Program-made: the position numbers and the translations under genes | Sequence record: MT129654.1 | Origin: Escherichia phage MN04 | DNA: 64,000 nucleotides | Strand: one strand, 5' to 3' | Notes under the pieces: model-generated | Database searches by the model: none | What the model saw: the letters and a program-made list of their open reading frames with translations, nothing else | Told to the model about the DNA's origin: nothing | Shown: piece after piece, positions 1 through 64,000 of the stretch | Layout of the letters: every line of letters starts with the position of its first letter | Position numbering within the stretch: position 1 is the first letter of the stretch

Positions 1-869
1 GCAAGTCCACCTAAACCCATTTGGAAAGCCATGTTTTCAAGAGCCATTTGTCTTGAACGGTTTTCTTTATTGTAAACCGGACCTACAACACTATGCCTGC
101 CTATATCGTTTTGAACTTTTTTAAGGTCTTCTTGGAATAACTTGGAAGCCTCGTCCATTGATATTGCACCCGGGTTTCCTTTAACTTCACGACCTATTTG
201 ATTAGATAATATTTTGTTTATCTGATTCATATCTCTAATAGGTTGTGGTGTAATAAGGTGACCTATACCAATAGTAGGGTATCCTTCGGTATCCCAATAT
301 ACCTTCAGTCTAAGCCCTTCATCACGATGAAGCATGTTTTCTATTGTGAAATTAGGATTATCATCAGGCTTAACTTGGCTTAAATCTAATCCATCCGGAT
401 TAATACCTACATCAGTGTTTGCATCTTGTATTACGTTAGAAGTGGCATCATATCCAACTTCACCACCTCGGTTTAGTGCAGCGGCATCATTACCTAAATA
501 AAGCGGATACTGTCCTGTCGGGTCACTAAAACCTTCGTTTGGATTTGCCTTTTGTTTTGAAGCCGAACCGTATGTACCGAGGACAAGCCCGTTTAATTTC
601 CACTTATCAAGAAAGTGTCCGTAAACTTGTGTACCTGGGACCATACCAGTCATAGCGGTTTGGATACCTGAAACAGAGGCAGAAGATGTAGGCATTAATA
701 CCGACATCCATGGTAAATCTTCTGTACGAAGGCCTTTTACAGGACCTTGTACTTTTTCATATGGATGCATACCCCAGACGCGTACGCGTACTCGGCCTTG
801 TTTGAGTGGGTCCATTCGGTCTTCAACTACACCGACGAACCAACTTAAATTATCAGACATGTTAATCAT
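1..869 (-). CDS. 5: baseplate hub subunit and tail lysozyme gp5, N-terminal portion (gene continues beyond window start)
   Basis: Minus-strand reading from ATG at 869 gives MINMSDNLSWFVGVVEDR... and a T4-lysozyme-like block RDEGLRLKVYWDTEGYPTIGIGHLI; start overlaps gp53 stop (TAATG); T4 order 53-5. Confidence 0.85.
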   Translation of the reverse strand, partial: MINMSDNLSWFVGVVEDRMDPLKQGRVRVRVWGMHPYEKVQGPVKGLRTEDLPWMSVLMPTSSASVSGIQTAMTGMVPGTQVYGHFLDKWKLNGLVLGTYGSASKQKANPNEGFSDPTGQYPLYLGNDAAALNRGGEVGYDATSNVIQDANTDVGINPDGLDLSQVKPDDNPNFTIENMLHRDEGLRLKVYWDTEGYPTIGIGHLITPQPIRDMNQINKILSNQIGREVKGNPGAISMDEASKLFQEDLKKVQNDIGRHSVVGPVYNKENRSRQMALENMAFQMGLGGL

Positions 870-1471
870 TAGAGGGCTTTCTCCATTTCGCGAATAAGAG
901 CAGAAATAAAAGACTCAATATCATTAGGGTCTATAATTTTTATTTCGCGCTTATATTCATTTTTGCGAATAGCATCCTCGTAAATATCTACTGCGGCCAA
1001 TGGGCCTTCGTATTGAGGATAACGTTTTTCTGTATCGCCTTTATCATACCAAGTATATGGATTTTCTGGTGTGTTGACAAGATTCCAGAATTTCTCGCCT
1101 TTTTCGTTTACATGGTAAAGGACCTGGTTTCCACCAGCGGTAGAATATCTTTGGATGGCTGCTTGGTAGGCGGCTTCTTGGCCGGTAATCCATCCATAAT
1201 ACGGGTCGTATATATTATTACACATCAGTAGAACCCAATATAATTGGACATTGCCATAAAGAAGATGGGCTAATTCTTCCGGACGCGGGGCTCCATTGAT
1301 ATAATAAGTTTTTAGTGTATAATTTTTAGCCACTCTATCAAAGTATTCTTTATAATTTCTAAATATATCAGTCATCGGCACGCTCAATACATCGGCATTT
1401 GTTAATGAGCCGGAATCTGGCTTGACTGTTTTTGATTCGTAATCGATAGGATCGAAAAATGAGAAGAGCAT
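869..1471 (-). CDS. 53: baseplate wedge subunit gp53 (assigned by synteny and size, 200 aa)
   Basis: ORF track 200 aa; directly upstream of and translationally coupled to gp5; late promoter upstream. Confidence 0.65.
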   Translation of the reverse strand: MLFSFFDPIDYESKTVKPDSGSLTNADVLSVPMTDIFRNYKEYFDRVAKNYTLKTYYINGAPRPEELAHLLYGNVQLYWVLLMCNNIYDPYYGWITGQEAAYQAAIQRYSTAGGNQVLYHVNEKGEKFWNLVNTPENPYTWYDKGDTEKRYPQYEGPLAAVDIYEDAIRKNEYKREIKIIDPNDIESFISALIREMEKAL

Positions 1472-1483
1472 AGGGCCTCCGAG

Positions 1484-1491
1484 TATAAATA
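1484..1491 (+). promoter_or_regulatory. T4-type late promoter TATAAATA for the gene 4 operon
   Basis: Exact TATAAATA about 27 nt upstream of ATG 1518. Confidence 0.6.
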
Positions 1492-1498
1492 ATATTAA

Positions 1499-1506
1499 TA
1501 TTTATA
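1499..1506 (-). promoter_or_regulatory. T4-type late promoter TATAAATA on minus strand for genes 53-5
   Basis: Plus-strand tatttata is TATAAATA on the minus strand, about 28 nt upstream of the minus-strand ATG at 1471. Confidence 0.6.
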
Positions 1507-1517
1507 AGGAGGCAACT

Positions 1518-1967
1518 ATGGCTTACTCAGGGAAATTTAAACCTACCAACTTACAAAAATATAAAGGTGACTGGAAGAAAATCCAATATCGTTCCTCATG
1601 GGAAGCATGGCTCATGCGTTGGCTTGACAATCATCCTAACGTAGTCCAATGGAACTCTGAAGAGGTAGTTATTCCGTATTTTAGTAATGCTGATGGAAAG
1701 AAACGTCGATATTTTATGGACTTCTGGGTTAAGTTTGATAACGGCCAACAATTCTTTTTTGAAGTCAAACCTTTTAAAGAAACCCATCCTCCAGCGGCTC
1801 CTGCTAAAATGACTACAGCCGCTAAAAAGAGATATATCAACGAACATTATACATGGAGTGTAAATAAAGATAAATGGAAAGCTGCTAAAGCTACAGCAGA
1901 TAAAATGGGAATCAATTTTAGATTGATAACTGAAAACTCACTGAAAAAATTAGGATGGAAAGGATGA
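1518..1967 (+). CDS. 4: head completion protein gp4 (149 aa)
   Basis: ORF with SD aaggagg; size and position match T4 gene 4 (divergent from 53, followed by 2-3-1). Confidence 0.7.
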
Positions 1968-2791
1968 GTATATTTTCCTACATCAATGAGGCTACTGAAA
2001 CCACAAAAGGTTCTAAGCCTACTCGTTCAGAACAACAATGGATAACTTTAGGCGTTGAATATGCCAAAGCTAAGGCCAAAGGTGTCTCGGCTAAGAAATT
2101 CGCTGAAGATAAAGGCATCAAGTATTCTAGCTTTACATCTGCGATGTCTCGATACTCGAGTCGAATTAAAACTGCTGTACAGGTTGAAAAGCTTCAGAAT
2201 AAACCTGGCAATAAATTGACCAAAGCCGAACGTCAATTAATTTTGGTGAATAGTTTTAGAAAGAGTATTCGTGATAAGATTGCTAACGAAGGCGCTGCTG
2301 TAAACAATAAATCAGCTAAATGGTTTACAGAAACATTAAAGAAAGGAATTCGTGGACACCAGGTATCTAAACCATCTCCTGGTAAGCTTTATGCTTATAT
2401 CTATGATGCTAAACACAAGGACACATTACCCTACTGGGACAAATATCCTTTAATCATTTATCTTGGGCTTGGTAAGCATAATCTGATGTACGGGTTGAAC
2501 TTACACTATATTCCGCCTAAAGCACGCCAGCAATTTCTAGAAGAATTGCTGAAGCAATACGCGAGTACGCCTACCATTACGAACTCGACTAAATTAAAAA
2601 TCGATTGGAGTAAGGTAAAAGGATTCGCTGGCGCTGACGTGATGATTAAGGCTTATATCCCTGGAAATATCAAGGGTCCTTTAGTAGAGATAAAACCTTC
2701 TGATTGGGCTAATGTAGTCATGCTTCCGCTTCAGCAATTTGTATCTAAAGGTAAGCGTTACTCAGCTCAGAAAGTATGGAAGAACGCATAA
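1955..2791 (+). CDS. 2: DNA end protector protein gp2 (278 aa; start may be the second ATG at 1964)
   Basis: ORF overlapping gp4 stop; size close to T4 gp2 (274 aa); synteny 4-2-3-1. Confidence 0.7.
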
Positions 2792-2876
2792 TAATCTATT
2801 ATCCCAGCCAGTTATTGAATGGAACAGACCTAGGACCATTATACACTGGCTAGGACTTAAGCAATATAGGAATCCT

Positions 2877-3467
2877 ATGAACGGTTTATTTAACCAAACT
2901 AACACTACCAACTTTATCTTAGAGGTTAGTGACTCAGGAATGACGCAGTCATTCAAATTGAACGTACAAGATGTAACACTACCAGGTATCCATATTCCGG
3001 TCTCAGACGTCCCAGGATCGACCCAAGGTATAAACCGTGCTAAACTGCCAGGTTCTACTGTAGAATTCGACCCTTTGATTGTGAACTTTCTTGTAGACCG
3101 CGAATTGAAATCATGGCTGGACGTTTATAAATGGATGCTATCATTAAACAACTATGTAACACATGAATCCGAAGCCTGGCATCCTAAAGGTCAGCCTGAG
3201 GCTATCACCCTCCACATCCTTGATAACAACAAACAGAAAATCGTAATGAGCATTCATTACTACGGTGGTTGGCCATCAGACCTTTCCGAGATTCAGTACT
3301 CTTATAAAGAAGATTCCGACCCTGCGATAATCGCTACAGCAACATTCAACTTCAAATCGTTTGCTGTAGAAATAGATGGTACAATAGTTACAGGTCGTCC
3401 ACAAATTGATTCGTATGCCGAACAACGTGTGGCTCGTATGTCTATGCATCCATCTATGAGAAAATAA
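2877..3467 (+). CDS. 3: tail completion and sheath stabiliser gp3 (196 aa; alternative start at 2937 would give 176 aa)
   Basis: ATG 2877 preceded by SD tagga; stop overlaps gp1 start; synteny. Confidence 0.65.
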   Translation: MNGLFNQTNTTNFILEVSDSGMTQSFKLNVQDVTLPGIHIPVSDVPGSTQGINRAKLPGSTVEFDPLIVNFLVDRELKSWLDVYKWMLSLNNYVTHESEAWHPKGQPEAITLHILDNNKQKIVMSIHYYGGWPSDLSEIQYSYKEDSDPAIIATATFNFKSFAVEIDGTIVTGRPQIDSYAEQRVARMSMHPSMRK

Positions 3468-4220
3468 TGAAACTAATATCAATTGTAGGAATCAAACGTA
3501 GCGGTAAGGATACCGTTGCTAACTATGTAATTGAGAATATGGATTCCGTAAAATTCCAACTCGCTGGTCCTATTAAAAAGTATCTGGCTGAAGCTTATGA
3601 ATACATATCTGATGACCCTGTATTCGACCGTAGCTATATGCCTAAACTTGATTTTAACTGTTTTGAAGGTATCGGTTACGACCGTGAAGAAATCCTTCCT
3701 TTAAAACCATATGATGTGGTTGATATTTTTGAACATGCTATTGTTAAACTGAATAATATCCTTCCTATTCCAGGAATTGATGTTCTTACCGCATATCATT
3801 ATGGTCTTACCCCGGTCCAGTATCTGTCTGAAGAAACAAAAGACCAGCTATTTGAAGTAATAAATAAAAATAACAATTGGTCAGTACGTCGTCTCATGCA
3901 GACCCTTGGGACTGATATTATTGTTAACCAATTTGATAAGATGTATTGGGTTAAGTTGTTCGCTTTAGACTATTTTGATAAAATATACTCTGATGCGAAA
4001 TACTATGTCGTACCTGATGTTCGTCAAACACATGAAATTGATTCGCTCAGAGCGATGGGTGCTACGATTATTCATGTAGTTCGCGCTGAAACCGGTCAAG
4101 TACAAGACTCGCACATCACTGAAGCGGGTCTACCAATTTTACCTGGTGACGTTGTTGTTGAAAATAACGGCACTCTTTCTGAACTATACACCACTATTGA
4201 TAAATTATTAGGAAATAAAA

Positions 4221-4228
<8 letters not shown>
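3467..4228 (+). CDS. 1: deoxynucleoside monophosphate kinase gp1 (253 aa)
   Basis: N-terminus MKLISIVGIKRSGKDTVANYV...QLAGPIKK matches remembered T4 gp1 (P-loop GxKRSGKDT). Confidence 0.9.
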
Positions 4229-5127
<899 letters not shown>

Positions 5128-5139
5128 TTTAAAAAAGAT

Positions 5140-5180
5140 GTTTACAAGGTCTATAGACATGATACTATAGACCTATCAAA
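5140..5180 (+). promoter_or_regulatory. T4-type early promoter within a promoter/stem-loop cassette
   Basis: GTTTAC at 5140-5145, -10 region within the inverted repeat ggtctatag/ctatagacc, conserved core gatactatagacctatcaa. Confidence 0.6.
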
Positions 5181-5208
5181 ACAAACCCAACCTAACGGAA
5201 ACAAAAAA

Positions 5209-5502
5209 ATGAAAACTTATCAAGAATTTATCAAAGAATCGACAGATTTGTATTCCATTAACAAAGCGGCTATGGCCGATATTAGTAGCGATATTAAAAG
5301 AGCCTTTGGCTCAGGTGATGTTGATAAGGCTCAGCAAATTACTATTACAGTAAATGGTAAACCTGTTAGTATAGCATTCAATACGGTTAAAAAGAAATAT
5401 TATATTAATCTTGGTGATGATATCCACTTTACAAAATATAAGACTTTTTCCGGTCTTACCAAAGATAAAGTAGTTTCTAAAATCAAAGAAATTACAAAAT
5501 AA
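5209..5502 (+). CDS. internal protein with capsid targeting sequence MKTYQEFIKES (97 aa)
   Basis: N-terminal CTS as in T4 IPI/IPII/IPIII; position next to 57B as for T4 ipI. Confidence 0.65.
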   Translation: MKTYQEFIKESTDLYSINKAAMADISSDIKRAFGSGDVDKAQQITITVNGKPVSIAFNTVKKKYYINLGDDIHFTKYKTFSGLTKDKVVSKIKEITK

Positions 5503-5504
5503 TT

Positions 5505-5548
5505 GTTTACAACGGGCTTTAGTTGATGATACTATAGCCCTATCAAAA
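5505..5548 (+). promoter_or_regulatory. T4-type early promoter cassette
   Basis: GTTTAC 5505-5510 plus conserved gatactatagccctatcaa core. Confidence 0.6.
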
Positions 5549-5571
5549 CAAATGAGTGATTGGAGAATAAA

Positions 5572-5757
5572 ATGAAACGTTGTGAATTAATTAGAAATGT
5601 TACTGCACTGACCGCCGTTACTGCTTTTGGCTTTAGTATGTTTGCAGGATTCATGTTGGATTTGCTTACAACTTCCGAGAATACAATCTCTTTAGTAGTG
5701 GCATTCTTAATTGGTTCAATCTCTTTCGTTATGGATAAAATCTCTAAAGGTGAATAA
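5572..5757 (+). CDS. small membrane protein (61 aa)
   Basis: ATG 5572 with SD ggag; hydrophobic helix; ATGA-coupled to the next gene. Confidence 0.5.
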   Translation: MKRCELIRNVTALTAVTAFGFSMFAGFMLDLLTTSENTISLVVAFLIGSISFVMDKISKGE

Positions 5758-6158
5758 TGAACGTTGAATATTATGTATATGCGGATTACGAAAATAATCC
5801 GTCTAAAGATGAAGATAATCGTTTAGGTGTTGATGCTTTTGAATCCCCTGCAGCAGCATGGCAATGGGTTGAAAGTACTGATATTCCTTACCGTTATATT
5901 GAAGTGGTAGACCATGCAGGAAACAAGTATCCTAAGGAAGCATATGTTCCTTCCGGAAAGGTAAATTTCCTTTTGTTTGCGGGTGATAATTATTATCCAC
6001 GCGGTGGGTATACTGATTTAATCGCTAAAGCCTTCTCTGAAGATGAACTGCACGATATCATTAAAGAAAACGAGAATAAGCCTCTTTACGGTTCTAATCG
6101 TTTTGGTTGGTGGCAGATTGTTAATGCCAATACCCACACTATTGTAGACGAGGGTTAA
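5757..6158 (+). CDS. hypothetical protein (133 aa)
   Basis: ORF, translationally coupled (TAATG). Confidence 0.5.
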   Translation: MNVEYYVYADYENNPSKDEDNRLGVDAFESPAAAWQWVESTDIPYRYIEVVDHAGNKYPKEAYVPSGKVNFLLFAGDNYYPRGGYTDLIAKAFSEDELHDIIKENENKPLYGSNRFGWWQIVNANTHTIVDEG

Positions 6159-6449
6159 ATGTTATACGTTAAGGTTACTAATCCAGAGAATGGCTATAAA
6201 TCCGATCAGGTTGCAGCTGAGTTGTTGATTCGAAATTACGGCAAAGATGCTGTGCTTGATGTTCAACAGGTTAATATTGGCCGTAGTTCAAGCGATGTTA
6301 AACTCAAAGTTAACGGCCATCGCTATAATTCTGTTAACTTTACTTTTTATACTGCAACTGAAAATGGATTGGTCGAATACGACATCTTTAAAAATCCTTT
6401 GAAGATTGCTTCTATTAAACTTGATTATATTAATATGTGGCCACAATGA
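6159..6449 (+). CDS. hypothetical protein (96 aa)
   Basis: ORF immediately after upstream stop. Confidence 0.45.
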   Translation: MLYVKVTNPENGYKSDQVAAELLIRNYGKDAVLDVQQVNIGRSSSDVKLKVNGHRYNSVNFTFYTATENGLVEYDIFKNPLKIASIKLDYINMWPQ

Positions 6450-6922
6450 ATATTAAATTCGGACAAGTTATTCCTAAAGGTTATGCGATTGAAATTGAAA
6501 CCTGGGAAAATGATGGCGATAACTATAAAACCCAGACTATATTTGGCGTAGAAGAACAAGAAATCCAACAGTACAAATATATCCTAGAACTTTTCCATGG
6601 TTCGCATTGCAACAACCCGGATAAATGCGGTAATTCGGAATGGGACGTAGTTAAGCATTTGGTTATTGCTCACATTGAATCCGGTGTAAAATCAGGCCAA
6701 TTGACTCCTGAATTTTTAGATAAAGTCCTCGGTATCCAAGACTTAGAAGCCTTGCTGAACGATGACGAAGAAGAATACTACTTGAATGAAGCCCTTACTG
6801 AGCTCCTTGGTATGGCTTGTGAATATGGTGGCGATTTTATCCGTGCAATTTCTTATGTCAAGCTGTATATCATTGAAGAAGAAATTAAAATCCCTGATGT
6901 GAAAGCACTTGATATGCTTTAA
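6437..6922 (+). CDS. hypothetical acidic protein (161 aa)
   Basis: ORF overlapping upstream gene end. Confidence 0.5.
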   Translation: MATMNIKFGQVIPKGYAIEIETWENDGDNYKTQTIFGVEEQEIQQYKYILELFHGSHCNNPDKCGNSEWDVVKHLVIAHIESGVKSGQLTPEFLDKVLGIQDLEALLNDDEEEYYLNEALTELLGMACEYGGDFIRAISYVKLYIIEEEIKIPDVKALDML

Positions 6923-7045
6923 GAATTATGTGATATTATTACTCTATCATTAATACCCTCTATTACCAAAGGTTCTTCCCTCAAAGAGCCTTTCATAATA
7001 GACAAGGTCTATTAATCAAACTTACTTTACTTAATTTTATTTGAG

Positions 7046-7318
7046 GTGTTTATGTTAGTATTAAAATTAGCTTTTTATGACCCAGAAACCAAGACAACAA
7101 CTACTAAACGTTGTTCTATTTCATATGAATGCCAATTTGGCGAAGTTGAGACCGACGGCGAGCCCTTTATGGCAATTGCCGATAGCACATTCGCTAAACC
7201 AAAAATAATTCCACTAGTTAACGCTGCGGCTTATCTGGTTGCTCCTGAAGAAATGACTTATCATACAATTCAGCACATGGCTAAAGACGATAATGCTCCT
7301 GCTGGATTTGTAATTTAA
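7046..7318 (+). CDS. hypothetical protein (90 aa)
   Basis: ORF with SD gaggtg upstream. Confidence 0.45.
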   Translation: MFMLVLKLAFYDPETKTTTTKRCSISYECQFGEVETDGEPFMAIADSTFAKPKIIPLVNAAAYLVAPEEMTYHTIQHMAKDDNAPAGFVI

Positions 7319-7323
7319 ATTAA

Positions 7324-7397
7324 GGCCCTGTAGCTGGACGGTCAAGCGAGCGACTCATAATCGCTGGATGGTGGTTCGATTCCACCCAGGGCCACCA
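7324..7397 (+). tRNA. tRNA with anticodon CAU (Met, or Ile2 if lysidine-modified), CCA encoded
   Basis: Acceptor stem GGCCCTG/CAGGGCC, anticodon stem AGCGA/TCGCT with loop CTCATAA, T-arm GGTGG-TTCGATT-CCACC. Confidence 0.8.
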
Positions 7398-7401
7398 ATT
7401 T

Positions 7402-7476
7402 GGATGTGTAGCTCAGTGGTAGAGCAGTTGACTGTTAATCAATTGGTCCATGGTTCGAATCCATGCATGTCCGCCA
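7402..7476 (+). tRNA. tRNA-Asn (anticodon GTT), CCA encoded
   Basis: D-arm GCTCAGTGGTAGAGC, anticodon loop CTGTTAA, T-arm CATGG-TTCGAAT-CCATG, acceptor with two G-U pairs. Confidence 0.75.
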
Positions 7477-7480
7477 AATA

Positions 7481-7556
7481 CGAGGCATAGCTCAGAAGGA
7501 AGAGCAACGGTCTTCTAAACCGTAGGTCGTAGGTTCGATCCCTACTGTCTCGACCA
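7481..7556 (+). tRNA. tRNA-Arg (anticodon TCT), CCA encoded
   Basis: D-arm GCTCAGAAGGAAGAGC, anticodon stem ACGGT/ACCGT with loop CTTCTAA, T-arm GTAGG-TTCGATC-CCTAC; T4 also carries tRNA-Arg(UCU). Confidence 0.75.
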
Positions 7557-7559
7557 AAC

Positions 7560-7860
7560 AAGAAACCGGGTCGCTACCGGTAAGCCGTCGGACTGATGTT
7601 CCCTGAGTAAGGACTGACATTAACAAATCTTTACGATCTGTTAACGTCCCCTTACATCACAGCAGAAACGGCGCACCGAATTATCGATTCGAGGAAATAT
7701 CTTTGCCGTAAGCCGAGTAGCGTTTTTGACGGAACGTTCGGATATGGTCGAGATATGGCCTTTTAAAAATATTGAGTAGCGTCAACTACTTAATAACCGG
7801 GTTCGAATCCTGGCGTTTCGTACAAACACTTGCCTAGCAGGTGGAACCCCGACAAGGTTA
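7560..7860 (+). ncRNA. structured non-coding region with a tRNA-like 3' T-arm; possible small stable RNA(s) analogous in position to T4 rnaC/rnaD
   Basis: No ORF; T-loop-like CCGGG-TTCGAAT-CCTGG at 7797-7813 and a long imperfect hairpin at about 7609-7660; sits between the tRNAs and a terminator. Confidence 0.3.
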
Positions 7861-7871
7861 CCCTAGGTTAA

Positions 7872-7900
7872 AGGCCCTTCCGAAAGGTTGGGCCTTTTTT
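7872..7900 (+). terminator. rho-independent terminator
   Basis: Hairpin aggccc-ttccgaaaggtt-gggcct followed by a T-run. Confidence 0.7.
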
Positions 7901-7901
7901 G

Positions 7902-7909
7902 TATAAATA
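7902..7909 (+). promoter_or_regulatory. late promoter TATAAATA
   Basis: Exact TATAAATA right after the terminator, 27 nt upstream of ATG 7936. Confidence 0.55.
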
Positions 7910-7935
7910 TACAGTAAACTAACTTAGGAAATAAT

Positions 7936-8490
7936 ATGAAACTTTTAAAATATTTGAGTTGGATTCTGTTGGTCCCACTAGATTTTATCTCTATGGTTCT
8001 AGCCGTTATCCTTGCGCCTTTTGTGGTTCCTTTCCACAATAAAAAGACTGGTAAATTGCCGTACGGTTTTGATTGGATGATGACATACGATAATCCAATT
8101 GACGGTGACAAAGGTCATATTAAACGTTGGGCTAAAATCAGGAAAATGCCTGGCGGTGTTTATCTCCAGAGGGTAGCTTGGCTATGGCGAAATAAAGCTT
8201 ATAACTTTGCTTACCATAAACTCGGTCGCGATTGTAGCTCAGAATTCCATTATCGTGGTAATCCTGATGTGGAATCAGGTTCTCCTGATAAAGCTCACCA
8301 TGGTTGGTTGTGGATGTGGAATGATGACGCCTGGGGTGTATTTGCTTCAGTTCCTTATCTTAAGGTCGGTGGAATCACATTTTACCTTCGCGTGTACTGT
8401 GGCTGGAAGCTTAAGAGTCTTTTGTCTCGTAAAATCCCTAAAGCTATGTTAGCCTTCCACGTGAACCCGTTCCGGTTCTACAAGAACTGA
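7936..8490 (+). CDS. membrane protein (184 aa, N-terminal transmembrane helix)
   Basis: ORF flanked on both sides by identical terminator plus late-promoter cassettes. Confidence 0.55.
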   Translation: MKLLKYLSWILLVPLDFISMVLAVILAPFVVPFHNKKTGKLPYGFDWMMTYDNPIDGDKGHIKRWAKIRKMPGGVYLQRVAWLWRNKAYNFAYHKLGRDCSSEFHYRGNPDVESGSPDKAHHGWLWMWNDDAWGVFASVPYLKVGGITFYLRVYCGWKLKSLLSRKIPKAMLAFHVNPFRFYKN

Positions 8491-8495
8491 TTTAC

Positions 8496-8522
8496 GGCCC
8501 TTCCGAAAGGTTGGGCCTTTTT
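8496..8522 (+). terminator. rho-independent terminator (second copy of the cassette)
   Basis: Same hairpin ggccc-ttccgaaaggtt-gggcc plus T-run as at 7872. Confidence 0.7.
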
Positions 8523-8523
8523 G

Positions 8524-8531
8524 TATAAATA
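8524..8531 (+). promoter_or_regulatory. late promoter TATAAATA
   Basis: Exact TATAAATA, 28 nt upstream of ATG 8560. Confidence 0.55.
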
Positions 8532-8559
8532 GATAAGTTAATTAACACAGGAAACAATA

Positions 8560-9177
8560 ATGAAAACTTACAATGAATTTTTGAACGAAAGCGTTCTGAC
8601 TGAAGCCAGCGTGCGCATGACTAAAGATATGTGGCAAGCTGCTTATGATAAAATTTCCGGGACTAAAACCACTACCGAGTTCTTTAAAAACGTTTATGAT
8701 ATGTATGGTTTTGATACTAGTAGCCAGAAAGAATATTACAAAGCTTCCAAAGCTTTTAAAGATATCGTAGCCGGTGGCGCTACTAAGCCTGCTAAACCAG
8801 CTAAAGCTCCTGTTTCTAAACCCGTGGCTCAGACCAAAGTTGCAGCACCGAAACCGACACCTAAAGCAGAGCCTGTAAAAGAAGCTCCTAAACCTAAAAT
8901 CAAGTTCGACACCAGCACTATTGTTAAAAAATATAACCAGCTGGCTTCTTTGGTTTCTGAAATCGAATCCGAAACTAAACAACTCGTTCGAGAATTCAAC
9001 GCCCTTCGTAATGGGCAGCACATTAACAACCTGGATACCCCAGACCTCTATCGTCTTTACCTGACGGTTGAAGGCCTTAAGTATACCCAGCCTATGCACG
9101 AAGAAATTGATAACAAACTTCGTCAAGCCCGCCGCCTTGCAGGTGACGCAGCACAGTTCGAAAAGACCCGTAAATAA
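8560..9177 (+). CDS. internal protein, IPIII-like (205 aa, Lys/Ala/Pro-rich, CTS MKTYNEFLNES)
   Basis: CTS N-terminus; basic AKPAKAP repeats; late promoter upstream. Confidence 0.65.
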   Translation: MKTYNEFLNESVLTEASVRMTKDMWQAAYDKISGTKTTTEFFKNVYDMYGFDTSSQKEYYKASKAFKDIVAGGATKPAKPAKAPVSKPVAQTKVAAPKPTPKAEPVKEAPKPKIKFDTSTIVKKYNQLASLVSEIESETKQLVREFNALRNGQHINNLDTPDLYRLYLTVEGLKYTQPMHEEIDNKLRQARRLAGDAAQFEKTRK

Positions 9178-9182
9178 TGAAA

Positions 9183-9202
9183 GGAGACTTTGGTCTCCTT
9201 TT
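9183..9202 (+). terminator. rho-independent terminator
   Basis: Hairpin ggagac-ttt-ggtctcc followed by TTTT. Confidence 0.6.
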
Positions 9203-9236
9203 AGGGGGTTTAAACTAAAAATAATTTCACAAAGTT

Positions 9237-9280
9237 GTTTACACCTCCTTTAAATATGATACTATAGACCTATCAAAACA
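9237..9280 (+). promoter_or_regulatory. T4-type early promoter cassette
   Basis: GTTTAC 9237-9242 and conserved gatactatagacctatcaa. Confidence 0.6.
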
Positions 9281-9300
9281 ACAGTGTGAAGGAGAGTAAA

Positions 9301-9564
9301 ATGGATAATTATGGTGAATTGTTTAATTTCTTTATGAAATGCGTTCCTGAAGAATTTGGTGCTACTGTTAACGATATTAAGGTTATCGGTCCTGAACACC
9401 CAGTGTATGAAACCTATGCAGTAATGGGTAACGAAGATGGACAGTGGTATACAATTAAAGTTGTGATTAATATGTTCTCAGCTGAAGGCTACGCCAAAAC
9501 GTCTACCAAAGTTTACCATGATAACGATTTTGATGCAGAAGATTATTTCAATAATATGAAATAA
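9301..9564 (+). CDS. hypothetical protein (87 aa)
   Basis: ATG 9301 with SD ggagag. Confidence 0.5.
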   Translation: MDNYGELFNFFMKCVPEEFGATVNDIKVIGPEHPVYETYAVMGNEDGQWYTIKVVINMFSAEGYAKTSTKVYHDNDFDAEDYFNNMK

Positions 9565-9566
9565 TT

Positions 9567-9605
9567 GTTTACATGGGCCCATGATTGAGATATTATGAGC
9601 CCATA
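9567..9605 (+). promoter_or_regulatory. T4-type early promoter with stem-loop around the -10
   Basis: GTTTAC 9567-9572, -10 TATTAT 9591-9596 flanked by the imperfect inverted repeat gggcccat/atgagccc. Confidence 0.55.
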
Positions 9606-9621
9606 ATTTGAGGAGAGCATA

Positions 9622-10020
9622 ATGAATATCGAAGATAAAGAAATGCAAGAGTTATATAATTCATTAACACCTGAACAACAAAAAGCTGCCAAAGAATTAG
9701 AGAAAGCTCTTGCTTTCAACTTGGCAAAAACCGATTGGGCCGCCATGTATGAAGAAAAAAGGAGATCGGAAATTGAAGCTGCCGAGAGAAATGAATGGAT
9801 TGTAGAAACCAAGATTTCTGATGGTGGTTGCTCTGTTGAGGTGTCAGCTGTGGTTAAAGGTAGTCATGGCGAAAAATCACTAGGTTGGCATAATGAGGCA
9901 AACAAATATATTGTTCTCTCAACGTCAAAAACTTATGGTCAAAAGGTTCCTGTATCCAAAGCTATTATTAAGCAAGCTCAATGGGAAGCCAATGAAATCT
10001 GCCTCACCAAAATGAAATAA
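9622..10020 (+). CDS. hypothetical protein (132 aa)
   Basis: ORF with SD gaggagag. Confidence 0.5.
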
Positions 10021-10023
10021 AAT

Positions 10024-10060
10024 GTTTACAACCCTCAGAGGACGGGGTATAATGTCCTCA
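10024..10060 (+). promoter_or_regulatory. T4-type early promoter, -10 inside a hairpin
   Basis: GTTTAC 10024-10029, TATAAT 10048-10053 between inverted repeats GAGGAC and GTCCTC. Confidence 0.6.
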
Positions 10061-10096
10061 TGGATTACAAAATACCAACCGACTGAAGGAAATACT

Positions 10097-10690
10097 ATGA
10101 ATACTTTAAAGAAAATTGTTGAGTTCATCCGTTCTAAACTGGGTACCGCAATGACTCAGAACCTGTCAATCGAAGACCAGTATACTAAAGCTGCTTCTAC
10201 CCTGATTGATAAAATTACTGAACTCCAGACTGCTCATGTTAAGTCTGTGAATGAAGAAAAACGCATTCGTGCATTGGCAAATGAAAAAGACCAACTGGCT
10301 GCTTCTAAAGAACGTGAAATTCGTAAACTGATTGCCGAAGGCGCCGATGTTCAGGTACATGCTAAACTCGGCCTCCTTTATCGTCGTACAGCCACTCAAC
10401 TTCGTAAGAAAGCTGACGATTATATCGAAATGCGTAATGAAATTAAACTGAAGGTCAAGGAACTTGATGACTCTCGCCAGGAACTGGCTGTTAAGCTCGA
10501 GTACATCCGTGAAACTCGTAATATGGCTGCCCTTGGTATTGCTACTGCCGATGATGTGGTTGAAATCGCTGCACTGACTAAGATTGATATTGAAGACACT
10601 CTGATGCGTGTAGAAACGTTTAAAGGCCCACAAGTTGGAATGGATACGACTTCAGCTGATATCGAAGACTACATTAATTCACTTAAGTAA
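10097..10690 (+). CDS. coiled-coil protein (197 aa)
   Basis: ATG 10097 with SD gaagga; heptad-rich sequence. Confidence 0.5.
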
Positions 10691-10696
10691 TGTTAC

Positions 10697-10720
10697 CCGG
10701 AGACTTCGGTCTCCCTATTT
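10697..10720 (+). terminator. hairpin, weak terminator candidate
   Basis: ggagac-ttcg-gtctcc, but the downstream T-run is interrupted. Confidence 0.35.
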
Positions 10721-10738
10721 GGAGGAGAGGAGAATATT

Positions 10739-11284
10739 ATGAGTTTATATGATGACCTGATATCAAATGTTGGCTGGTTTAAAAATAGTGGTCTTTCCCA
10801 TGAAACTAATTCGGTTCTTTATAGAATTCGCCAAGACCTAGGTTATTCTAATGATTTCTTAAGTCGAACAAGTAGCAGCCGTGGATATACTACCAAATTA
10901 CCCTTTATCTTTGCTTTAGCTGAAGACCTTTCTTTTGCAGAAGCTTTAGAAATTATTGACGTAAATCTGGGTATTCAACGGGTGGAATTCGCTGGACTAC
11001 GTTATTCAGTATACTCTTTAAATGAACCAAGCGATTATAAACAGCTTGTTGATGCTGATGATGATTATCACTTGGTATGCTATTTGATGTTAGAAAACGG
11101 TGACCACTTTGGTATGGTCGACCGCCGTCCGAGTTATTCGGATATAAAAAACTATGATAAAGATGAGCTTATTATTTTAGCCAACGAATACACATCAGAG
11201 AGTCGTAAACAGCAACGTAAACTTAATCGTTTTATTAAAGAATGCCGTGAATACGCTAAAGAGGTTCAAAATGGAGCGGCCTAG
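10739..11284 (+). CDS. hypothetical protein (181 aa)
   Basis: ORF with SD ggaggag. Confidence 0.5.
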   Translation: MSLYDDLISNVGWFKNSGLSHETNSVLYRIRQDLGYSNDFLSRTSSSRGYTTKLPFIFALAEDLSFAEALEIIDVNLGIQRVEFAGLRYSVYSLNEPSDYKQLVDADDDYHLVCYLMLENGDHFGMVDRRPSYSDIKNYDKDELIILANEYTSESRKQQRKLNRFIKECREYAKEVQNGAA

Positions 11285-11624
11285 TCTTGCATCACATGTT
11301 TATCAATTGGCTGAATATAATATTGGTGACAATTTATTATTAGGGATTGCCACCGGTATGCTTGGTGGTTTGGTTGGTCTGGTAATGACCACGGTTATGG
11401 CTGCAATCGAAGGAGTCATGCCCGTTGAGATGGGTTTCTATATGATAATCGCTCCGGCTGTCGTGGCTTATTTTATCCCTCTCGTGTATGATATTTGCCA
11501 TACAAATGCTTTGAATGCTCCCATCCGTAAGAGATATGCTTTAGAGATGGCTAATTATAATGAGTATGTAAAACAAACCAAACGTAATGACCTTGAAACC
11601 TTTATTAAGGAATGTAAATCATGA
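11271..11624 (+). CDS. membrane protein (117 aa)
   Basis: ATG 11271 with SD aagagg; two hydrophobic helices; C-terminal FIKEC motif. Confidence 0.5.
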   Translation: MERPSLASHVYQLAEYNIGDNLLLGIATGMLGGLVGLVMTTVMAAIEGVMPVEMGFYMIIAPAVVAYFIPLVYDICHTNALNAPIRKRYALEMANYNEYVKQTKRNDLETFIKECKS

Positions 11625-11911
11625 ATAAAATTGAAATTGAAATCCCTGAATACAACGACGAGAAATCTGCAGAAAAAGCTATCTATGCTCTTCTGAATAA
11701 AGTAGATACCATCGAACATGAATGTGAAGCTATTGCCGATAAGTACGGTATTCAATTCGGAACAGGTGATTATGGCTCAGGACGTACATACTACCCCGTT
11801 GGTTATGAATGCTCACAGTGGTTTAAAGATGAAATTGAAAACAATGGTGGTGAAGTTGAAAATGGCGTCGTTACAGTTGGTGCCTGGGTCTCCTCTTCAG
11901 CATTATGCTAA
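11621..11911 (+). CDS. small protein, member 1 of a tandem W-x-S-S-x-x-C family (96 aa)
   Basis: ORF ends ...AWVSSSALC; followed by TAAGGA and the next paralog. Confidence 0.55.
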   Translation: MNKIEIEIPEYNDEKSAEKAIYALLNKVDTIEHECEAIADKYGIQFGTGDYGSGRTYYPVGYECSQWFKDEIENNGGEVENGVVTVGAWVSSSALC

Positions 11912-11920
11912 GGAAACGCT

Positions 11921-12202
11921 ATGATGAATGATAATCATAACCACCCAGAGCTTCTGGCCGCAGTAAAAGAAATTCATGAAGCTATTCGTCGTGCCGAGGA
12001 AATTGCAGACAAATATGAGTCCCATTTTAATATATACCCTGCTCGCGGTATGGGCGGCGACTATTATTCTCCTGGTGCCTTGAAAGCTGACCTTGCCCAT
12101 TGGGAAGAAGATGGTCATCCTGAATGGGCTATTGTTAATACTCATGACTATACAACTGACCTGGAAAATGGTGGTTGGGTGTCCTCTTCTTCTGAATGTT
12201 AA
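11921..12202 (+). CDS. small protein, member 2 of the tandem family (93 aa)
   Basis: Ends ...GWVSSSSEC; SD taaggaa upstream. Confidence 0.55.
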   Translation: MMNDNHNHPELLAAVKEIHEAIRRAEEIADKYESHFNIYPARGMGGDYYSPGALKADLAHWEEDGHPEWAIVNTHDYTTDLENGGWVSSSSEC

Positions 12203-12211
12203 GGAAATATT

Positions 12212-12409
12212 ATGTCTCGTGAATTAGATTGTGCAATCCGAACTGCCGCCGCAGCTATTGAAAACGTTATCCAGATTTGTAAAGAAGAACGCGAAGAAGC
12301 TGATATCTATATCGATGGTGTTCGTGACTTAGAACGACATATCACGCTTTATAATGGTTGTATTACTATTAGTGGTACCTCTTGGGTATCATCCTCTTAC
12401 GAATGCTAA
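12212..12409 (+). CDS. small protein, member 3 of the tandem family (65 aa)
   Basis: Ends ...SWVSSSYEC. Confidence 0.55.
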   Translation: MSRELDCAIRTAAAAIENVIQICKEEREEADIYIDGVRDLERHITLYNGCITISGTSWVSSSYEC

Positions 12410-12418
12410 GGTAATAAA

Positions 12419-12631
12419 ATGACTATTGATGAAATCGAAAAACAAATCCGTGAATTAGTACGTAAAGGCCAGTCCGTGGCTGACGAAACAGGTGAAGAGT
12501 TCCATGTTTCCGGACGTGGACAATACATTTCTCCAAAGAATCCGGAATATGATGATTACGAATGGGTCCGTGACGATTACGGTATCCCAGATGGTGAAGG
12601 TTTCTGGTTTACATCCTCTATGTCTTGCTAA
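12419..12631 (+). CDS. small protein, member 4 of the tandem family (70 aa)
   Basis: Ends ...FWFTSSMSC. Confidence 0.55.
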   Translation: MTIDEIEKQIRELVRKGQSVADETGEEFHVSGRGQYISPKNPEYDDYEWVRDDYGIPDGEGFWFTSSMSC

Positions 12632-12642
12632 GGAATAAAAAA

Positions 12643-12867
12643 ATGACCGATATTGATGAATTAGAAAAAGCTGCCCTTGAACTGGCTGCCCTGTATAAGA
12701 AAGTAAAAGATATGGCTTCTGCTCAGGATTTTGGTGTTGAGCTAGATGATTATGACGGTGAAGTTCGTCTTGAAGATTGGCTGAATAGTTCTTGTTATGG
12801 TGAAGAAGCTGGTCGTACCTTCGTTGCTCGTCCCGATGGTAAAATCTGGTACCCGAGCTCATGCTAA
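12643..12867 (+). CDS. small protein, member 5 of the tandem family (74 aa)
   Basis: Ends ...KIWYPSSC; ATG 12643 after SD taaggaa. Confidence 0.5.
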   Translation: MTDIDELEKAALELAALYKKVKDMASAQDFGVELDDYDGEVRLEDWLNSSCYGEEAGRTFVARPDGKIWYPSSC

Positions 12868-13088
12868 AATTAAAGAAAAGATATATTCGTAAAATAAACG
12901 GTCTTCGTGATTATGCCAAAGGTTGGCCGTTAAGTATTATTATGGCCGATAGACACCCACGTTATAATACTGAGATGACTTATTACAAAAAGTATGATTC
13001 ATATTGTCGGTCTAAAGCTGGTCGTTTAGATGGTTCTTATGAAGAATATTTTGGCAAAAAACCTACTCGTATTTCGTTAGGAAAATAA
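12861..13088 (+). CDS. hypothetical basic protein (75 aa)
   Basis: ORF overlapping upstream stop by 7 nt. Confidence 0.35.
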   Translation: MLKLKKRYIRKINGLRDYAKGWPLSIIMADRHPRYNTEMTYYKKYDSYCRSKAGRLDGSYEEYFGKKPTRISLGK

Positions 13089-13118
13089 TTTAACCACAAG
13101 GATGTGGTAGGAGGACTT

Positions 13119-13448
13119 ATGCACAAAGATTCAGTATTCAAATACCTTTTGAAAACAGATAAAGAATTCTATATGAATGGACAAGCTTTCTTGTTCATTC
13201 GTGGTAAACGTGAGATGTTTTATAAATGCGACCTCTCAATGCATCATCATATGTATCATACTCATGGTGAGCCTATACTAGGGTTTTCTGGTGACGAGAC
13301 TAGACGCATAGCTATGTACTACGACCATTTTAAGCTCAATGATTGTGGTGACAACGCTTTGGTCTGGAACCCGTCTTGGCGTCGTTGGGATACAGTAGAC
13401 AACGATAAATTATTTTTAGAATATTGCAGAAGTGATGTACAACTCTAA
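13119..13448 (+). CDS. hypothetical His-rich protein (109 aa)
   Basis: ATG 13119 with SD gtaggagga; HHHMYHTHGE stretch. Confidence 0.5.
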   Translation: MHKDSVFKYLLKTDKEFYMNGQAFLFIRGKREMFYKCDLSMHHHMYHTHGEPILGFSGDETRRIAMYYDHFKLNDCGDNALVWNPSWRRWDTVDNDKLFLEYCRSDVQL

Positions 13449-13492
13449 AAATACGTGTTACTATTACCGTACACCAACATGAGGAGAACATT

Positions 13493-13732
13493 ATGTGGTA
13501 TTACTCTCCACTGTCTGATAAGTCTGATGAGCCGGTACGAATTAGTCGTGCTAAGTTTAAAAAGATTTATGGCTTTGCCTATAAGAAGTCTGATTACGGC
13601 GTTCGTTTTGAAGATGCCCACTGTATCAATGACCCTTATGCAGAAGAAATCTCTAATGAGATAATTCCTATCATTAAGAATAATTCTGATGATATGTGGG
13701 AGTTGCATAACGATTATGTTGCTGAAATTTAA
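13493..13732 (+). CDS. hypothetical protein (79 aa)
   Basis: ORF with SD gaggag. Confidence 0.5.
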   Translation: MWYYSPLSDKSDEPVRISRAKFKKIYGFAYKKSDYGVRFEDAHCINDPYAEEISNEIIPIIKNNSDDMWELHNDYVAEI

Positions 13733-13753
13733 GTTTACTCTGAGGAAAATATT

Positions 13754-13921
13754 ATGTATAATGTTCTTATTGTTTTTGTTACTCACCCACAAGGTGGCGT
13801 AAGGCAGAATACTTCCCAAGTGGTCCAATTTTCTTCGGTAGAGGCTGCTAATCTAGCCGCAACGCGTATTGAAGCAAAAAAATCTGAACTGGGTAAATAT
13901 GAAGTAACTCGTCTTTATTAA
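13754..13921 (+). CDS. small protein (55 aa)
   Basis: ATG 13754 preceded by the conserved gaggaaaatattatg initiation region; not in the ORF track because under 60 aa. Confidence 0.4.
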   Translation: MYNVLIVFVTHPQGGVRQNTSQVVQFSSVEAANLAATRIEAKKSELGKYEVTRLY

Positions 13922-13934
13922 TGAGGAAAATATT

Positions 13935-14894
13935 ATGATGTTAGTTATTGGTTCTCGTGCACTGCACCAAGCTGGTCTGATTGAAAGTAAGTATATCGAA
14001 AATTCTGATTGGGATTTCATTGCCGACCAAGGCTCATGGAATCACTTTAAAGCCCGGATGTTCGGCGCTCATGTTCCTGTGGATAATCCTGATGTCCAGG
14101 CCTTTAAATGTATGTACAATGGTAAAGAAACCTATTTTGAAGCTTATATCGTCCGTGCCCTGACTAACGTACGAGAAATCACCGGCGAGCTTCAGGACGA
14201 AGATTTCACCTCAAGTTATCGTCTCCTGAAATATGCCGAAAATCATATTAAAAAGGACCGTCTTACGGGTTTCTATTGGGCCACACCTGATATCTGTCTG
14301 GCCATCAAAATGAGCCATCGTTATCTGAAGAATAACCCTTTCTTTTTGAAGACGATGTCCCACATCAAATACCTTCGTAATAAAGGTGTAACCCTGAATG
14401 AAGAGCTCCAAGAAATCATGCTGCAACGTCAGAAAGAAACGTTGAGCTATTCTCATCCTAAATTGGATGTAAACAAATCATCATTCTTTAATGACACCAT
14501 TTATACGCTAGACCATGACTCTATCCACGAAGCTGTGGCATTGGCTGGACGCCCTGCATATACCTTTTATATGAAAGATGGTTCTGAAGTCATGACCTCA
14601 CGTGAGAAGTTTGAAGCTTTGCCTGAAGCTATTAAACTGGCTGGCGTATATGAAGAAACTTGTGTGTTGGCCCTAGAACGTTCACAGGTTCCTAATGACT
14701 TCAATATTTCACCATCATTAAGTTTCTATATGGCTCTTGAGAAAGTGTGTACCTCAATCACTTCAGGCTGGTTCCGCGAGTATGCCTGGGAAAACTACCA
14801 AGCTGTAGTGAATATGTATAAGACGCTAGGTGAAAATGACTACATCAAGCGATTCCAAGATAACCAACATTTAATTCGTCCTTTCACAAAATAA
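13935..14894 (+). CDS. hypothetical protein with possible nucleotidyltransferase-fold motif (319 aa)
   Basis: Conserved initiation region; N-terminal GS...x16...SDWD pattern. Confidence 0.55.
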   Translation: MMLVIGSRALHQAGLIESKYIENSDWDFIADQGSWNHFKARMFGAHVPVDNPDVQAFKCMYNGKETYFEAYIVRALTNVREITGELQDEDFTSSYRLLKYAENHIKKDRLTGFYWATPDICLAIKMSHRYLKNNPFFLKTMSHIKYLRNKGVTLNEELQEIMLQRQKETLSYSHPKLDVNKSSFFNDTIYTLDHDSIHEAVALAGRPAYTFYMKDGSEVMTSREKFEALPEAIKLAGVYEETCVLALERSQVPNDFNISPSLSFYMALEKVCTSITSGWFREYAWENYQAVVNMYKTLGENDYIKRFQDNQHLIRPFTK

Positions 14895-14906
14895 TTGCAT
14901 AAAACA

Positions 14907-14950
14907 GTATACAAGGTCTATAGGTGTGATACTATAGACCTATCAAAACA
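14907..14950 (+). promoter_or_regulatory. T4-type early promoter cassette
   Basis: GTATAC -35 variant, inverted repeat ggtctatag/ctatagacc, core gatactatagacctatcaa. Confidence 0.55.
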
Positions 14951-14972
14951 ACAGAGTGAAATGGAGAATAAA

Positions 14973-15185
14973 ATGAAACTTTCTAACCAAGCAATCAACA
15001 TGTTAAACGAAGTTCGTGCAGCTGGTGCTAAATGTCTGATGGTTAACACTCGTGACGGTGACCTTCGTCAAGCATTTGGTGAATTGAAATCTGCTGACCT
15101 GGTTAAATGTTCAGTTGGTATTGGTAACGCACTTCGTGTATCCTTATCCCCTAAAGGTAAAATGTACTTTTTCAACAAAAAGTAA
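14973..15185 (+). CDS. hypothetical protein (70 aa)
   Basis: ATG 14973 with SD ggag. Confidence 0.5.
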   Translation: MKLSNQAINMLNEVRAAGAKCLMVNTRDGDLRQAFGELKSADLVKCSVGIGNALRVSLSPKGKMYFFNKK

Positions 15186-15199
15186 TTGAGGAAAATATT

Positions 15200-15886
15200 A
15201 TGAACAGCCCGAAAACTTTTAATTCTCAAGCTCGTGCAGTAGGCGGTTTCGCCGGTAAAATTTCTAACGATAAAATCAAAAATGAAACTATGTTCTTCAA
15301 CAGCTCATTGGCTTTCGCTTTTGATAATGGTGGTCCTATTACTCGCAGCTTCATCATGAACCTGCCAGATGGGTGGAACACCGACCAGGTTGTATTTGAT
15401 TCTCGGGTTCATATGCTGATGCCTGGTTGGTATCCTGCTATCCCAGGTTATCACCATGATGATGTACCACGTCCGGATATTCCGGTTGGTCAACACTTTA
15501 TTACTGCAGGGCAACCTGATTATGATAATCCTCGATACCATTCTGAACATATTCTTGGTCTTGTTAACGCTGATGTGTGTCCTACTTATTTTGCAACCGG
15601 AACTGCGCAATTTAGCCAGATTCCTGAAGGCGAACTTATCTATCGCCAGTGGCATAAAGAAGTTCTGGAAAAAATCGAGTCCAATGAATTAACCAAGTGG
15701 GATGCTCCTGACCGCACATTGCTCCAGTTTGATTGGCAGACATGGCATACAGGTTCTCGTGCAGTAAGTAACGGTTGGCGCTGGTTTGGTCGTGTGTCTC
15801 GTAATACTGACCGTGTTAAAAAGATTACAAATGAAATCCGCGTTAATGCTCAAGTATATCTGGAATTCCCTATGGAGGGCTGGTAA
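15200..15886 (+). CDS. hypothetical protein (228 aa)
   Basis: Conserved initiation region gaggaaaatattatg; coupled to the downstream gene. Confidence 0.55.
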   Translation: MNSPKTFNSQARAVGGFAGKISNDKIKNETMFFNSSLAFAFDNGGPITRSFIMNLPDGWNTDQVVFDSRVHMLMPGWYPAIPGYHHDDVPRPDIPVGQHFITAGQPDYDNPRYHSEHILGLVNADVCPTYFATGTAQFSQIPEGELIYRQWHKEVLEKIESNELTKWDAPDRTLLQFDWQTWHTGSRAVSNGWRWFGRVSRNTDRVKKITNEIRVNAQVYLEFPMEGW

Positions 15887-16473
15887 TGGCCCTTTATGAA
15901 CCAGGTTGTATGGGTGTTGATGTAAACTTCATCCGTCGGTCTGAAAATGCCGGAATCATTATCCCAAGTGGTGAGAATATGATTATTAAAAAGTCCTGGC
16001 GAAATATTGATGATGGTGATGAAGGAATTTCAGCCAGTACAATAGATTGGTCAGGTTGTACTGCTGAAATGAAACAACTTTTAATTGAGGAATATAAAAT
16101 GGGTTATATCGTAAATGGTTGGCAACCAGAACCTCATAAAGAACAGACTCCAGACCCATTGATTTGTTATAGCAAAAAATATGGCTTTCGTGCATGGAGT
16201 GATGAATACGACAAATTGGTGAGTTCTAGGTTCTATGTTTGGATGGGTATATTATTTTTCCCACTCCTAGGGTTTTTCCTGACAACAGATAATGACCTGC
16301 CTATTACTGTATTCGCTTCGGCCATGTCTGCAGCTATCTTAGGTCTTATTGCATCATTTTTATGGACCTCTGTTATCGAAGTACCTTTTCGTATTTCTAA
16401 AGTTAAAAAGGTGTATGACGATATAACCAAGAAAAATACATTAAACTCTTTTATTGAGGAATGCCGTAAATGA
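15886..16473 (+). CDS. membrane protein (195 aa) with C-terminal FIEEC motif
   Basis: TAATG coupling; hydrophobic segments; C-terminus resembles those of the ORFs ending at 11284 and 11624. Confidence 0.5.
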   Translation: MALYEPGCMGVDVNFIRRSENAGIIIPSGENMIIKKSWRNIDDGDEGISASTIDWSGCTAEMKQLLIEEYKMGYIVNGWQPEPHKEQTPDPLICYSKKYGFRAWSDEYDKLVSSRFYVWMGILFFPLLGFFLTTDNDLPITVFASAMSAAILGLIASFLWTSVIEVPFRISKVKKVYDDITKKNTLNSFIEECRK

Positions 16474-16706
16474 GTATTGCAATTTATATTAAATCTGAGT
16501 CGTGTGATTCTTATCTGTATTCCTATGATACGGGTACATCAGAAGAGAAAATCAAAGAAGATTTAGAAAGCGACTTGGATATGTTCCGCCCTATTTCTGA
16601 CTATATGGTCCAAATATCTGATAGTGAAAGTCCGTCAACAGAAACGTGTGTTGAAATTATTATACGAGATATTTTTGAACAATCATGGAAACGAGACGAT
16701 GAGTAA
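16470..16706 (+). CDS. small acidic protein (78 aa)
   Basis: ATGA-coupled ORF. Confidence 0.45.
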   Translation: MSIAIYIKSESCDSYLYSYDTGTSEEKIKEDLESDLDMFRPISDYMVQISDSESPSTETCVEIIIRDIFEQSWKRDDE

Positions 16707-17145
16707 AGTTAAAGAATTATCCGCAGGTATTTTGTTCATGACCGCCGATAAAGAATTGGTTATGGGTCGTGTAACAGGCTCTCGTAATCCAGAGAACATG
16801 CGTCATAAATGGGACATTCCTAAAGGTCATGTCGAACCAGGCGAAGAGCCTATTCAAGCAGCAATGCGTGAAACCGAAGAAGAGATTGGATTCACGGCAT
16901 ACGACCCTGCGTTCCTGAAAGACCTAGGTGAGTTCAAATATTCAAGCAATAAGAATCTACACCTGTTCTTATATACTGTGCCTGTCGAACACGAGCAGTT
17001 CAAGAATTGCAAATGTACAGCTTACCATACGTTCCCTGATGGTCGTACGATTCCGGAATTCGACGCTTTCGCTTTGATTAAACGTCCGCAATGGGAATAT
17101 GTCATGGGCCCGTCGATGTTTAAGGTTTTAGATTCGCTCTTTTGA
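16699..17145 (+). CDS. Nudix hydrolase (148 aa), counterpart of T4 e.1/NudE
   Basis: Nudix box GHVEPGEEPIQAAMRETEEEIGF; located just upstream of endolysin e as in T4. Confidence 0.8.
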   Translation: MSKVKELSAGILFMTADKELVMGRVTGSRNPENMRHKWDIPKGHVEPGEEPIQAAMRETEEEIGFTAYDPAFLKDLGEFKYSSNKNLHLFLYTVPVEHEQFKNCKCTAYHTFPDGRTIPEFDAFALIKRPQWEYVMGPSMFKVLDSLF

Positions 17146-17175
17146 TATAAATACCTCCTATAATCAGGAGGTATT
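17146..17175 (+). promoter_or_regulatory. late promoter TATAAATA fused to an RBS-sequestering hairpin for gene e
   Basis: TATAAATA 17146-17153; hairpin acctcc-tataatc-aggagg places the SD in the 3' arm; same arrangement is known for T4 gene e. Confidence 0.6.
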
Positions 17176-17664
17176 ATGGATATTTTTGATATGTTACGTC
17201 AAGACGAAGGTCTTGATTTAAATCTTTATAAAGACACTGAAGGTTATTGGACTATTGGTATTGGCCAGTTAGTTACCAAGAACCCATCTAAAGATGTTGC
17301 TCGCGCTGAACTTGATAAGCTTATGGGCCGAGTTTGTAATGGTCGTATTACTATGGCTGAAGCTGAACAACTCTTTAATCGTTCAGTGGAAAATGCTCGT
17401 AGAGCTATAATGCGTAATCCTAAATTGAAACCGGTTTATGATGTGCTGGACGAAGTTCGTCGTTGCGCATTGATTAATATGGTCTTCCAAATGGGCGAAG
17501 CTGGTGTAGCAGGATTTACCAACTCTCTGCGTATGCTCCAACAGAAACGTTGGGATGATGCCGCAGTTAACCTGGCGCAGTCTCGTTGGTACAAGCAAAC
17601 CCCGAATCGTGCCAAGCGTGTTATCGCCACTTTTAAAACAGGTACTTGGGCTGCTTATAGATAA
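17176..17664 (+). CDS. e: endolysin (T4 lysozyme e, 162 aa)
   Basis: [32 protein letters not shown]... is near-identical in pattern to T4 lysozyme. Confidence 0.95.
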
Positions 17665-17669
17665 AAGCA

Positions 17670-17705
17670 GTTTACATCTCCTAGAATTGTGATAGTATAT
17701 CTACA
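17670..17705 (+). promoter_or_regulatory. T4-type early promoter
   Basis: GTTTAC 17670-17675, -10 TAGTAT 17694-17699. Confidence 0.5.
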
Positions 17706-17748
17706 GTTACTTGAACAGACTAATTAAATTTACATTTGAAGGACCCGT

Positions 17749-18345
17749 ATGAAAACGTATAAAGAATTTATCACCGAAGCTACTGCAGGAAAGGTCAAAG
17801 GCATTAATAAAGATGAGTGGACCTACCGAGGAAACGGCGTTGACAACCCAGGAAACGGCTTTGACGCTAAAACAGCTCCTATTGAACGGTATTTAGCTAC
17901 AAAAGCTTCCGACTTTAAAGCTTTCGCCTGGGAAGGACTTCGCTGGCGTAACGACCTAAATATTGAAGCTGATGGACTTAAATTTGCTCATATTCAGGAT
18001 GTTGTTGCTAGTAACTTAGACGCAGCTTTTGTTAAAGCTGACAGCGACCTTCGTCGCTGGAATTTAAAACTGTTCTCTAAACAGAAAGGTCCGGTATTTG
18101 TACCTAAAGCAGGTAAATGGACTATTGATAATAAATTGGCTAAAGCAGTCAACTTCGCTGGTCTTGAATTTGCCAAGCATAAATCAGCATGGAAAGGTCT
18201 TGATACAATGGCTTTCCGTAAAGAATTTGCCGATGTTATGACTAAAGCCGGCTTTAAGGCAGAGCTAGATACCTCTAAAGGTACGTTTAAAGACGCTAAT
18301 ATTCAGTACGCTTACGCCGTTGCTAATGCCGCTCGTGGTAATTAA
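17749..18345 (+). CDS. internal protein with CTS MKTYKEFITEA (198 aa)
   Basis: CTS N-terminus; SD gaagga. Confidence 0.65.
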   Translation: MKTYKEFITEATAGKVKGINKDEWTYRGNGVDNPGNGFDAKTAPIERYLATKASDFKAFAWEGLRWRNDLNIEADGLKFAHIQDVVASNLDAAFVKADSDLRRWNLKLFSKQKGPVFVPKAGKWTIDNKLAKAVNFAGLEFAKHKSAWKGLDTMAFRKEFADVMTKAGFKAELDTSKGTFKDANIQYAYAVANAARGN

Positions 18346-18405
18346 TAAAGCCTATACTGACCCTTAAATCCGTGATAGAATACTTCTATCAACTTAAGGA
18401 ATAAT

Positions 18406-18705
18406 ATGAAAACTTATCAAGAATTTATTACAGAAGCCAAAGCTCCTAAAGCATTCCAAATAGGTGTCCAAGGCACCTTAGACCAAGAATATGTTGATGC
18501 TATTGTAGCAAGCCTCGGTAAACAGGGTGTACAAGTGGATTTGGTTGATTTTACTAAAGGTAATACTTTTAATATTGTTACATCTAAAGGCTCTTTAGCT
18601 AAAGTTAAAAAGGCCTTTGGTGTAGCCCAAGCATACGAAATCGACCACTCCGAATTGGAAAATAAAGGTCGCCAGAACACAATTAAAGGTTCTGGTTCTT
18701 TCTAA
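18406..18705 (+). CDS. internal protein with CTS MKTYQEFITEA (99 aa)
   Basis: CTS N-terminus; SD taaggaa. Confidence 0.65.
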   Translation: MKTYQEFITEAKAPKAFQIGVQGTLDQEYVDAIVASLGKQGVQVDLVDFTKGNTFNIVTSKGSLAKVKKAFGVAQAYEIDHSELENKGRQNTIKGSGSF

Positions 18706-18801
18706 TAAAGGCAAGCCGGCCCTCTCCTCATGAACGTCGCGTCCTCTGAGTGATGGACCTTTCCCTACCTGTAATAAGGTCGAGCCCAAGTGCGGTAAAG
18801 G

Positions 18802-18835
18802 GTTTACATACGGATACATGGATGAATTATGTGCC
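18802..18835 (+). promoter_or_regulatory. candidate early promoter
   Basis: GTTTAC 18802-18807 with AATTAT 17 nt downstream. Confidence 0.4.
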
Positions 18836-18865
18836 AAGGAATGGCCCCACAACTAAGAGACAATT

Positions 18866-19411
18866 ATGAAAACGTTTTTAACCGGTAGTTATCTATCCCT
18901 GATGAATGCTTTTGCAAACCATTCTGATGCTAGAGTAGAACACATTTGTAATAGTGGGTTTTATGTACCCGATTCACCAACCCTGTTTAAAGAATGCTGC
19001 ACCTTAAAACTTGACGGCGGACGCCAATCTGGCAAAACAAGGGCAGTATCCATTTTTGCTACAGAATGGTTAGCTAATGGTGGCTCTATTGTTATTTTGT
19101 CTAATAACACGGCGTATGCTAATGTTTCGGCTACTGCAATCCGAAAAGAATATTTTAATAACCATACAGAAAGTATTAAGTACCGTTTGTACACTGATTC
19201 TGTTCGTAGTTTTATTGGTAACACTGCATGCAAATTCCGTGGATTATCACTTTCACGGGTTCTGTATATAATTGATGAGCCTGTTAAAACACCTGATATG
19301 GATAAGATTTATGATGCTCATATAAAGGTAGTCCAGAATTGCTGCCGAGCTCAATGCGTAGAAAGAAATCAAACCGCAAGACCTTTGTTTTTTGTGATAG
19401 GAATGCAATGA
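18866..19411 (+). CDS. P-loop-containing protein (181 aa)
   Basis: Walker A-like GGRQSGKT; ORF with SD aagagac. Confidence 0.5.
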   Translation: MKTFLTGSYLSLMNAFANHSDARVEHICNSGFYVPDSPTLFKECCTLKLDGGRQSGKTRAVSIFATEWLANGGSIVILSNNTAYANVSATAIRKEYFNNHTESIKYRLYTDSVRSFIGNTACKFRGLSLSRVLYIIDEPVKTPDMDKIYDAHIKVVQNCCRAQCVERNQTARPLFFVIGMQ

Positions 19412-19704
19412 TGACTGATGAAGAGCTTTTTGAGTTCTGTTATTTCTCACGTAAGGTTCGAAGAGAGGACCTTACTGCAAATTTCGAATATGCTTATTTC
19501 TATCCATTAGAATATGTATTCATGTCAGGGCCCTTTAAGGGCTCTCGTTTTAGATGCCATGCCCCAAGCATCCGATTAATGAAACAGGTTCCTTACTTCA
19601 CTCTCGAGTTCATCTCTGGGCCGTGTAAGGGTATTATTACTCGCAGTCTCTTGACGTATGACCAAGAGATTCATATGATTTCTGACTGGAAAAAATATGT
19701 CTAA
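19408..19704 (+). CDS. hypothetical protein (98 aa)
   Basis: ATG 19408 overlaps upstream TGA. Confidence 0.45.
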   Translation: MMTDEELFEFCYFSRKVRREDLTANFEYAYFYPLEYVFMSGPFKGSRFRCHAPSIRLMKQVPYFTLEFISGPCKGIITRSLLTYDQEIHMISDWKKYV

Positions 19705-19915
19705 ATTGACAATTGAAGGCTCTGATGAAGCCCTGAAGATGTTTGTTGACTGGTTCCACGAACAGGGCGAACAAGGCTTTATGGAATGTTGGGACGGTGG
19801 CCAATGGAATGGTAAAGAAATTGTTTACCCGACTACGTATATCTCTGTTAGTGGTGGATACGATGGCCTTCGTTTTGTAGAATATGATATTGCATCTGAT
19901 GAGGAAGTGAAATGA
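19697..19915 (+). CDS. hypothetical protein (72 aa)
   Basis: Overlapping coupled ORF. Confidence 0.45.
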   Translation: MSKLTIEGSDEALKMFVDWFHEQGEQGFMECWDGGQWNGKEIVYPTTYISVSGGYDGLRFVEYDIASDEEVK

Positions 19916-20190
19916 TTGAAGATATCAAGGGTTACAAGCCACATACCGACGATAAAATCAGTAAAGTGAATGCCATTAAAGATGCTGAAGTTCGATTAGG
20001 CTTAATCTTTAAAGCATTAGAAGAAGAATACGTTGAAGCCTTTACATGCTCAGGTGTTGATAAAATGAGTGATGAAGAATTCGACCTCACTCATGAACGT
20101 CTCGCCCAGATTCGTACGGCAATCGAACGCTTGAAAGAAGCCTCCATGTGGGCCTGTCGTTCTGTTTTCCAACCCGAAGAAAAATACTAA
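19912..20190 (+). CDS. hypothetical protein (92 aa)
   Basis: ATGA-coupled ORF. Confidence 0.45.
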   Translation: MIEDIKGYKPHTDDKISKVNAIKDAEVRLGLIFKALEEEYVEAFTCSGVDKMSDEEFDLTHERLAQIRTAIERLKEASMWACRSVFQPEEKY

Positions 20191-20195
20191 AAGCA

Positions 20196-20240
20196 GTTTA
20201 CATCTCCTGTAGACGTGGTACTATAGACCTATCAACTACA
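20196..20240 (+). promoter_or_regulatory. T4-type early promoter cassette
   Basis: GTTTAC 20196-20201; inverted repeat tctcctgtag/ctacaggaga flanks the core ggtactatagacctatcaa. Confidence 0.6.
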
Positions 20241-20252
20241 GGAGATTACAAA

Positions 20253-20711
20253 ATGTCAGAAATTAATTCAGAAGTATTCATCCGCCGCAACAAATTACGT
20301 CGTCAGTTCGAAACCGAATTTCGTGAACTTAACGCGTCCATCAAAAAAGCCGCCATCAAGAGCGGTGTCCCAGCTTTCTTTATTAAGTACTCTAATCACT
20401 TGTTGGACCGTGCTATCCAACGTGAAATTGACGAAAAATATGTTTTCTCTTTGTTCAAGAAGCTCCATAATCATGTTAAAGAAATCCATGAATTTTTAAT
20501 CCAGGAGCCTCTTCCTGACATAGAATCTGAAATTGTCCCAGGTAAAGTGTATCGTCCACTGCGTCTCGAGATTACCGATAAAACCTTATGGTTGGGTATG
20601 ACCGTAGATCGTAAACATCCTGATAAAGGATATTCATTAAAATGTCGTATGGCATTTGTTAACTCTAAACGTTTAGAAGGTAAAACCAGCACGAAAGTAA
20701 TCTATCTTTAA
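20253..20711 (+). CDS. hypothetical protein (152 aa)
   Basis: ATG 20253 with SD ggag. Confidence 0.5.
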   Translation: MSEINSEVFIRRNKLRRQFETEFRELNASIKKAAIKSGVPAFFIKYSNHLLDRAIQREIDEKYVFSLFKKLHNHVKEIHEFLIQEPLPDIESEIVPGKVYRPLRLEITDKTLWLGMTVDRKHPDKGYSLKCRMAFVNSKRLEGKTSTKVIYL

Positions 20712-20723
20712 TAATGAGGTCTC

Positions 20724-21263
20724 ATGAAAAAAGTATTAGCCACTTTACTATTGACAGTTAGTATGTCTGCCTATAGCGTAGAGCCTACTTTCAGTAATGA
20801 ACAACTCGATAATTTACATTATGCGTATGCTTTCGGTGAACAATACCAAAAGTCGGGAAAGTTCAAAGAAAACCCTAATCAAAAAGGATTAGGATATATA
20901 ATGGCCGGATTATTATGGCAGGAATCATCTGCTGGAATTAATCAAGGTTTAAATAAAGATAAGCACCATGCTTATGGCATGTTCCAAAATTACTTGCCTA
21001 CGTTAAGAAGTCGTGTTCAACAGGTAGGTTGGAAGATGTCAGACAAAGAAATAATTCGTATGGTCCAAAAACGACAGAACAGTGCCTCTTGGGCCTACAT
21101 TGAGCTGTCTTATTGGATTAATGTTCACAAAGGTGACCTGAGAAAAGCGATTGCTTCTTATAATGCGGGCTGGAATGTCAAAGCAGGCAGTAAATATGCT
21201 TCCGAAGTTCTAGAAAAGGCCAATTACCTAAAATCTAAAAAGATGTTTGAGGCGGTATATTAA
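20724..21263 (+). CDS. secreted lytic-transglycosylase-like protein (SLT domain, 179 aa)
   Basis: Signal peptide MKKVLATLLLTVSMSAYS; motifs WQESSAG, GMFQ, SYNAGWN typical of SLT/goose-type lysozyme folds. Confidence 0.6.
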   Translation: MKKVLATLLLTVSMSAYSVEPTFSNEQLDNLHYAYAFGEQYQKSGKFKENPNQKGLGYIMAGLLWQESSAGINQGLNKDKHHAYGMFQNYLPTLRSRVQQVGWKMSDKEIIRMVQKRQNSASWAYIELSYWINVHKGDLRKAIASYNAGWNVKAGSKYASEVLEKANYLKSKKMFEAVY

Positions 21264-21620
21264 ATGATTAAACAGATGACTATAGCGCTTATGTTGATTG
21301 CTCCGGGAGTATTAGCATCACAGGTTGATGATACAAATAATTCAATTGTCGAGTATGCCACCCGTACAGCAAAAGATTATTGTCATCCAAGTAATACTGA
21401 ATGTGTTATTGAATTCAGTTCAAAAATAACAGCTGCTTTTAAAGATGGGCAGAACGACGTCGAGCATCGCCGAATGAAAGAGAAAACTCTTTCTAAAAGA
21501 TACGAGCAACGTCTAAACGTTACTGAATGTGTTCCGTCTGATAAAAAGTACAAAGAAATGTGCGCGTCTATGGTAGACAGACTCGTTGACTCTTACAACC
21601 GAGGGCTAAACTCTAAATGA
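21264..21620 (+). CDS. secreted Cys-containing protein (118 aa)
   Basis: Signal peptide MIKQMTIALMLIAPGVLAS; coupled to the SLT gene. Confidence 0.5.
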   Translation: MIKQMTIALMLIAPGVLASQVDDTNNSIVEYATRTAKDYCHPSNTECVIEFSSKITAAFKDGQNDVEHRRMKEKTLSKRYEQRLNVTECVPSDKKYKEMCASMVDRLVDSYNRGLNSK

Positions 21621-22096
21621 TTATTGATTATATTAAGGGCGATATCGTCGCCCTGTTTCTCCAAGGTAATATTATTGCACATGGGTGTAACTGCTTTCAC
21701 ACAATGGGTTCAGGTGTAGCGGGTCAATTAGCAAGAGCTTATCCTAAAATTTTAGAAATTGATAAGACTACTACCGAATACGGCTCTCGTGATAAATTAG
21801 GTGATATGTCTATTGTTTTTAAACATAAGCCTAATGGATTTGCAATGTGCTATAATTTATACACCCAATACGAACCAGGCCCTAATCTTGATTACGGTGC
21901 TTTAGTAAACTGTATGATAGAATTAAATCTACAAGCAAATGACCTTTTGTTTAAACCAAGAATTTATATTCCTCGTATAGGTTGTGGTATTGCTGGTGGC
22001 GATTGGGACAAGGTTTCTCAATTAATTGATATGTTTACCCCTGATATTGATTTAATAGTGGTGGATTATGAAAGCACATTACCCACATCCGTTTGA
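21617..22096 (+). CDS. macro-domain protein (ADP-ribose binding/processing fold, 159 aa)
   Basis: Motifs HGCNCFHTMGSGVAGQL and IPRIGCGIAGGDW resemble the macro-domain glycine-rich loops; ATGA coupling. Confidence 0.6.
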   Translation: MIIDYIKGDIVALFLQGNIIAHGCNCFHTMGSGVAGQLARAYPKILEIDKTTTEYGSRDKLGDMSIVFKHKPNGFAMCYNLYTQYEPGPNLDYGALVNCMIELNLQANDLLFKPRIYIPRIGCGIAGGDWDKVSQLIDMFTPDIDLIVVDYESTLPTSV

Positions 22097-22280
22097 CCCT
22101 AAAAACAAAGCGGAAATTATTCGGAGTTGGACCGAAACCCGAGTAACTAAATGCCCTATAAAAAGTCAGCATAACACCGATAAATGGTATATTGGTGAAT
22201 ACGTTGAATATACTTTTATAGATAAAAATAAACGTAAACAGCATGTAGAAGAATATTGCTTAAAGGTGCAATGGTTATGA
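22068..22280 (+). CDS. hypothetical protein (70 aa)
   Basis: ORF overlapping the macro gene end. Confidence 0.35.
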   Translation: MKAHYPHPFDPKNKAEIIRSWTETRVTKCPIKSQHNTDKWYIGEYVEYTFIDKNKRKQHVEEYCLKVQWL

Positions 22281-22483
22281 GCCAAGCCCGAATTCTTAAA
22301 ACGGCTAAATGTGAAAAATGTGAATGGCCGGTAATCGCAGCTTTATGCAACGATGAAATGGAATGTGAATTTGATTACTGGTGGTACTGTTCTAATAAAG
22401 GATGTTCTAATCATAAGGGTGAAGGTTTTCATTCTGGTTATTGCGAACATCCTAAATTTGTGCGATATGGTGAACCTAAATGA
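22271..22483 (+). CDS. Cys-rich small protein (about 70 aa)
   Basis: CEKCEW...CNDEMEC...CSNKGC...CEH pattern. Confidence 0.45.
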   Translation: MVMSQARILKTAKCEKCEWPVIAALCNDEMECEFDYWWYCSNKGCSNHKGEGFHSGYCEHPKFVRYGEPK

Positions 22484-22665
22484 GTTTAAGTATTAGTCAG
22501 AAAAGTAGATTGTTTGAGCTTATTCATGAGCTTTTGGATGAACATACCGAAGCAAACGCTTTTTACGATGAATATGGCCCGCTATCCCCCGAACAGCAAG
22601 AAGAATTTGCTGATCGGTTTGATGAGAAAGAAAACGAATTAATTGCTTATGTGAATACGCTTTAA
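22480..22665 (+). CDS. hypothetical acidic protein (61 aa)
   Basis: ATGA-coupled ORF. Confidence 0.4.
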   Translation: MSLSISQKSRLFELIHELLDEHTEANAFYDEYGPLSPEQQEEFADRFDEKENELIAYVNTL

Positions 22666-22674
22666 GAAGGTAAT

Positions 22675-23247
22675 ATGGCTCAACTTTATTTTCATTATGC
22701 GGCAATGAACTCAGGTAAGACCGCTTCATTGCTAACGGCCGCTCATAACTACAAAGAACGCGGTATGGGCGTGCTCCTTTTAAAGCCTGCGATAGACAAT
22801 AGAGAATCAAGCCATACCATTTCGTCTCGTATAGGGATTAGTCAAGAGGCCAATGCGGTGACTCCGGATATGGACCTATACGAGTTCTATCGTTGGGCTG
22901 AATCTCAAAAAGATATCCACTGTGTGTTTGTGGATGAAGCACAGTTCTTAGAACCTGCACAGATAAAACAACTGGCAAAGATAGTAGACAATTATAATGT
23001 TCCGGTTATGTGTTACGGGCTAAGAACTGATTTTCAGGGTAAACTGTTTCCTGGTTCTGCTGAATTACTCGCTACGGCAGATAAACTCGTTGAGTACAAA
23101 GGTGTGTGCCATTGCGGCCGTAAAGCTACTATGACTGCTAGGGTCCAAGATGGTGTCGCAATTAAGGACGGAGCCCAAGTTTCTATAGGTGGCAACGATT
23201 CTTACGTGTCATTGTGCAGGAAGCACTGGATAGAAATAACGAGTTGA
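22675..23247 (+). CDS. tk: thymidine kinase (190 aa)
   Basis: MAQLYFHYAAMNSGKTASLL...CHCGRKATMTAR...SLCRKHW matches remembered T4 tk (P-loop plus zinc-binding Cys motifs). Confidence 0.9.
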   Translation: MAQLYFHYAAMNSGKTASLLTAAHNYKERGMGVLLLKPAIDNRESSHTISSRIGISQEANAVTPDMDLYEFYRWAESQKDIHCVFVDEAQFLEPAQIKQLAKIVDNYNVPVMCYGLRTDFQGKLFPGSAELLATADKLVEYKGVCHCGRKATMTARVQDGVAIKDGAQVSIGGNDSYVSLCRKHWIEITS

Positions 23248-23254
23248 GGGTACT

Positions 23255-23533
23255 ATGGACCTAAATTCAAAGATTTTAATTCTAGCGTTCGCTGTGGCCA
23301 TCTCTTATATTGTTCTTTTGCCCATCATGGATGATGCGGCTTACAAAAGAGAGATAGAAGTTGTAGCAGCGACGTATAATGCTAATAATAAAGAATGTCC
23401 TAATAAAAATGGAATGGATTTAATTAAAGCGCATTATATGCTTTCCATTACCTCGCCTATACAGAGGAATTGGGTTGAATATAATTTTAACGACGTGTTC
23501 TATTCTTATTGTCGTAAGCTTAAAAAGCTATAA
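23255..23533 (+). CDS. membrane protein (92 aa)
   Basis: ORF with N-terminal hydrophobic helix. Confidence 0.45.
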   Translation: MDLNSKILILAFAVAISYIVLLPIMDDAAYKREIEVVAATYNANNKECPNKNGMDLIKAHYMLSITSPIQRNWVEYNFNDVFYSYCRKLKKL

Positions 23534-23626
23534 ATAGTAATACTAACCGTAGAGCTTTAGCTTTTGGTAATCGCTATCGGTTAAGGCCGAAAGGCAAATT
23601 CGTATAAAATAACAAAGGACTTTTGT

Positions 23627-23920
23627 ATGGGTATTTTCCGTACAGTGGCTTGTATCCTTATGATTGGATGTTTAAGCCCAACATCTTCACTAGCAAACAA
23701 ATCCGACCCTAAATTGATGGACGCCTTTGCTAGTAGTGCGATGCCAGTTTATGCGCAAATGAGTAAACCTAGTGTAAAGGCCTCCGAAGACTACTGGGCT
23801 TATGTAACTGCTTCTTGGAAAATTTCAAATTGCAATACAATAGAGTCTTGCTCGATTGAAGGTCGGGCTATCGGAGAACGATACGCTAAACTAATGAAGG
23901 TAGATGATGAAATTCAATGA
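23627..23920 (+). CDS. putative lipoprotein or secreted protein (97 aa)
   Basis: Signal-like N-terminus ending MIGC; TATAAATA at 23529-23536 upstream. Confidence 0.45.
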   Translation: MGIFRTVACILMIGCLSPTSSLANKSDPKLMDAFASSAMPVYAQMSKPSVKASEDYWAYVTASWKISNCNTIESCSIEGRAIGERYAKLMKVDDEIQ

Positions 23921-24290
23921 TTTCGTACTTAGTCGAGGGACTGAAGTAGATTCTTATATTGGTTGGCTGTTGGTTTCTTTAGCCTATTTTAAGTCAGCCC
24001 ATTTGGAAACCAAAAGCTATGCAAGACACAAAGCATATGACTTCTATTATACAGAAGTTCAAGGACCACTAGACCAGTTCAGTGAACAGTATTTAGGATT
24101 TAGTGGCAAAGAATATAAAGCATCACTACCATCTGCTTCAGAACTGCCTAAAGACCCCATAGATTTTCTTGATGAACTTATTAAAGCGTCTGATAAAATC
24201 TACAAAAATCTTCCTAAGGCCATCCAATCGACTTTGGACGACATCACTGGTGTCTTTTACCAGACTAAGTATTTGTTAACGTTAGAATAA
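23904..24290 (+). CDS. hypothetical protein (128 aa)
   Basis: Overlapping coupled ORF. Confidence 0.45.
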   Translation: MMKFNDFVLSRGTEVDSYIGWLLVSLAYFKSAHLETKSYARHKAYDFYYTEVQGPLDQFSEQYLGFSGKEYKASLPSASELPKDPIDFLDELIKASDKIYKNLPKAIQSTLDDITGVFYQTKYLLTLE

Positions 24291-24294
24291 TCAA

Positions 24295-24321
24295 AGGTCT
24301 CACTTCGGTGGGACCTTTTTT
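24295..24321 (+). terminator. rho-independent terminator
   Basis: Hairpin ggtctcac-ttcg-gtgggacc followed by TTTTTT. Confidence 0.7.
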
Positions 24322-24330
24322 CGTTTTAGT

Positions 24331-24375
24331 GTTTACATCCTCTAGGAACGTGATACTATAGACCTATCAACTAAT
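24331..24375 (+). promoter_or_regulatory. T4-type early promoter cassette
   Basis: GTTTAC 24331-24336 and core gatactatagacctatcaa. Confidence 0.6.
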
Positions 24376-24387
24376 GAGGAGAACAGT

Positions 24388-24624
24388 ATGAAACTTACAA
24401 GTACTACGGTTTCATTGGAATATGAAATCAATAACCGCCTCCTTGAGATTAAGATATTCGACGACCGAAGTATCTTTGCTGACTACCGAGGGTACAGAAT
24501 TCGTCTAGAAAAGGACGAGCTCAAGGAACCATGGCTCCTTAAAGACACATTAAAGGGTTGTGGGTGTAAGCTGAAGACCACTCAAGCCCAAGAATTAATT
24601 TCTACTATCAACAAATACTGGTGA
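24388..24624 (+). CDS. hypothetical protein (78 aa)
   Basis: ORF with SD gaggag. Confidence 0.5.
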   Translation: MKLTSTTVSLEYEINNRLLEIKIFDDRSIFADYRGYRIRLEKDELKEPWLLKDTLKGCGCKLKTTQAQELISTINKYW

Positions 24625-24628
24625 TATT

Positions 24629-24811
24629 ATGTTAACTACCGAACAGATTGAGAAAATTATCAAACTCGCCCAGCATATTGAAAACGCATCCAATGACCTA
24701 GCTGTTGAATATTGCGAAGGTTATTCATATTCCGGAATAGAGCAGTGTAAACGAGATTTGGCTAACTCTAAAGCAGCCTTGGCTGAGTATCTTAATGAGT
24801 TGAAAGCATAA
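24629..24811 (+). CDS. hypothetical protein (60 aa)
   Basis: Short coupled ORF. Confidence 0.4.
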   Translation: MLTTEQIEKIIKLAQHIENASNDLAVEYCEGYSYSGIEQCKRDLANSKAALAEYLNELKA

Positions 24812-25068
24812 TGGCCGTTGGATTTGCTAAGGACGGAGCCGAACAGCTCGAAATGGAAGCGGTCGTTCAGGCCGCTATAGTACACGCCCGTAAGCAAGTA
24901 GCAGTTGAACGTGAATCGGCTAAATATTGTTTTGATTGCGATGAAGAGATTCCTGAAGCACGACGTCAAGCTATCAAAGGTGTGATATATTGTATAGGTT
25001 GTCAGTCAATGCATGATGAAATTTTTAAACGTGAGCCACGTAACTGTTGGCACAGGAGCATGAGATGA
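24811..25068 (+). CDS. TraR/DksA-family C4 zinc-finger protein (85 aa)
   Basis: CFDCDEEIPEARRQAIKGVIYCIGCQ gives the CxxC-x17-CxxC signature. Confidence 0.65.
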   Translation: MAVGFAKDGAEQLEMEAVVQAAIVHARKQVAVERESAKYCFDCDEEIPEARRQAIKGVIYCIGCQSMHDEIFKREPRNCWHRSMR

Positions 25069-25159
25069 TTTACTATCTTGAACCTTGGGCTTGGCTTACA
25101 ATGCTTATTGGTCCAGTTTTAATAGGTTTATTCTTTTCATGGCTAGCGAGGAAACTGTA

Positions 25160-25357
25160 ATGTTATACGACCCAAGTGGTAATTCTGAAGACGGTATTAT
25201 TGTCCTTTTGGCAGATGTTGAAGAGTCTGACGATGACATTTTTGTTAAAGATTGGGAAGAAAAAGGCGGAATCACAATCCAGCAAGAAAATGATATGATT
25301 TGTCTGAATGCAAGCCAAGTCGAAGAACTTTATAGTATTTTAAAACATAACCGTTGA
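25160..25357 (+). CDS. hypothetical acidic protein (65 aa)
   Basis: ATG 25160 with SD gaggaaa. Confidence 0.45.
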   Translation: MLYDPSGNSEDGIIVLLADVEESDDDIFVKDWEEKGGITIQQENDMICLNASQVEELYSILKHNR

Positions 25358-25367
25358 GGAACAGAAA

Positions 25368-25928
25368 ATGATTATTGAAACAACTGAATTGTTTGGTGAA
25401 CTGACCGCTGAAGTAGTTGATAATGCAATTGTGCTTTCACAAGAAGACGATAAAATCGTACTAACTATCCAAGATATTAAACCACTTTATGATTTAAAGG
25501 TTTTGGATAAAGATGGGTATCTTGATGGACGCCATAGAGCATCGTTTGATATTAACGACGATGTATGGGCCCAGATTTATAAAAATGAAGACGGGTTTAA
25601 TATCGAAACTGATACGGAATGTCTAAGCATTAGGAATTCTAGTAATTTCTTTAAATGTATTTTTAAACTGTTCCAGGAAGAATGCAAGCCTGAAGTTGAA
25701 TGGAAAGTTCCAGGTCAAGATGCGGTGATTCGTTCTAGTGAAACATTCGAAGGTGATGAAGAAGAACTGGATTATGATACCGAATTATCCGTGTATCAAC
25801 ACCAGGGTCGTGATTTGCTATCCTTGACCCAAAGACACGACGGTGAAAATGAAGTGGTATTTACTAAAGACGAGCTAAAAGTTTTAGTCTCTTATCTGAA
25901 CTCTGTTATCCCAACTATGAACCCTTAA
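25368..25928 (+). CDS. hypothetical acidic protein (186 aa)
   Basis: ORF with SD gaggaa. Confidence 0.5.
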   Translation: MIIETTELFGELTAEVVDNAIVLSQEDDKIVLTIQDIKPLYDLKVLDKDGYLDGRHRASFDINDDVWAQIYKNEDGFNIETDTECLSIRNSSNFFKCIFKLFQEECKPEVEWKVPGQDAVIRSSETFEGDEEELDYDTELSVYQHQGRDLLSLTQRHDGENEVVFTKDELKVLVSYLNSVIPTMNP

Positions 25929-25938
25929 GGAAAATATT

Positions 25939-26391
25939 ATGATTATCAATTCAAACTCTTGGCACGTTAAATTACACGACCGTTTTTATGACCGTCATTC
26001 TCGACCGCACTCTTTGTGTGCTTATTTCTGGAAAATGGTTTGGGCTTGTTTTGCTTGTGCCATTGTTGCAGGTAGTACGCTTTTTGGATTAACTGTTGCA
26101 GGCGCTGGTGTATTAGAGCATTTCTTTGTATTAAGTACTCCCGTTCTGTTGAGTCTAGGGTTTGTTTTAGGGTTGATTGCAATAGCTCTTATTATTGCTC
26201 TATCCATTGGTTTGGCATTAGGTGCGATGAATTTACACGCGTGGTATGATGCACGTAGAGAAGAAAAGGAATGGCAACGTATTCAAGCTGAGCGTGAAGG
26301 CCGAGAAACTAAAGAAAATATCGTCGTCCAATACATTAAAGCTCGTAAATCTAAGATGTGTCCTGTAATCCACTTCGAGAACAAAGAATGA
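25939..26391 (+). CDS. membrane protein (150 aa)
   Basis: Conserved initiation region; multiple hydrophobic helices. Confidence 0.5.
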   Translation: MIINSNSWHVKLHDRFYDRHSRPHSLCAYFWKMVWACFACAIVAGSTLFGLTVAGAGVLEHFFVLSTPVLLSLGFVLGLIAIALIIALSIGLALGAMNLHAWYDARREEKEWQRIQAEREGRETKENIVVQYIKARKSKMCPVIHFENKE

Positions 26392-27398
26392 GAACTGTTA
26401 TGAAAGGCTACTTCGGTAGCCACCTTTATGGAACAAGTACTCCGGAATCTGATGTCGATTTTAAAGAAATCTTTGTTCCACATCCGCGTGATATTCTGTT
26501 AGGTACGGCTATGAACCATACCAACCTGAACACGAATAACACTGCTTCCAAAAACACTAAAGATGATGTTGACCATGAGCTTTATAGTCTGAAATATTTC
26601 TTTAAACTGGCTGCTGAAGGCGAAACCGTTGCTCTGGATATGCTCCACACTCCGCCTGAAATGGTGGTTAAATCTGATTTACCTGATGTATGGAAATTTA
26701 TCCAAGACAACCGTTCTCGGTTCTATACAACCAACATGAAAGCCTATTTAGGGTACGTCCGTAAGCAAGCTTCTAAATATGGTGTTAAGGGTTCTCGACT
26801 GGCTGCTCTGCGTGGTGTACTGGCTATTGTTAACCAGATTCCTGAACAATGGGTCGATTATCAAGAAGACGGTTCGACTAAGCAACGTCGCACTAAGGTA
26901 GAAGATATCAAACATCGACTCCCTGAAAATGAGTTCTGTGAATGGGTATTCCATAACCATGAGAAAACAGGACCTCAAACGTTCTATACTGTTCTCGGAC
27001 GTAAGTACCAAACCACTTTGTCATTAATCGAGCTCAAGCAATCTCTGAATAAGCTCGATGCGGAATATGGTGAACGCGCTCGTAAAGCTGAAGCTAACGA
27101 AGGTATTGACTGGAAAGCTCTGAGCCATGCTTATCGTGCTGGTTATCAGTTGAAGGAAATCTATCAAACTGGTGACCTCCAATATCCTTTACGTACAGCA
27201 CCGTTTATCCTTGAAATCAAACAAGGGCTTCATGCTTTTAAAGATGTACAGGCCGAACTTGAAGCTATCGTTGATGAAGTCGAAACCAATGCTATCTGGG
27301 CCGCTAAGAACGGCATGCCTGAGAAGGTAGACATGAAGTTCTGGGACAAGTTCGTTGAAGAGGTGTACCTTGACAACCACAACGCTTATTACCGCTAA
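26388..27398 (+). CDS. Pol-beta-superfamily nucleotidyltransferase (336 aa)
   Basis: N-terminal GSHLYGTSTPESDVD fits the GS-x9-13-Dh[DE] NTase signature; ATGA coupling. Confidence 0.6.
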   Translation: MRTVMKGYFGSHLYGTSTPESDVDFKEIFVPHPRDILLGTAMNHTNLNTNNTASKNTKDDVDHELYSLKYFFKLAAEGETVALDMLHTPPEMVVKSDLPDVWKFIQDNRSRFYTTNMKAYLGYVRKQASKYGVKGSRLAALRGVLAIVNQIPEQWVDYQEDGSTKQRRTKVEDIKHRLPENEFCEWVFHNHEKTGPQTFYTVLGRKYQTTLSLIELKQSLNKLDAEYGERARKAEANEGIDWKALSHAYRAGYQLKEIYQTGDLQYPLRTAPFILEIKQGLHAFKDVQAELEAIVDEVETNAIWAAKNGMPEKVDMKFWDKFVEEVYLDNHNAYYR

Positions 27399-27594
27399 AG
27401 AAGAAATTAACGTCTTTCTATCGTATGGAAGACCTCATAAAACTCGACGTTGGTATCTTGAAGCTGTCTGTAAAGAAACCGGACGTCGAGTCAATGTCAA
27501 ATACGTATGTAAACCGTCTCCCAAACAAACTCGCAGGTTTGTTAACTGGGCTATCAATACTATAAGATTCCATAATTTTTGGAGTGCAATATAA
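27355..27594 (+). CDS. uncertain small ORF (79 aa, non-ATG start in track)
   Basis: ORF track only; overlaps NTase 3' end; no convincing RBS. Confidence 0.25.
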   Translation: MKRCTLTTTTLITAKEEINVFLSYGRPHKTRRWYLEAVCKETGRRVNVKYVCKPSPKQTRRFVNWAINTIRFHNFWSAI

Positions 27595-27616
27595 GGGCCG
27601 TATGGCCCTTTTTTTG
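27594..27616 (+). terminator. rho-independent terminator at a convergent gene junction
   Basis: Hairpin gggcc-gtat-ggccc followed by TTTTTTT. Confidence 0.7.
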
Positions 27617-27617
27617 T

Positions 27618-28373
27618 TTACGAAGTCACTGTTTGTTCGGCTACTAACAATGCAGAGGTTATTGTAAAGTTGCCGCCATTTGGCGTAACAGTTATAGCTG
27701 TACCATTGGTTGCCATTGGCCCATCTTTATCAATGCTAAAGAACGTCGTAAAAGACAAAATATCTGTAGCATTTTCTGGACGGTTCTGTATATAGGAGTT
27801 TCCGTTGGTTCCAACGAAATTTAATGTTATACTTCGAGCTTGCGAGACTCCTGTAAAATTACCAATAAGGTTGAGTTTAAACATTAGGCTTCTGTCTTGC
27901 TTATATGGCCACATCTTATCATCAGCGGTTCTAAAAAACGGAGATAGAGTCCCTGCTGTCGGCGGAATCCCCTTTAAAATACTAATTATGTTTGAAGCCG
28001 CACCATTAGTTAATAGAACGTTTATACCACTCCAAAACACTTCTGATTTTCTTCTCTTTCCTGCTGTTGCAGTCAAAAAATCATCTACTGTTCCACTATT
28101 ACCCTCATCAATCCATAATTGGTATGAAGACTTTCCTGGTTCACCTTGAACTCCCGGGTCGCCAGGATTTCCCGGGTCACCTTTATCACCTTTTTGTCCA
28201 GGAGGTCCTGGAATCTGGGTAACTGATTTTGACATCGTTTGAAAGAACCGTTCGCTGTTATCAGTTACGGTATTAGGAAGGACTACCGTTGAACCAAAAA
28301 GATGCCAGTTATCGTCTAATGCTAACTGGACCTTCTCGTTCAATTCATCGATGGTTTTTGCTGATAAAATCAT
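27618..28373 (-). CDS. collagen-like repeat protein, probable late structural or fibre-like protein (251 aa)
   Basis: Eight G-X-Y triplets PGPPGQKGDKGDPGNPGDPGVQGEPG then a Asn/Thr/Gly-rich C-terminal domain; strong SD AAGGAG and late promoter on the minus strand. Confidence 0.65.
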   Translation of the reverse strand: MILSAKTIDELNEKVQLALDDNWHLFGSTVVLPNTVTDNSERFFQTMSKSVTQIPGPPGQKGDKGDPGNPGDPGVQGEPGKSSYQLWIDEGNSGTVDDFLTATAGKRRKSEVFWSGINVLLTNGAASNIISILKGIPPTAGTLSPFFRTADDKMWPYKQDRSLMFKLNLIGNFTGVSQARSITLNFVGTNGNSYIQNRPENATDILSFTTFFSIDKDGPMATNGTAITVTPNGGNFTITSALLVAEQTVTS

Positions 28374-28395
28374 AAACCTTCTCCTTTAAATAAAA

Positions 28396-28403
28396 TATTT
28401 ATA
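28396..28403 (-). promoter_or_regulatory. late promoter TATAAATA (minus strand) for the collagen-like gene
   Basis: Plus-strand tatttata is TATAAATA on minus, about 22 nt upstream of ATG at 28373. Confidence 0.55.
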
Positions 28404-28409
28404 AAAGTA

Positions 28410-28450
28410 GTTTACACTTTCGTAGAGCATGTTATTATGGACCTATCAAA
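28410..28450 (+). promoter_or_regulatory. T4-type early promoter cassette
   Basis: GTTTAC 28410-28415, -10 TATTAT 28433-28438, then ggacctatcaaa. Confidence 0.55.
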
Positions 28451-28475
28451 TCTACTGAGTGAAACGGAGAATATA

Positions 28476-29456
28476 ATGTTAACTATCAAAATCAACAAAG
28501 GTATCTATCGCGGTAATGAAATCTCTGGTACGTTCATGAGTTCAGGTAAAACCTGGTTCCCTAATAAAATTCATGAATCCGAAGCTCATCTCGGTGATGG
28601 CAAGGTATTTGTACAGATTGATGGTGTTGAACGTGGTGTATGGGTGTTCAAATGTGACGTTGAAATGGAAGGTGTTGAAGCTCCTGCAATGGTTACTGAA
28701 TCCGCTGAAGAAATGAAACATCGCATCAACAAACGTTTTAAAGTAATGAACATGATGACTAACGGAATCATTGATGGTAAAATTCGTTCCCTTATCATCT
28801 CTGGTGCCGCAGGTATCGGTAAAACGTATTCTTTGGATAAAGCATTACAAAATGCCCACGAAAATGAAACTATCGAATATAAATCAATCAACGGAAAGAT
28901 TAGTGGAATCGGTCTTTACGAGCAGCTTTGGAATAACCGCGGCCCTAATAGTGTTCTTCTTATTGATGATGTTGATGTATTCTCTGACATGGATATCCTG
29001 AACCTTCTTAAAGCTGCATTGGATACCGGTGAGAAACGTAAGGTGTGCTGGAGCACTTCAAGTTCTTATCTCGATGATAAAAATATCGATAAAGAATTCG
29101 AATACGAAGGCACCATCGTGTTCATCACCAACGTTGATATTGATCGTGAATTAGAGCGTGGAACTAAACTTGCTCCACACCTCCAAGCTTTAGTATCTCG
29201 TTCAGTTTACTTAGACCTCGGAGTTCACTCGAATGAAGAGATTATGGTTCGTGTTGAAGACGTTATCCTGTCCACCGATATGATGCAAAACCGAGGTCTG
29301 ACTGATGCTGAGACTTATCAAGCTCTAGCATGGATGAAGGCCAATGTATCTCGTCTTCGTAACGTATCATTACGTACAGCTCTTTATCTGGCGGACTTCA
29401 TTGCCACCGATAAAAATGACTGGAGCGAAATCGCCGAAGTTACACTTCTGAAATAA
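28476..29456 (+). CDS. AAA+/P-loop ATPase (326 aa)
   Basis: Walker A GAAGIGKTYS and Walker B LLIDDVD; ATG 28476 with SD ggag. Confidence 0.6.
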   Translation: MLTIKINKGIYRGNEISGTFMSSGKTWFPNKIHESEAHLGDGKVFVQIDGVERGVWVFKCDVEMEGVEAPAMVTESAEEMKHRINKRFKVMNMMTNGIIDGKIRSLIISGAAGIGKTYSLDKALQNAHENETIEYKSINGKISGIGLYEQLWNNRGPNSVLLIDDVDVFSDMDILNLLKAALDTGEKRKVCWSTSSSYLDDKNIDKEFEYEGTIVFITNVDIDRELERGTKLAPHLQALVSRSVYLDLGVHSNEEIMVRVEDVILSTDMMQNRGLTDAETYQALAWMKANVSRLRNVSLRTALYLADFIATDKNDWSEIAEVTLLK

Positions 29457-29466
29457 AGGTGAAATT

Positions 29467-29808
29467 ATGTTCGAACAATTTATTTACAATCTTTTTAATG
29501 CAGGCCAAACTTTTTCCAAAGCCATGAAACAGTCCGTCGAGGACTATGATAAAGAAGTTATCGACGGATATACCAATAGAGTTTATAAAACGGATTGTGA
29601 AGAAGGAGACTACAGGAGACTGCTCTTGGCAGCGAAGACCCAAGCCTTAATAAATCTAGACCGTAAGCAGGTTAAGTTGGCAGGCGACTTCAGAGATGAA
29701 CTCTGTGCCATCAGGAACGAATACCTTATTCGTATTAAACACCAACGGAAAGAGAACACACAATCCGCCTGGTTTAGTGGGCAAGCCGGTGAAAAAAGTT
29801 TTTATTAG
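29467..29808 (+). CDS. hypothetical protein (113 aa)
   Basis: ORF with SD aaggtg. Confidence 0.45.
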   Translation: MFEQFIYNLFNAGQTFSKAMKQSVEDYDKEVIDGYTNRVYKTDCEEGDYRRLLLAAKTQALINLDRKQVKLAGDFRDELCAIRNEYLIRIKHQRKENTQSAWFSGQAGEKSFY

Positions 29809-29810
29809 TT

Positions 29811-29855
29811 GTTTACATCTCCAGTAGAAATGATACTATAGACCTATCAACTACT
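29811..29855 (+). promoter_or_regulatory. T4-type early promoter cassette
   Basis: GTTTAC 29811-29816; inverted repeat ctccagtag/ctactggag flanks the core gatactatagacctatcaa. Confidence 0.6.
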
Positions 29856-29865
29856 GGAGGTTATC

Positions 29866-30390
29866 ATGAACGCTAAAGATATTTTTTCATTGATTAATTT
29901 TAACAATGGTAATTTCAAATCTGAAAAACAAAGCAAGTTCTTTAACGACGTTGCTTGTGGTAATGAGATTACCGTATCTGGAGGAGAGATTTACAAAAGC
30001 CGTTGGAACTGGATTGCTATCATCGATTCAGTTGGTATTGTAGAGCTCTATAAAAACACCAACAAAAAACGTACTCTTCACTGGAGTCGTGAAACCAACC
30101 AAGCTTATCAAGCTGAGCGTAATAAACGTTTAATGCCTACTGAATCTGACCTGGCAAACGTTAAATCAGATATCGCTTATTTTGATAACTTGATTGCCGA
30201 ACAACAAGCGGTTATTGATAAGTTTGACGAAATCAAAGCTTGTAAAGAGATTCCTGAATTCATGCGGGAATCAGTAAACGAACAGTACGCCCTCACTTCA
30301 GGTCGTATTGAGCAGTACAAATCACAACGAGCTGAACGCCAAGCTCTGCTTCAGAAATTTGAAGAGCGTTTAAAGACGGTTCTCGCATAA
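29866..30390 (+). CDS. hypothetical protein with C-terminal coiled coil (174 aa)
   Basis: ORF with SD ggaggt. Confidence 0.5.
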   Translation: MNAKDIFSLINFNNGNFKSEKQSKFFNDVACGNEITVSGGEIYKSRWNWIAIIDSVGIVELYKNTNKKRTLHWSRETNQAYQAERNKRLMPTESDLANVKSDIAYFDNLIAEQQAVIDKFDEIKACKEIPEFMRESVNEQYALTSGRIEQYKSQRAERQALLQKFEERLKTVLA

Positions 30391-30416
30391 ACGCTTTATA
30401 CCAAGGATGGTATAAT
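30389..30416 (+). promoter_or_regulatory. candidate MotA-dependent middle promoter
   Basis: MotA-box-like aaCGCTTTA then TATAAT 12-13 nt downstream; no -35 hexamer. Confidence 0.45.
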
Positions 30417-30453
30417 GGTTCTAGGTTCTTAATTACTTACTGAGGAAATTATT

Positions 30454-31299
30454 ATGTCACAAGCAATTAATCAAATTCGTTCTGAAGTTAAAAAAGTTGT
30501 TAAATTTGGTCGTATTCCGAGTTCTAAAGAAGTGGTTGAAAAGGTCCTATATATGATGTGGGACAAGTTCAACGTTTGTACTGTTAAAGATGACTTCACT
30601 AAAATCTTTGACAAGACTAAAGGTTCGTTTACGTTAGAAGACCGAGTCATGAAAACTCTTCGTAAAACAGGTATGTTGTCTCGTGCTAATGCCAAAATTA
30701 TTCTTAAAAATTATAACAAAGGCTACGACCTCTATGGTCGTTTAATCCCGGCGATGACATTTGATGAAGTTGTTAAAGACCTTAATACTAATCAACGTCG
30801 TCTACTGGCCCTTGGTGCTCGCCTTGCAAAAGGTCAAGATAAACAAATGACCTTTAAAACCAATGGTTCAGGCGATTGGATTATCTTTAATATTGTTAAC
30901 CATCCAAGAAATGAAAACGAGTATACTATTTCCCATTACAGTGGGTGTCAATATGACAACTGGAAGTTCCATCTCCGATTAGCCCTGTCTGAATTAGAAC
31001 AGCACGGTGTTCTTAGTTTTGGTGATGCTGAAACTGGAATGGGTCAGCGTATTAAACTTTATAAAATTAAAGACCTGGCTGAAGAGCATTCAGAACAAGC
31101 TCCTAAAATGGAACCTGTACCAGTGCGCAGCAATGAGAAACATCAAGCCCAGATTGAGTATTTTAGCAATTTGCTTACTTGCTTGAATGTTACAATCCAA
31201 CAACAAGATGATGAGATTTTCCGACTCTCTGGTCTGAATGCCAAAGCTAAGGCTGAACGCCAGAAATATATCGATATCCTAAATCTTCTTAAGGATTAA
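30454..31299 (+). CDS. hypothetical protein (281 aa)
   Basis: Conserved initiation region ctgaggaaattattatgtcacaagc. Confidence 0.55.
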   Translation: MSQAINQIRSEVKKVVKFGRIPSSKEVVEKVLYMMWDKFNVCTVKDDFTKIFDKTKGSFTLEDRVMKTLRKTGMLSRANAKIILKNYNKGYDLYGRLIPAMTFDEVVKDLNTNQRRLLALGARLAKGQDKQMTFKTNGSGDWIIFNIVNHPRNENEYTISHYSGCQYDNWKFHLRLALSELEQHGVLSFGDAETGMGQRIKLYKIKDLAEEHSEQAPKMEPVPVRSNEKHQAQIEYFSNLLTCLNVTIQQQDDEIFRLSGLNAKAKAERQKYIDILNLLKD

Positions 31300-31383
31300 T
31301 TATGGAATGGCTCACTGTTCTTGGTTATGTAATCGTAGCCACGGGTGTTCTGTGGCTAATTTTCTCAAACATTATAGGTTAAT

Positions 31384-31599
31384 ATGGAAATCTTAGGTTT
31401 TATTCTCCTTTACTTTGTGCTAGGATTTATGACGACCTTTATCATTCATAAATCGGGTGATTGGAATCCAATCGAAATTGAATCAAGCTATGATGCAGTA
31501 TTCATTACACTAGTATGGCCTATGTTTTGGATAGTGGGCATTATAATGTGTATCGCATGGCCTTTCGCTAAATTCTATGAAAAATTATTTGGACTTTAA
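31384..31599 (+). CDS. membrane protein (71 aa)
   Basis: Two hydrophobic helices. Confidence 0.45.
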   Translation: MEILGFILLYFVLGFMTTFIIHKSGDWNPIEIESSYDAVFITLVWPMFWIVGIIMCIAWPFAKFYEKLFGL

Positions 31600-32482
31600 T
31601 ATGAACATTAAAACACGTAAAGAATATTCTATATATGACCATGACACGACTCGTCGTATCGCTATTGACCGGCTGGCCGACTTTGGTTATATTTGTAATG
31701 GTAATTATACTTATGGTGTAGGCCATAAAGGAACTTATATCGGTTCTTTGAACGATTATTGCCGTTGCCCAGCCCACCTGTTTGGTGCAACATTGCGAGC
31801 TAATATCAAAGACCTCTTGGCTACTGCAGGACGTATTTCTACGGTTCCTGTTAATATCAAAAGTATTAATTTTACGGCTCGTAACCTGGTCATTAATATT
31901 CTGGCTGAGGGTATTCAAGTTCGTTTCCGTCCTACCTCAAAAGGTAATAAGGCCCTTCGTGAAGCATTCGAAACCTTATTCAGAGAAGCAATGACTCGTA
32001 TTAAGGCCGTAGAATCATATAAAGTTACAACCGATGAATATGCTGATTGTTCTGGGCGAGCCGATGCGGTGTATTTTAATGTTAAACTAACTCGTGAATA
32101 TCTTTTGTCTTATGCCCCTTACCAATCCCAACAAAAGGACCCACAAATGGAACGTCGTATATCTATCGCTACCTCCACAGTATCATGTGACAGCGTAGGC
32201 CAGTATGCAGCCTATGACAAATTCAAAACCACGGCTGTGCCTAGTCCATTCAATTCCGAACCGTATCATTGGAAAATTAAACCCGATAATTCTTTGGTTG
32301 TTACTAACCCTACGATGAAACCTATTGAGACCTATTATGCAGATAGCATTCAGGAATCAATCCACCGTTTAAATGGTCAGATTGAAGATGAGAAAAAGAG
32401 TATTCAAGACGTATTGATTCGCATCAAGAATATGGAAAACCAGCGTGACAAGCTCAGCGCGGCCCTATTAGCTCTAAAATAG
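31577..32482 (+). CDS. hypothetical protein (301 aa; alternative start ATG 31601 gives 293 aa)
   Basis: ORF track; C-terminal coiled coil. Confidence 0.5.
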   Translation: MKNYLDFNMNIKTRKEYSIYDHDTTRRIAIDRLADFGYICNGNYTYGVGHKGTYIGSLNDYCRCPAHLFGATLRANIKDLLATAGRISTVPVNIKSINFTARNLVINILAEGIQVRFRPTSKGNKALREAFETLFREAMTRIKAVESYKVTTDEYADCSGRADAVYFNVKLTREYLLSYAPYQSQQKDPQMERRISIATSTVSCDSVGQYAAYDKFKTTAVPSPFNSEPYHWKIKPDNSLVVTNPTMKPIETYYADSIQESIHRLNGQIEDEKKSIQDVLIRIKNMENQRDKLSAALLALK

Positions 32483-32483
32483 T

Positions 32484-32520
32484 GTTTACATCCAAGGACG
32501 GATGGAGTATAATCCTTTTA
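32484..32520 (+). promoter_or_regulatory. T4-type early promoter
   Basis: GTTTAC 32484-32489, TATAAT 32508-32513. Confidence 0.6.
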
Positions 32521-32541
32521 TCAACTACTGAGGAGAATATC

Positions 32542-33552
32542 ATGACCCGTACTGAATACATTAATGCCTTTACTACGTATATCACTGCCAACACCCCTCC
32601 ATTAACCCCATATGTGGTAATAGTTTCTAATATCAATAAATGGGTCGACCAAATTGATGATGCATTATCGCGCTGTTTCAAAGCTGAAATCGAAAAGATA
32701 GCGGGTCGTTTGTTTATTCCTGATATCGTAGATACATTTAAAGGTTCTCGACTGCTTTCTCGACTGGTCAATAAGGACATCCTTTCTGAGTTCGGTAAAG
32801 AGAAATATCCGGGTTCTAGCCATGTTGTTAGCTACAAATGGTTTGGTGATACCATAAAAGATTATGTCAAAATTAAAGGTATGGACCCTAGTAGTTTATT
32901 TCCGCAACGTTGGGTTAGCGAATTCAAGGCTAACTCTGCATTAATTCTCAAAGCGGCCTCTAAAACTATAGTTTCCGGTGATTGTCGTACTATTCACCCG
33001 ATGGCTAATTGCATGATTAAAACAAATAGTTATAAAGGAAAAGCTATTATTTCTGTTATTTGGTCACCTAATAGGAAACCTAAAGATGATGCGGAAGTTG
33101 TAAAGTATCAAGATATTGCTTACGATACCTTGAATACTATCGAACAAGCCTTAGCTTTGATGAATACAGTAGAGAAATATGAGACCCAAGAAGTTAAACA
33201 CCACTTAGGCTGGAAAGGATATGAAGTTTTAGTAACAGTTCGCGAAATCAAATACCCTGTTCTAAAAACTGACGCTGAAATTTACCAAGAAAAATGTGAG
33301 GAAATTGTGAATACTGATAAAGAGCCTGCTACATTAGAAGACTTGATTAACGACTTGAACAGCCCTATCATGGCCCATACACCAATTACTAAATCCAAGT
33401 TACCGGAAATCGTTGCCTTAGAAAAAGCGTATAAAGATGCCTTGGCTATTAACAAAAAACTGACTGGCCAATATACTGCTGCCAAGAAACTTTGGGAAGA
33501 GTCTACCAATCGTTTAGACCGTCTTGAACAAGCCCTGGAGCTGTTGAAATGA
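32542..33552 (+). CDS. hypothetical protein (336 aa)
   Basis: ATG 32542 with SD gaggag; C-terminal coiled coil. Confidence 0.55.
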   Translation: MTRTEYINAFTTYITANTPPLTPYVVIVSNINKWVDQIDDALSRCFKAEIEKIAGRLFIPDIVDTFKGSRLLSRLVNKDILSEFGKEKYPGSSHVVSYKWFGDTIKDYVKIKGMDPSSLFPQRWVSEFKANSALILKAASKTIVSGDCRTIHPMANCMIKTNSYKGKAIISVIWSPNRKPKDDAEVVKYQDIAYDTLNTIEQALALMNTVEKYETQEVKHHLGWKGYEVLVTVREIKYPVLKTDAEIYQEKCEEIVNTDKEPATLEDLINDLNSPIMAHTPITKSKLPEIVALEKAYKDALAINKKLTGQYTAAKKLWEESTNRLDRLEQALELLK

Positions 33553-33770
33553 AATACCAATTAGCTGACGATATTGACCAAACTATTCCTGATTGGAATG
33601 CTGTTATTAAAATTGTCGAACGCCGTGAAAAAGCTTCTAAGAATGTTCCGAACTGTCCGGAATGTGGTACTGAACAGGTTCAGTTAGTCCAATGGCGACA
33701 TAATCCGCTTCAGTACAAATGCCGACATTGTAAGCACAAATTTGAGCGAGATGAAAATGGCAAAGCGTAA
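33549..33770 (+). CDS. zinc-ribbon protein (73 aa)
   Basis: CPECG...CRHCKH pair of CxxC motifs; ATGA coupling. Confidence 0.5.
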
Positions 33771-33993
33771 AGAATATGTAGAGGCTGCCGATAAGGCAGT
33801 CCGCGAACTCACCGTAGCTTATTATAAAGAGCATGGTAAATTCCCGGACAGTTATTCAGTATTGAAATCTGCTTTAACTCGTTCGTATAATAATATACTA
33901 TCTGATGTGTATGATTTAAAATACGAACACCTAGAAAAATATGGAACGGAACTTGACCGTTCTGAAGCATTCAAACAAGTATTAGGAATTTAA
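33742..33993 (+). CDS. hypothetical protein (83 aa)
   Basis: Overlapping ORF. Confidence 0.45.
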
Positions 33994-33994
33994 A

Positions 33995-34258
33995 ATGTTT
34001 AAAGTTTATGGGTATGATTCAAATATTCACCGTTGTGTTTTCTGTGATAATGCTAAACGACTACTTGATGTTAAGAAACAACCTTACGAATTCATTAACG
34101 TGATGCCGGAAAAAGGTGTATTTGATGATGAGAAGATTGCTGAACTCTTGGCTGCACTTGGTCGTGAATCTCAAGTAGGTTTGACTATGCCTCAGGTATT
34201 TGCTCCTGATGGAACTTCTATTGGTGGCTTTGACCAACTGCGAGCATATTTCAAATGA
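33995..34258 (+). CDS. nrdC: thioredoxin/glutaredoxin NrdC (87 aa)
   Basis: MFKVYGYDSNIHRCVFCDNAKRLL...MPQVFAPDGTSIGGFDQLRAYFK closely matches remembered T4 NrdC. Confidence 0.9.
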   Translation: MFKVYGYDSNIHRCVFCDNAKRLLDVKKQPYEFINVMPEKGVFDDEKIAELLAALGRESQVGLTMPQVFAPDGTSIGGFDQLRAYFK

Positions 34259-34416
34259 TTGAATTATTGTTGGGTGTTTTGTATCTTATCATCGGCATTG
34301 GTTATGCTAAGACTCTAGCTAAATTAGATGATTCCGGTGACTTTTGTTCGTGGCTGACGTCTATGATTTGTTGGCCTTTATTTCTGGTTGGTGCTTCATT
34401 CTGGAACTTTAAATGA
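34255..34416 (+). CDS. small membrane protein (53 aa)
   Basis: ATGA-coupled at both ends; hydrophobic; under the ORF-track size cutoff. Confidence 0.4.
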   Translation: MIELLLGVLYLIIGIGYAKTLAKLDDSGDFCSWLTSMICWPLFLVGASFWNFK

Positions 34417-34601
34417 CTGAATTTGATATGGCTTATGGAACCTGCGCAAGAGAGTTTGCAAGTGAGTTTGATACTCCCGCGCCTAGTAAAGAAACCGTAT
34501 TGGCAAATCTCCCGGATTGGTTAAAAGAAGAAGCCACTGAATGGGGTTGGACTGATACTTGTGTACGTGACCAGCTATTTGAATTTATGGTGGAATTATG
34601 A
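34413..34601 (+). CDS. hypothetical protein (62 aa)
   Basis: Coupled ORF. Confidence 0.45.
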   Translation: MTEFDMAYGTCAREFASEFDTPAPSKETVLANLPDWLKEEATEWGWTDTCVRDQLFEFMVEL

Positions 34602-34906
34602 TTGAATTAAACGAACAGACCATTTTTCTAGGTGATGGCACCGAAGATGACCTAGAATATAAACTATACGAATATATGGTTTGGTTGGCTAAAGCAGAAG
34701 GTATTGACTTTGTTGTGGCTAATCCGTATGGTGAGAATACTGTTGTAATCGGTGACATTGCTTATGAAGTCCAATGGCAATACGTTGGGCTTGAATCTGA
34801 AGAATTTGAAGAAGATGAACATGGCGATTGGCATCCGGTTGGTCCTTGGTACTGGGACGACGGTGAGCCTGATTTTGAAGTATCAAGCTATTGGAGTGAC
34901 CAATGA
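34598..34906 (+). CDS. hypothetical acidic protein (102 aa)
   Basis: ATGA-coupled ORF. Confidence 0.45.
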   Translation: MIELNEQTIFLGDGTEDDLEYKLYEYMVWLAKAEGIDFVVANPYGENTVVIGDIAYEVQWQYVGLESEEFEEDEHGDWHPVGPWYWDDGEPDFEVSSYWSDQ

Positions 34907-35223
34907 CTATTGAAAATGAATTAGATGTTGATGCTGTTTTAAGCGAAATCATTGAAGACCATGATGCGTTTACTGAATCATACGAGTTTGAATTTTCGGA
35001 CTACCTGGTTCCGGTTGAATTAGGCGAATGGACACAAACCGGCAAATACCAATATCGCCAGGCAATTTATTTCAGCAAAAAACATAATGTGCATGTGGCT
35101 GTAAACGAAACTCGTACCGGCTCTTATCATACCGACTGGGACCATATGGTCCCGACTGTTGAACTGGTTAAGCTCCAAGAACGTGTCGTAACCCAAACTA
35201 TCCGAGAATGGATTACGCTATAA
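34903..35223 (+). CDS. hypothetical protein (106 aa)
   Basis: ATGA-coupled ORF. Confidence 0.45.
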   Translation: MTIENELDVDAVLSEIIEDHDAFTESYEFEFSDYLVPVELGEWTQTGKYQYRQAIYFSKKHNVHVAVNETRTGSYHTDWDHMVPTVELVKLQERVVTQTIREWITL

Positions 35224-35340
35224 AACCATGGTATACCGCTCGATGGGAAACCGTCGAGCCAGAGGAACCGGTTTACAACGATTCCGAAATAGAGTATAAT
35301 GAACCTTCAAACAATGATTTAATCGATATGGAGTTTGGAT

Positions 35341-35514
35341 ATGAGTACCAAAATTGAAATTGGCCGTCATAAAGGCCGTCTGATTGAACATTCGCTTTAC
35401 GAGTTATCGGATTCAGGTTCTTTACCTGACCTAGAGTCTGATTTGATTAAAGCTGCAGCCGATTATATCCATTGGCTTGAAGCGCAACTCCGCTTTGCTG
35501 ATAAGGCGTTCTGA
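35341..35514 (+). CDS. small protein (57 aa)
   Basis: ATG 35341; stop overlaps next ATG; under the ORF-track cutoff. Confidence 0.4.
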   Translation: MSTKIEIGRHKGRLIEHSLYELSDSGSLPDLESDLIKAAADYIHWLEAQLRFADKAF

Positions 35515-35699
35515 TGAAAACTGTATTAGTCTATACTGAAAAGTTAAATGGCGACAAGGTATGGAAACTTCTTATCAAAGGAAGTCCTAATGACCAGTTT
35601 ATGGCTACCTGCGTAGGATTATACACTCGTCCTACCAAAAAGATGATTCGTCAATTTAAACGGTTACACCGTATGTTTTACGGTACATTTGAAAAATAA
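35514..35699 (+). CDS. hypothetical protein (61 aa)
   Basis: Coupled ORF. Confidence 0.45.
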   Translation: MKTVLVYTEKLNGDKVWKLLIKGSPNDQFMATCVGLYTRPTKKMIRQFKRLHRMFYGTFEK

Positions 35700-35703
35700 T
35701 AAA

Positions 35704-35730
35704 TACCCTTATCTAATAATGGTAAGGGTT
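35704..35730 (+). promoter_or_regulatory. hairpin immediately upstream of gene 49 (possible translational control or terminator)
   Basis: Inverted repeat accctta/taagggt 5 nt before ATG 35735; T4 gene 49 is known to be regulated by RNA structure. Confidence 0.4.
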
Positions 35731-35734
35731 TATT

Positions 35735-36208
35735 ATGTTGTTGACCGGCAAATTATACAAAGAAGAAAAACAAAAACTTTATGATGCACAATGTGGTAAG
35801 TGTTTGATTTGTAAACGTGAATTAAACCCTGATGTTCAAAGTAACCACCTTGACCACGACCATGAATTGAGCGGGCCAAAAGCTGGTAAGGTTCGTGGTT
35901 TACTATGTAACCTGTGCAATGCTGCAGAAGGACAAATGAAGCATAAGTTCAACCGTTCTGGTCTTAAAGGTCAAAACGTTGACTACCTCGAATGGTTAGA
36001 GAATTTGCTGGTCTATCTGAAATCTGATTACACTGAAAACAATATCCATCCTAATTTCGTTCCTGATAAAACCAAAGAGTTCAGTAGATTAGGTAAGGAA
36101 GAAATGATTGCTGAAATGCTTTCGCATGGAATGACTTATAATGAATCTGACACAAAGAAACAAATGGTCGATTCATTTAAAAAACAACTGAGGAAATCGC
36201 TTAAATGA
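35735..36208 (+). CDS. 49: endonuclease VII, Holliday-junction resolvase gp49 (157 aa)
   Basis: MLLTGKLYKEEKQKLYDAQCGKCLICKRELNPDVQSNHLDHDHE... near-identical in pattern to remembered T4 gp49. Confidence 0.92.
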   Translation: MLLTGKLYKEEKQKLYDAQCGKCLICKRELNPDVQSNHLDHDHELSGPKAGKVRGLLCNLCNAAEGQMKHKFNRSGLKGQNVDYLEWLENLLVYLKSDYTENNIHPNFVPDKTKEFSRLGKEEMIAEMLSHGMTYNESDTKKQMVDSFKKQLRKSLK

Positions 36209-36302
36209 TTAATTTTTATGCCTTAACCGAATCTATGAATGATATTATCCGGCGCATGGGTGTTGAGTATCCTGCTCAATGGTTATTTGTTGTAACTAAT
36301 AC

Positions 36303-36530
36303 ATGGACTATCGTATGAATAAATTTCGTAATGCTGCTTCTGATATCCTGGCCAATATTACATTTGTCCTGTTTATTGTGTGCCTTTTAATCCTGGTTAT
36401 CCCATTTGGATTGCTGTTTGTAATGATTGGTGCGCTGAGTACTGAAAAGGGTCTTGAAGGGTCTGAGTTCGAAAAACGAATCCAGGCTGTGCATAGTGTT
36501 ATTGCTAAAATGATGAAGGTGAAAGAATGA
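36303..36530 (+). CDS. membrane protein (75 aa)
   Basis: Hydrophobic ORF. Confidence 0.45.
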   Translation: MDYRMNKFRNAASDILANITFVLFIVCLLILVIPFGLLFVMIGALSTEKGLEGSEFEKRIQAVHSVIAKMMKVKE

Positions 36531-36823
36531 AACGTTTTGAAGAGTATGTAGCTACTGATTGGGCGGCTTGGGACAAGTTTGGCCAAGAATGGTACTTCCA
36601 TGACTGTGACCTGAACCCGGAATTCTTTATCGGTAAGGAAGATGACCTTAAAGATATCTATGCTCTGTCAGAGATTCACGGTATTAAACCTACCGTCTAC
36701 TTCTCTTTTGATGATATGGGATTCCTTATCCAGATTTACATCCCGTATGGAACTAATGAAGACGAAGTTATCAAAACTTGGGACTACCAAGGAGTTATTT
36801 CCTGTGGACCAAAAGTTAACTAA
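36527..36823 (+). CDS. hypothetical protein (98 aa)
   Basis: ATGA-coupled ORF. Confidence 0.5.
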   Translation: MKRFEEYVATDWAAWDKFGQEWYFHDCDLNPEFFIGKEDDLKDIYALSEIHGIKPTVYFSFDDMGFLIQIYIPYGTNEDEVIKTWDYQGVISCGPKVN

Positions 36824-37121
36824 AATTGAGATTTATGGTATCCCTGAGACAGTCATGCGCTGTCCAGGGTGCATTGCAGTTCTATCGCTCCTAAATTCCC
36901 TTTCTATCCCACATACTTTCTATCCTGTGATTAACCAGACGCCGTCAGGCGCAGTATATGACAAGCCTCTTATAGTATCATTGGCCAAACGTGCTGGCTT
37001 CAAGAGCTTAGCTATACGCTATCCTGTAATCTTTGTTGATAATAAGAAAATAGAAAATATTCCTGCCTTCAAATCCCTTTTGATTGAGCTTGGCTATGAC
37101 CGAGATTTAATTGAAGATTAG
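36804..37121 (+). CDS. glutaredoxin/thioredoxin-fold protein (NrdH/NrdC-like, about 105 aa, probable GTG start)
   Basis: IEIYGIPETVMRCPGC...YPVIFVDNKKI...FKSLLIELG; GTG 36804 preceded by SD ccaaggag; no in-frame ATG before the CxxC motif. Confidence 0.5.
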   Translation: MDQKLTKIEIYGIPETVMRCPGCIAVLSLLNSLSIPHTFYPVINQTPSGAVYDKPLIVSLAKRAGFKSLAIRYPVIFVDNKKIENIPAFKSLLIELGYDRDLIED

Positions 37122-37122
37122 T

Positions 37123-37165
37123 ATTTACTTCCTCTCCTCATGTGTTATAGTCTATCCTATCAACA
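37123..37165 (+). promoter_or_regulatory. early promoter variant with long hairpin
   Basis: ATTTAC -35, TATAGT -10, inverted repeat cctcatgtgtt/aacacatgagg, cctatcaa core. Confidence 0.45.
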
Positions 37166-37180
37166 CATGAGGAGAACATT

Positions 37181-37363
37181 ATGACCATCCAAGATAAAGA
37201 AATTAAAGCCGACCAGTATTATTTGGTAAATGGACGTGCGGTTCGTGTAATTGCTGCTAGTGATTCAGACGTATGGTATCGTGTACTAGACCATAAAAAT
37301 ATTCCATTGATGGTATGTGACGGTAGCTTGTTTTGTTCGATAGCTAAGGAAATTAAATTATGA
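37181..37363 (+). CDS. hypothetical protein (60 aa)
   Basis: ORF with SD gaggagaa. Confidence 0.45.
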   Translation: MTIQDKEIKADQYYLVNGRAVRVIAASDSDVWYRVLDHKNIPLMVCDGSLFCSIAKEIKL

Positions 37364-37614
37364 GCCTGAAATTACATTCAATGAAAAATGTCATCACCCT
37401 TAATCTTGATGATGAGCGCCTGATTTTTCTCACCGTCACTGATAAGAATATTGAAATTGCAAATGGTCCTAAGACTTATTGCTGCCCAGTGAAGAATTGG
37501 AAGCATGTAACCTTTTTGACCCTGGCCGACCGTCTGAAAGACCTTAAGTTGGATTTGGATATCAAAGATATCCAGTACATTAAAAATCTTATTGGATACA
37601 AACTGTTGAGGTAA
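37360..37614 (+). CDS. hypothetical protein (84 aa)
   Basis: ATGA-coupled ORF. Confidence 0.45.
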   Translation: MSLKLHSMKNVITLNLDDERLIFLTVTDKNIEIANGPKTYCCPVKNWKHVTFLTLADRLKDLKLDLDIKDIQYIKNLIGYKLLR

Positions 37615-37616
37615 CT

Positions 37617-37910
37617 ATGGGTAAAACTATCCGTCGTAAAGAATTGCCATCTAGAGATTTTAATTGCATTGCTAGACGTAAAGCACCTGATGGCGTATCG
37701 GAAGAAACTTTGAATGAAAATATCTTCCGGTCAGATAAATGGAAACGCTTTAGCGGTGTTGATTCTGAAGTTAAGAATGAAATGAATCGCCAACTTCGTA
37801 AAGAAGTGAGAAAGCTGAAAAAAGATGTTTACAACGACGATGAACCTGATTACAATACTTCTCATCGAGTTGCAAAACGTAAATCAAACGAGTGCTATCG
37901 TTACAGCTGA
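37617..37910 (+). CDS. hypothetical basic protein (97 aa)
   Basis: ORF with SD gaggt. Confidence 0.45.
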   Translation: MGKTIRRKELPSRDFNCIARRKAPDGVSEETLNENIFRSDKWKRFSGVDSEVKNEMNRQLRKEVRKLKKDVYNDDEPDYNTSHRVAKRKSNECYRYS

Positions 37911-37917
37911 GGAAAAT

Positions 37918-38049
37918 ATGAATATCAAACGTATGCTTTTTAAACAAGGATTATACACCTTAAATGTTGCTCCAAAAGGCGATACGACTAAGTGGTCAGT
38001 AAATGACTGGATTGAATTTATTGATGAAAACGGCAACTGGAAAATTTAA
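37918..38049 (+). CDS. small protein (43 aa)
   Basis: ATG 37918 after the conserved ctgaggaaaatatg initiation region. Confidence 0.4.
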   Translation: MNIKRMLFKQGLYTLNVAPKGDTTKWSVNDWIEFIDENGNWKI

Positions 38050-38250
38050 ATGAATCCTGAATCTAAATTATCACAACGAATTGCTGAAGCCCGTCGTCAG
38101 TTCTTTGAAAATATGGTAGCTCAAGGTATTGATGACGAAGTTTTTCTAAACTGGTTTTGGAATAACAAATATTCAAAATGTGCAGGAGCAATATTAATAT
38201 CGGCCGCAATGATGTATGAAGGTTGGAAAGGCGCACTAGCACAAAAATAG
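38050..38250 (+). CDS. hypothetical protein (66 aa)
   Basis: TAAATG-coupled ORF. Confidence 0.45.
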   Translation: MNPESKLSQRIAEARRQFFENMVAQGIDDEVFLNWFWNNKYSKCAGAILISAAMMYEGWKGALAQK

Positions 38251-38285
38251 TTTACAAACTCTTGGGACCAGAGTATAATGGTCCC
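38250..38285 (+). promoter_or_regulatory. T4-type early promoter, -10 inside a hairpin
   Basis: GTTTAC 38250-38255, TATAAT 38274-38279 flanked by gggacc/ggtccc. Confidence 0.6.
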
Positions 38286-38319
38286 CACGGATTATAAATT
38301 TTAAACTGAGGAAATTATT

Positions 38320-38649
38320 ATGTCACAAGCTATTAAAAACGTACTGAACTCTTTCGCTTTCGATAAAGTTAATGAACTGATGAAAACTGGCTTTGTAACT
38401 CCTCAGGTTCTTGACCAATGGGTTGCTGAACTGTTACCAATCATGCACTCTAAAGACCAAAAAATTGGTAAGAACGGTATTCGTGAAATCCTGGTTCAAT
38501 ATATTCTTGATGAGTTTGATGTTGCTGCCTTCGGTGTTGAATCTAAAGCTTGGCACCCAGGTGAAATCACAGACAAAACCATCCGTCGTATGAAGAACCA
38601 ACGTAAGAAAAAATTCGTTGACCTGAAAATTGTTAAGGCTGCGAAATGA
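38320..38649 (+). CDS. hypothetical protein (109 aa)
   Basis: Same 25-nt initiation region as the gene at 30454. Confidence 0.5.
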   Translation: MSQAIKNVLNSFAFDKVNELMKTGFVTPQVLDQWVAELLPIMHSKDQKIGKNGIREILVQYILDEFDVAAFGVESKAWHPGEITDKTIRRMKNQRKKKFVDLKIVKAAK

Positions 38650-38912
38650 TTAAAATAAAACTCTCTAATTACGATAAAAACTTGGAAATGATTGCTATGA
38701 AAGAAGAACTCCTGAATGATGTCCGCTTTACAGGTTATGCAGTCCAATTTAATGGTGATGGGGCTCTCCAGATTGAAGGTGACCACTTTATTATCGAATA
38801 TGAATTTAAACGGTACTGGCTATACGCTAAAGATGAAGTTGGCGGTATTGATTACGTCGATGAGTTTGATAATCTTGATGATGCATTAGAAGGAGCTCGA
38901 TTCCTACAATGA
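38646..38912 (+). CDS. hypothetical protein (88 aa)
   Basis: ATGA-coupled ORF. Confidence 0.45.
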   Translation: MIKIKLSNYDKNLEMIAMKEELLNDVRFTGYAVQFNGDGALQIEGDHFIIEYEFKRYWLYAKDEVGGIDYVDEFDNLDDALEGARFLQ

Positions 38913-39172
38913 AACCCATATCCACCACCCTCGCTTATGAAGGTCTCGGATTTTTCTTAATAGATAACTGTATGGATGTTGAGTTTGTTTGTGGTGAGAC
39001 TTCTTTAGTATGGAAGTCTCATATTTCCAAATACAACCATCGGGATTATCCGGAACTTTTTAAAGAATTTTGCGGATATATGTCCGAACATGGATGTACT
39101 GATACAATTTCTTATCCCGAGTTCATACAAATCCTTGAAACAGTATTTCAGGCTTATTGCTTACTCCGTTGA
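38909..39172 (+). CDS. hypothetical protein (87 aa)
   Basis: ATGA-coupled ORF. Confidence 0.45.
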   Translation: MKPISTTLAYEGLGFFLIDNCMDVEFVCGETSLVWKSHISKYNHRDYPELFKEFCGYMSEHGCTDTISYPEFIQILETVFQAYCLLR

Positions 39173-39200
39173 TGCTTTAAACGGGTCTCCAAATACTATG
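39173..39200 (+). promoter_or_regulatory. candidate MotA-dependent middle promoter for gene 55
   Basis: MotA box aTGCTTTA 39172-39179 with TACTAT about 14 nt downstream. Confidence 0.45.
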
Positions 39201-39238
39201 ATATAATAGACCTATGATTTGAGTTATCTGAGGTAACA

Positions 39239-39796
39239 ATGACCGAAATTAAACTGACTAAAAATAACTATGTAAATAATAAGGAGCTTCTGAAAGCCAT
39301 TACCCAGTGGAAAACGGAACTCCGAGAAAATACCGACCCTAATAAAATAGTTCGTCAGAACGACGTTATCGGCTTGGCTATTATGCTCATTGCTGAAGGC
39401 CTTTCTAAGCGTTTCAACTTCTCCGGATATACCCAATCTTGGAAGCAAGAAATGATTGCTGATGGAATCGAAGCCTCTATTAAAGGTCTTCATAACTTCG
39501 ACGAAACAAAATACGACAACCCACATGCATATATCACTATGGCTTGTTTTAATGCCTTTGTTCAGCGTATCAAGAAAGAACGTAAAGAAATGGCAAAGAA
39601 ATACAGCTACTTCGTCCATAACGTTTATGACGCCAATGACGACGACATGGTAGGTATCGCAGATGAAACTTTTATCCAGGATATTTACGACAAAATGACT
39701 CAGTATGAAACCTCTTTAGTTAAAGCGCCAGGGTCTGATAAGAGCGCTGAATCTAAAGTTGGTGAGCTGGATTTTTTATATGGAACTCAAGATTAA
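39239..39796 (+). CDS. 55: late-transcription sigma factor gp55 (185 aa)
   Basis: ...[55 protein letters not shown]... matches remembered T4 gp55. Confidence 0.92.
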
Positions 39797-40007
39797 CCTG
39801 GTAGGCCTTTTAGAAGAAGTAGATGGAGAGTATTCGGCAATTCCTTATGTTCTTAAAATGTATCTTAAGGATATTGCCAAGCTTCCTATTGTAATAGACC
39901 CAAAACACCCTGATTCGGTAGAAATTAAAGCTGAAAAAGGAACATTAACTTATAACTATCACGTTACCGACGAAGATTTTTATATAAAACTGAATTACAA
40001 GGATTAA
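39780..40007 (+). CDS. hypothetical protein (75 aa)
   Basis: ATG 39780 overlapping gp55 3' end. Confidence 0.4.
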
Positions 40008-40008
40008 T

Positions 40009-40320
40009 ATGCAAAGCCATGACATTTCTCAATTGACTGATGAGCAAATTGAAGAAGCCCAGCAACGTTTAGAAGAGCACAATATTAAAGAAGCCAATTC
40101 GCAAGCGGCTAAGATTCTTAAGAAGAATGCTCGTGAAATCCGTCGTTTAAATCTCCATGCCCAAGGCGCTGTACTTGAAAACAACTTTGAAGCATATAAG
40201 TACGCTTTAATTAAATTACGCGGTATTTACCGTCAACCTGTTACTGATGAACTTGTTCAATTGATGTGGGAATCTACCCGCAAACAAATTTGGGAAATCG
40301 TCAATGGCTCTAGTAAATAA
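40009..40320 (+). CDS. hypothetical protein (103 aa)
   Basis: TAATATG-coupled ORF. Confidence 0.45.
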   Translation: MQSHDISQLTDEQIEEAQQRLEEHNIKEANSQAAKILKKNAREIRRLNLHAQGAVLENNFEAYKYALIKLRGIYRQPVTDELVQLMWESTRKQIWEIVNGSSK

Positions 40321-40504
40321 ACCCTTTAAACGGCTTCTTATTGGAGCCGCCTTCAGACTTCGCTCATACGGTAATATTTGTATTAAGCAGACCGAAACCG
40401 AATATAAAATGGTTGGGCAGTATTCCGATGAAATTTTTCGGATTGAGCCTGTAGCCAAGGTTTGGGTGGATTCACATCAACTTAAGAAGTGGTGGCAACG
40501 ATGA
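40304..40504 (+). CDS. hypothetical protein (66 aa)
   Basis: Overlapping ORF. Confidence 0.4.
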   Translation: MALVNKPFKRLLIGAAFRLRSYGNICIKQTETEYKMVGQYSDEIFRIEPVAKVWVDSHQLKKWWQR

Positions 40505-40592
40505 TAACATGGACAGGTGGCTAATGAAAGACGAACATCCGGATTTTTAAGCTATGAATGACGAATACGAAAAAGTTTAAGAGGTTTTATGA

Positions 40593-40766
40593 ATGACGAA
40601 TTCGATGGATTTTGATAAGATTAAATCTGACAAAAATGAGATGATACTTAAATTTGAAGCTGCTCGTATTAAAGCGGAAAATGAAGGTATTATTACCTAT
40701 AAGCCTATCAAGTTCAGGTCTTCTCATGAACCTCTGTATGGTGTATTAATTGGTAAAGGAGCTTAG
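40593..40766 (+). CDS. small protein (57 aa)
   Basis: ATG 40593 after SD gaggtt; followed by terminator; under the ORF-track cutoff. Confidence 0.35.
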   Translation: MTNSMDFDKIKSDKNEMILKFEAARIKAENEGIITYKPIKFRSSHEPLYGVLIGKGA

Positions 40767-40778
40767 GCTCCTTTTTTG
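40757..40778 (+). terminator. rho-independent terminator
   Basis: Hairpin ggagc-tta-ggctcc followed by TTTTTT. Confidence 0.65.
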
Positions 40779-40820
40779 CTTTATATTCGGATGATAAAAT
40801 GAACCAACTGAGGAGAACAT

Positions 40821-40964
40821 ATGGAATTACTTTTAGGATATGTCGTGTTATTCATGGCATTCTACACATTCACACGAGCCTGTTGGATAGGATTCTTTTC
40901 TACTCCTGATGGGTTCATCTCAATAATTTTATTTTGCATTGCGATAACGGTGCTCGGCTTATGA
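40821..40964 (+). CDS. small membrane protein (47 aa)
   Basis: ATG 40821 after SD gaggagaa; hydrophobic; stop overlaps gp47 ATG. Confidence 0.4.
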   Translation: MELLLGYVVLFMAFYTFTRACWIGFFSTPDGFISIILFCIAITVLGL

Positions 40965-41983
40965 AAATATTAAACACAGGTGACTGGCACCTTGGAGTGA
41001 AGGCTGATGATGTGTGGGTACAAAATATCCAACGTCAAGGTATCCAAGACGCTATCAATTATTCTAAAGCAAATGGTATTACCGTGTGGATTCAATACGG
41101 TGATATCTTTGACGTTCGTAAAGCAATTACTCATAAGTGTATGGAATTCGCTCGCGAAATCTCTGATTTGCTTAAAGCTAATGGCATTACCATGTATACC
41201 ATTGTTGGTAATCATGATATGCACTACAAAAACACCCTAACTCCTAACGCTGCTTCTGAAGTTCTCGGTAAATACGACCATATCAAGGTTATTGAGAAAC
41301 CTACTACGGTTAACTTTGATGGCACCGAAATTGATTTGATTCCATGGATATGTGAAGAAAACACGACTGATATCATGGACCATATCAAAAATACCACAGC
41401 AGATTTCTGTATTGGACATTGGGAATTAAATGGTTTCTATTTCTATAAAGGAATGAAATCTCATGGTTTAGAACCTGATTTCCTTAAAAAGTATAAGCAA
41501 GTTTGGTCAGGCCACTTCCACACTATTTCTGATGCAGCAAACGTCAAGTACATTGGTACTCCATGGACCCTGACTGCAGGTGATGAGAACGACCCTCGTG
41601 GTTTCTGGATTTTCGATACCGAAACTCATAAAATGGATTTCATCATTAATGAAACCTGTTGGCATCGTAAGATTCATTATCCTAATGCGACTATCGATTA
41701 CAAAGATTTTACAAATATCGCAGTTCGTGTTATAGTCGATAAAATCGATGACGGCCTTACTAAGTTCGAATCAGAGCTTGAAAAGGTTGTTCACTCTTTA
41801 CGTATTGTGTCTAAGGTAGATAATAGTGTTGATATCGATGATTCTGAAGAGGAAGATGAAGTTAAATCCCTCTTGGATATGATGTATGATTATATCGACG
41901 CCCTTCCTGATGGCCACACTGAAGAAGACGTTAAAGCCCTTAAGACTATGGCCGCACAACTTTATAATGAGGTTACACGATGA
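40961..41983 (+). CDS. 47: recombination endonuclease subunit gp47 (Mre11-like, 340 aa)
   Basis: MKILNTGDWHLGVKADD...GNHDMHYKN...GHWELNGFYFYKGMKSHG matches remembered T4 gp47. Confidence 0.92.
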   Translation: MKILNTGDWHLGVKADDVWVQNIQRQGIQDAINYSKANGITVWIQYGDIFDVRKAITHKCMEFAREISDLLKANGITMYTIVGNHDMHYKNTLTPNAASEVLGKYDHIKVIEKPTTVNFDGTEIDLIPWICEENTTDIMDHIKNTTADFCIGHWELNGFYFYKGMKSHGLEPDFLKKYKQVWSGHFHTISDAANVKYIGTPWTLTAGDENDPRGFWIFDTETHKMDFIINETCWHRKIHYPNATIDYKDFTNIAVRVIVDKIDDGLTKFESELEKVVHSLRIVSKVDNSVDIDDSEEEDEVKSLLDMMYDYIDALPDGHTEEDVKALKTMAAQLYNEVTR

Positions 41984-42243
41984 CTTTAGATGAATTCAAA
42001 AAATCGGGACTTGAACTGGAACACGACTGTATAGTTATTGACGATGATGGGCAACCTAGTACAATTAAGTTCTGGTTTGAAGCCGTGAGCACTCGTGATA
42101 CCGGCGAGCTTATTAAAGTTTATGTTGCTACCGATTGGGCTGTAGAATTTAGCTTTAATGTAATGGTAGATGATACTCCAGAAACATTAATTCATATGGC
42201 TGAATCATGCATCAAGGATGCTTATAACGATGAAGACTTTTAA
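41980..42243 (+). CDS. hypothetical protein between 47 and 46 (87 aa)
   Basis: ATGA-coupled ORF. Confidence 0.45.
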   Translation: MTLDEFKKSGLELEHDCIVIDDDGQPSTIKFWFEAVSTRDTGELIKVYVATDWAVEFSFNVMVDDTPETLIHMAESCIKDAYNDEDF

Positions 42244-43912
42244 GTTAAAAAAAGTAACGTATAAAAATATTATGTCGGTAGGGCAGCAGCCCATTACAAT
42301 CCAACTTGACAAGGTCCAAAAGACCTTAGTCACTGGTAAAAATGGTGCAGGGAAATCAACATTCCTTGAAGCTGTAACATTTGCTCTGTTCGGTAAGCCT
42401 TTTCGTGATGTTAAGAAAGGGCAGTTGATTAACTCAAGTAACAAGAAAGACCTTTTGGTCGAACTGTGGATGGAATATGATGGCAAAGAATACTATATCA
42501 AACGCGGGCAAAAACCCAACGTTTTTGAAATCTCTTGTGACGGTGAACGTCTTGATGAATCTGCCAGCAGTAAAGACTTCCAAGCGGAATTTGAACAGCT
42601 TATCGGAATGTCCTATGCAAGCTTCAAACAAATTGTCGTACTCGGCACAGCTGGATATACCCCTTTTATGGGCCTATCCACTCCTGCAAGAAGAAAACTC
42701 GTCGAAGACCTGTTAGAGGTTTCTGTATTAGCGGATATGGATAAGTTGAACAAATCTTTAATTCGTGAGACTAATAGCCAAATCCAAGTAATAGACGTTA
42801 AGCAAGATTCTATTACCCAACAAATTAAAATTTATAATGACAACGAAGAACGTCAACGTAAATTATCCGGCGAGAACGCCGCCCGCCTACAATTAATGTA
42901 TGATGAGCTCGTTAAAGAAGCCAGGACTGCGAAGGCGAGCATAGAATCCCTGACTGATGAATTACTCAATGTTATCGTAGATGATGACCCTAGCGACTCC
43001 ATGAGTGACCTGAGTAATAAAGGATTTGCAATCAAAAATGATATGGCAACCTTTACAAAGGTGGTTAAGTTATACGAAACTGGTGGTCACTGCCCTACGT
43101 GTATGCAAGGGTTAGAAGAGCACGGTAATATCCTTACTAAAATTAAGGATAAAAACTTTGAGCTTCAAAAATCTTTGGATAAGATTAATGAGCAATACCA
43201 AGAACTCAAGCTCATTAAGGACCAAGTAACCGAACAACGCAATAAAGCGTTGGCTATTAAATCTCAGATAGCTACTCATAAGCAGCAAGCCATTACTGCT
43301 GTAGAGAAAGCCAAAAAGGTTAAGGTATTAATTGACCAAGCGGCAGCTGAGTTCGTAAGTAATGCCGAAGAGATTGCTGTGCTTCAAGCAGAGCTTGATA
43401 AAATCGTCTCTACCAAATCGTCCTTGGTAATGGAAAAATATCATCGTGGAATTCTGACAGAAATGTTGAAGGATACTGGTATTAAAGGTTCCATTATTAA
43501 GAAATACATTCCTATCTTTAATAAGCAGATTAATTCTTATTTGAAGATTATGGAAGCGGACTACGTCTTTACCTTAGACGAAGAATTCAACGAGACGATT
43601 AAATCACGTGGACGTGAAGACTTTAGTTATGCTTCATTTTCACAGGGTGAGAAAGCACGTATTGATATCGCACTTCTTTTTACATGGCGTGATATTGCTT
43701 CTAAGGTATCAGGTGTTAATATCAGCACGTTAATTCTTGATGAAGTTTTTGATAGTGCCACGGATTCTGAAGGCGTTAAGAGCATTGCAACCATCTTGAA
43801 TAGCCTTGAGGATACGAACGTGTTCATTATCTCTCACCGAGACCATGACCCACAAGCTTATGGCCAACATCTTCAAATGAAGAAAGTTGGGCGATTCACG
43901 GTGTTAGAATGA
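42230..43912 (+). CDS. 46: recombination endonuclease subunit gp46 (Rad50-like ATPase, 560 aa)
   Basis: MKTFKLKKVTYKNIMSVGQQPITIQLDKVQKTLVTGKNGAGKST...; Walker A, CPTC zinc hook, C-terminal signature/Walker B region. Confidence 0.92.
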   Translation: MKTFKLKKVTYKNIMSVGQQPITIQLDKVQKTLVTGKNGAGKSTFLEAVTFALFGKPFRDVKKGQLINSSNKKDLLVELWMEYDGKEYYIKRGQKPNVFEISCDGERLDESASSKDFQAEFEQLIGMSYASFKQIVVLGTAGYTPFMGLSTPARRKLVEDLLEVSVLADMDKLNKSLIRETNSQIQVIDVKQDSITQQIKIYNDNEERQRKLSGENAARLQLMYDELVKEARTAKASIESLTDELLNVIVDDDPSDSMSDLSNKGFAIKNDMATFTKVVKLYETGGHCPTCMQGLEEHGNILTKIKDKNFELQKSLDKINEQYQELKLIKDQVTEQRNKALAIKSQIATHKQQAITAVEKAKKVKVLIDQAAAEFVSNAEEIAVLQAELDKIVSTKSSLVMEKYHRGILTEMLKDTGIKGSIIKKYIPIFNKQINSYLKIMEADYVFTLDEEFNETIKSRGREDFSYASFSQGEKARIDIALLFTWRDIASKVSGVNISTLILDEVFDSATDSEGVKSIATILNSLEDTNVFIISHRDHDPQAYGQHLQMKKVGRFTVLE

Positions 43913-44100
43913 GTGATTTTATAACAGGCCAGCATTTGTTGGCCGTTCCAGAAATAAAGAGATATGTTTTAGTTAACAACTTCTCTGGAGACGAACATCT
44001 TGTTACTGAAGATTATCTCCAAAATGCTTTTAAGTCAGAATATGTTACAATCATGTCAAATAGAAATCCATCATGGTTTGTCTATGAGTACTTTGATTAA
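43909..44100 (+). CDS. 45.2: gp45.2-like small protein (63 aa)
   Basis: ATGA-coupled to gene 46; position and size as T4 45.2. Confidence 0.45.
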   Translation: MSDFITGQHLLAVPEIKRYVLVNNFSGDEHLVTEDYLQNAFKSEYVTIMSNRNPSWFVYEYFD

Positions 44101-44156
44101 ATTGCTTTAAAATATTGATTTATAATACATTTACCAACTAAATGAGAGAAAATATT

Positions 44157-44576
44157 ATGTTTGCTACTTCTAATGGCGTTACCGTTAAAGATATCCAAGT
44201 TAAAACCATCCGTACTGATTCCAACCCACATAATCAGAACCGTATCCGTAAATCATGGGTACTGAATATTGATACCGACTCTGCACGCCGATTGCAGTCT
44301 CTTCCACAAGAAACCAAGTTTATGCTGTACAGTATCATCGATAATGATGTATCTGATAAGTGGATTGAAATCATGCGTAAACACTTTAAAGATTCTTTGG
44401 CTGCAGGTGCTAAACTTGTTATCGACCGCGACGGTTCTGAACGTTTAGAAGATGATTATTGCGTCGACCCTGATGAGCAGTTGCTTGAAGCCGGTTCTAT
44501 TATTGCTTCCAAGATTCCAGAGTATATTGAATCTCTGCCTGAATCAATCCGTAAACAAATGATCGTAATTGCTTAA
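44157..44576 (+). CDS. rpbA: RNA polymerase-binding protein RpbA (by synteny, 139 aa)
   Basis: ATG 44157 after the conserved gagagaaaatattatg initiation region; between 45.2 and 45 as in T4. Confidence 0.5.
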   Translation: MFATSNGVTVKDIQVKTIRTDSNPHNQNRIRKSWVLNIDTDSARRLQSLPQETKFMLYSIIDNDVSDKWIEIMRKHFKDSLAAGAKLVIDRDGSERLEDDYCVDPDEQLLEAGSIIASKIPEYIESLPESIRKQMIVIA

Positions 44577-44601
44577 TAATTTGACTTGATAAGGAAACAT
44601 T

Positions 44602-45300
44602 ATGAAATTCTCTAAAGAAACCCTGAACATTCTTAAAAACTTCTCTGGTATTAACCCAGGCATTATGCTTAAACCAGGTAACACCATTCTGACCCGATCT
44701 GTTACCGGTGCAAGTTATGGTGAAGCTACTGTAAGTGATACCTTCGATATCGAAGCAGCAATCTATGATTTGAATGGCTTCTTAAGTATTCTGTCTTTGG
44801 TATCGGAAAGTGCTGAAGTTTCGGTAAGTGAAGACCAAACCACGTTAATTATTAAAGACCAACGTTCAACAATTAAGTGGCCTATTGCTGACCCAAGCAC
44901 AATCGCATTCCCAAGTAAAGCTATTCCGTTCCCTGTGGCTGAAGTTATTTTCGACCTGAAAGCCGAAGATTATCAACAGTTGATGCGTGTGTCCTCTGGT
45001 CTGAGTATTGATACATTTGCAATCACTGTAGACGATGGTAAAATTGTTATCAACGGTTATAAACAAGTCGACGATAAAGAATTAACTCGTCCATTGTATT
45101 CTCTGGTCGTGGCTGACCATGATGGTCCTGACTTTAAGTTCATCATTAACAAAACTAATATGAAAATGATGCCAGCCGATTATCATGTGTTGTTATGGGC
45201 GCGCGGTGAAGGCCAGGATGCTCGATTTGCAGCTAAGTTTGAAGGTACACAAGCTTCTTACGTATTAGCTATGGAAGCAGGCTCAAGCCACTCGTTCTAA
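44602..45300 (+). CDS. 45: sliding clamp gp45 (232 aa)
   Basis: MKFSKETLNILKNFSGINPGIMLKPGNTILTRSVTGASYGEATVSD... matches remembered T4 gp45. Confidence 0.92.
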   Translation: MKFSKETLNILKNFSGINPGIMLKPGNTILTRSVTGASYGEATVSDTFDIEAAIYDLNGFLSILSLVSESAEVSVSEDQTTLIIKDQRSTIKWPIADPSTIAFPSKAIPFPVAEVIFDLKAEDYQQLMRVSSGLSIDTFAITVDDGKIVINGYKQVDDKELTRPLYSLVVADHDGPDFKFIINKTNMKMMPADYHVLLWARGEGQDARFAAKFEGTQASYVLAMEAGSSHSF

Positions 45301-45361
45301 AGCATAGGGAGGAATTTCCTCCCTTGGAGTATAATGTAAAAACAAACCTGAGGAAATTAAT

Positions 45362-46321
45362 ATGCTTACAGTAAATAATAATGAATTCATGTGGGAACAG
45401 AAATATCGTCCAGGTACTTTATCTGAATGTATTCTGCCTGCTCATGATAAAGAAACTCTCCAAGCCATTGTTAATAAGGGCCTAATCCCTAACATTATCC
45501 TAGTCTCTGCTTCACCAGGCACAGGTAAAACTACCGTGGCTAAAGCATTGTGTGCCGATACAAATTCAGACATGTTGTTTGTTAACGGTTCCGACTGTCG
45601 TATTGATTTCGTTCGTAACGAACTTACTCGTTTTGCATCTTCTAAATCTATCGAAGGTAAACGTAAGGTAATTGTTATTGACGAATTCGACCGTGCTGGT
45701 GTTGCTGAAGCTCAACGCCACCTTCGTTCATTCTTAGAGGCCTATTCCTCAAACTGTTCTGTAATTATTACAGCAAACAATATTGATGGTATCATTGGTC
45801 CACTTCAATCCCGTTGTCGTGTAATTAAATTTGGTGAAGCCACTCCAGCTGACCAAACAGCCATGATGAAAGAAATGATTCATCGTGCAGTAGCAATTTG
45901 TAAAAATGAAAATGTTGAAGTCGAAGACCTTAAAGTTATTGCGGCTTTAGTTAAACAAAACTTCCCTGACTTCCGTAAAACAGTTAACCAACTGGACCGT
46001 TATTCCTCAAGTGGTAAAATCGATACAGGCATTTTGAGTATTGTAATGAATACCAATTCGCCTATTGATGAAGTAGTGGCTGCACTGAAAGATAAAAACT
46101 TTAAAGAACTCCGTGCATTAGCTCCACGTCATGTCAATGATTATGCCAACTTTATTATGACATTGGCTAACGAACTCTATGGTAAATTGCCTGGGCCGAG
46201 CATTGTTAGAATGTATGAAATCGTCGGTGAAAATAACCAATACCATGGTATTGCTGCTAACCCAGAAATTCACCTGACTTATCTGTTTATCCAACTTGCT
46301 CTGGAGCTCCAATGGCTATAA
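45362..46321 (+). CDS. 44: clamp loader large subunit gp44 (319 aa)
   Basis: Walker A SPGTGKTT, DEFD Walker B, SRC motif; length equals T4 gp44. Confidence 0.92.
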   Translation: MLTVNNNEFMWEQKYRPGTLSECILPAHDKETLQAIVNKGLIPNIILVSASPGTGKTTVAKALCADTNSDMLFVNGSDCRIDFVRNELTRFASSKSIEGKRKVIVIDEFDRAGVAEAQRHLRSFLEAYSSNCSVIITANNIDGIIGPLQSRCRVIKFGEATPADQTAMMKEMIHRAVAICKNENVEVEDLKVIAALVKQNFPDFRKTVNQLDRYSSSGKIDTGILSIVMNTNSPIDEVVAALKDKNFKELRALAPRHVNDYANFIMTLANELYGKLPGPSIVRMYEIVGENNQYHGIAANPEIHLTYLFIQLALELQWL

Positions 46322-46884
46322 GTCTTTTTGATGATGACGTTGAACTGAATGAACATGAAGTTGCTTGGAAACAACGTAACGACGCTGCTATTCAAGCCTT
46401 GGCCGATTCATTTAAAGAAAAGGCTGAAAACGAATTGTTTGCCATTATGAACGATATCACATACGGTAAAAAACAACGTAACTTGGCTCAATCAGAAAAC
46501 TATAACCAATTTTGGCTAGATAATAGTTTGAGCCAACACGTAGATTGCATTATGCAAGCCGCGATGGTTAACTGTCTTAAACTTGACGACCAAAGTCACT
46601 TCAATTATCTTTTACATGCTGTTCCTAAGGGTAAGAGATTTGGTAAATGGGCTAAGGCCCATGATGATGAAGTTAGTGTAGTTTTTATTACTCGTTTATT
46701 GATGAAATACCATTCAATTAATAATGATGACGCTTATCGTTATCTCGAGACTTATAAAATTAAAGGCCATCTTCCGGCAATGCTTAAGAAGATGAAAGGG
46801 TTGGTTACGGACGAGTTCCTGAAATCCGTAACTAAAAATGTGAAAGAACAAAAAGACTTGAAAAAGAAAGCATTGGAATGGTAA
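46312..46884 (+). CDS. 62: clamp loader small subunit gp62 (190 aa)
   Basis: MAISLFDDDVELNEHEVAW...GLVTDEFLKSVTKNVKEQKDLKKKALEW matches remembered T4 gp62. Confidence 0.85.
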   Translation: MAISLFDDDVELNEHEVAWKQRNDAAIQALADSFKEKAENELFAIMNDITYGKKQRNLAQSENYNQFWLDNSLSQHVDCIMQAAMVNCLKLDDQSHFNYLLHAVPKGKRFGKWAKAHDDEVSVVFITRLLMKYHSINNDDAYRYLETYKIKGHLPAMLKKMKGLVTDEFLKSVTKNVKEQKDLKKKALEW

Positions 46885-46890
46885 ATTAAA

Positions 46891-47253
46891 ATGATTGAAA
46901 TTACTCTGAAGCAACCTGAAGACTTCCTAAAAGTGAAAGAGACCCTGACTCGTATGGGTATCGCTAATAATAAAGAAAAGAAACTATATCAATCCTGTCA
47001 CATTTTGCAAAAGCAAGGACGGTATTATATTGTCCACTTTAAAGAGATGTTGCGTATGGACGGTCGCCAGGTAGATATCGATGGTGAAGACTACCAACGC
47101 CGCGATTCTATCGCCCAGCTTCTTAAGGATTGGGGACTTATTGATATTGTAGACGATTCTGAATTGTTCGAAATTACTAATAATTTCCGTGTCATTTCCT
47201 TTAAACAAAAAAATGACTGGGAACTATTGTCTAAGTATACCATTGGTAATTAA
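46891..47253 (+). CDS. regA: translational repressor RegA (120 aa)
   Basis: MIEITLKQPEDFLKVKETLTRMGIANNKEKKLYQSCHILQKQGRYYIVHFKEMLRMDGRQV... near-identical to remembered T4 RegA. Confidence 0.92.
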   Translation: MIEITLKQPEDFLKVKETLTRMGIANNKEKKLYQSCHILQKQGRYYIVHFKEMLRMDGRQVDIDGEDYQRRDSIAQLLKDWGLIDIVDDSELFEITNNFRVISFKQKNDWELLSKYTIGN

Positions 47254-47254
47254 T

Positions 47255-47455
47255 ATGATTCTTGAAATTGAAACGTGTGAACGTCTTAAAGAGGTGTACG
47301 GGCTTTCACCAACTCAAACTGTTTTTGACCTTTCCGAAGAGCTCCAAATAGAATTTCAAAAGGACCTCCATAAGTTACTACATCCAGGTCAGCAAGTCTT
47401 CCAGGCTATGATTAGAACTAAGGCGAAGATGGCAATCCGACTATTAAACGTTTGA
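47255..47455 (+). CDS. small protein (66 aa)
   Basis: ATG 47255 right after regA stop. Confidence 0.4.
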   Translation: MILEIETCERLKEVYGLSPTQTVFDLSEELQIEFQKDLHKLLHPGQQVFQAMIRTKAKMAIRLLNV

Positions 47456-47472
47456 CAATAGAAATTTAAGCA

Positions 47473-47494
47473 AAGGGACTTCGGTCCCTTTTTG
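47473..47494 (+). terminator. hairpin plus T-run upstream of gene 43 (terminator and/or part of the gp43 translational operator)
   Basis: agggac-ttcg-gtccct followed by TTTTT. Confidence 0.55.
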
Positions 47495-47551
47495 GAGTAT
47501 AATTATTCATCAACAAACAAAAGACAATCACTCGTCTATAAAGGAAATGAA

Positions 47552-50263
47552 ATGCAAGAATTCTATTTGACAGTCGAACAAATCGGTGATAATATTCTCG
47601 AACGTTACATCGATAAAAATGGTAAAGAACGTAGTCGTGAAGTTCCTTACAAGCCTACAATGTTTATGCATGCCAACCCAGAGCAAGCCGTAAAATATAT
47701 TGACATCTACGGTAAGGGCTGTGTTAAGAAAGAATTCGATTCAATGCGCGATGCTTCTCAGTGGATGAAGCGCATGGACGATATGGGTCTCGAAGCCCTT
47801 GGTATGGACGACTATAAATTAGCCTATTTGTCTGATACCTATCGTAAAGAAATCAAGTATGATTCTTCCAAGATTCGTATTGCTAACTTCGACATCGAGG
47901 TAACATCTCCTGATGGATTCCCTGAACCTGCTCAGGCTAAACATCCTATCGATGCCATTACTCACTACGACTCGATTGATGATAAATTCTATGTATTTGA
48001 CCTTTTAGTTTCACCTTATGGTACGGTCGAAGAGTGGTCGATTAAAATCGCTGAGAAACTCCAAGACGAAGGTGGTGACGAAGTTCCACAAGAAATCATT
48101 GACAAAATCGTTTATCTTCCGTTTAATTCTGAAGAAGAAATGATGCTTGAGTATCTGAATTTCTGGCAACAGAAAACTCCTGTGATTTTGACTGGATGGA
48201 ATGTTGAATCATTTGACGTGCCATACGTTTATAACCGTCTTAAAAATCTGTTTGGCGAGAACACTGCTAAGCGATTAAGCCCACATCGTAAGACTCGTGT
48301 TAAAGTTATCGAGAATATGTACGGTGTTCGTGAAATTATTACACTGTTCGGTATCTCTGTTCTGGATTATATCGACCTTTATAAAAAATTCAGCTTTACC
48401 AACCAGCCTTCTTATTCTCTGGATTATGTTTCTGAATATGAATTGAAAGTAGGTAAGTTGAAATATGATGGTCCTATCTCCAAGTTACGTGAGACGAACC
48501 ACCAACGATATATTTCCTATAACATTATCGACGTATATCGTGTTGTACAGATTGATATGAAACGCCAGTTCATTCTTCTGAGTTTGGACATGGGTTACTA
48601 TGCCAAGATGCAGATTCAGTCGGTGTTCAGTCCAATTAAGACTTGGGACGCTATTATCTTTAATAGCCTTAAAGAACAGGGTAAAGTTATTCCTCAGGCC
48701 AAATCGCATGCGGTTCAACCTTATCCGGGTGCTTTCGTTAAGGAACCGATTCCTAACGCGTACAAATATGTAATGAGTTTCGACCTTACATCTCTGTACC
48801 CGAGTATCATTCGACAAGTGAATATAAGCCCAGAGACCATCGCAGGGACATTCGCTAACGCACCGATACATGAATATATTGCCGGAACTGCTCCGCGTCC
48901 TAGCGACACCTACAGTTGCTCTCCTAACGGCATGATGTACTATAAAGACCGTGATGGTGTGATTCCTACAGAAATCACGAAGGTGTTCTTACAGCGTAAA
49001 GAACATAAAGGTTATATGCTTGCAGCTCAACGTAACGGTGAGTTAATTAAAGAAGCATTAGAAAATCCTAATCCGTCTGTTGATAGCCCACTGGATATCG
49101 ATTATCGTTTCGACTTCTCTGACGAAATCAAAGCCCAGATTAAAAAATTGTCAGCATCTTCTTTAAAAGAAATGTTATTCAAAGCCGAACGTACTGAAGT
49201 CGCAGGTATGACTGCTCAGATTAACCGTAAGTTGCTTATCAACTCCCTTTATGGTGCACTTGGTAACGTATGGTTCCGTTACTATGACCTCAGGAACGCA
49301 ACTGCAATCACATTGTTTGGTCAAATGGCCCTCCAATGGATTGAACGTAAGGTTAACGAATATCTGAATAGCGTGTGTAAGACTGAAAACCAGAAGTTCG
49401 TGCTTTATGGTGATACCGACTCCATTTATGTTAAGGCTGATGCAATTATCAATAAAGTAGGCGAAGATAAATTCCGTGATACTAACCACTGGGTTGACTT
49501 CTTAGATAAATTTGCACGTGAACGTATGGAACCAGCTATTGATGCAGGCTTCCGTGAGATGTGTGAATACATGAACAATAAACAGCACTTGATGTTCATG
49601 GACCGAGAAGCTATCGCTGGTCCTCCACTTGGTTCTAAAGGTCTTGGTGGATTCTGGACAGGCAAGAAACGTTATGCACTGAACGTTTGGGACATGGAAG
49701 GTACTCGTTATGCCGAACCACACTTGAAAATCATGGGTCTCGAAACCCAGAAATCAAGTACACCTAAAGCGGTTCAGAAAGCACTGAAAGAATGCATCCG
49801 TCGTATGCTTCAAGAAGGCGAGGCCTCTTTGCAAGAGTATTTCAAACAGTTTAATAAGGAATTTAACGAATTAGACTATGTAAGCATTGCTGCAGTATCC
49901 AGTGCTAACAACATTGAGAAATATAATGAAGGTGGTTTCCCTGGTTCTAAATGTCCGTACCACATCAAAGGTTGCTTAGCTTACATGCGTGCTTCTGCTG
50001 GTGATTTGACAATGCCTCGAATCGTTGATGGTGAAAAGGTATATGTACTGCCACTTAAAGAAGGCAACCCGTTCGGTGAAGCTTGTATGGCATGGCCGTC
50101 AGGTATTGAACTTCCGATTCAGATTCGTGACCAAGTCCTCCGTTGGATGGACTACAACGTACTGTTCCAAAAGACCTTTATCAAACCTCTGACCGGTTTT
50201 ACTGAGTCTGCTAAAATCGACTACGAGAAAAAAGCAACATTATTTGACATGTTCGACTTTTAA
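47552..50263 (+). CDS. 43: DNA polymerase gp43 (family B, 903 aa)
   Basis: MQEFYLTVEQIGDNILERYIDKNGKERSREV... plus exonuclease FDIEV and polymerase motifs SLYPSII, KILINSLYGALG, YGDTDS; closest to remembered RB69 gp43. Confidence 0.96.
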   Translation: MQEFYLTVEQIGDNILERYIDKNGKERSREVPYKPTMFMHANPEQAVKYIDIYGKGCVKKEFDSMRDASQWMKRMDDMGLEALGMDDYKLAYLSDTYRKEIKYDSSKIRIANFDIEVTSPDGFPEPAQAKHPIDAITHYDSIDDKFYVFDLLVSPYGTVEEWSIKIAEKLQDEGGDEVPQEIIDKIVYLPFNSEEEMMLEYLNFWQQKTPVILTGWNVESFDVPYVYNRLKNLFGENTAKRLSPHRKTRVKVIENMYGVREIITLFGISVLDYIDLYKKFSFTNQPSYSLDYVSEYELKVGKLKYDGPISKLRETNHQRYISYNIIDVYRVVQIDMKRQFILLSLDMGYYAKMQIQSVFSPIKTWDAIIFNSLKEQGKVIPQAKSHAVQPYPGAFVKEPIPNAYKYVMSFDLTSLYPSIIRQVNISPETIAGTFANAPIHEYIAGTAPRPSDTYSCSPNGMMYYKDRDGVIPTEITKVFLQRKEHKGYMLAAQRNGELIKEALENPNPSVDSPLDIDYRFDFSDEIKAQIKKLSASSLKEMLFKAERTEVAGMTAQINRKLLINSLYGALGNVWFRYYDLRNATAITLFGQMALQWIERKVNEYLNSVCKTENQKFVLYGDTDSIYVKADAIINKVGEDKFRDTNHWVDFLDKFARERMEPAIDAGFREMCEYMNNKQHLMFMDREAIAGPPLGSKGLGGFWTGKKRYALNVWDMEGTRYAEPHLKIMGLETQKSSTPKAVQKALKECIRRMLQEGEASLQEYFKQFNKEFNELDYVSIAAVSSANNIEKYNEGGFPGSKCPYHIKGCLAYMRASAGDLTMPRIVDGEKVYVLPLKEGNPFGEACMAWPSGIELPIQIRDQVLRWMDYNVLFQKTFIKPLTGFTESAKIDYEKKATLFDMFDF

Positions 50264-50265
50264 GT

Positions 50266-50300
50266 GTTTACATACCACATGGAACGTGGTAGTATCCTTC
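50266..50300 (+). promoter_or_regulatory. T4-type early promoter
   Basis: GTTTAC 50266-50271, hairpin accac/gtggt, -10 TAGTAT, cctatcaa core. Confidence 0.5.
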
Positions 50301-50325
50301 CTATCAACTACATGAGGAAATTATA

Positions 50326-50562
50326 ATGGAAGCTTTAATCGTTAGTGCTGGTGTTTTAGGATTTGGTTCTCTGGTTATTATGTTCATTGGTTACTTTTTA
50401 CCATGGATTCTGGCTCTTCTGCGAGGCACTCGTAGCAATGTTGGAATCTTCTTCCTTAATCTCCTGTTAGGATGGACTATGATTGGTTGGGTAGTGGCTT
50501 TAATCTGGGCTATCGTCGCTGAACGTAAATCAAACGCACAAATCATTATCGTTAAACAATGA
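50326..50562 (+). CDS. small two-helix inner-membrane protein (78 aa), positional counterpart of Imm
   Basis: Two hydrophobic helices; first gene after 43 as T4 imm. Confidence 0.45.
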   Translation: MEALIVSAGVLGFGSLVIMFIGYFLPWILALLRGTRSNVGIFFLNLLLGWTMIGWVVALIWAIVAERKSNAQIIIVKQ

Positions 50563-50696
50563 AGATAATTATTTTATTTCTTATAATGGCTGCCTTTACC
50601 ATTTATTGGGCAGTGGCAATTCCTCCAATGATTCCAACATTAATCATGGGATGGATTATTCTTATAGCACAAATTAAGTATAACTGTTTTAATTGA
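50559..50696 (+). CDS. small membrane protein (45 aa)
   Basis: ATGA-coupled; hydrophobic; under the ORF-track cutoff. Confidence 0.35.
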   Translation: MKIIILFLIMAAFTIYWAVAIPPMIPTLIMGWIILIAQIKYNCFN

Positions 50697-50703
50697 GGAT
50701 ATT

Positions 50704-51204
50704 ATGAAAAAGTTAATTATCGCAATGAGTATGCTCCTATCAGGTTGCGCAGTCCAATACGGTGATGCAGTTTCGGCTGATGAAGTTGGTAAAGCTCGTA
50801 TCGCAGCTGAACAGAAACAATTCGACGGCGAAATGAAATTCCGTGCCGGTTCTGGACTTGTGTATACCCGAGCTAATAATCAATGTGGTAATAACTGTGC
50901 AAAATATGCTCAAAGGGAAATCGAATTCCAACGTGAACAAGAGTCTAAGCGTGAAGCGGTACTAGCCAAACACCAGGCAGAAATGAAGCGCCAAGATGAT
51001 TTGTACAAAAAGCAGAAACTGTATTCTATGTGTGTAAACCATATCAATTTACAGATTTCTGTCCATGAGGCTCGTTATTACGAAATGCTCGAAACCGAGA
51101 GCTTCGATAAGGCTCGTGATTATAAGAAACAAATCAACAAGCTTAAGACCAAAGTGCCTGCTGCAGTAGAACAGTGCATGGAATACGGTAAAGATAAGAT
51201 TTAA
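50704..51204 (+). CDS. predicted lipoprotein (166 aa)
   Basis: Signal peptide with lipobox LLSGC; charged coiled-coil-like mature part. Confidence 0.55.
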   Translation: MKKLIIAMSMLLSGCAVQYGDAVSADEVGKARIAAEQKQFDGEMKFRAGSGLVYTRANNQCGNNCAKYAQREIEFQREQESKREAVLAKHQAEMKRQDDLYKKQKLYSMCVNHINLQISVHEARYYEMLETESFDKARDYKKQINKLKTKVPAAVEQCMEYGKDKI

Positions 51205-51240
51205 GCAATAGAAATTTATTAAAAATAGTGTATAATGTAC
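51200..51240 (+). promoter_or_regulatory. candidate promoter for the modification operon (-10 only)
   Basis: TATAAT at 51231-51236 preceded by TG; no clear -35. Confidence 0.3.
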
Positions 51241-51264
51241 CTACATTCACTTGAGGAACAGATA

Positions 51265-52938
51265 ATGAAAAAGGTTGTTATTTTAGGCGCAGGTCTTGGC
51301 TCACGGTTGTATCCAATTACTAACGAAATCCCGAAGGTATTGGTTAACTATAAACAACATACGGTATTAAAGCATTTGTATGATTTGTATAGTAACCAAT
51401 CAGATGAAATTATTCTGGTTATTCACAGCAAATTTAACGACCTCGTTAAAGGCTATATTAAATCCATTAACATGATTACTGGTGATAAGCCTAAATTCAC
51501 TATTCGTAACGTTGATGTTGCTAATGGTTCAGCTCATGCTATCGATTGCATTGCCGAAGATATCATTGGCCATAACGTCCTGTTTAACTGGTGTGACATC
51601 ATTCCTGAAGGTCATAAAGTTGAGTGGGGTAACGACTACTGTTATACCTATGGAACTGACTGTCGTTTTACATTTGAAGAACCGTACTTACGTGAAATTG
51701 GCACTGGTGGTGGCGTAGTTGGTTTATATCAGGTGGCTAATTGGACAGGTTTCGACCGTTCTAATTACGGTGAAGACCTTGCTGATAACCTGGATTCAAT
51801 GGTCTATTTGACTGAACGTAAACTGGACTTTGTAGTTGATGTCGGTGACAAATTGAAACTGGCTAAGGCCCATGAAGATTCTGAAATTAACCGTGAATTT
51901 AATAAATTAGAATTCACCGAGAATCTGGCTATTAAAGTACCAACTAACGAATTAGGTAAAGAAATTCAATCTAAAGAAATCAATTGGTATAATTCTATTG
52001 ATTCTGAATTCGTTCCTAGCATTGTAGACTTTTCTCCAGGCGAATTCATTAAAATGGAACGTATCTTTGGTCGGACCATGGCAGATGCCTACCGGTTTAT
52101 GTCCAAAGAAACTAAAGTCCTCATGGTTTATAAGGTCATTAGTGCATTACGTTCATTCGGTGGAACTATTGATAATCCGTCCGATGAACAATGGTATTCC
52201 GATGTTAAGAAAGAAGTATTGGACAAGGTCCTTATTCGTAATGCTTCTATTGCCGGATTGATTGAAGGCTTTGCTCCACAAGGCATTACCCATGTTAACG
52301 ATTTCAAAGTAGGCGACCCTGAAAAACTTCTCCGCCATGCACTAGAAATTCTGTCTGAACATAAAGAACCGTACCAACTTATTCATGGCGACCCACACTA
52401 CAGTAATATTATGCTGTCGGACGAAGGTGATATTAAAATCATCGACCCACGTGGTTATTTCGGTAATAGTTCTAAAGGCCCTGCGATTTATGATGAAGCT
52501 AAGGTGCTTTATTCTATCGATGGCTATGACAAATTTAACTCAGACCCTCTATGGGGTGGATTAACCCGTAACGGAACTCGTGTATTCGTTGATATTGAAA
52601 AGGTTATGCCTTTAGACGATATCCCTATGTGCACATTTAAGCACAAGCTCTGGATTGCTGTTATTTGGATGGCTCTGGCAGGTTACTTTAAGAATAACCC
52701 TCTGAAAGCTCTGGGTGCTTATTATAACGGTTTGTACCAACTGAGTGTGCTGCTGAAGCGGCATCCTCGTAAGCGTAAGCTTATTACAGGTGAATTTGTC
52801 GATGAAGTTCGTGACCCTATCACGGCCCAAATTATTACTCGTTGTCCTGATAAGTGGGTTTTGCTTGACCAGGAAACTGGTGTAAAATATAAACCTACAG
52901 GTTCTACTGAACTCCACAAACAATGGAAGAAAATTTAA
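51265..52938 (+). CDS. bifunctional sugar-1-phosphate nucleotidyltransferase (N-terminal) / APH-fold kinase (C-terminal), 557 aa
   Basis: N-terminus VVILGAGLGSRLYPITNEIPKVLV (GxGxRxxPxT...PKxLV signature of RmlA/LicC-type NTases); C-terminal HGDPHYSNIML and IIDPRGYFG (Brenner and DFG-like motifs of choline/aminoglycoside/anomeric-sugar kinases). Confidence 0.65.
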   Translation: MKKVVILGAGLGSRLYPITNEIPKVLVNYKQHTVLKHLYDLYSNQSDEIILVIHSKFNDLVKGYIKSINMITGDKPKFTIRNVDVANGSAHAIDCIAEDIIGHNVLFNWCDIIPEGHKVEWGNDYCYTYGTDCRFTFEEPYLREIGTGGGVVGLYQVANWTGFDRSNYGEDLADNLDSMVYLTERKLDFVVDVGDKLKLAKAHEDSEINREFNKLEFTENLAIKVPTNELGKEIQSKEINWYNSIDSEFVPSIVDFSPGEFIKMERIFGRTMADAYRFMSKETKVLMVYKVISALRSFGGTIDNPSDEQWYSDVKKEVLDKVLIRNASIAGLIEGFAPQGITHVNDFKVGDPEKLLRHALEILSEHKEPYQLIHGDPHYSNIMLSDEGDIKIIDPRGYFGNSSKGPAIYDEAKVLYSIDGYDKFNSDPLWGGLTRNGTRVFVDIEKVMPLDDIPMCTFKHKLWIAVIWMALAGYFKNNPLKALGAYYNGLYQLSVLLKRHPRKRKLITGEFVDEVRDPITAQIITRCPDKWVLLDQETGVKYKPTGSTELHKQWKKI

Positions 52939-53321
52939 TGTCGCATCGAGTAGAAAATAAGCCACATTTATGTTTTGATATCGATAACACAATCACGATT
53001 TGGAACCATGACCGTGATTATGAGAACTTTAAACCGGACACCGAAATGGTGTCCATGATTAATAAGCTTTATGATGAAGGGTACGAGATTACATTGTTCA
53101 CCGCGCGTGGCATGACTTCATGTGGCCCAGGTCGAATCTTGGTTGAAGTAGTTCCTGCATTGGTTAAGAACCTTGAAAAGATTGGATTGAAATATCATAA
53201 TCTGCTTACACATAAGCCGAGTTATACTTTTATCATCGATGACCGAGCAATCCGTCCCGACCACTTTAAAGAAATGGTTCGTGAAGGAACTCTTGATAGT
53301 TATAAGGCCTATCATCCATGA
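52938..53321 (+). CDS. HAD-superfamily phosphatase (127 aa)
   Basis: Motif I CFDIDNTIT (DxDxT), motif II TLFTAR, motif III HKPS, motif IV IIDDRA; TAATG coupling. Confidence 0.65.
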   Translation: MSHRVENKPHLCFDIDNTITIWNHDRDYENFKPDTEMVSMINKLYDEGYEITLFTARGMTSCGPGRILVEVVPALVKNLEKIGLKYHNLLTHKPSYTFIIDDRAIRPDHFKEMVREGTLDSYKAYHP

Positions 53322-53854
53322 ATCCAAAAATCATTGTTATAGACGGCCCGGATAATTCCGGGAAGTCCACTTTAATTAAAAATCTGTTATCCAATAAGAA
53401 ATACCGCCTTATTGATTTTCCTAAAAAGATTAATGGTAAGTGTATTTCATTAGGAACTGATAACGATAAGGCTTTAGTTGAAACTCTGTATAAGTTTTTA
53501 GACCCTAATTTCGTTTATATCCTTGACCGTGGTTATCCAAGTAATATTGTTTACTCAGGATTCCTTCGTGGTGAAATGGACCCTTATGTAGAACTGGAAG
53601 ATTGGAAAGGGTTTAAATCTGAATTTAACGTTATCGAGGTTATTTTAACTCGCAATCCATTAGACGAAGACTTCGAAGACGACCTTATTAAATTAACCAA
53701 AGATGAGTTCAACCTAACTATCCGGCAATACGAAACATGTTTTGAAAACGTGTTTAAAATCTTAAATCATGACGGCCATAATAATTTGCTTAATGTTGAT
53801 ATGGTAGAATTAAAACGTCTGAACGAATATATTGAAAATAAGGTGAATAGATGA
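53318..53854 (+). CDS. P-loop nucleoside monophosphate kinase, thymidylate-kinase family (178 aa)
   Basis: IVIDGPDNSGKSTL Walker A and ILDRGYPS...VYSG (DRY-like motif); ATGA coupling. Confidence 0.6.
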   Translation: MNPKIIVIDGPDNSGKSTLIKNLLSNKKYRLIDFPKKINGKCISLGTDNDKALVETLYKFLDPNFVYILDRGYPSNIVYSGFLRGEMDPYVELEDWKGFKSEFNVIEVILTRNPLDEDFEDDLIKLTKDEFNLTIRQYETCFENVFKILNHDGHNNLLNVDMVELKRLNEYIENKVNR

Positions 53855-54549
53855 AACACATTACCGCTGTTAGTTTTGAAAATGCATTTAAACAAATGAA
53901 CGAAGAAATCCTGGAAGCTCCACAGTTTGCAGTTGATTCTCGTATCGGACGTTGTTATGAAATTGGTTCTGCTTCGGTAGAAGTACTGGATGCAAGCACC
54001 TATAAATTCACCGATCCTCGTATTAATCGTATTAGTTATGAATATGCCGAATCTTTCTGGAAGTTTATGATTTCTGGTGGTACTGACGCCGCCGAAGCAT
54101 TTAAGGAATACCCTAATGTTGCTAAGTTCATTGATAAGCCGAAAAGTGACGTATTGCCTGCAAACTTCAACACTTTCTATGGACCTCGAATTGTGGCCCA
54201 ACTCCCAGCCTTACTTAAAGAGCTTAAAGAAAAGCCTAACTCAAGACGCGTTGTGTTCCAGATTCTCCAAGAACAAGACCAAGCCCTCCTTGATTCTGAC
54301 GAATCCTTAGAATATCCTTGCACCGATTCGGTAACGTATTATATTCGTGATGGACGTCTGTATGCACACACTCATATGCGTTCACAGAACTGTGCTATTG
54401 TTATGCAGCTGGATTTCTATCTGCAGGGTAAACTGATGGCATTTATTGCTGAACAGTGCGGTGTCGGTTTAGGTACATATTCCCACACCATGGTAAGTGC
54501 ACACGTGTTTGAACGTGATTTTGACTACGTCCGAGGTTTCCTGAAATGA
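53851..54549 (+). CDS. 42: pyrimidine hydroxymethylase of the thymidylate-synthase fold, positional and sequence counterpart of T4 gp42 dCMP hydroxymethylase (232 aa)
   Basis: NSRRVVFQI, YPCTDSV (catalytic Cys), MRSQNCAIVMQLDF with Asp at the position that is Asp in T4 dCMP hydroxymethylase and Asn in ThyA. Confidence 0.75.
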   Translation: MKHITAVSFENAFKQMNEEILEAPQFAVDSRIGRCYEIGSASVEVLDASTYKFTDPRINRISYEYAESFWKFMISGGTDAAEAFKEYPNVAKFIDKPKSDVLPANFNTFYGPRIVAQLPALLKELKEKPNSRRVVFQILQEQDQALLDSDESLEYPCTDSVTYYIRDGRLYAHTHMRSQNCAIVMQLDFYLQGKLMAFIAEQCGVGLGTYSHTMVSAHVFERDFDYVRGFLK

Positions 54550-55439
54550 GTTTGTTTATCGTTCCTATTTTCAGTATGCGTAGTTACGAAACAGGTGAAT
54601 ATGCCGTCCTTAAGGACGGCAATTTTCAACTCCATTTAAATCGTGCTCGTCCAGGTGATTATCTGGCTTATCCTAGAAATTCGAGCGATATCAAAGAATG
54701 CATTGAATTATTCCCAGATCTGAATTTCGTACCACTTTGGTATAAAGAAAATGCTTATGAAACCCGTAAACATTTCTGGTCTGAAAATGAGTTTGTAGTC
54801 GATTCACTAATCGAATACTACGATTGCTCAGGACTGGTAACCGATATCACTGGTTACGATGGTGCTCATACTGTACAATTCAACTTTAATATCACAATGG
54901 ACCCTGAAGTTCCTCGTTATTATATCGACGAGTTCATTGATATTGATGTGGCTTCAGTTGAACGTTCACTTTATACTACAGTCCTGAATCAATGCCAGAA
55001 AGACGTCTTGGTGTCACGAGGTGCATCCTCTGATAAGATTTTTGTAGACCAAAAGGTAATTAATCCTGCAGTAATTGAGCGTTACTCTGAAGGTCTAGCG
55101 CCTATTAAAATTGATGGTATTTTCCATCCATTCCGTATTTCAGATAAGTGTTATCAATTCGAAAGAGTTGTAGACCAAGCTGCCGCTGAAGGTGCTCGTC
55201 TTTATATCACCGATCCGAATGATTCATTTAAGCGCGAAGACTATCGTCCTGATGTAGAGATTATTAAATTCAAACCAAGTAAGGTTGAATATTATCAAAT
55301 TCTGAAATCAAGACCACATATCATTTATCATGAGAACCCAGGTTTAGTATTCCATCCTGGTCTGGCTGAATTCATTTATTTCGGTGCCAATATTCATTCT
55401 GAATACGAAATGCCACGTTATGAGGACGTAGTATGCTAG
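54546..55439 (+). CDS. unassigned 297-aa protein in the slot where T4 has beta-glucosyltransferase; candidate DNA sugar-transferase
   Basis: ATGA-coupled to the hydroxymethylase; no resemblance to remembered T4 bgt. Confidence 0.5.
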   Translation: MSLFIVPIFSMRSYETGEYAVLKDGNFQLHLNRARPGDYLAYPRNSSDIKECIELFPDLNFVPLWYKENAYETRKHFWSENEFVVDSLIEYYDCSGLVTDITGYDGAHTVQFNFNITMDPEVPRYYIDEFIDIDVASVERSLYTTVLNQCQKDVLVSRGASSDKIFVDQKVINPAVIERYSEGLAPIKIDGIFHPFRISDKCYQFERVVDQAAAEGARLYITDPNDSFKREDYRPDVEIIKFKPSKVEYYQILKSRPHIIYHENPGLVFHPGLAEFIYFGANIHSEYEMPRYEDVVC

Positions 55440-55564
55440 GTCCTCTATTGCTTTTTATAGGTTTGTTATTATTCTCTTTCGGAGCCTTGCTATTACTAGT
55501 GTGGCTCGAGAAACGAGAAGTTCGGAAGATAGTCGATAAGGCTATCAACCGAGGAATTAAGTAA
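55433..55564 (+). CDS. small membrane protein (43 aa)
   Basis: ATG overlapping upstream stop; hydrophobic; under the ORF-track cutoff. Confidence 0.3.
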   Translation: MLGPLLLFIGLLLFSFGALLLLVWLEKREVRKIVDKAINRGIK

Positions 55565-55590
55565 TGCTGTAGCTGTGAAGTGATATAATT
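55563..55590 (+). promoter_or_regulatory. MotA-dependent middle promoter for uvsX
   Basis: MotA-box-like aaTGCTGTA 55563-55571 and TATAAT 55584-55589, 12 nt apart; T4 uvsX has a classic middle promoter. Confidence 0.5.
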
Positions 55591-55642
55591 ACCCTATCTT
55601 AAAACGTGAGAAAAAATATAATGATGCCTATGGAAAAATATA

Positions 55643-56815
55643 ATGTCTGATTTAAAATCCCGTTTGATTAAAGCTTCTACTTCTAAAATGACTGCCGACC
55701 TGACCAAATCTAAATTGTTTAATGGTCGTGACGAAGTTCCTACTCGTATTCCTATGCTTAATATTGCATTGGGTGGTGCATTGAATGCAGGCTTACAATC
55801 AGGTTTGACAATCTTTGCTGCACCGTCTAAACACTTTAAAACGTTGTTTGGATTAACTATGGTTGCGGCGTATATGAAGAAATATCCAGACGCAATTTGC
55901 TTGTTCTATGACTCTGAGTTCGGTGCTTCAGAATCTTATTTCCGTTCAATGGGTGTTGACCTGGAACGTGTGGTTCATACGCCAATCCAGTCAGTCGAAC
56001 AACTGAAGGTTGACATGACCAACCAATTAGAAGAAATTACTCGTGGCGAAAAGGTTATTATCTTTATCGACTCCATCGGTAACACTGCTTCTAAGAAAGA
56101 AACCGAAGATGCTTTGAACGAGAAAGTTGTAGGTGATATGACTCGTGCTAAGTCTCTGAAATCTCTGTTCCGTATCGTAACACCTTATCTGACTATCAAG
56201 GATATTCCTTGTGTAGCAATTAACCATACGGCTATGGAAATTGGTGGAATGTATCCTAAAGAGATTATGGGTGGTGGTACTGGTATTCTGTACTCTGCTT
56301 CTACTGTGTTCTTTATCTCTAAACGTCAGGTTAAAGATGGCACCGAGCTCACTGGTTATGACTTCACCCTGAAGGCCGAAAAATCTCGTACTGTTAAAGA
56401 GAAATCAACGTTCCCAATTACTGTGAACTTTGAAGGTGGTATTGACCCATTCAGTGGATTGCTCGAAATGGCTACTGATATTGGCTTTGTTGTGAAACCT
56501 AAAGCTGGTTGGTATAATCGTGCATTCCTTGACGAAACCACAGGTGAAATGGTTCAAGAAGAAAAATCATGGCGTGCTAAAGCTACCGATTGTGTCGAGT
56601 TCTGGGGACCACTGTTTAAACATGCTCCATTCCGTGAAGCAATCGAGAATAAGTATAAGCTCGGTGCAATTAATTCTATTAAAGAAGTCGATGATGCGGT
56701 GAACGACCTTATTAACTCTCGTGTCTCTAAGAACGTTGCTGTTAAATTAGGTGGCAATGCCCAAAGTGCCGCTGATATCGAAAACGATTTAGAAGAGATG
56801 GATTTAGATGACTGA
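55643..56815 (+). CDS. uvsX: RecA-like recombinase UvsX (390 aa)
   Basis: Walker A-like APSKHFKT; overall match to remembered T4 UvsX including the acidic C-terminus. Confidence 0.92.
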   Translation: MSDLKSRLIKASTSKMTADLTKSKLFNGRDEVPTRIPMLNIALGGALNAGLQSGLTIFAAPSKHFKTLFGLTMVAAYMKKYPDAICLFYDSEFGASESYFRSMGVDLERVVHTPIQSVEQLKVDMTNQLEEITRGEKVIIFIDSIGNTASKKETEDALNEKVVGDMTRAKSLKSLFRIVTPYLTIKDIPCVAINHTAMEIGGMYPKEIMGGGTGILYSASTVFFISKRQVKDGTELTGYDFTLKAEKSRTVKEKSTFPITVNFEGGIDPFSGLLEMATDIGFVVKPKAGWYNRAFLDETTGEMVQEEKSWRAKATDCVEFWGPLFKHAPFREAIENKYKLGAINSIKEVDDAVNDLINSRVSKNVAVKLGGNAQSAADIENDLEEMDLDD

Positions 56816-57137
56816 TTTATCTGATTTAGATAATTTTGTTAAAGATACTGAAGAGGGTCCTAGTGACCCTCGTTATTATGAGAAATCGTTAGATATAATC
56901 CGTAAGTCAATGGGTTCTGTTAAGCAGGAAATTATGCTTACATTACCCGATGGCACTGCTCACATCGTTTATGTGATGAATATTGTTATTGAGAAAGATG
57001 GAAAAGTGTCGGTTGATTTCGGAACGCCTTCCGAAGACCGAAAAGAAGAGCTAGCGCTTCATGTAGAAAAATGTGTTACAATGCAAATACAAGAAGAACT
57101 GGATAAAATTAAATCTAAGAGGTGGTGGAAGTGGTAG
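56808..57137 (+). CDS. 40: gp40-like protein (head vertex assembly chaperone, by synteny; 109 aa)
   Basis: Between uvsX and 41 as in T4; ATGA coupling. Confidence 0.55.
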   Translation: MTDLSDLDNFVKDTEEGPSDPRYYEKSLDIIRKSMGSVKQEIMLTLPDGTAHIVYVMNIVIEKDGKVSVDFGTPSEDRKEELALHVEKCVTMQIQEELDKIKSKRWWKW

Positions 57138-58561
57138 AAACTATTTTGGCTCAACTGCTAGGCAATAGTGATTATTTCACTAAGGTCTGGCCTTATATGA
57201 ATGATTCTTATTTTGACCAGGGTCCGGCAAAGACCCTTTTCAAAGAAATCAAAAAACATGTCAATGAATATAATGCGGTGCCTTCTAAAAATGCTTTGAG
57301 TATTGCATTAGATAACAGCACCCTTTCAGAAGTTGAACACCAAGGAGCTAAAGAGCTTTTAAGTTCACTGAACGCTGGCCCTGAAGACCAAGAATGGTTG
57401 GTTAAAGAGACAGAGAAATATGTTCAGAAGGCAGCGATGTATAATGCCACTTCAAAAATTATTGAAATTCAAACTAATGCCGACCTTCCGGTTGAGCAAC
57501 AAAATAGAAAACTCCCAGGTATTGGTGCTATTCCAGATATCATGCGTGATGCATTATCGATTTGTTTCGATTCTGAATTAGGCCATGACTGGATGGATGA
57601 CTATGAAGAACGTTTTAAAAGTTATTCCGATAAAGCACGTAAGGTTCCATTCCGTCTTAATATTCTGAATAAGATTACTAAGGGTGGCGCTGAGTTTGGT
57701 ACTGAAAACGTATTGTTGGCAGGAACAAACGTAGGTAAGTCTCTGGGTCTGTGTTCATTGGCTGCTGATTACCTTCAATCCGGTTACGATGTTCTTTATA
57801 TCTCCATGGAGATGGCAGAGGAAGTATGCGCTAAGCGTATCGATGCTAACCTTCTAGATGTATCACTGGATGATATTGATGATGGTCACGTCTCATGGCC
57901 TGAATATAAAGCTAAGATGGATAAGTGGCGTTCAACTGCTACTTTAGGTCGTTTAAAGATTAAACAGTATCCTACTGGTGGTGCTAATGCCGATACATTC
58001 CGTGCATTATTAAACGAATACAAGCTCAAACAAAACTTTGTCCCACAGGTCGTTATCGTCGACTACTTGGCTATCTGTGCTTCATCCCGTACGAAAGTTT
58101 TCTCTGAAAACAGTTATGGATTGATTAAGATGGTTGCCGAAGAACTACGTGGACTTGCAGTAGAGAAGAAATTATTGTTGTGGACTGCAGCCCAGACTAC
58201 TCGTGGTGCGAACGTTGCCGCCGAAATCGATATGGCTGATATCGCTGAATCCTTTGGTATTGCACATACTGCAGACTTCATGTTAGGTGTGGTCGAGACA
58301 GAAGAGTTTGCTCAGATGGGTATGCAGATGGTTAAGCAGCTTAAATCTCGTTATGGTGATAAGAGCTACTACAACAAATTTAAGATTGGTGTTAAGAAAG
58401 GAAACCAGCGTTGGTATGAAGTTGAAGACGATTCTAACCCAGGCCCAGTGAACACCGTTCGTGAGGCTACAGGTGAAATGAACCGCCAAGCAGAGGTCAA
58501 TCGCCAGTCGCGTGTTAATAGAAGCGATTTAGACGATTTAGCAGCATCTATCAAATTTTAA
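57122..58561 (+). CDS. 41: replicative DNA helicase gp41 (DnaB-like, 479 aa)
   Basis: MVEVVETILAQLLGNSDYFTKVWPYM...; Walker A GTNVGKS, ISMEM, VIVDYL match remembered T4 gp41. Confidence 0.95.
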   Translation: MVEVVETILAQLLGNSDYFTKVWPYMNDSYFDQGPAKTLFKEIKKHVNEYNAVPSKNALSIALDNSTLSEVEHQGAKELLSSLNAGPEDQEWLVKETEKYVQKAAMYNATSKIIEIQTNADLPVEQQNRKLPGIGAIPDIMRDALSICFDSELGHDWMDDYEERFKSYSDKARKVPFRLNILNKITKGGAEFGTENVLLAGTNVGKSLGLCSLAADYLQSGYDVLYISMEMAEEVCAKRIDANLLDVSLDDIDDGHVSWPEYKAKMDKWRSTATLGRLKIKQYPTGGANADTFRALLNEYKLKQNFVPQVVIVDYLAICASSRTKVFSENSYGLIKMVAEELRGLAVEKKLLLWTAAQTTRGANVAAEIDMADIAESFGIAHTADFMLGVVETEEFAQMGMQMVKQLKSRYGDKSYYNKFKIGVKKGNQRWYEVEDDSNPGPVNTVREATGEMNRQAEVNRQSRVNRSDLDDLAASIKF

Positions 58562-58584
58562 GGAGCTTCGGCTCCTTTTTTTTG
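58561..58584 (+). terminator. rho-independent terminator
   Basis: Hairpin ggagc-ttcg-gctcc followed by a T8 run. Confidence 0.75.
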
Positions 58585-58592
58585 TTTTAAGG

Positions 58593-58635
58593 GTTTACTT
58601 CTCCTGTAGGCATGATACTATAGACCTATCAACTT
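58593..58635 (+). promoter_or_regulatory. T4-type early promoter cassette
   Basis: GTTTAC 58593-58598 and core gatactatagacctatcaa. Confidence 0.6.
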
Positions 58636-58645
58636 GGAGAACAAA

Positions 58646-58963
58646 ATGAAAACCATCGACTGTAAAGCGGAATATAAAGTGTATTACCATGGAAGTTGTA
58701 GTGTTGCTAATATTGGTAATATGCTTTGTCCTCCTGAGGAAACAGGAGTTCTGTCTGAAACTGGTCGTAAGAAAAACCTAAATCGTGTGTTCTTTACTGA
58801 AGATATCGGTTTGGCTAAGATTTATGCTGGACGAGCTGCTCGTTCGGTGGGAGGAGAACCTCGTCTTTATCGTGTAATTGCTCCGGTAGATGTGGTTTGT
58901 TTAAATGATACCAAAGGCGCTACGGTTTATCACGCTGAATGGGCCTTCTGTGAGGAAATCTAA
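58646..58963 (+). CDS. hypothetical Cys-containing protein (105 aa)
   Basis: ATG 58646 with SD ggag. Confidence 0.5.
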   Translation: MKTIDCKAEYKVYYHGSCSVANIGNMLCPPEETGVLSETGRKKNLNRVFFTEDIGLAKIYAGRAARSVGGEPRLYRVIAPVDVVCLNDTKGATVYHAEWAFCEEI

Positions 58964-59167
58964 ATGTATAAATTAGAGAACGTAGTGTTTATTGGTTGGT
59001 TTGAAAATGGTAATATGTTTACCAAAGAAACTGCGCTGGATGTTAGTGACCAAAAAATGATTGAATGGGTTACAGTGCAGTATGCAGAAGTGAATAATGC
59101 ACTGGTGAAAGCCTTTGTTAATGACAATAAAGTTTTTGAATATGATGCCCGCATTGAGGAAATCTAA
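58964..59167 (+). CDS. dmd: Dmd antitoxin (discriminator of mRNA degradation, 67 aa)
   Basis: NVVFIGWFENGNMFTKE...VQYAEVNNALVKAFVNDNKV matches remembered T4 Dmd (61.5). Confidence 0.8.
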   Translation: MYKLENVVFIGWFENGNMFTKETALDVSDQKMIEWVTVQYAEVNNALVKAFVNDNKVFEYDARIEEI

Positions 59168-59308
59168 ATGGAAGAGGTTGAATGTGTAGTATGTGGTTGT
59201 TCGGTATGTGAAGACCAGGCAGTATTTGATGCTTGGGACAACGCAACTTGTTTAGACTGCGATAGCGAATACGAAGAAATTGCTCATAAACATGAAGACG
59301 AGGAATAA
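59168..59308 (+). CDS. small zinc-ribbon protein (46 aa)
   Basis: CVVCGCSVC...CLDC; TAAATG coupling at both ends; under the ORF-track cutoff. Confidence 0.4.
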   Translation: MEEVECVVCGCSVCEDQAVFDAWDNATCLDCDSEYEEIAHKHEDEE

Positions 59309-59548
59309 ATGAATATTGTATTAATGAAGCCAACCCCTAGCTCTTTTTGGAATAAATCTTTTGGTAAGCATAATATGTTTATCCAACGCACCGTAAGCAG
59401 CTGGGAACTAGTTCTTTCAGTAGGTCATAATGATTATGAACAGGAATATGTAGAGTTCTTCGAATTTCCTGTGAAGCCTACTAAGCGTCAGATTCGTCAG
59501 ACCAAACGTAAATTCCGTAAAATTTATTTGGAAGATTCGTTAAAATAA
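59309..59548 (+). CDS. small protein with basic C-terminal tail PTKRQIRQTKRKFRK (79 aa)
   Basis: ORF; paralogous tail to the ORF at 60339. Confidence 0.5.
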   Translation: MNIVLMKPTPSSFWNKSFGKHNMFIQRTVSSWELVLSVGHNDYEQEYVEFFEFPVKPTKRQIRQTKRKFRKIYLEDSLK

Positions 59549-59549
59549 A

Positions 59550-59595
59550 GTTTACATCGGTCTATGGTAGTGATACTATAGACCTATCCACTAAT
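59550..59595 (+). promoter_or_regulatory. T4-type early promoter cassette
   Basis: GTTTAC 59550-59555; inverted repeat ggtctatgg/ctatagacc; core gatactatagacctatcca. Confidence 0.6.
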
Positions 59596-59607
59596 GAGGA
59601 GTTAAAA

Positions 59608-59901
59608 ATGAAAAAGTTATTAATCGCAGCAATCCTTACAGTAGCATCATGTGGCACGGCTCCGGTAACTGCCGGATTGGATAAAGACCTTTGTGAATGG
59701 TCTATGACTGCAGACCAAGAGTCAGTTGAACATCAGATTTATGCCGATATCATGAACATCACTAAACGTGACCGTCCTGACATGGTTAAAGAAGTGTCCG
59801 ACCAATTAGCTTCAACCGGTGTTATGCAGTACAACTATGTTTTGTATTGTGACGCTAATTTCGATAACAAAAACATTGTTAAAGAGGTTACAGGTGAGTA
59901 A
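59608..59901 (+). CDS. sp: Spackle, periplasmic superinfection-exclusion protein (97 aa)
   Basis: Signal peptide plus DKDLCEWSMTADQ...VMQYNYVLYCD matches remembered T4 Sp (61.3); length identical. Confidence 0.8.
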   Translation: MKKLLIAAILTVASCGTAPVTAGLDKDLCEWSMTADQESVEHQIYADIMNITKRDRPDMVKEVSDQLASTGVMQYNYVLYCDANFDNKNIVKEVTGE

Positions 59902-59902
59902 A

Positions 59903-60337
59903 ATGATTAACAGAACTTTGGTTATTAAAAAGCTTCGTTGTAAAAATCCAAACGCACAAGCATACAGGATGTTTTGGAGCGACGACCATCAGTACCTAGG
60001 TTATTTTATTGTTGATAGCGACGATAGAATTGTATTCGCTCATAAACTTCTTAACAGAGAATTAAACCATTGGCAAGAACTTATTGCTGTTAAGTCTAAA
60101 TTATTTTCGCTCAATGCAATGCACCAATTGGTTTATTTTTTCGCTGACGGGTTTCCGGACAAGGTTGAATTTGAAGGATTCGAATTTAAAGATATCCACC
60201 CGGGCAACGAATTGAACGACCGCGTTAATATGGATATCCCTAGCAAGTATATCAAAAACAGTCTGTTGAAAATTCTGGAAGCTCCGGTTTATTCAATTGA
60301 CGACCAGATTTTTAATGCCTTTATGAACCGAGGTTGA
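59903..60337 (+). CDS. hypothetical protein (144 aa)
   Basis: ATG 59903 after SD ggtgag. Confidence 0.45.
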   Translation: MINRTLVIKKLRCKNPNAQAYRMFWSDDHQYLGYFIVDSDDRIVFAHKLLNRELNHWQELIAVKSKLFSLNAMHQLVYFFADGFPDKVEFEGFEFKDIHPGNELNDRVNMDIPSKYIKNSLLKILEAPVYSIDDQIFNAFMNRG

Positions 60338-60338
60338 T

Positions 60339-60560
60339 ATGTTTGTCTTAACTCAATTCTCTAAAGCAGTGTATAGTTACTCTTGTCAGTGGGAAGTCTT
60401 TATTGATTCTCCTTCGCCCAAGTACGGCGTTTTTGGACGAGTAACTACTCAGGCTTACGTTGCACGACCTACTAAAAGACAGATTCGTAAGCTTAAAAAG
60501 GCACACCGTCAACTGATTAAAAGAAGGGAACAATATGAGTGCAATGTGTACGGGCTCTAA
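60339..60560 (+). CDS. small protein with basic tail PTKRQIRKLKKAHRQ (73 aa)
   Basis: ORF; paralogous tail to the ORF at 59309. Confidence 0.5.
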   Translation: MFVLTQFSKAVYSYSCQWEVFIDSPSPKYGVFGRVTTQAYVARPTKRQIRKLKKAHRQLIKRREQYECNVYGL

Positions 60561-60726
60561 GATTTCTGTATTCGAACTGTTCGAAGAATATGAAATCGTA
60601 TCAAAAGACCAAGAAGCTATCCATATTATTGCAGGTGATGGCGTAACTTGGATTATCCCACTTTACCACGAAGATACGTATGAAGTCACTGATGCAAATG
60701 GTGATAAAGCTATTTTCGTAATATAA
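60535..60726 (+). CDS. hypothetical protein (63 aa)
   Basis: Overlapping ORF. Confidence 0.4.
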   Translation: MSAMCTGSKISVFELFEEYEIVSKDQEAIHIIAGDGVTWIIPLYHEDTYEVTDANGDKAIFVI

Positions 60727-60729
60727 ATA
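60722..60729 (+). promoter_or_regulatory. candidate late promoter TATAAATA
   Basis: Exact TATAAATA 14 nt upstream of ATG 60743. Confidence 0.35.
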
Positions 60730-60742
60730 AGGCCAGGAGCCT

Positions 60743-60904
60743 ATGAAATCTTTTAAAGAAGTTATGAACGAAGATATGGTCGCAGGCGATGCTGGTGGAA
60801 ATCCATCTAATATTGCCTCCGGAACTACCTCAGGCGCAGTCGTCAACAAAGGGCCTGAACAAATCCCATCTAAAAAGCGTAAAGAAAAATCCGAAAACGA
60901 ATGA
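60743..60904 (+). CDS. small protein with CTS-like N-terminus MKSFKEVMNED and basic tail (53 aa)
   Basis: ATG 60743 with SD ggccaggag; under the ORF-track cutoff. Confidence 0.35.
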   Translation: MKSFKEVMNEDMVAGDAGGNPSNIASGTTSGAVVNKGPEQIPSKKRKEKSENE

Positions 60905-60942
60905 TATAATGGCTCTATTAATTTAGAGCCCAAGGAAAAATA

Positions 60943-61971
60943 ATGTCATATGTCGATAGAGAATTTGCTGTACGTGCCTTGAATTACCAACCTAAATTCA
61001 GACAAGTAACTGGTAGTGATTTTAAATTAAATTGTCGTTGCCGTGTATGTGGTGACTCCCAAAAAGATGAAAACAAAGCTCGATTCTGGGCCTATCCGGC
61101 CAATGACGGCTCTGTAATGCTACACTGTTTTAACTGTGATTATTCGGCAGGAATTAAGAAGTACCTATACGAATATGAGCCTGATTTATATCGCGAATAT
61201 ATTCTTGAGAAACATAAAGAGCAATCGTTCGGGAGACAAGCTGCACCTAAGGTGGAGATATCTGAAAAAATTAAAGCTAAGATGCCTGTCATTGAAAAGC
61301 TTAATTTCTGTGAACGATTAGATAGAATGCCGAAAGACCATCCTATTATTAAGTATGTAACTCTGCGGTGCATTCCTGAAAATAAATGGAATCGGTTATG
61401 GTTTACTAAAGAATGGCCTGCATTGGTGAATTCTGTTAATCCAGGGACCTATTCCAAAGAAATGCCTGAACCACGTTTGGTTATTCCAATTTTCAATAAG
61501 AATAAGCAAATTGAAAGTTTTCAGGGCCGAGCCTTACGTAAAGATGCTCCACAAAAATATATTACAATAAAAGCTCATGACCAAGCTACAAAAATATATG
61601 GAATGGATACAGTTGACGAACGTCAATTGGTGTGGGTAATGGAAGGTCCTATTGATTCATTATTCGTACCTAATGCAATAGCAATTACTGGTGGGTCGTT
61701 GGACTTGGCTATGGTTCCGTGTAAAGAAACTCGTGCCTGGGTAATGGACAATGAACCCCGTCATCCTGACACAATTAAGCGTATGCAACGATTAGTTGAT
61801 GCCGGCGAAAGGGTCCTATTCTGGGACAAGGCTCCATGGCCTTCTAAAGATATAAATGATATGGTTATGAAAGATAAAGCTGATATAAATGATATATTGA
61901 CGTATATGAAAGCTAATATAGCCCAAGGGTTAATGGCAAAAATGAGGCTTTCAAAATATTCTAAAATTTAG
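60943..61971 (+). CDS. 61: DNA primase gp61 (342 aa)
   Basis: N-terminal zinc ribbon CRCRVCGDS...CFNC, TOPRIM-like core, length equal to T4 gp61; synteny 41...61-56. Confidence 0.85.
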   Translation: MSYVDREFAVRALNYQPKFRQVTGSDFKLNCRCRVCGDSQKDENKARFWAYPANDGSVMLHCFNCDYSAGIKKYLYEYEPDLYREYILEKHKEQSFGRQAAPKVEISEKIKAKMPVIEKLNFCERLDRMPKDHPIIKYVTLRCIPENKWNRLWFTKEWPALVNSVNPGTYSKEMPEPRLVIPIFNKNKQIESFQGRALRKDAPQKYITIKAHDQATKIYGMDTVDERQLVWVMEGPIDSLFVPNAIAITGGSLDLAMVPCKETRAWVMDNEPRHPDTIKRMQRLVDAGERVLFWDKAPWPSKDINDMVMKDKADINDILTYMKANIAQGLMAKMRLSKYSKI

Positions 61972-62168
61972 ACAGGAACTCCGCTAAAGAATCCAATTAT
62001 GCTTAATACGTGTTCCATTGTAACCGCTGGTAAAATTACCCCTTGGCTAGCGGCTACAGGAACTACTAAAAGATTCCAAAGGAATACGTCTAGCGCAAGA
62101 AAACCTAACATCATTTTCTTGTCTTTCTTTTCAGCCAATTTCCAGATTTGGTAAAAAATACTACCCAT
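61968..62168 (-). CDS. small membrane protein on minus strand (66 aa)
   Basis: Strong SD AGGAGG 5 nt upstream of minus-strand ATG at 62168; hydrophobic; tail-to-tail with gene 61. Confidence 0.5.
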   Translation of the reverse strand: MGSIFYQIWKLAEKKDKKMMLGFLALDVFLWNLLVVPVAASQGVILPAVTMEHVLSIIGFFSGVPV

Positions 62169-62262
62169 GTTATCCTCCTGTTAAATTAATATTTATTCGC
62201 TTTAATCTAGCAGTTTATAATTATCTAACTTACTAACAAATGAATTGATAAGGAAAAATATA

Positions 62263-62784
62263 ATGGCTCATTTTAATGAATGTTCTCAACTGATTGCCGG
62301 TGCCGATAAAGCTGAAGAAGCTTATTTTAATGCTCTGATTCACGAAGATAAAGACCCTCTGCAGGTTATGCTTGATATGCAGAAATCTTTGCAGGTTCGT
62401 TTAGCTAAAGATAAGCCTGAATATAATCGTCATCCTGATGATTTGGCCACTGCGGGTGAAGTTGTCGATTGGCTTCGCAACCAGAAAGATTATATTGATG
62501 ACGAATTCCGTGAACTTCTGACTTCTCTTGGTGGTATGAGTAATGGTGAAAAAGATGCATCTGCAGTATGGAAGCCTTGGAAAGCTCAACATGCTGAACG
62601 TCGTGAAACCCTGATTAACGATTTGTCTCCTGAAGACCAGCTCGAAATTAAATTCGAAATGATTGATATTCTGCACTTTGTTCTGAATATGTTCCAGGGT
62701 CTTGGACTGACCGCTGAAGAAATCTTTAAACTGTATTACCTTAAAAATGCCGAGAACTTTGCTCGTCAAGACCGAGGTTATTAA
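62263..62784 (+). CDS. 56: dCTP pyrophosphatase gp56 (MazG-like, 173 aa)
   Basis: MAHFNECSQLIAGADKAEEAY...PLQVMLDMQ...DDEFRELLTSLG...EEIFKLYYLKNAENFARQDRGY matches remembered T4 gp56. Confidence 0.92.
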   Translation: MAHFNECSQLIAGADKAEEAYFNALIHEDKDPLQVMLDMQKSLQVRLAKDKPEYNRHPDDLATAGEVVDWLRNQKDYIDDEFRELLTSLGGMSNGEKDASAVWKPWKAQHAERRETLINDLSPEDQLEIKFEMIDILHFVLNMFQGLGLTAEEIFKLYYLKNAENFARQDRGY

Positions 62785-62825
62785 GTTATAAATACACCTG
62801 TAATTAAACAACAAAGGAGTTAATT

Positions 62826-63059
62826 ATGGGTGGTTTCGTTAATATCAAAACCTTTACGCATCCAGCTGGTGAAGGTAAAGAAGTTAAAGGTACTGAGGTT
62901 TCAGTCCCGTTTGAAATCTATTCAAATGAGCATCGTATTGCCAATGCTCATTATCAGACTTTCCCTTCGGCCGTTGCAGCCTATACTACTGTAGTGACTG
63001 ATGCAGCCGATTGGCGAACTAAGAACGCGGCGATGTTTACGCCAACTGATATTGTTTAA
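62826..63059 (+). CDS. hypothetical protein (77 aa)
   Basis: ORF with SD aaggag. Confidence 0.5.
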   Translation: MGGFVNIKTFTHPAGEGKEVKGTEVSVPFEIYSNEHRIANAHYQTFPSAVAAYTTVVTDAADWRTKNAAMFTPTDIV

Positions 63060-63065
63060 TTATAA

Positions 63066-63087
63066 GGAACCTTCGGGTTCCTTTTTT
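63066..63087 (+). terminator. rho-independent terminator
   Basis: Hairpin ggaacc-ttcg-ggttcc followed by TTTTTT. Confidence 0.75.
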
Positions 63088-63097
63088 CGTTTTAGTA

Positions 63098-63135
63098 GTT
63101 TACTTTACGAGTAGGCCATGTTAAGATAGATGTAT
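63098..63135 (+). promoter_or_regulatory. early promoter candidate
   Basis: GTTTAC 63098-63103; hairpin aagata/tatctt in the -10 region. Confidence 0.45.
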
Positions 63136-63153
63136 CTTATAGAGGAGAACACT

Positions 63154-63363
63154 ATGTTAAATCGTTGGATTAAACCAAATAAAACTTTGGATGAAATTAT
63201 CGCTAATCACGTATTGAAAAAGTACTTCTATACTCCTTGGTATACCGAAGTTATTGTCCATTCATTTATGATGCATGAAGACGGTTCTATCGAATTTAAT
63301 GCCGAAATCCGTCACGAGACTGATGATATTGATAAGGTTGAATTTAAACGAGGTTTCCTATGA
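63154..63363 (+). CDS. hypothetical protein (69 aa)
   Basis: ATG 63154 with SD gaggag. Confidence 0.45.
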   Translation: MLNRWIKPNKTLDEIIANHVLKKYFYTPWYTEVIVHSFMMHEDGSIEFNAEIRHETDDIDKVEFKRGFL

Positions 63364-63677
63364 TTCGTTGGCTTAAGAATTTTTTCAAGACCACTCCTGG
63401 TGAAGGTGTAGTTCCTATCTCAGGTCCGAAGGAATATGTTTATGTAGGCGATGGTATGATGGAAGAAGTTACCCGTCAACCTGAAAAGGCGGGTAATGTG
63501 GATGCCAAGGCTATTCCTTTGAATTCTAAAAAGTTTAAAGAACATCTAGAAGCTAGTCGAACAAGCCATATTGATACCACTCCTATTATGGTTGCGGCTG
63601 CCGTTAGTTCTTGGACCGGCGATTCGTCTTATTCTGACTCAGGAAGCTGTGACTCATCGTCCGGCTCGTGTGATTAA
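63360..63677 (+). CDS. protein with Ser/Cys-rich C-terminal tail (105 aa)
   Basis: ATGA coupling; C-terminus SSWTGDSSYSDSGSCDSSSGSCD. Confidence 0.5.
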   Translation: MIRWLKNFFKTTPGEGVVPISGPKEYVYVGDGMMEEVTRQPEKAGNVDAKAIPLNSKKFKEHLEASRTSHIDTTPIMVAAAVSSWTGDSSYSDSGSCDSSSGSCD

Positions 63678-63877
63678 TGAAACCTTTATCATGGCTTAAA
63701 GATTGGCTAGACCGTCCTGGTGATTATCTTGATGACGGTTGGTTAGACCAAGCTAATGCAGAAATGAAACGTGAATCCGAGGAATGGATTCTTAAAGGCA
63801 TCCGTGACGAACGCGAAAAGAAATTAGAACGCGAGGCCCTTAGGATTATGCGTGATATCTATGGGGATAAATCATGA
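63677..63877 (+). CDS. hypothetical protein (66 aa)
   Basis: TAATG-coupled ORF. Confidence 0.45.
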
Positions 63878-64000
63878 CTATTGAAGAAGCTGAAGCACGT
63901 ACTAAAGAGGCAATGGATTTGCTTCTTAAAATTGGTAGTAAAATGATGGAAGAAAACGAGAAATACATCCAGGAAAATAAAATTCCGGATGGTCCTTTAG
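63874..64000 (+). CDS. hypothetical protein, N-terminal fragment (runs off window end)
   Basis: ATGA-coupled ATG at 63874; open to the end of the window. Confidence 0.35.

Follow-up and report, generated by a model that had tools for sequence, protein, structure and literature searches.

Putative sigma-70 early promoters of a T4-family phage fit the promoter-early stem-loop class and may hide Shine-Dalgarno sequences in read-through RNA

Results

Early promoters in the window

The window, a 64,000-nt stretch of Escherichia phage MN04 (MT129654.1), represents a Dhakavirus/JS98-like phage of the T4 family and is syntenic with the early regions of JS98 and UP19. Motif matches together with inspection of their context identified 19 early promoters judged credible; all of them lie on the + strand, each directly 5' of the Shine-Dalgarno sequence (SD) and ATG of an early ORF, in line with the at least 18 originally predicted. 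They share a GTTTAC -35, a spacer of 17-19 nt and a -10 that is usually TGn-extended (12 of 19), with an A/T-rich upstream tract and C at -3/-2 as further T4-type early traits. The predicted recurrence of GTTTAC, a 17-nt spacer and a -10 was recovered, as GTTTAC-N17-TAnnnT occurred in 8 exact matches against 0.84 expected and GTTTAC-N18-TAnnnT in 10 against 1.06, all on the + strand. At least ten copies of a near-invariant 20-nt core had also been claimed, and TGATACTATAGACCTATCAA / GATACTATAGACCTATCAA was found in 10 copies at <=3 mismatches (6 exact, 3 with one, 1 with three), again all on the + strand, where 0.02 were expected by chance.

In the list below, z is the hairpin significance of the -35-to-ATG segment. 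Helices are inner where the 3' arm is formed by the end of the -10 and the discriminator, and outer where it lies in the leader including the SD; some copies have both.

Cassette 1, 5140..5211, +: GTTTAC, TGA-TACTAT, exact core at 5161, inner helix AGGTCTATAG/CTATAGACCT, z -6.15; CA-rich leader without GGAG; ip-type gene of 97 aa with an MKTYQEF leader, gene body exchanged in UP19.
Cassette 2, 5505..5574, +: 19-nt spacer, core variant GCCC at 5528 with compensating spacer GGGCTtTAG, z -2.04; SD GGAGAATAAAA equals the RegB/S1 consensus; trna.4-like ORF downstream.
Cassette 3, 9237..9303, +: exact core at 9258; outer helix of spacer CCTCCTT with SD AAGGAGAG, for which P(unpaired) in read-through context is 0.16; e.8-like ORF.
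Promoter 4, 9567..9624, +: TATTAT without core, -10 enclosed by hairpin ATGGGC.CATGAT/ATTATG.GCCCAT, z -3.02; its ORF (9622-10020) is missing in UP19, with the junction in ATGAAATAAnnTGTTTACA.
Promoter 5, 10024..10099, +: TATAAT in the loop of a GAGGAC/GTCCTC hairpin; e.6-like ORF; right partner of the 9574-10008 indel.
Cassette 6, 14907..14975, +: GTATAC as -35, exact core at 14928, inner helix AGGTCTATAG/CTATAGACCT, z -3.13; SD GGAGAATAAAA equals the RegB consensus.
Promoter 7, 17670..17751, +: TGA-TAGTAT, no significant hairpin (z +0.69); ipIII-like gene; resembles the T4 ipIII promoter with the 3' arm decayed; promoter missing in UP19.
Candidate extra promoter, 18373..18408, +: TGA-TAGAAT without recognisable -35, then CTATCAAC and an ip gene with its SD and ATG; a possible TGn/-10-only site.
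Cassette 8, 20196..20255, +: promoter of regB, one-mismatch core at 20217, z -3.84; the SD is masked by outer helix ATCTCCTGTAG/CTACAGGAGAT, which encloses both the -10 and the start site.
Cassette 9, 24293..24390, +: canonical UUCG terminator (24293-24318), -35 at 24331, exact core at 24352; embedded hairpin weak (z -0.21).
Cassette 10, 28410..28478, +: three-mismatch core at 28431, TGT-TATTAT-GGACCTATCAA; SD P(unpaired) 0.04 in read-through context; nrdC.10-like gene; the -10/core is the exact point where UP19 and JS98 homology resumes.
Cassette 11, 29811..29868, +: exact core at 29832; SD masked by outer helix ATCTCCAGTAG/CTACTGGAGGT, P(unpaired) 0.01 in read-through context, z -3.59; nrdC.8-like gene.
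Promoter 12, 32484..32544, +: TATAAT, partial start-site motif TTATCAACTAC, weak structure (z -1.22); nrdC.4-like gene.
Promoter 13, 35271..35343, +: TATAAT, no hairpin (z +1.11), no A/T-rich upstream tract; pin-like ORF; adjoins a 317-nt insertion.
Promoter 14, 37123..37183, +: ATTTAC as -35, TGT-TATAGT, CCTATCAA; SD masked by a long helix CTCTCCTCATGTGT/AACACATGAGGAGA around the -10 and start site, z -7.24, -25.5 kcal/mol; 55.6-like ORF.
Promoter 15, 38250..38322, +: TATAAT in the loop of a GGGACC/GGTCCC hairpin, z -1.47; 55.2-like ORF.
Promoter 16, 50266..50328, +: TGG-TAGTAT, CCTATCAACTAC, weak structure (z -1.42); imm downstream.
Cassette 17, 58560..58648, +: canonical UUCG terminator (58560-58577), -35 at 58593, exact core at 58614, z -1.43; TTCTCC/GGAGAA partly paired; SD fits the RegB consensus.
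Cassette 18, 59550..59610, +: one-mismatch core at 59572, inner helix GGTCTATGGTA/TACTATAGACC including a single G.U pair, z -3.13; sp (spackle).
Promoter 19, 63064..63156, +: canonical UUCG terminator (63064-63083), -35 at 63098, TGT-TAAGAT, z -1.59; mrh.2-like ORF.

Two further motif matches were excluded. GTTTAC-N18-TATAAT at 13733..13762 (+) is probably fortuitous, having arisen by an indel between SD/ATG repeats, and its TATAAT belongs to a 165-nt insertion flanked by 15-nt direct repeats GAGGAAAATATTATG; the match at 37827 lies in the interior of an ORF.

Hairpin geometry and covariation

The prediction that most promoters sit in a near-identical promoter/stem-loop cassette was too generous, as the core is present in 10 of 19 and a strong stem-loop (z<=-3) in 7 of 19, with z=-2.0 in one more. 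A clearly significant hairpin thus occurs in only about 40% of promoters, and four have none. The two hairpins described as carrying TATAAT in their loops are present at 10024 and 38250. All inverted repeats said to flank the core were likewise located, but ggtctatag/ctatagacc does not flank it, its 3' arm being part of the core.

In every copy the 5' arm lies in the promoter spacer and hence 5' of the predicted start site, which makes the hairpin impossible in the cassette's own transcript and possible only in read-through RNA. Leaders started at the own promoter are predicted to be unstructured (MFE 0 to -2.2 kcal/mol, 14 of 19 folding worse than their own shuffles), which gives no support to the suggested structure at the RNA 5' end. 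The constant placement of the 5' arm in the spacer, and of some 3' arms over the SD, had been overlooked in the original prediction.

Complementarity between spacer and downstream sequence is specific to each copy, at -12.3 kcal/mol for own and -8.7 kcal/mol for swapped pairs (p<2e-5), with -4.4 for an upstream control segment; for the outer helix the values were -5.31 and -4.44 (p<5e-5). Inner helices covary as GGTC-GACC in 14 and GGGC-GCCC in 25 cases with 1 discordant (Fisher 6e-10, a value that overstates independence because the cassette copies are related). Compensatory arm changes were seen among paralogs, orthologs and genera, including TG/CA, AG/CT and AT/AT inside CTCCnnTAG/CTAnnGGAG of paralogs. 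The arms repeatedly show substitutions compatible with G.U pairing (GGTCTgTAG, GGTCTATgG, GGGtTATGG, and CCCATACTG to CCtATACTG), and the hairpin enclosing the regB promoter is kept with differing arm sequences in five lineages and T4. A strand-asymmetry test of RNA versus DNA folding weakly favoured the + strand and was mostly explained by composition.

Shine-Dalgarno masking and RegB sites

Anti-SD 4-mers occur in 28% of the 5' parts of spacers compared to 7.9% of background (3.6-fold). Strong SD masking in the read-through context was predicted for 5 of 19 cassette genes and 4 of 105 other genes, and the helix that masks the regB SD persists in T4 and in 4 of 5 lineages, with arms of differing sequence. 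Spacer shuffling did not significantly alter mean SD accessibility over all 19 (0.33 vs 0.39, p 0.13), so masking is a property of a subset.

RegB/S1 cleavage sites of the form GGAGRAYARAA are known from T4 early leaders, where primer extension reveals denV mRNA 3 min after infection and the denV SD becomes RegB-cleavable in vivo after a change of its 3' sequence (Durand et al. 2006, PMC1702504). GGAG occurs in the SD of 14 of the 19 cassettes; the 11-nt consensus is matched in full by three SDs and at 10/11 positions by another three, and such SDs are taken here as predicted sites. Where masked, such sites are predicted to resist RegB when carried in read-through RNA. The promoter of regB itself is one of the cassettes (20196).

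Terminators and junctions

No T-run follows the embedded hairpins, and the terminator scan picked up none of them. Embedded hairpins and canonical upstream terminators were mutually exclusive, at 2 of 36 versus 103 of 184 unique cassettes, or 1 of 18 versus 37 of 69 by gene family (Fisher 1.5e-4, overstated for the same relatedness of copies). This exclusivity could stem from a few left-half module types.

In comparison with UP19, cassette repeats contain indel or replacement junctions at 9574/10008, 28427 and 5496, that at 28427 lying at the -10/core between the hairpin arms, and left and right cassette halves reassort across the core. The role in modular shuffling that had been proposed is supported by these specific junctions but not by a general excess of breakpoints, which was significant relative to the whole window (p 9e-6) and vanished against a gene-boundary null (p 0.36). 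One large deletion, of orf114+denV, was not cassette-mediated.

Discussion

A PeSL-type reading

The cassettes fit the promoter-early stem-loop (PeSL) class of T4-type phages, as had been suggested, and share its design (Arbiol et al. 2010, PMC2839356; Comeau 2014, PMC4122927). The favoured reading, given a probability of about 0.7, is that they are sigma-70 early promoters, an activity suggested by their motifs, whose hairpin insulates the gene in read-through RNA and which reassort through short homologies. Each would comprise an A/T-rich UP-like tract, GTTTAC, spacer, -10, a conserved discriminator/start region AGACC-T-ATCAA whose ATCAA probably supplies the start at its first A, a short leader devoid of structure and an SD, in most copies GGAG, a RegB-type target. 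With the 5' arm supplied by the spacer, the hairpin would arise only in RNA entering from upstream, where it would most likely attenuate or process that RNA, as published for PeSLs. About one-quarter to one-third of the copies would in addition sequester the SD, and it is proposed that translation and RegB exposure are then confined to the gene's own early transcript. This proposed hiding of the SD is the novel part, possibly an unrecognised ability of PeSL-type cassettes. The -35/UP and -10/core segments may serve as the short homologies through which left halves (UP/-35/spacer) are recombined with right halves (leader and gene), and at which ORF-plus-promoter units are gained or lost.

Alternative explanations

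Near-identity of the core may, with some plausibility, reflect mainly concerted evolution, with recombination or gene conversion and cassette spread but no function beyond a good promoter; this is compatible with the favoured reading, not exclusive of it. Pairing with the spacer and the known C preference at -3..-1 (PMC1524935) account for part of the conservation beyond the needs of sigma-70. Of 78 unique Dhakavirus-type copies, 64 keep the core without an inner partner; some other influence must therefore constrain or homogenise it. Homogenisation accords with the reassortment of halves across the core, with copy numbers, a Dhakavirus genome having about 14 or more exact copies and a lineage-C genome about 4 of the GCCC variant, and with T4, where the core is present at denV but absent from those promoters of regB, ipII and ipIII that were examined; T4 denV and Dhakavirus denV have one and the same 60-nt cassette despite much greater divergence of the genomes. 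However, the spacers directly beside the core are highly diverse, which would demand very short conversion tracts or selection on both parts.

A doubtful alternative holds that the stem-loops only terminate or attenuate upstream transcription, as originally viewed for PeSLs, and that SD complementarity is incidental. An RB49 stem-loop placed between promoter and lacZ cut expression as strongly as the rrnB T1 terminator (PMC2839356), although this assay does not separate termination from effects on translation or RNA stability. Exclusivity with canonical terminators suits a terminator-like job, and most hairpins (the inner-helix type at 5140, 14907 and 59550, and 9567, 10024 and 38250) are clear of the SD. 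Against it stand the missing T-runs, the anti-SD enrichment at the start of spacers, whose pairing is better with the SD region of the same copy than with those of other copies, and the regB helix that keeps masking the SD while its arms differ.

It is improbable that the core, which spans -15 to +5, is a site for a phage- or host-encoded factor, as the original prediction had suggested, one that activates early promoters or shuts them off after 2-3 min. Its constancy without an inner partner would suit such a site, and early promoters of T4 are described as showing "additional regions of consensus" outside the sigma-70 elements, with a shut-off mechanism that is not fully understood (PMC2988021, PMC3014915). 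The core, however, lies entirely within the RNA polymerase footprint, contains elements read by the polymerase (TGn, -10, discriminator, Y-1/R+1), has no dyad symmetry of its own and is missing from 9 of 19 promoters besides those of T4 named above.

Least likely is that the inverted repeats act as DNA, as cruciforms or hairpins for recombination or structure-specific nucleases, or are kept perfect by templated quasi-palindrome mutation: this mutation occurs in T4, T4-type phages encode endonuclease VII and gp46/47, and the junction at 28427 and the weak strand-asymmetry result leave it some room, but the G.U-compatible substitutions, the 5' arm upstream of the start site with a 3' arm that tracks the SD, and an exclusivity with RNA terminators that lacks an obvious DNA rationale speak against it. 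Crossovers of RB49 mini-circles, which also count in its favour, map to the loop or edge of stem-loops (PMC2839356).

Relation to known systems

PeSLs have been described in RB49/phi1, PST/T4 and nt-1/KVP40 (PMC2839356, PMC4122927), with promoter and attenuator activity supported by reporter assays in RB49/phi1 (PMC2839356). Common to them and the cassettes are an intergenic composite of A/T-rich tract, sigma-70-like early promoter and stem-loop followed by SD and ATG, the stem-loop between -35 and -10 or over the -10 (or a terminator-like one just upstream), repetition across the early region, and junctions of some indels or replacements between close relatives inside the repeats. The cassettes differ in belonging to another phage group, in a GTTTAC rather than TTGACA -35, in the invariant core of half the copies, and in a subset with the 3' arm over the SD, 3' of the start site, a geometry outside the five published subclasses. 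JS98 receives only a passing mention in Arbiol et al. 2010 (PMC2839356), and translation, ribosomes and read-through are absent from that paper and from Comeau 2014 (PMC4122927).

In T4 e, soc, 49 and I-TevI a promoter is nested inside a hairpin that sequesters the ribosome-binding site, with the effect demonstrated experimentally for e and I-TevI (Uzan & Miller 2010, PMC3014915). The cassettes would share the SD partner upstream of an internal start, with the long read-through RNA masked and the short transcript open. The internal promoter of those T4 genes is late (gp55, TATAAATA) and the masked RNA early, whereas the cassettes would have an early sigma-70 promoter in the internal position and read-through RNA as the predicted masked species. 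IS10 and IS50 are said to shield their transposase genes from external transcription by "fold-back inhibition", reportedly described by Davis, Simons and Kleckner in 1985. The likeness, a mobile gene cassette with its own promoter within a structure that masks the ribosome-binding site only in externally started transcripts, is one of logic alone between different kinds of element with no sequence relationship.

The T4 early promoter consensus (Hinton 2010, PMC2988021; Nolan et al. 2006, PMC1524935) shares with the cassettes GTTTAC at -36..-31, the TGn-extended -10, the A-rich UP region, the C preference at -3..-1 and a placement 5' of early genes and ORFans, and the T4 denV promoter is an identical cassette. 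Here the start region AGACCTATCAA is nearly invariant in 10 copies, a conservation well beyond what a consensus logo suggests.

Genomic setting and predicted early promoters

Megablast searches with 5-15 kb of the window matched JS98-like phages of the T4 family, led by UP19 (95% identity across 90% of the query), with CLB_P2, IME281 and JS98 next. Annotated regions of synteny in UP19 and JS98 are colinear with the window at 93-98% identity. Genes follow the order 5/53, 4, 2, 3, 1, 57, ip genes, three tRNAs, e, regB, tk, rI and nrdC cluster, and then 49, 55, 47/46, 45/44/62, regA, 43, imm, uvsX, 41, sp, 61 and soc, with nearly every gene on the + strand. The window is the early/middle region of a Dhakavirus. 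Its only Rfam matches were the three tRNAs at 7324-7553, and no family covers the promoter cassettes described here.

The recurrent motif of the original prediction, GTTTAC followed by a 17-nt spacer and a -10 region, was recovered as GTTTAC-N17-TAnnnT in 8 copies (0.84 expected). With an 18-nt spacer it occurred 10 times (1.06 expected), giving 18 exact matches in total compared with about 1.9 expected, all on the + strand. Inspection of their context yielded 19 credible promoters, named here by the coordinate of the -35 element. Each lies directly 5' of a Shine-Dalgarno (SD) sequence and the start codon of an ORF that JS98 or UP19 also has, and an SD-like sequence and ATG follow within 21-47 nt of the predicted start at all 19. 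Two motif matches were discounted: 13733, whose -10 lies inside an insertion bounded by SD/ATG repeats, and 37827, which lies within an ORF. A further promoter with TGn and -10 elements alone is possible at about 18373. Counts from a generic sigma-70 scan of the window were at chance level, and the T4-specific GTTTAC alone was informative.

Assignment to the T4 early class is supported by GTTTAC at -36 to -31, a TGn-extended -10 in 12 of 19 promoters, an A-rich UP region and C at -3 to -1, as compared with published descriptions of T4 early promoters (PMC1524935, PMC2988021). The 25 nt 5' of the -35 are 71% A+T (61% window-wide), and stop codons lie just upstream of most copies; 35271 is the exception to the A/T-rich upstream region.

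A near-invariant core had also been claimed, and its 19-nt sequence does recur ten times (up to 3 mismatches), all on the + strand, where 0.02 copies were expected. It reads TGA (-15 to -13), TACTAT (the -10 element, -12 to -7), AGACCT (-6 to -1) and A (+1) TCAA. Of the start motif CTATCAA there are 23 copies on the + strand, 13 of them in promoters, and 4 on the - strand. In copies with an unpaired core, its invariance could reflect elements read by RNA polymerase, concerted evolution or a bound factor, such as the extra factor-binding site of the original prediction. NAD capping has the consensus HRRASWW, with which CCTATCA at -3 to +4 is at odds. A CRISPR or other tandem array is excluded by promoter anatomy and by distances of kilobases between copies at irregular intervals; the original prediction had argued against CRISPR from the spacing.

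The elements of the promoter-early stem-loop (PeSL; PMC2839356, PMC4122927), namely promoter, A/T-rich upstream region, stem-loop and SD/ATG, are all present at the sequence level, which supports the proposed organisation of the early promoters as PeSL-type cassettes. A T4-type genome would be expected to contain such elements, which help to annotate transcription units and to explain local gain, loss and swapping of genes (ip genes, ORFans). Published PeSLs also have experimental hallmarks, namely a promoter that is strong in vivo, a stem-loop with terminator or attenuator activity, and mini-circle formation. The two PeSL papers place every stem-loop subclass 5' of the start site and read them as terminators, and they mention neither translation nor read-through (PMC2839356, PMC4122927).

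Hairpins embedded in the promoters

All inverted repeats quoted in the original prediction are present in the window. The 5' arm of every one lies within the promoter spacer, while three forms can be distinguished for the 3' arm.

Location of the 3' arm of the embedded hairpins, by promoter
5140, 5505, 14907, 59550: form (i), end of the -10 element and discriminator, CTATAGACC
9567, 10024, 38250: form (ii), unrelated sequence, with the -10 in the loop or arm
9237, 20196, 29811, 37123 (weaker at 24331, 58593): form (iii), leader including the SD

Folding of the segment from -35 to ATG scored z of -3 or lower relative to shuffled sequence in 7 of 19 promoters (lowest -7.2), with one more at -2.0. 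Spacers paired with their own downstream partner at -12.3 kcal/mol, compared with -8.7 kcal/mol for swapped partners (permutation p<2e-5); a control segment 5' of the -35 paired with downstream sequence at -4.4 kcal/mol. Four promoters have neither an embedded stem-loop nor an upstream terminator.

Transcription from the predicted start site would not include the 5' arm, which lies upstream of it, and the hairpin can therefore form solely in read-through RNA. Leaders made from the cassettes' own promoters are predicted to be unstructured, and the suggested RNA 5'-end structure was thus unsupported. Strand asymmetry (G.U versus C.A) was significant by itself but proved mostly compositional in the swapped-partner control; RNA as opposed to DNA as the site of folding is weakly resolved.

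Covariation and conservation in other phages

Among paralogs, covariation of the arms is perfect: CTCC-TG-TAG/CTA-CA-GGAG, CTCC-AG-TAG/CTA-CT-GGAG and CTCC-AT-TAG/CTA-AT-GGAG. IMG/VR was scanned for the exact 17-mer of the core, which returned 73 loci; Dhakavirus genomes hold about 14 or more copies each, always on one strand. Another genus carries the core variant GCCC in about 4 copies per genome. Spacer GGGC accompanies core GCCC and spacer GGTC accompanies GACC (counts 14/0/1/25, with 14 for GGTC-GACC and 25 for GGGC-GCCC; Fisher 6e-10), and several arm variants differ by G.U-compatible changes. The first 11 nt of the spacer pair better with their own SD region than with those of others (p<5e-5), and contain anti-SD words in 28% of unique cases against a background of 7.9%.

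At the regB promoters of five lineages an enclosing hairpin is kept with different arms, and the SD is masked in four of the five. Helix lengths and registers differ among these promoters, a single consensus structure was unobtainable, and per-sequence partner-swap tests were used in place of a consensus alignment. Other genera have nrdC.8- and nrdC.10-like genes with other embedded hairpins. In T4, regB has TTCCTCTTgACTG/CAGTtAAGAGGAg around TATAAT (-23 kcal/mol), ipII has a 14-bp hairpin around its -10, and denV has a cassette identical to the Dhakavirus one, with arms ATCTCCTGTAG/CTACAGGAGA. The reviews consulted describe the T4 regB promoter as "a typical early promoter" and mention no hairpin. 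From the denV cassette, mRNA is detectable by primer extension at 3 min (PMC1702504), which indirectly supports transcription from such cassettes early in infection.

Across T4 NC_000866 60500-66800, the regB, ipII and ipIII promoters also lie within strong hairpins. The identity of the denV promoter to the Dhakavirus cassette covers core and arms over about 60 nt, though the genomes are far more diverged, and suggests horizontal exchange of the cassette or the gene.

Read-through transcription and predicted masking of the Shine-Dalgarno sequence

A terminator scan flagged none of the embedded hairpins, and none has a T-run; they were accordingly rejected as canonical Rho-independent terminators. 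Canonical terminators occur elsewhere in the window.

Canonical terminators
24293-24318, + strand: canonical terminator
27593-27610, + strand: canonical terminator
40755-40774, + strand: canonical terminator
58560-58577, + strand: canonical terminator
63064-63083, + strand: canonical terminator

At three cassettes whose embedded hairpins are weak, canonical UUCG terminators lie 13-15 nt 5' of the -35. A strong embedded hairpin was found in 2 of 36 unique cassettes with an upstream terminator, whereas 103 of 184 without one had it; at the level of gene families the counts were 1 of 18 and 37 of 69, respectively (Fisher 1.5e-4). This mutual exclusivity argues for two alternative ways of handling read-through transcription, and lends indirect support to the hairpins acting on read-through RNA. 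A separate hairpin, AAAGGAGAC-TTTG-GTCTCCTTT at 9180-9201, just 5' of cassette 9237, was flagged as a - strand terminator and may act bidirectionally.

Predicted SD accessibility was 0.33 in read-through RNA and 0.60 in RNA from the cassette's own promoter. The SD had a probability of being unpaired below 0.2 in 5 of 19 cassette genes, compared with 4 of 105 other genes in the window. Masking is predicted via the spacer at 9237, 20196, 29811 and 37123, and via other upstream segments at 28410 and 14907 (start site predicted). As a universal property SD masking was rejected, as the spacer-shuffle control was non-significant over all 19 promoters and pointed to an effect specific to the spacer in a subset alone. 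On the modelled structures, masking is nevertheless real for a subset of cassettes and conserved at regB. At 14907 and 28410 the segments predicted to mask the SD in read-through RNA lie 5' of the -35 (14847-14880 and 28375-28395), not in the spacer, with pairings of TCCTTTCAC to GTGAAATGGA and TTCTCC to GGAGAA, respectively.

We tentatively propose, with a probability of about 0.4, that a substantial subset of T4-family early promoters is nested in an SD-masking hairpin which translationally insulates each promoter-plus-ORF cassette. The spacer, with anti-SD words directly after the -35, would form the 5' arm and the gene's own SD region the 3' arm. The gene would then be translated, and exposed to RegB, solely from its own early transcript. 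It would stay silent when carried on read-through RNA, whether delayed-early, middle or late, and after landing in a new genomic context. Hairpin and upstream terminator would be able to replace each other functionally, and compensatory changes would have preserved the design between Dhakavirus and T4 (regB, denV).

In T4 e, soc, 49 and I-TevI the SD/AUG is paired in the long transcript by a 5' arm upstream of an internal start (PMC3014915), and the same is predicted here for a subset. There the internal promoter is late (gp55, TATAAATA), whereas here it is an early promoter of GTTTAC, TGn and -10; the cassettes would therefore work like that class without belonging to it. With SD masking, early promoters would have their own equivalent of the device of T4 e/49/I-TevI and of fold-back inhibition in IS10. 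Literature searches returned no prior description of SD-masking hairpins at early promoters, which does not prove that none exists. Insulation against read-through RNA, partly by SD masking, is a plausible new twist on the PeSL. Three observations are new, namely the 5' arm always within the promoter spacer, the subset of 3' arms over the SD with compensatory change across genera, and the mutual exclusivity of embedded hairpins and upstream terminators. They give the PeSL "stem-loop" a concrete hypothesis of read-through insulation that is partly translational. T4 regB and denV have the design in common, which makes the hypothesis testable in the best-studied phage system, perhaps from existing data.

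Leaders and RegB

GGAG is present in 14 of the 19 SDs. The RegB/S1 consensus GGAGRAYARAA (PMC1702504, PMC3014915) is matched at 11 of 11 positions at 5505, 14907 and 58593, two of these being exactly GGAGAAUAAAA, and at 10 of 11 at 9237, 24331 and 28410. Putative RegB target sites, single-stranded GGAGRAYARAA in early initiation regions, are thus indicated by the sequence and by the unstructured leaders; cassette 20196 is the promoter of regB itself. Structured RNA is protected from RegB (PMC1702504, PMC3014915), so read-through RNA with a masked SD should be neither translated nor cleaved by RegB. Durand 2006 found the T4 denV SD accessible in bulk early mRNA (PMC1702504), which is what transcripts from its own promoter should show. 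Cassette 5140 has a leader (5175-5208) with a CA-rich tract, AUCAAAACAAACCCAACCUAACGGAAACAAAAAAAUG, and no GGAG-type SD, and may use an unstructured, S1-dependent mode of initiation.

Recombination and gene replacement

Junctions with relatives fall within the cassette repeats at 9574/10008, 28427 and 5496. The ORF at 9622-10020 is absent from UP19, with the junction in ATGAAATAAnnTGTTTACA, which is common to cassettes 9567 and 10024. At 28427, the sequence becomes homologous to UP19 and JS98 again precisely from the -10/core; the -35 and spacer are different. An ip gene body (5239-5495) has been swapped between the conserved N-terminal leader and the next cassette. Of 27 edges of indels and replacements, 8 fell at cassettes, which take up 4.1% of the window; this excess was significant relative to the window as a whole (p 9e-6) but was lost when gene boundaries served as the null (p 0.36). 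One and the same gene can have different spacer modules from phage to phage. In a gapped comparison that is noisy and mixes lineages, the left half of orthologous cassettes is more divergent than the part beginning at the discriminator; this version served as support, the ungapped one being confounded by leader indels.

The ip-type genes at 5209-5502, 17749-18345 and 18406-18705 have the N-terminal leader MKTYQEF/MKTYKEF in common, presumably a capsid-targeting sequence. Their bodies differ between relatives, and homology to UP19 ends about 30 nt into the ORF.

A 900-nt JS98 segment with orf114 and denV and its cassette (reverse complement, 20450-21349) is missing at about 18359-18363, so this phage seems to have no denV in this part of its genome. 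The junctions of this deletion lie outside any cassette, and it was not cassette-mediated. Relative to UP19, a 165-nt insertion at 13757-13921 holds a 55-aa ORF and is bounded by 15-nt SD/ATG direct repeats (GAGGAAAATATTATG), which indicates that translation-initiation regions, beyond promoters, can also be crossover sites.

Two further insertions are absent from UP19 and JS98: 144 nt at 7681-7824, adjoining the tRNA cluster, and 317 nt at 34903-35219 with a 106-aa ORF that has no Pfam match. Directly 3' of gene 46, UP19 carries an insertion of 683 nt annotated as a homing endonuclease (UP19 region 9432-10115; counterpart at about 43908 in the window), which neither the window nor JS98 has. 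Within the replaced segment 27392-28427 of the early nrdC region, a 251-aa ORF on the - (late) strand (27618-28373) encodes a protein with a collagen-like repeat and a tail needle knob domain of the Sf6 type (Phage_tail_NK, E 5e-32); UP19 and JS98 carry an unrelated 380-nt segment in its place.

Follow-up and report, generated by a model that had tools for sequence, protein, structure and literature searches.

Orthologues of the bacteriophage T4 RNAs rnaD and rnaC, the latter with a tRNA-like acceptor/T-arm module, at the 3' end of a tRNA transcription unit in Escherichia phage MN04

Results

Layout and identity of the locus

The window analysed is a 64,000-nucleotide stretch of DNA from Escherichia phage MN04 (MT129654.1), in which positions 7558-7900 form the 3' end of a phage tRNA transcription unit; all of the features described below lie on the + strand. 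In order, they are rnaD (species 2; 7558-7677, 120 nt), the spacer GAATTA (7678-7683; AAATTA in T4), rnaC (species 1; 7684-7822, 139 nt), a trailer hairpin (7832-7868) and an intrinsic terminator (7870-7900). Upstream are tRNA-Met(CAU) (7324-7397), tRNA-Asn(GUU) (7402-7476) and tRNA-Arg(UCU) (7481-7556), the last with CCA encoded at its end. An earlier note, made from the letters alone, had read these three tRNAs in the same way; ARAGORN and Rfam both call them within 7324-7556, with Rfam tRNA scores of 62.6-72.6 bits, and the set is, as the note also held, unlike that of T4, there being three tRNAs here, whereas T4 has eight and RB10 ten.

On the evidence of sequence alignment, 7558-7822 comprises the orthologues of T4 rnaD and rnaC, which was the leading suggestion of the earlier note. 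Base for base, the region can be aligned with rnaD and rnaC as annotated in T4, RB10 and Kha5h, and the order tRNA-Arg, rnaD, a spacer of 5-6 nt, rnaC, hairpin and terminator is common to all three phages, with the position, spacing, trailer and terminator in T4 being the same as here. The rnaC sequence is identical to T4 rnaC (NC_000866 70908-71046) at 137/139 positions, and that of rnaD to its T4 counterpart at 102/119. A blastn search matched 801 phage records, at least 80% of the region being covered in 679 of them, and such matches as carry an annotation are to rnaC and rnaD; in KIT01, the closest relative, both genes are unannotated. The identity of the two RNAs is itself already known, having been established in T4 since the 1970s.

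The longest open reading frame confined to the gap 7557-7935, on either strand, encodes 44 amino acids, in line with the earlier claim of some 300 nt without a plausible ORF. The interval proposed at the time, 7560-7860, does hold the feature, the true extent of which is slightly larger (7558-7900). No Rfam family matched the region, in searches at gathering scores across the whole window and at E<=10 for 7300-7950; weak matches to isrK, BTnc231 and permuted tmRNA were set aside as chance.

The trailer hairpin, identified by folding, lies downstream of rnaC and ahead of the terminator, and is almost unchanged among T4, RB10, Kha5h and KIT01. The terminator, likewise identified by folding and correctly anticipated at the end of the region, is a GC-rich hairpin (7870-7897) with a GAAA loop that runs into a T6 run (7895-7900). 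Its stem covaries with that of T4 (GGCCC/GGGCC versus GCCCC/GGGGC), the equivalent site in the Kha5h record is annotated as a terminator, and it escaped a simple terminator scan owing to the imperfect stem.

Structure of rnaC

The minimum free energy (MFE) fold of rnaC has a z-score of -4.34, with none of 200 shuffled sequences folding as well. We compared 31 distinct rnaC sequences from more than 10 genera of T4-like phages, for which RNAalifold gives 38 pairs, compensatory changes being present in 22, and the MFE fold agrees. The structure that we propose has 54 pairs, 30 of which are changed on both sides among the 31 sequences; 90.1% of its cells are paired, compared with 79.6% for shuffles (0/500 of which reach the observed value) and 37-47% for slid controls. 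The check across related phages that the earlier note had called for supports paired structures, both for these 31 rnaC sequences and for 18 rnaD sequences. In the 64-kb window, a covariance model (R1) matches rnaC alone, with 152 bits, a score that is not independent as the model includes this sequence, and for a 36-nt signature pattern of rnaC one occurrence was observed in the window against an expectation of 0.00.

On the strength of this covariation, rnaC is assigned a cloverleaf-like and apparently tRNA-derived four-way junction. An acceptor-like stem is formed by CGAUUCG (7685-7691) with CGUUUCG (7814-7820) and contains two U-U mismatches. Its third pair is A-U in 10 and G-C in 21 sequences, and in three phiR1-RT-type sequences both mismatches are replaced, by U-A and C-G, such that the 7-bp stem is fully standard-paired. 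A D-like stem (AGG, 7692-7694, with CCU, 7759-7761) closes an arm of 70 nt (7692-7761), the inner part of which (7697-7756) has about 26 bp and carries loop A, UUGACG (7726-7731), at its apex. This long arm exists in two versions that are mutually unalignable in sequence, yet both are of 70-73 nt with 22-27 bp. The A/U-rich linker UUUAAAAA (7762-7769), which measures 7-10 nt in nearly all relatives, connects the D-like stem to hairpin B (7770-7795), the equivalent of an anticodon arm, with a stem of 10 bp and a loop of 6 nt, loop B (CGUCAA, 7780-7785), to which loop A is complementary. Nine of the ten pairs of hairpin B are changed on both sides, and its length is 26 nt without exception. The T-arm (7797-7813) adjoins the acceptor 3' strand directly, in a tRNA-like manner. 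The T-loop-like element that the earlier note had picked out is this segment, made up in DNA of CCGGG (7797-7801), TTCGAAT (7802-7808) and CCTGG (7809-7813) followed by CGTTTCG (7814-7820), i.e. CCGGG, UUCGAAU and CCUGG in the T-arm RNA. The second T-arm pair is C-G in 28 and U-A in three sequences; the third is U-A in 18, G-C in 10, A-U in one, G-U in one and unpaired in one. There is one G-U pair here where T4 has G-C.

The acceptor 3' strand and the tail UA extend together over 7814-7822, after which the DNA reads CAAAC. CCA is not encoded at this end, which reads ...CGUUUCG-UACAAAC, and in all relatives seen the acceptor stem is followed by GU(A/U/C)CA(A/G). The total length among relatives is 139-142 nt. 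Two phages, CIP9 and Kc304, have the non-canonical T-loops UGCAUGC and UGCAUUC; together with the U-U mismatches present in most members, these indicate that not all members mimic a tRNA strictly. The MFE fold of the EnC15 sequence suggested a different pairing, in which the copy of a GAGUAG repeat (7715-7720, 7774-7779) outside hairpin B pairs with the 3' strand of that hairpin. We rejected this alternative, because phiR1-RT and PG7 have changed both strands of hairpin B, the other copy being unchanged.

Compared with a canonical tRNA (RF00005), rnaC has the 7-bp acceptor stem adjoining a 5-bp T-stem with a 7-nt UUCGAAU loop, covariation being seen in both the acceptor stem and the T-arm, as well as the four-way junction and the tRNA-cluster setting. 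It differs in having the 70-nt arm in place of a D-arm and D-loop, a linker of 8 nt where a tRNA has one, a 10-bp 'anticodon' stem whose 6-nt loop is paired with another loop in place of a 7-nt anticodon loop, no variable loop, no encoded CCA and the two acceptor mismatches. The earlier reader could not fold a canonical cloverleaf because of the replaced D-arm. That an ordinary tRNA had simply been mis-folded, an outcome for which the note had allowed, was not borne out: the tRNA model (gathering threshold 29 bits) has no match in 7557-7950 even at E<=10, and the ARAGORN cloverleaf search finds no tRNA other than the upstream three. The terms 'degenerate tRNA' and 'tRNA-like processing signal', also proposed in the note, are nevertheless partly apt as descriptions of rnaC with its cloverleaf-like four-way junction, acceptor stem and T-arm.

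As an account of its origin and present state, functionless drift of a decaying tRNA pseudogene, or of a tRNA with a large insertion, would explain the clear tRNA-type acceptor stem and T-arm, and annotation pipelines do call part of the element a tRNA (a 95-nt 'tRNA-Met' in PG7, 'tRNA-OTHER' in G9062 and 'tRNA-Lys' in G29). We consider it very improbable. The near identity of rnaC with that of T4 (137/139) already contradicts it, given that the adjacent tRNA-Arg matches T4 tRNA-Arg at 47 of about 76 positions (~60%); moreover, 30 pairs show compensatory changes, the junction nucleotides are invariant in more than 10 genera, and the tRNA covariance model is without a match. The same comparison with tRNA-Arg suggests that selection acts on the RNA itself.

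The reuse of an acceptor/T-arm-like module on a body that is not a tRNA is familiar from the tRNA-like domains of tmRNA and of the bacterial Y-RNA-like YrlA, on which tRNA enzymes can act, and the predicted rnaC structure is alike in this respect. By contrast with tmRNA, there is here no tag reading frame, no G3-U70 pair and no CCA. ARAGORN found no tmRNA; the permuted-tmRNA matches score 10-12 bits (gathering score 47) and lie on the tRNAs, outside 7558-7822; and the sole YrlA (RF02553) match, which reaches 28.6 bits where the gathering score is 69, covers tRNA-Met/tRNA-Asn (7362-7432), again outside the feature.

Pairing between the loops of rnaC

Loops A and B are exact 6-nt complements in 31/31 rnaC sequences. 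Compensatory double changes occur at two loop positions, in five and three sequences belonging to different clades, giving the combinations UUGACG/CGUCAA, UUGAUG/CAUCAA (Tegunavirus) and UUGGCG/CGCCAA (Marfavirus); the independent compensatory events behind the helix number only two. One of the search patterns used to collect sequences constrained loop B, and the Marfavirus type came from a pattern in which both loops were free. As the loops are exactly complementary and co-varying, the comparison indicates that they form a kissing-loop helix. A role for loop B as a true anticodon was considered and rejected, the triplet being GUC (Asp), AUC or GCC (Gly) with an identity that varies between clades; what is conserved about loop B is its pairing with loop A.

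The two hexamers also form an inverted repeat in DNA (TTGACG...CGTCAA), which might serve as a site for a dimeric protein, and many GenBank records place 'hypothetical protein' CDSs at the locus (e.g. RB69ORF150c), as might be expected were it to encode small proteins. Each hexamer, however, coincides exactly with the loop of a stem that co-varies. With respect to coding, the confined ORFs are at most 44 amino acids long on both strands and overlap structured RNA, indels of 1-3 nt among relatives would shift any frame, and substitutions track base pairing rather than codon positions. Both RNAs have, in addition, been detected in T4 (PMC9697503), and we regard the chance that either the protein-coding or the DNA-site explanation is correct as negligible.

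The covariation is, as far as the alignment can tell, equally consistent with intramolecular and intermolecular loop pairing. In the latter case rnaC would be a self-assembling RNA, loop A of one molecule pairing with loop B of another and vice versa to give dimers or closed assemblies resembling those of ROOL and GOLLD, with the tRNA-like module serving excision and stability only. The loops are mutually complementary and neither is self-complementary, so a head-to-tail arrangement fits as well as an intramolecular one, and the strict conservation of arm and hairpin lengths is what would be expected of a defined assembly geometry. There are precedents: the phage RNAs ROOL and GOLLD, which are of unknown function and often lie beside tRNA islands, form cages (PMC12286853), and RNAs of less than 200 nt, among them the manA motif that occurs near cyanophage genes, multimerise through intermolecular kissing loops (bioRxiv 10.64898/2026.07.01.735769). 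With ROOL, GOLLD and the manA motif rnaC would share a phage-encoded, structured nature, a frequent location near tRNA islands and a central part for loop-loop contacts. It is, on the other hand, much smaller (139 nt) than ROOL and GOLLD and carries a tRNA-like module, multimers of rnaC are hypothetical, and the ROOL and GOLLD Rfam families have no match in the region. By a rough count, hairpin B, the kissing helix and the apical stem, of 10, 6 and 6 bp, together approximate the length of the remaining arm (about 20-24 bp), and the 8-nt linker would let the two helices lie alongside one another, making intramolecular closure plausible, and the covariation does not favour assembly over closure. 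Self-assembly is the main rival to a translation-inert tRNA mimic, although we think it unlikely.

Structure of rnaD

The rnaD RNA begins 1-2 nt past the CCA of tRNA-Arg, and consists of a 5' hairpin, a long irregular stem-loop and a free, single-stranded 3' tail, GCACC. Its fold has a z-score of -2.95, with 3/200 shuffles as good, and in the structure drawn from 18 sequences 93.6% of cells are paired, compared with 32-56% for slid controls, nine pairs being changed on both sides. The 5' and 3' thirds of the sequence are almost invariant and the middle hairpin varies. Hairpin 1 (7565-7581) has a 5-bp stem (ACCGG/CCGGU) and an invariant 7-nt loop (GUCGCUA); its closing pair covaries, being A-U in 10, G-C in six and G-U in two sequences. 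A closing stem, GCCGU (7584-7588) with ACGGC (7668-7672), surrounds the irregular stem-loop (7593-7665), the apical part of which is the long imperfect hairpin that the earlier note had correctly seen (placed here at about 7605-7658) and which occurs in three unrelated sequence versions among relatives.

For the closing stem, RNAalifold proposed instead a 7-bp helix reaching the 3' end. We prefer the GYCGU/ACGGC stem, because a U-to-C change in the window converts a U-G pair to C-G in this stem, so improving it, and breaks that of RNAalifold. The base following ...CACC is G here and A in T4, such that an ACCA end is not encoded in the window. The possibility that rnaD is a second tRNA mimic was rejected, since it is without a T-arm, hairpin 1 resembling one only loosely.

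Distribution of rnaC and rnaD

The tRNA sets of the more than 10 genera in which rnaC is kept differ considerably, and no single tRNA of the cluster is as well conserved as rnaC. In VR7, rnaD and rnaC are present with no tRNA within 600 nt, and in the Karamvirus PG7, Entb_43 and EnC15, and also in Kc304 and NM4.3, rnaC lies mid-array with tRNAs downstream of it. A pattern search of IMG/VR for rnaC gave 19 true loci, and the pattern with both loops free added the Marfavirus type. Two matches to the free-loop pattern (L041, L042) were discarded as ordinary tRNAs, and L014-L017 in the IMG/VR search as chance matches with no tRNAs nearby. A scan of metagenomes yielded 12 rnaC loci and no further loop type. 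The rnaC pattern gave no match in GTDB species genomes and complete E. coli genomes yielded no blastn match to rnaD plus rnaC; at the sensitivity of these searches there is no host or prophage copy.

These arrangements bear on whether the RNAs are mere by-products of punctuation, i.e. whether the element only directs cuts by RNase P and RNase E and protects the 3' end of the operon. In T4-type phages rnaC does close the tRNA unit on its 3' side, immediately ahead of the terminator, and its acceptor/T-arm corresponds to a recognition module for RNase P, the model substrates of which include an RNA composed of an acceptor stem and T-stem-loop (PMC11143913). In the five phages with rnaC in mid-array, however, it does not cap a 3' end; VR7 retains both RNAs without tRNAs close by; some 100 nt that are irrelevant to RNase P keep their shape, together with a co-varying tertiary contact; and both RNAs build up in T4 as discrete, late species (PMC9697503). 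A role restricted to processing is, in our view, quite improbable.

Discussion

Taken jointly, the identity of the region, the architecture of rnaC and rnaD and their processing from the tRNA transcript make up a reading that we hold to be highly probable, an estimate that does not extend to what follows on function. In T4, RNAC and RNAD are made during infection, have been seen by Northern blot and are late RNAs of unknown function (PMC9697503, PMC3014915), and the tRNA cluster and the species I and II RNAs derive from one primary transcript with an end past species I (PMC2330249). In our literature search, the reach of which did not include the 1970s sequence papers, no study of the function of rnaC or rnaD came up. 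The processing route proposed below, with an RNase P cut at the rnaC 5' end, follows T4 work of the 1970s-80s and analogy. T4 mutants deleted for the tRNA region grow on laboratory strains, such that any function of rnaC and rnaD is expected to be conditional.

The acceptor/T-arm of rnaC probably serves as a handle. Host RNase P and 3'-trimming enzymes would use it to cut the RNA from its polycistronic transcript, and it would give the RNA tRNA-like stability, rnaC itself being excluded from translation. It is expected to be translation-inert because CCA is not encoded and because the loop in the anticodon position is occupied. The loop-loop pairing may lock rnaC in a rigid, nuclease-resistant shape. 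More tentatively, rnaC might act late in infection as a tRNA-shaped ligand or decoy for a host or phage factor that recognises tRNA, such as a defence nuclease directed at tRNAs or an enzyme of processing or modification, and rnaD may play a related part that is specific to the host; both proposals are possible, if somewhat doubtful.

The widest reading, to which we would give rather little credence, is that rnaC represents a new structural class of tRNA mimic, in which the handle is joined to a rigid body closed or multimerised through the 6-bp loop-loop contact, and that together with rnaD it is a conditional host-range factor. In that event rnaC would be either a decoy or sponge for a tRNA-targeting nuclease or another tRNA-recognising factor, or a small self-assembling RNA particle. 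If true, this would assign a function to RNAs some 50 years old and conserved across enterobacterial T4-like phages. An evolution experiment, in which a T4-like phage was adapted to a semi-permissive host and one shared SNP within rnaD arose in all lines, points to a role for rnaD that is specific to the host (PMC12685909).

The rnaD/rnaC locus is in itself an ordinary one, which in many genome records carries no annotation or is wrongly annotated, as small CDSs or odd tRNAs. The comparative picture may be of use, including the conservation of rnaC in more than 10 genera, its co-varying loop contact and its length-conserved arm, as it gives precise and cheap mutational tests for an RNA known since the 1970s. 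Given that neither rnaC nor rnaD has an Rfam family, a covariance model would also clean up the annotation of these loci.

Results

Between tRNA-Arg and the next substantial ORF, which starts at 7936 on the same strand as the tRNAs, the longest confined ORF on either strand is of 44 aa, and the region ends at a plus-strand terminator, a GC-rich hairpin (7870-7897) leading into a T6 run (7895-7900). The ORF-free, terminator-bounded stretch that an earlier note had described 3' of the tRNAs is therefore real, although it extends over 7558-7900 rather than 7560-7860. That it consists of small ORFs, or is a DNA-level inverted repeat, is scarcely credible. A simple terminator scan overlooked the real plus-strand terminator (7870-7900); its sole terminator-like site, the minus strand of the first rnaD hairpin (7565-7581) together with the T-rich complement of AAGAAAC that comes after it, is probably no real terminator. 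The plus-strand tRNAs upstream, found with ARAGORN and Rfam, are tRNA-Met(CAU) (7324-7397), tRNA-Asn(GUU) (7402-7476) and tRNA-Arg(UCU) (7481-7556).

When 7557-7910 was compared by blastn with 50,697 phage records, 801 matched, nearly all of them T4-like phages of enterobacteria, with Escherichia phage KIT01 the top match (99.2%). In RB10, RB55, Kha5h and T4 curated annotation assigns the matching DNA to rnaD (species II RNA) and rnaC (species 1 RNA), and the alignment is collinear: tRNA-Arg, 1-2 nt, rnaD, a 5-6-nt spacer (GAATTA in the window), rnaC, a trailer hairpin and the terminator. The rnaC sequence (7684-7822) is identical to that of T4 at 137 of 139 positions and rnaD (7558-7677) at 102 of 119; the adjacent tRNA-Arg(UCU) has just 47 of ~76 positions in common with T4. 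By this homology 7558-7900 is identified as the rnaD/rnaC pair of T4-type phages and is already known in kind, in support of the earlier suggestion of a species 1/2 counterpart. The outcome that would have spoken against it, a match to an ordinary tRNA, did not occur: neither ARAGORN nor Rfam detected a tRNA or tmRNA in the rnaD/rnaC region. Neither RNA has an Rfam family, there being no match at gathering scores and none credible at E<=10.

The structure of rnaC was analysed on 31 distinct sequences from phage records, IMG/VR and metagenome contigs, representing Tequatrovirus, Dhakavirus, Gaprivervirus, Tegunavirus, Karamvirus, Kanagawavirus, Winklervirus, Moonvirus, Marfavirus, the unclassified phage Ursula and uncultured contigs. 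RNAalifold and single-sequence MFE folds are concordant (z = -4.3), and the predicted fold is a four-way junction resembling a cloverleaf, in which the D-arm is oversized. On the plus strand, a covarying acceptor-like stem (7685-7691 with 7814-7820) is followed by a 3-bp stem AGG/CCU (7692-7694 with 7759-7761) enclosing a long arm (7697-7756) of ~26 bp, with loop A, UUGACG (7726-7731), at its apex; then come an 8-nt A/U linker, hairpin B (the "anticodon" arm; 7770-7795), in which a 10-bp stem carries loop B, CGUCAA (7780-7785), and, after one further nucleotide, a T-arm (7797-7813) adjoining the acceptor 3' strand. The T-arm-like element lies where the earlier note had placed it (CCGGG 7797-7801, TTCGAAT 7802-7808, CCTGG 7809-7813, CGTTTCG 7814-7820); the 3' tail is UA, and CCA is not encoded.

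Across the alignment 90.1% of cells are paired, compared with 79.6% in column shuffles (0/500 reach the observed value) and 37-47% with slid partners, and 30 of 54 pairs show both-sided changes. An acceptor pair is A-U in 10 sequences and G-C in 21, two acceptor U-U mismatches are replaced by U-A and C-G in phiR1-RT-type rnaC (3 sequences), T-stem pair 3 is U-A, G-C or A-U, and nine of the ten hairpin B pairs covary. We consider it very improbable that rnaC is a decaying tRNA pseudogene. The T-loops of Kanagawavirus CIP9 (L005 1208-1348; UGCAUGC) and Winklervirus Kc304 (L012 606-746; UGCAUUC) are non-canonical on otherwise conserved T-stems, so a standard T-loop is not needed in every rnaC. 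A direct repeat, GAGTAGCGT, occurs in the long arm (7715-7723) and from the hairpin B 5' strand into loop B (7774-7782); alternative pairing of the long-arm copy with the hairpin B 3' strand is unsupported by covariation in phiR1-RT and PG7.

In each of the 31 sequences loop A is the exact Watson-Crick complement of loop B: UUGACG/CGUCAA in most, UUGAUG/CAUCAA in three of Tegunavirus type and UUGGCG/CGCCAA in five of Marfavirus type, the last retrieved with a search pattern that left both loops free. On sequence comparison the last two pairs are compensatory double changes that arose independently. There are two unalignable versions of the long arm (T4 type and EnC15/Marfa/Ursula type), both with loop A apical, 70-73 nt and 22-27 bp; hairpin B measures 26 nt in every sequence and the entire rnaC 139-142 nt. 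The shape is retained where the sequence changes. A rough helix count (hairpin B 10 bp, kiss 6 bp and apical stem 6 bp, i.e. 22 bp, versus 20-24 bp for the remaining long arm) supports a closed two-helix body, in which the 8-nt linker (one nucleotide in tRNA) would allow both helices to lie side by side. The loops could instead mediate self-assembly into dimers or larger assemblies, by analogy with ROOL, GOLLD and manA-type RNAs, which we regard as rather unlikely.

rnaD lies 5' of rnaC in T4-type loci (T4, RB10, Kha5h, KIT01, VR7 and related contigs) and is absent from the Karamvirus, Kanagawavirus, Tegunavirus and Marfavirus-type loci examined. Its fold, judged on 18 distinct sequences, has a 5' hairpin NCCGG-GUCGCUA-CCGGN, closed by A-U, G-C or G-U, then a long irregular stem-loop with the closing stem GYCGU/ACGGC and, at its apex, one of three unrelated sequence types; the 3' tail, GCACC, is free, and there is no T-arm. 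In this fold 93.6% of cells are paired versus 32-56% in slid controls, with both-sided changes in 9 pairs. Because the base 3' of ...CACC varies (A, G or T), conservation does not extend to an ACCA end. In Marfavirus-type Klebsiella phages without rnaD, a conserved element of ~55 nt (AAGGGGUGG...CCCACCCCAAGG) with a 7-bp closing stem lies between a tRNA 3' end and rnaC, directly upstream of the latter (L037 ~9368-9430, minus strand; also L038, L040, L044 and L053), and from its sequence may be another small RNA at the rnaD position.

The 64-kb window has one rnaC copy; the rnaC pattern matched none of 185,579 species genomes of bacteria and archaea, and blastn found no rnaD/rnaC copy in complete E. 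coli genomes. In phages rnaC lies within, or borders on, tRNA clusters of very different content. VR7 (L011 1-1321) keeps rnaD and rnaC with no tRNA seen by ARAGORN within 600 nt on either side; just a remnant like a tRNA 3' end (...AAATACCA) precedes rnaD.

Discussion

The comparisons made here show the identity, homology-defined boundaries, secondary structure and loop-loop complementarity; the mechanism that follows is a proposal. Species 1 and 2 RNAs of T4 are processed by RNase P and RNase E, and an RNase III-type cut 3' of species 1 RNA has been described; the trailer hairpin at 7832-7868, which separates rnaC from the terminator and is nearly invariant in T4, RB10, Kha5h and KIT01, may be a processing site. 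The T4 tRNA cluster yields one primary transcript of ~1.75 kb with its 3' end after species I RNA (PMC2330249), and an acceptor-stem/T-stem-loop RNA is among listed RNase P model substrates (PMC11143913). By analogy, the rnaC acceptor/T-arm module would probably be recognised by RNase P and 3'-trimming enzymes, and rnaC would therefore be released from a polycistronic transcript as a tRNA would be, with tRNA-like stability, yet be inert in translation because it has no CCA and its "anticodon" loop is occupied. It is improbable that rnaC is a mere processing or 3'-protection element, given its conserved body and its mid-cluster position in some phages, with tRNAs 3' of it in Karamvirus and others.

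RNAC and RNAD were detected, with Northern confirmation, in a 2022 T4 transcriptome study, which classed them as late and the eight T4 tRNAs as early (PMC9697503). Our tentative guess is that, late in infection, rnaC offers the shape of a tRNA to some factor that recognises tRNAs, as its ligand or as a decoy. When a T4-like phage was adapted to the semi-permissive host ECOR34 in a 2025 evolution experiment, one and the same SNP within rnaD arose in every line (PMC12685909), which hints at host-specific roles. A limited literature search found no functional study of rnaC/rnaD. What appears to be added is a covariation-backed rnaC architecture, a tRNA mimic in which the length of the long arm is conserved and two co-varying loops form a 6-bp helix, which makes an old question open to simple compensatory-mutation and host-range experiments.

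The pair carries no annotation in KIT01, the nearest relative, and is often mis-annotated elsewhere: many GenBank records have "hypothetical protein" CDSs over it (e.g. RB69ORF150c), and part of rnaC is named a 95-nt "tRNA-Met" (PG7), "tRNA-OTHER" (G9062) or "tRNA-Lys" (G29); CDSs and tRNA labels alike look like annotation artefacts. The window and KIT01 share 99% identity over rnaD/rnaC, yet their tRNA sets differ (Met-Asn-Arg at 7324-7556 versus Met-Arg as annotated in KIT01, L003 1278-1434), as does the sequence directly before rnaD; the tRNA cluster thus looks mosaic.

Follow-up and report, generated by a model that had tools for sequence, protein, structure and literature searches.

A predicted terminator and late-promoter repeat at both borders of a variable DUF7338 gene in a JS98-like Dhakavirus

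In a JS98-like T4-type phage of the genus Dhakavirus, a 36- to 37-nt sequence combining a hairpin, a T-run and a late-promoter octamer was found at both borders of a single 184-aa accessory gene, and the content and order of genes at this position vary among related phages. The repeat is probably a regulatory unit, consisting of a terminator and a late promoter, placed at both borders of an accessory-gene cassette. The locus is the hyperplastic region between the tRNA/stable-RNA cluster and e.8, and it is a clear instance of the accessory-gene shuffling already known in T4-type phages, not a new mechanism. In the following, the window refers to the whole 64-kb stretch of DNA that was analyzed.

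Results

Repeat units at the borders of the accessory gene

The two copies of the repeat (Table 1) were identical at 36 of 37 positions, with one T fewer in copy 2. Their positions in the preliminary description (7872-7909 and 8496-8531) were confirmed, except that the first copy starts one base later, at 7873. The 27-nt core formed by the hairpin and the T-run was exact in both copies, had just these two occurrences in the 64-kb window even when up to three mismatches were permitted, and gave no matches in 100 dinucleotide shuffles of the window. In a repeat search the similarity reached 5 nt further in the 5' direction (7868-7899 vs. 8491-8522, 94% identical over 32 nt), three of the five bases upstream of the core being identical between copies. 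As previously described, the copies bracket the 184-aa gene alone, this being the only credible open reading frame between them.

Table 1. Features of the locus in the window.
Feature	Position	Strand	Basis and remarks
tRNA-Met, tRNA-Asn, tRNA-Arg cluster	7324..7556	+	ARAGORN; Rfam tRNA 62-73 bits; start of the upstream transcription unit
rnaD homolog (T4 stable RNA species 2)	about 7557-7680	+	Alignment to annotated T4 rnaD
rnaC homolog (T4 stable RNA species 1)	about 7681-7825	+	Alignment to annotated T4 rnaC
Repeat copy 1	7873-7909	+	GGCCCTTCCGAAAGGTTGGGCC + TTTTTT + GTATAAATA, 37 nt; direct reading
Hairpin and T-run, copy 1	7873..7899	+	Predicted intrinsic terminator of the tRNA/stable-RNA unit
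TATAAATA, copy 1	7902..7909	+	T4 late-promoter consensus match, 26 nt upstream of the DUF7338 ATG
Accessory gene, 184 aa	7936..8490	+	Pfam DUF7338 / phrog_2143; N-terminal transmembrane helix predicted
Repeat copy 2	8496-8531	+	GGCCCTTCCGAAAGGTTGGGCC + TTTTT + GTATAAATA, 36 nt; direct reading
Hairpin and T-run, copy 2	8496..8522	+	Predicted terminator of the DUF7338 transcript, 5 nt past the stop codon
TATAAATA, copy 2	8524..8531	+	Late-promoter consensus match, 28 nt upstream of the internal-protein ATG
Internal-protein gene, 205 aa	8560..9177	+	phrog_2280; capsid-targeting leader MKTYNEFLNE of T4 internal proteins
Separate hairpin AAAGGAGAC...GTCTCCTTT	9180..9201	+	Predicted terminator after the internal-protein gene; -16.9 kcal/mol
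T4-type early-promoter cassette before e.8	9238..9281	+	Directly follows the hairpin in phages without the internal-protein gene

Either copy folds into a 5-bp GC stem, a 2x2 U.U internal loop, two further base pairs and a GAAA tetraloop, followed by a U-run, with folding free energies of -17.8 kcal/mol for copy 1 (z = -4.0 vs. shuffles) and -15.3 kcal/mol for copy 2 (z = -3.1). Both copies thus have the architecture of an intrinsic terminator, i.e., a GC-rich stem-loop directly before a U-run (T5-T6), and a simple terminator scan missed them because of the internal U.U loop. Among nine hairpin variants from T4, Dhakavirus and Gaprivervirus phages, stem positions were paired in 98%, and compensatory changes were observed at two of the seven stem pairs (G-C to C-G and G-C to A-U). 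The T4 ortholog, GCCCCGACCGAAAGGTTGGGGC followed by T5, lies 47 nt 3' of rnaC, at the position equivalent to copy 1, which therefore corresponds to the conserved terminator of the tRNA/rnaD/rnaC cluster. Copy 2 accompanies DUF7338 in every JS98-like (Dhakavirus-type) arrangement that keeps the native 3' end of the gene, the exceptions to this pairing being VR5 and the Gaprivervirus phages. The two copies have become different in NC-G, AnYang and KIT01 through divergence of copy 2. Since diverged copies retain the stem, the hairpin is under selection and not a decaying scar. Terminator activity is predicted for both hairpins.

A third copy of the identical 22-nt hairpin was detected in JS98 (3700-3721 of the fetched segment), between the convergent uvsW.1 and uvsY-side genes, approximately 46 kb away and beyond the window, as well as in five further fetched relatives. 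JS98-type genomes carry three hairpin copies each, the third without a promoter, and its site is the location of the conserved bidirectional terminator reported in T4-like phages (PMC1524935). The same 22-nt hairpin was also found on an unrelated GC-rich metagenomic contig.

In both copies the hairpin and T-run are followed by TATAAATA, AGGAAA (Shine-Dalgarno) and the ATG, in this order. The octamer TATAAATA is the T4 late-promoter consensus, found at -13 to -6 (PMC1524935), and just two of its nine sites in the window, those in the repeat, directly follow a strong hairpin and T-run. An enrichment of TATAAATA across the window was considered and rejected (nine sites vs. 6.8 ± 2.6 in shuffles). 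A promoter scan returned a weak sigma-70-like match (9/12) overlapping 7908-7935 at copy 1, and found no such promoter at copy 2. The previous reading of each copy as a hairpin terminator immediately followed by a late promoter was hence borne out in its sequence features (fold, T-run and exact octamer), while late-promoter activity of the two sites is predicted. As both the terminator and the late-promoter functions are predicted from sequence only, so is the insulation of the gene that had been attributed to them. The capsid-packaged protein encoded downstream belongs to a class expected to be made late.

The DUF7338 gene and its neighbours

The bracketed gene matched the DUF7338 profile over residues 1-183 (212.6 bits vs. 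a gathering cutoff of 27), a family widespread in T4-like and Felix-O1-like phages. It had been described as encoding a membrane protein, a label based on one N-terminal hydrophobic helix. The motifs T-x-DNPxxGDxGH-xxRW, WLWRNKAYNF and GWKLK are strongly conserved, and structure prediction gave a confident helix-plus-sheet domain, for which no solved structural relative was found; some database homologs are labelled "holin" without visible support. With a GC content of 42.2%, the gene is close to the window as a whole (39.1%) and to its neighbour (42.7%); the idea that it is foreign DNA was rejected on these compositional grounds, and nothing points to a recent acquisition from a host.

Over the 2 kb surrounding the repeats, identity to JS98, NC-G, UP19 and IME281 was 95-97%. 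An Rfam scan of 7000-9400 recovered three tRNAs only, with no family for the rnaC/rnaD-like RNAs or for the hairpin. The approximately 146-nt rnaC homolog is absent from JS98, dhaeg and JS10, so rnaC is itself present or absent within the genus. Relatives also vary in tRNA content (Met/Asn/Arg in some, Met/Arg only in others), and a segB-like homing endonuclease gene of 666 nt, absent in the window, lies amid the tRNA genes of AnYang, LHE83, IME540 and GRNsp7.

The 205-aa protein encoded downstream begins with a leader, MKTYNEFLNE, that corresponds to MKTYQEFIAE of T4 IPIII and to the T-even consensus MKTYQEFIxE. BLASTP aligned the first 25 residues only with T4 IPIII (E = 0.002), and nothing significant was found past the leader; the earlier designation of this gene as IPIII-like thus holds for the N-terminal capsid-targeting leader and not for the rest of the protein, which is not detectably similar. 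In other phages it is replaced by an unrelated, alternative internal protein of 157 aa. The 157-aa gene (627-1100 of the fetched segment of a relative) and the 205-aa gene share an identical 5'UTR and first 17 codons (MKTYNEFLNESVLTEAS), which fits a swapping of alleles by recombination within this leader-coding part.

Four copies of a 24-nt early-promoter/leader cassette, GATACTATAGACCTATCAAAACAA, lie in the window (5161-5184, 5528-5551, 9258-9281 and 14928-14951; 0 expected by chance), and the copies at 5161 and 5528 bracket a single ip9-like internal-protein gene (5209-5502). This bracket, in the same region, is PeSL-like (see Discussion) and of the early-promoter type.

Arrangements of the locus in related phages

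The locus was fetched from about 25 relatives, and its modules were mapped by tblastn and hairpin search. Arrangements were counted by means of four junction-specific BLAST queries on the phage collection combined with identity classes, record spans and module maps, as junction BLAST coverage alone could not separate the arrangements, the 5'UTRs of the two genes being alike. Among about 36 related phages of the database, at least six arrangements were distinguished (Table 2). The preliminary description had proposed an alignment with relatives to learn whether they have the bracketed gene, lack it or carry a replacement between the repeats; variation of this kind was indeed observed.

Table 2. 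Gene arrangements among related phages.
Arrangement	Phages (n)	Order of modules	Members
1 (like the window)	8	Cluster, hairpin, late promoter, DUF7338, hairpin, late promoter, internal-protein gene, early promoter, e.8	JS98, IME281, UP19, Esco_phi_B-01, EcWhh-1, NC-G, AnYang, KIT01
2 (without DUF7338)	7	Cluster, hairpin, late promoter, internal-protein gene; a single repeat remains	dhaeg, dhabil, IME08, C6, CLB_P2, SHP1, ESCO10
3 (without the internal-protein gene)	6	Cluster, hairpin, late promoter, DUF7338, hairpin, early promoter, e.8	IME540, LHE83, MX01, PSD9, LQ5, JS10 (JS10 also without e.8)
4 (order swapped)	9	Cluster, hairpin, late promoter, 157-aa internal protein, another terminator, DUF7338, hairpin, early promoter, e.8	QL01, WG01, E33, UGJNEcP3, UGJNEcP4, EcoM_005, 04086, ABTNLsp5, GRNsp7
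DUF7338 relic	3	Grouped with arrangement 4, but only the last 16 codons of DUF7338 left	IME341, PSD2002, fDHCT2
5 (both genes absent)	2	Cluster, hairpin, early promoter, e.8	ABTNLS3, vB_EcoM_FB
6		Deletion starting at the DUF7338 stop codon and reaching the last part of the internal-protein gene	VR5

The layout of T4 is that of arrangement 5, in which ABTNLS3 has a single hairpin. DUF7338 and both hairpins are retained in IME540, LHE83 and JS10, and in QL01, UGJNEcP3, EcoM_005 and GRNsp7 the second hairpin remains 3' of DUF7338 despite the swapped gene order.

Insertions, deletions and replacements have their joints in the unit of hairpin, T-run and TATAAATA. Arrangement 2 is 622 bp shorter than arrangement 1, and the crossover falls in an ambiguous zone inside the repeat, in TTTTTGTATAAATA; accordingly, dhaeg and IME08 show the left flank of copy 1, one repeat and the right flank of copy 2, with no DUF7338. 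Arrangement 5 (ABTNLS3) equals arrangement 3 (IME540, LHE83) minus one repeat and the gene, a joint that was read by eye from sequences differing in the lengths of their downstream A-runs. The identical hairpin is joined to four downstream modules, namely the late promoter with DUF7338, with the 205-aa gene or with the 157-aa gene, and the e.8 early promoter. Since the joints in relatives lie in the repeat unit, and the gene is present, absent or relocated among them, the interpretation of the flanking repeats as a footprint of cassette insertion or exchange, put forward at the outset, is supported. In a neighbour-joining tree of DUF7338 (no bootstrap support) the arrangements were interleaved, with JS10 nesting among window-like phages, which is moderate evidence of repeated events.

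Some rearrangements at the locus make use of other short homologies, as in VR5, the 16-codon relics (IME341) and the e.8 deletion of JS10. In the latter phage (2572-2666 of the fetched segment) a short GAGGAGAG-type homology joins the early promoter of e.8 to the ribosome-binding site of orf133, and the loss of e.8 is a further microhomology deletion, at a Shine-Dalgarno sequence. In CCU7, hairpins of the repeat type flank the alternative internal-protein gene on both sides. Comparison of the Gaprivervirus phages VR20 and VR7 showed DUF7338 with a different 3' hairpin, and a repeat of only 13 nt, GGGCTTTTTTATA.

The Salmonella phage GRNsp7 has a T4-like backbone (Tequatrovirus, 95-97% identical to T4), with a T4-type first hairpin and a Dhakavirus-type second hairpin located 3' of a DUF7338 gene of 96% identity. 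Given these mixed hairpin types, the gene and its hairpin moved between genera as a unit. An insert of 1.2 kb (2288-3513 of the fetched segment), about 88% identical to Dhakavirus, occupies the gap between rnaC and e.8 that is empty in T4; it contains the 157-aa internal protein, DUF7338, the Dhakavirus-type hairpin and the early promoter, and looks like a recent cross-genus transfer.

Discussion

In the explanation that we favor, copy 1 would be the ancestral terminator of the tRNA-rnaD-rnaC cluster, and copy 2 the same terminator joined to the 3' end of DUF7338. The hairpins would halt incoming transcription and each TATAAATA would restart it at late times, so that the membrane protein and the internal protein would form separate late monocistronic units. 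Recombination or template switching between the copies, perhaps through UvsX-type homologous recombination, slippage or a circular intermediate, would delete exactly one repeat plus the gene (622-623 bp), an exactness due to their identity at 36 of 37 positions. Insertion may proceed via the reverse reaction, or through two crossovers with a relative infecting the same cell. We view the repeat as one among several short homologies in regulatory sequence to which the region owes its plasticity, and it explains the clean loss and gain of DUF7338 and the re-pairing of the hairpin with unrelated neighbours. It counts against a repeat-driven reading that 36 nt is a short substrate for homologous recombination; moreover, between co-infecting relatives the long flanking homology suffices for gene transfer without the repeat. 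With two to three copies per genome, the unit is not a dispersed cassette family. A further reading, which we regard as rather doubtful, is that the hairpin after the cluster is a preferred capture site, or "late-expression slot", at which single-gene cassettes, each with a copy of this hairpin at its end, are inserted, excised as circles and re-ordered, and from which they are exported from Dhakavirus to Tequatrovirus, GRNsp7 being an example; the unit would then be a late ("PlSL") counterpart of the PeSLs described below, recombining at a rate above that given by 36 nt of homology alone.

Other explanations of the bracket differ in the role they leave to the repeat. Its copies could be a passive by-product, the hairpin and promoter having been duplicated once upon arrival of DUF7338 beside the tRNA-cluster terminator, with no continuing role, and the variation stemming from ordinary homologous exchange among co-infecting phages and from occasional illegitimate deletions. 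Such a history would agree with the joints at the locus that bypass the repeat, the different 3' terminator of the Gaprivervirus DUF7338, the divergence of copy 2 from copy 1 in NC-G, AnYang and KIT01, and the several kb of flanking homology open to ordinary crossovers. We nevertheless consider it unlikely: the identical hairpin joins four different downstream modules, clean single-repeat products are known in nature for both arrangements in which two hairpins bracket DUF7338 alone, the arrangements are interleaved on the gene tree, and divergent hairpin copies keep the stem.

The repeats would be equally incidental if a segB-like homing endonuclease cut relatives lacking its gene and the ensuing repair dragged the cassette along. 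The endonuclease gene does lie less than 1 kb upstream in AnYang, LHE83, IME540 and GRNsp7, the last of which is the cross-genus recipient; however, it is missing here from the window, JS98, dhaeg, IME08, QL01 and ABTNLS3, which span five arrangements, and co-conversion leaves the coincidence of the joints with the hairpin unexplained, making it a quite improbable account. Still harder to credit, to the point of being nearly negligible, is that the two copies arose independently, as terminators and promoters brought to the same sequence by functional constraint. Although an identical 22-nt hairpin exists downstream of uvsW.1 in JS98-type genomes and on the unrelated GC-rich metagenomic contig, the identity at 36 of 37 positions includes the unpaired U.U positions as well as loop, spacer G and promoter, and extends to three of five upstream bases; nor does convergence predict clean presence/absence joints.

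The repeat as a regulatory unit bordering a cassette has its closest parallel in the PeSL and PmSL elements, stem-loop cassettes with an early or middle promoter. These flank accessory ORFs in the hyperplastic regions of T4-type genomes and recombine, giving deletions, insertions and experimentally detected mini-circles (PMC2839356, PMC4122927). As in these elements, a stem-loop stands beside a promoter, a Shine-Dalgarno sequence and a start codon, brackets a single accessory ORF, and is found at insertion, deletion and replacement joints of close relatives in a hyperplastic region; the mechanism proposed for them, recombination between flanking copies, is also the one proposed here. The differences lie in the promoter, which here matches the late consensus TATAAATA (gp55-type) instead of a sigma-70-like early (TTGACA-N17-TATAAT type) or Mot-box middle promoter; in the number of copies, with two per 64-kb window and three hairpins per JS98-type genome vs. 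dozens dispersed; and in the stem-loop, a specific conserved terminator orthologous to that of T4 rather than a generic polyG/polyC stem. A late-promoter version is not described in PMC2839356 or PMC4122927, and a literature search found no publication on this locus in JS98-group phages; the unit is a possible late-promoter counterpart of the PeSLs.

Early-promoter repeats with weak AT-rich stem-loops have also been described at T-even internal-protein loci (Repoila et al. 1994, cited through PMC2839356 and PMC3012670), and in T4 such repeats, composed of promoter, stem-loop and leader, were confirmed upstream of both ipIII and ipII. Polymorphic internal-protein genes, a shared capsid-targeting leader and swapping between repeated upstream motifs are common to both cases, whereas the gene bracketed here is DUF7338, not an internal protein, and the unit consists of a strong GC hairpin and a late promoter. 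The late promoter, DUF7338 and terminator also resemble a lambdoid moron, i.e., an ORF lodged between genes together with a promoter and a terminator of its own (PMC1524935), in forming a self-contained expression module between conserved neighbours, but they lack a foreign compositional signature, and expression is predicted in the late lytic phase rather than from a prophage. Finally, a fixed slot past a conserved site, one-gene cassettes with a structured repeat at the 3' end, and variable order and content recall the attC/attI system of integrons; in contrast to the latter, the joints fit homology or microhomology rather than cleavage at a defined site, every cassette is equipped with a promoter, and no integrase or other site-specific recombinase was found associated with the locus.

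Specialists in the genome plasticity of T4-type phages would find this locus unsurprising. As a target for phage engineering, the locus is a slot of demonstrated permissiveness, with insulation and late expression predicted. The locus extends the idea of the stem-loop-promoter cassette from early and middle to late promoters, and it illustrates cleanly, with replication in nature, the gain, loss and re-ordering of accessory genes that T4-type phages undergo at short regulatory repeats. As the internal-protein genes found here belong to a class that includes anti-restriction factors (PMC12373910), such shuffling probably bears on host range.
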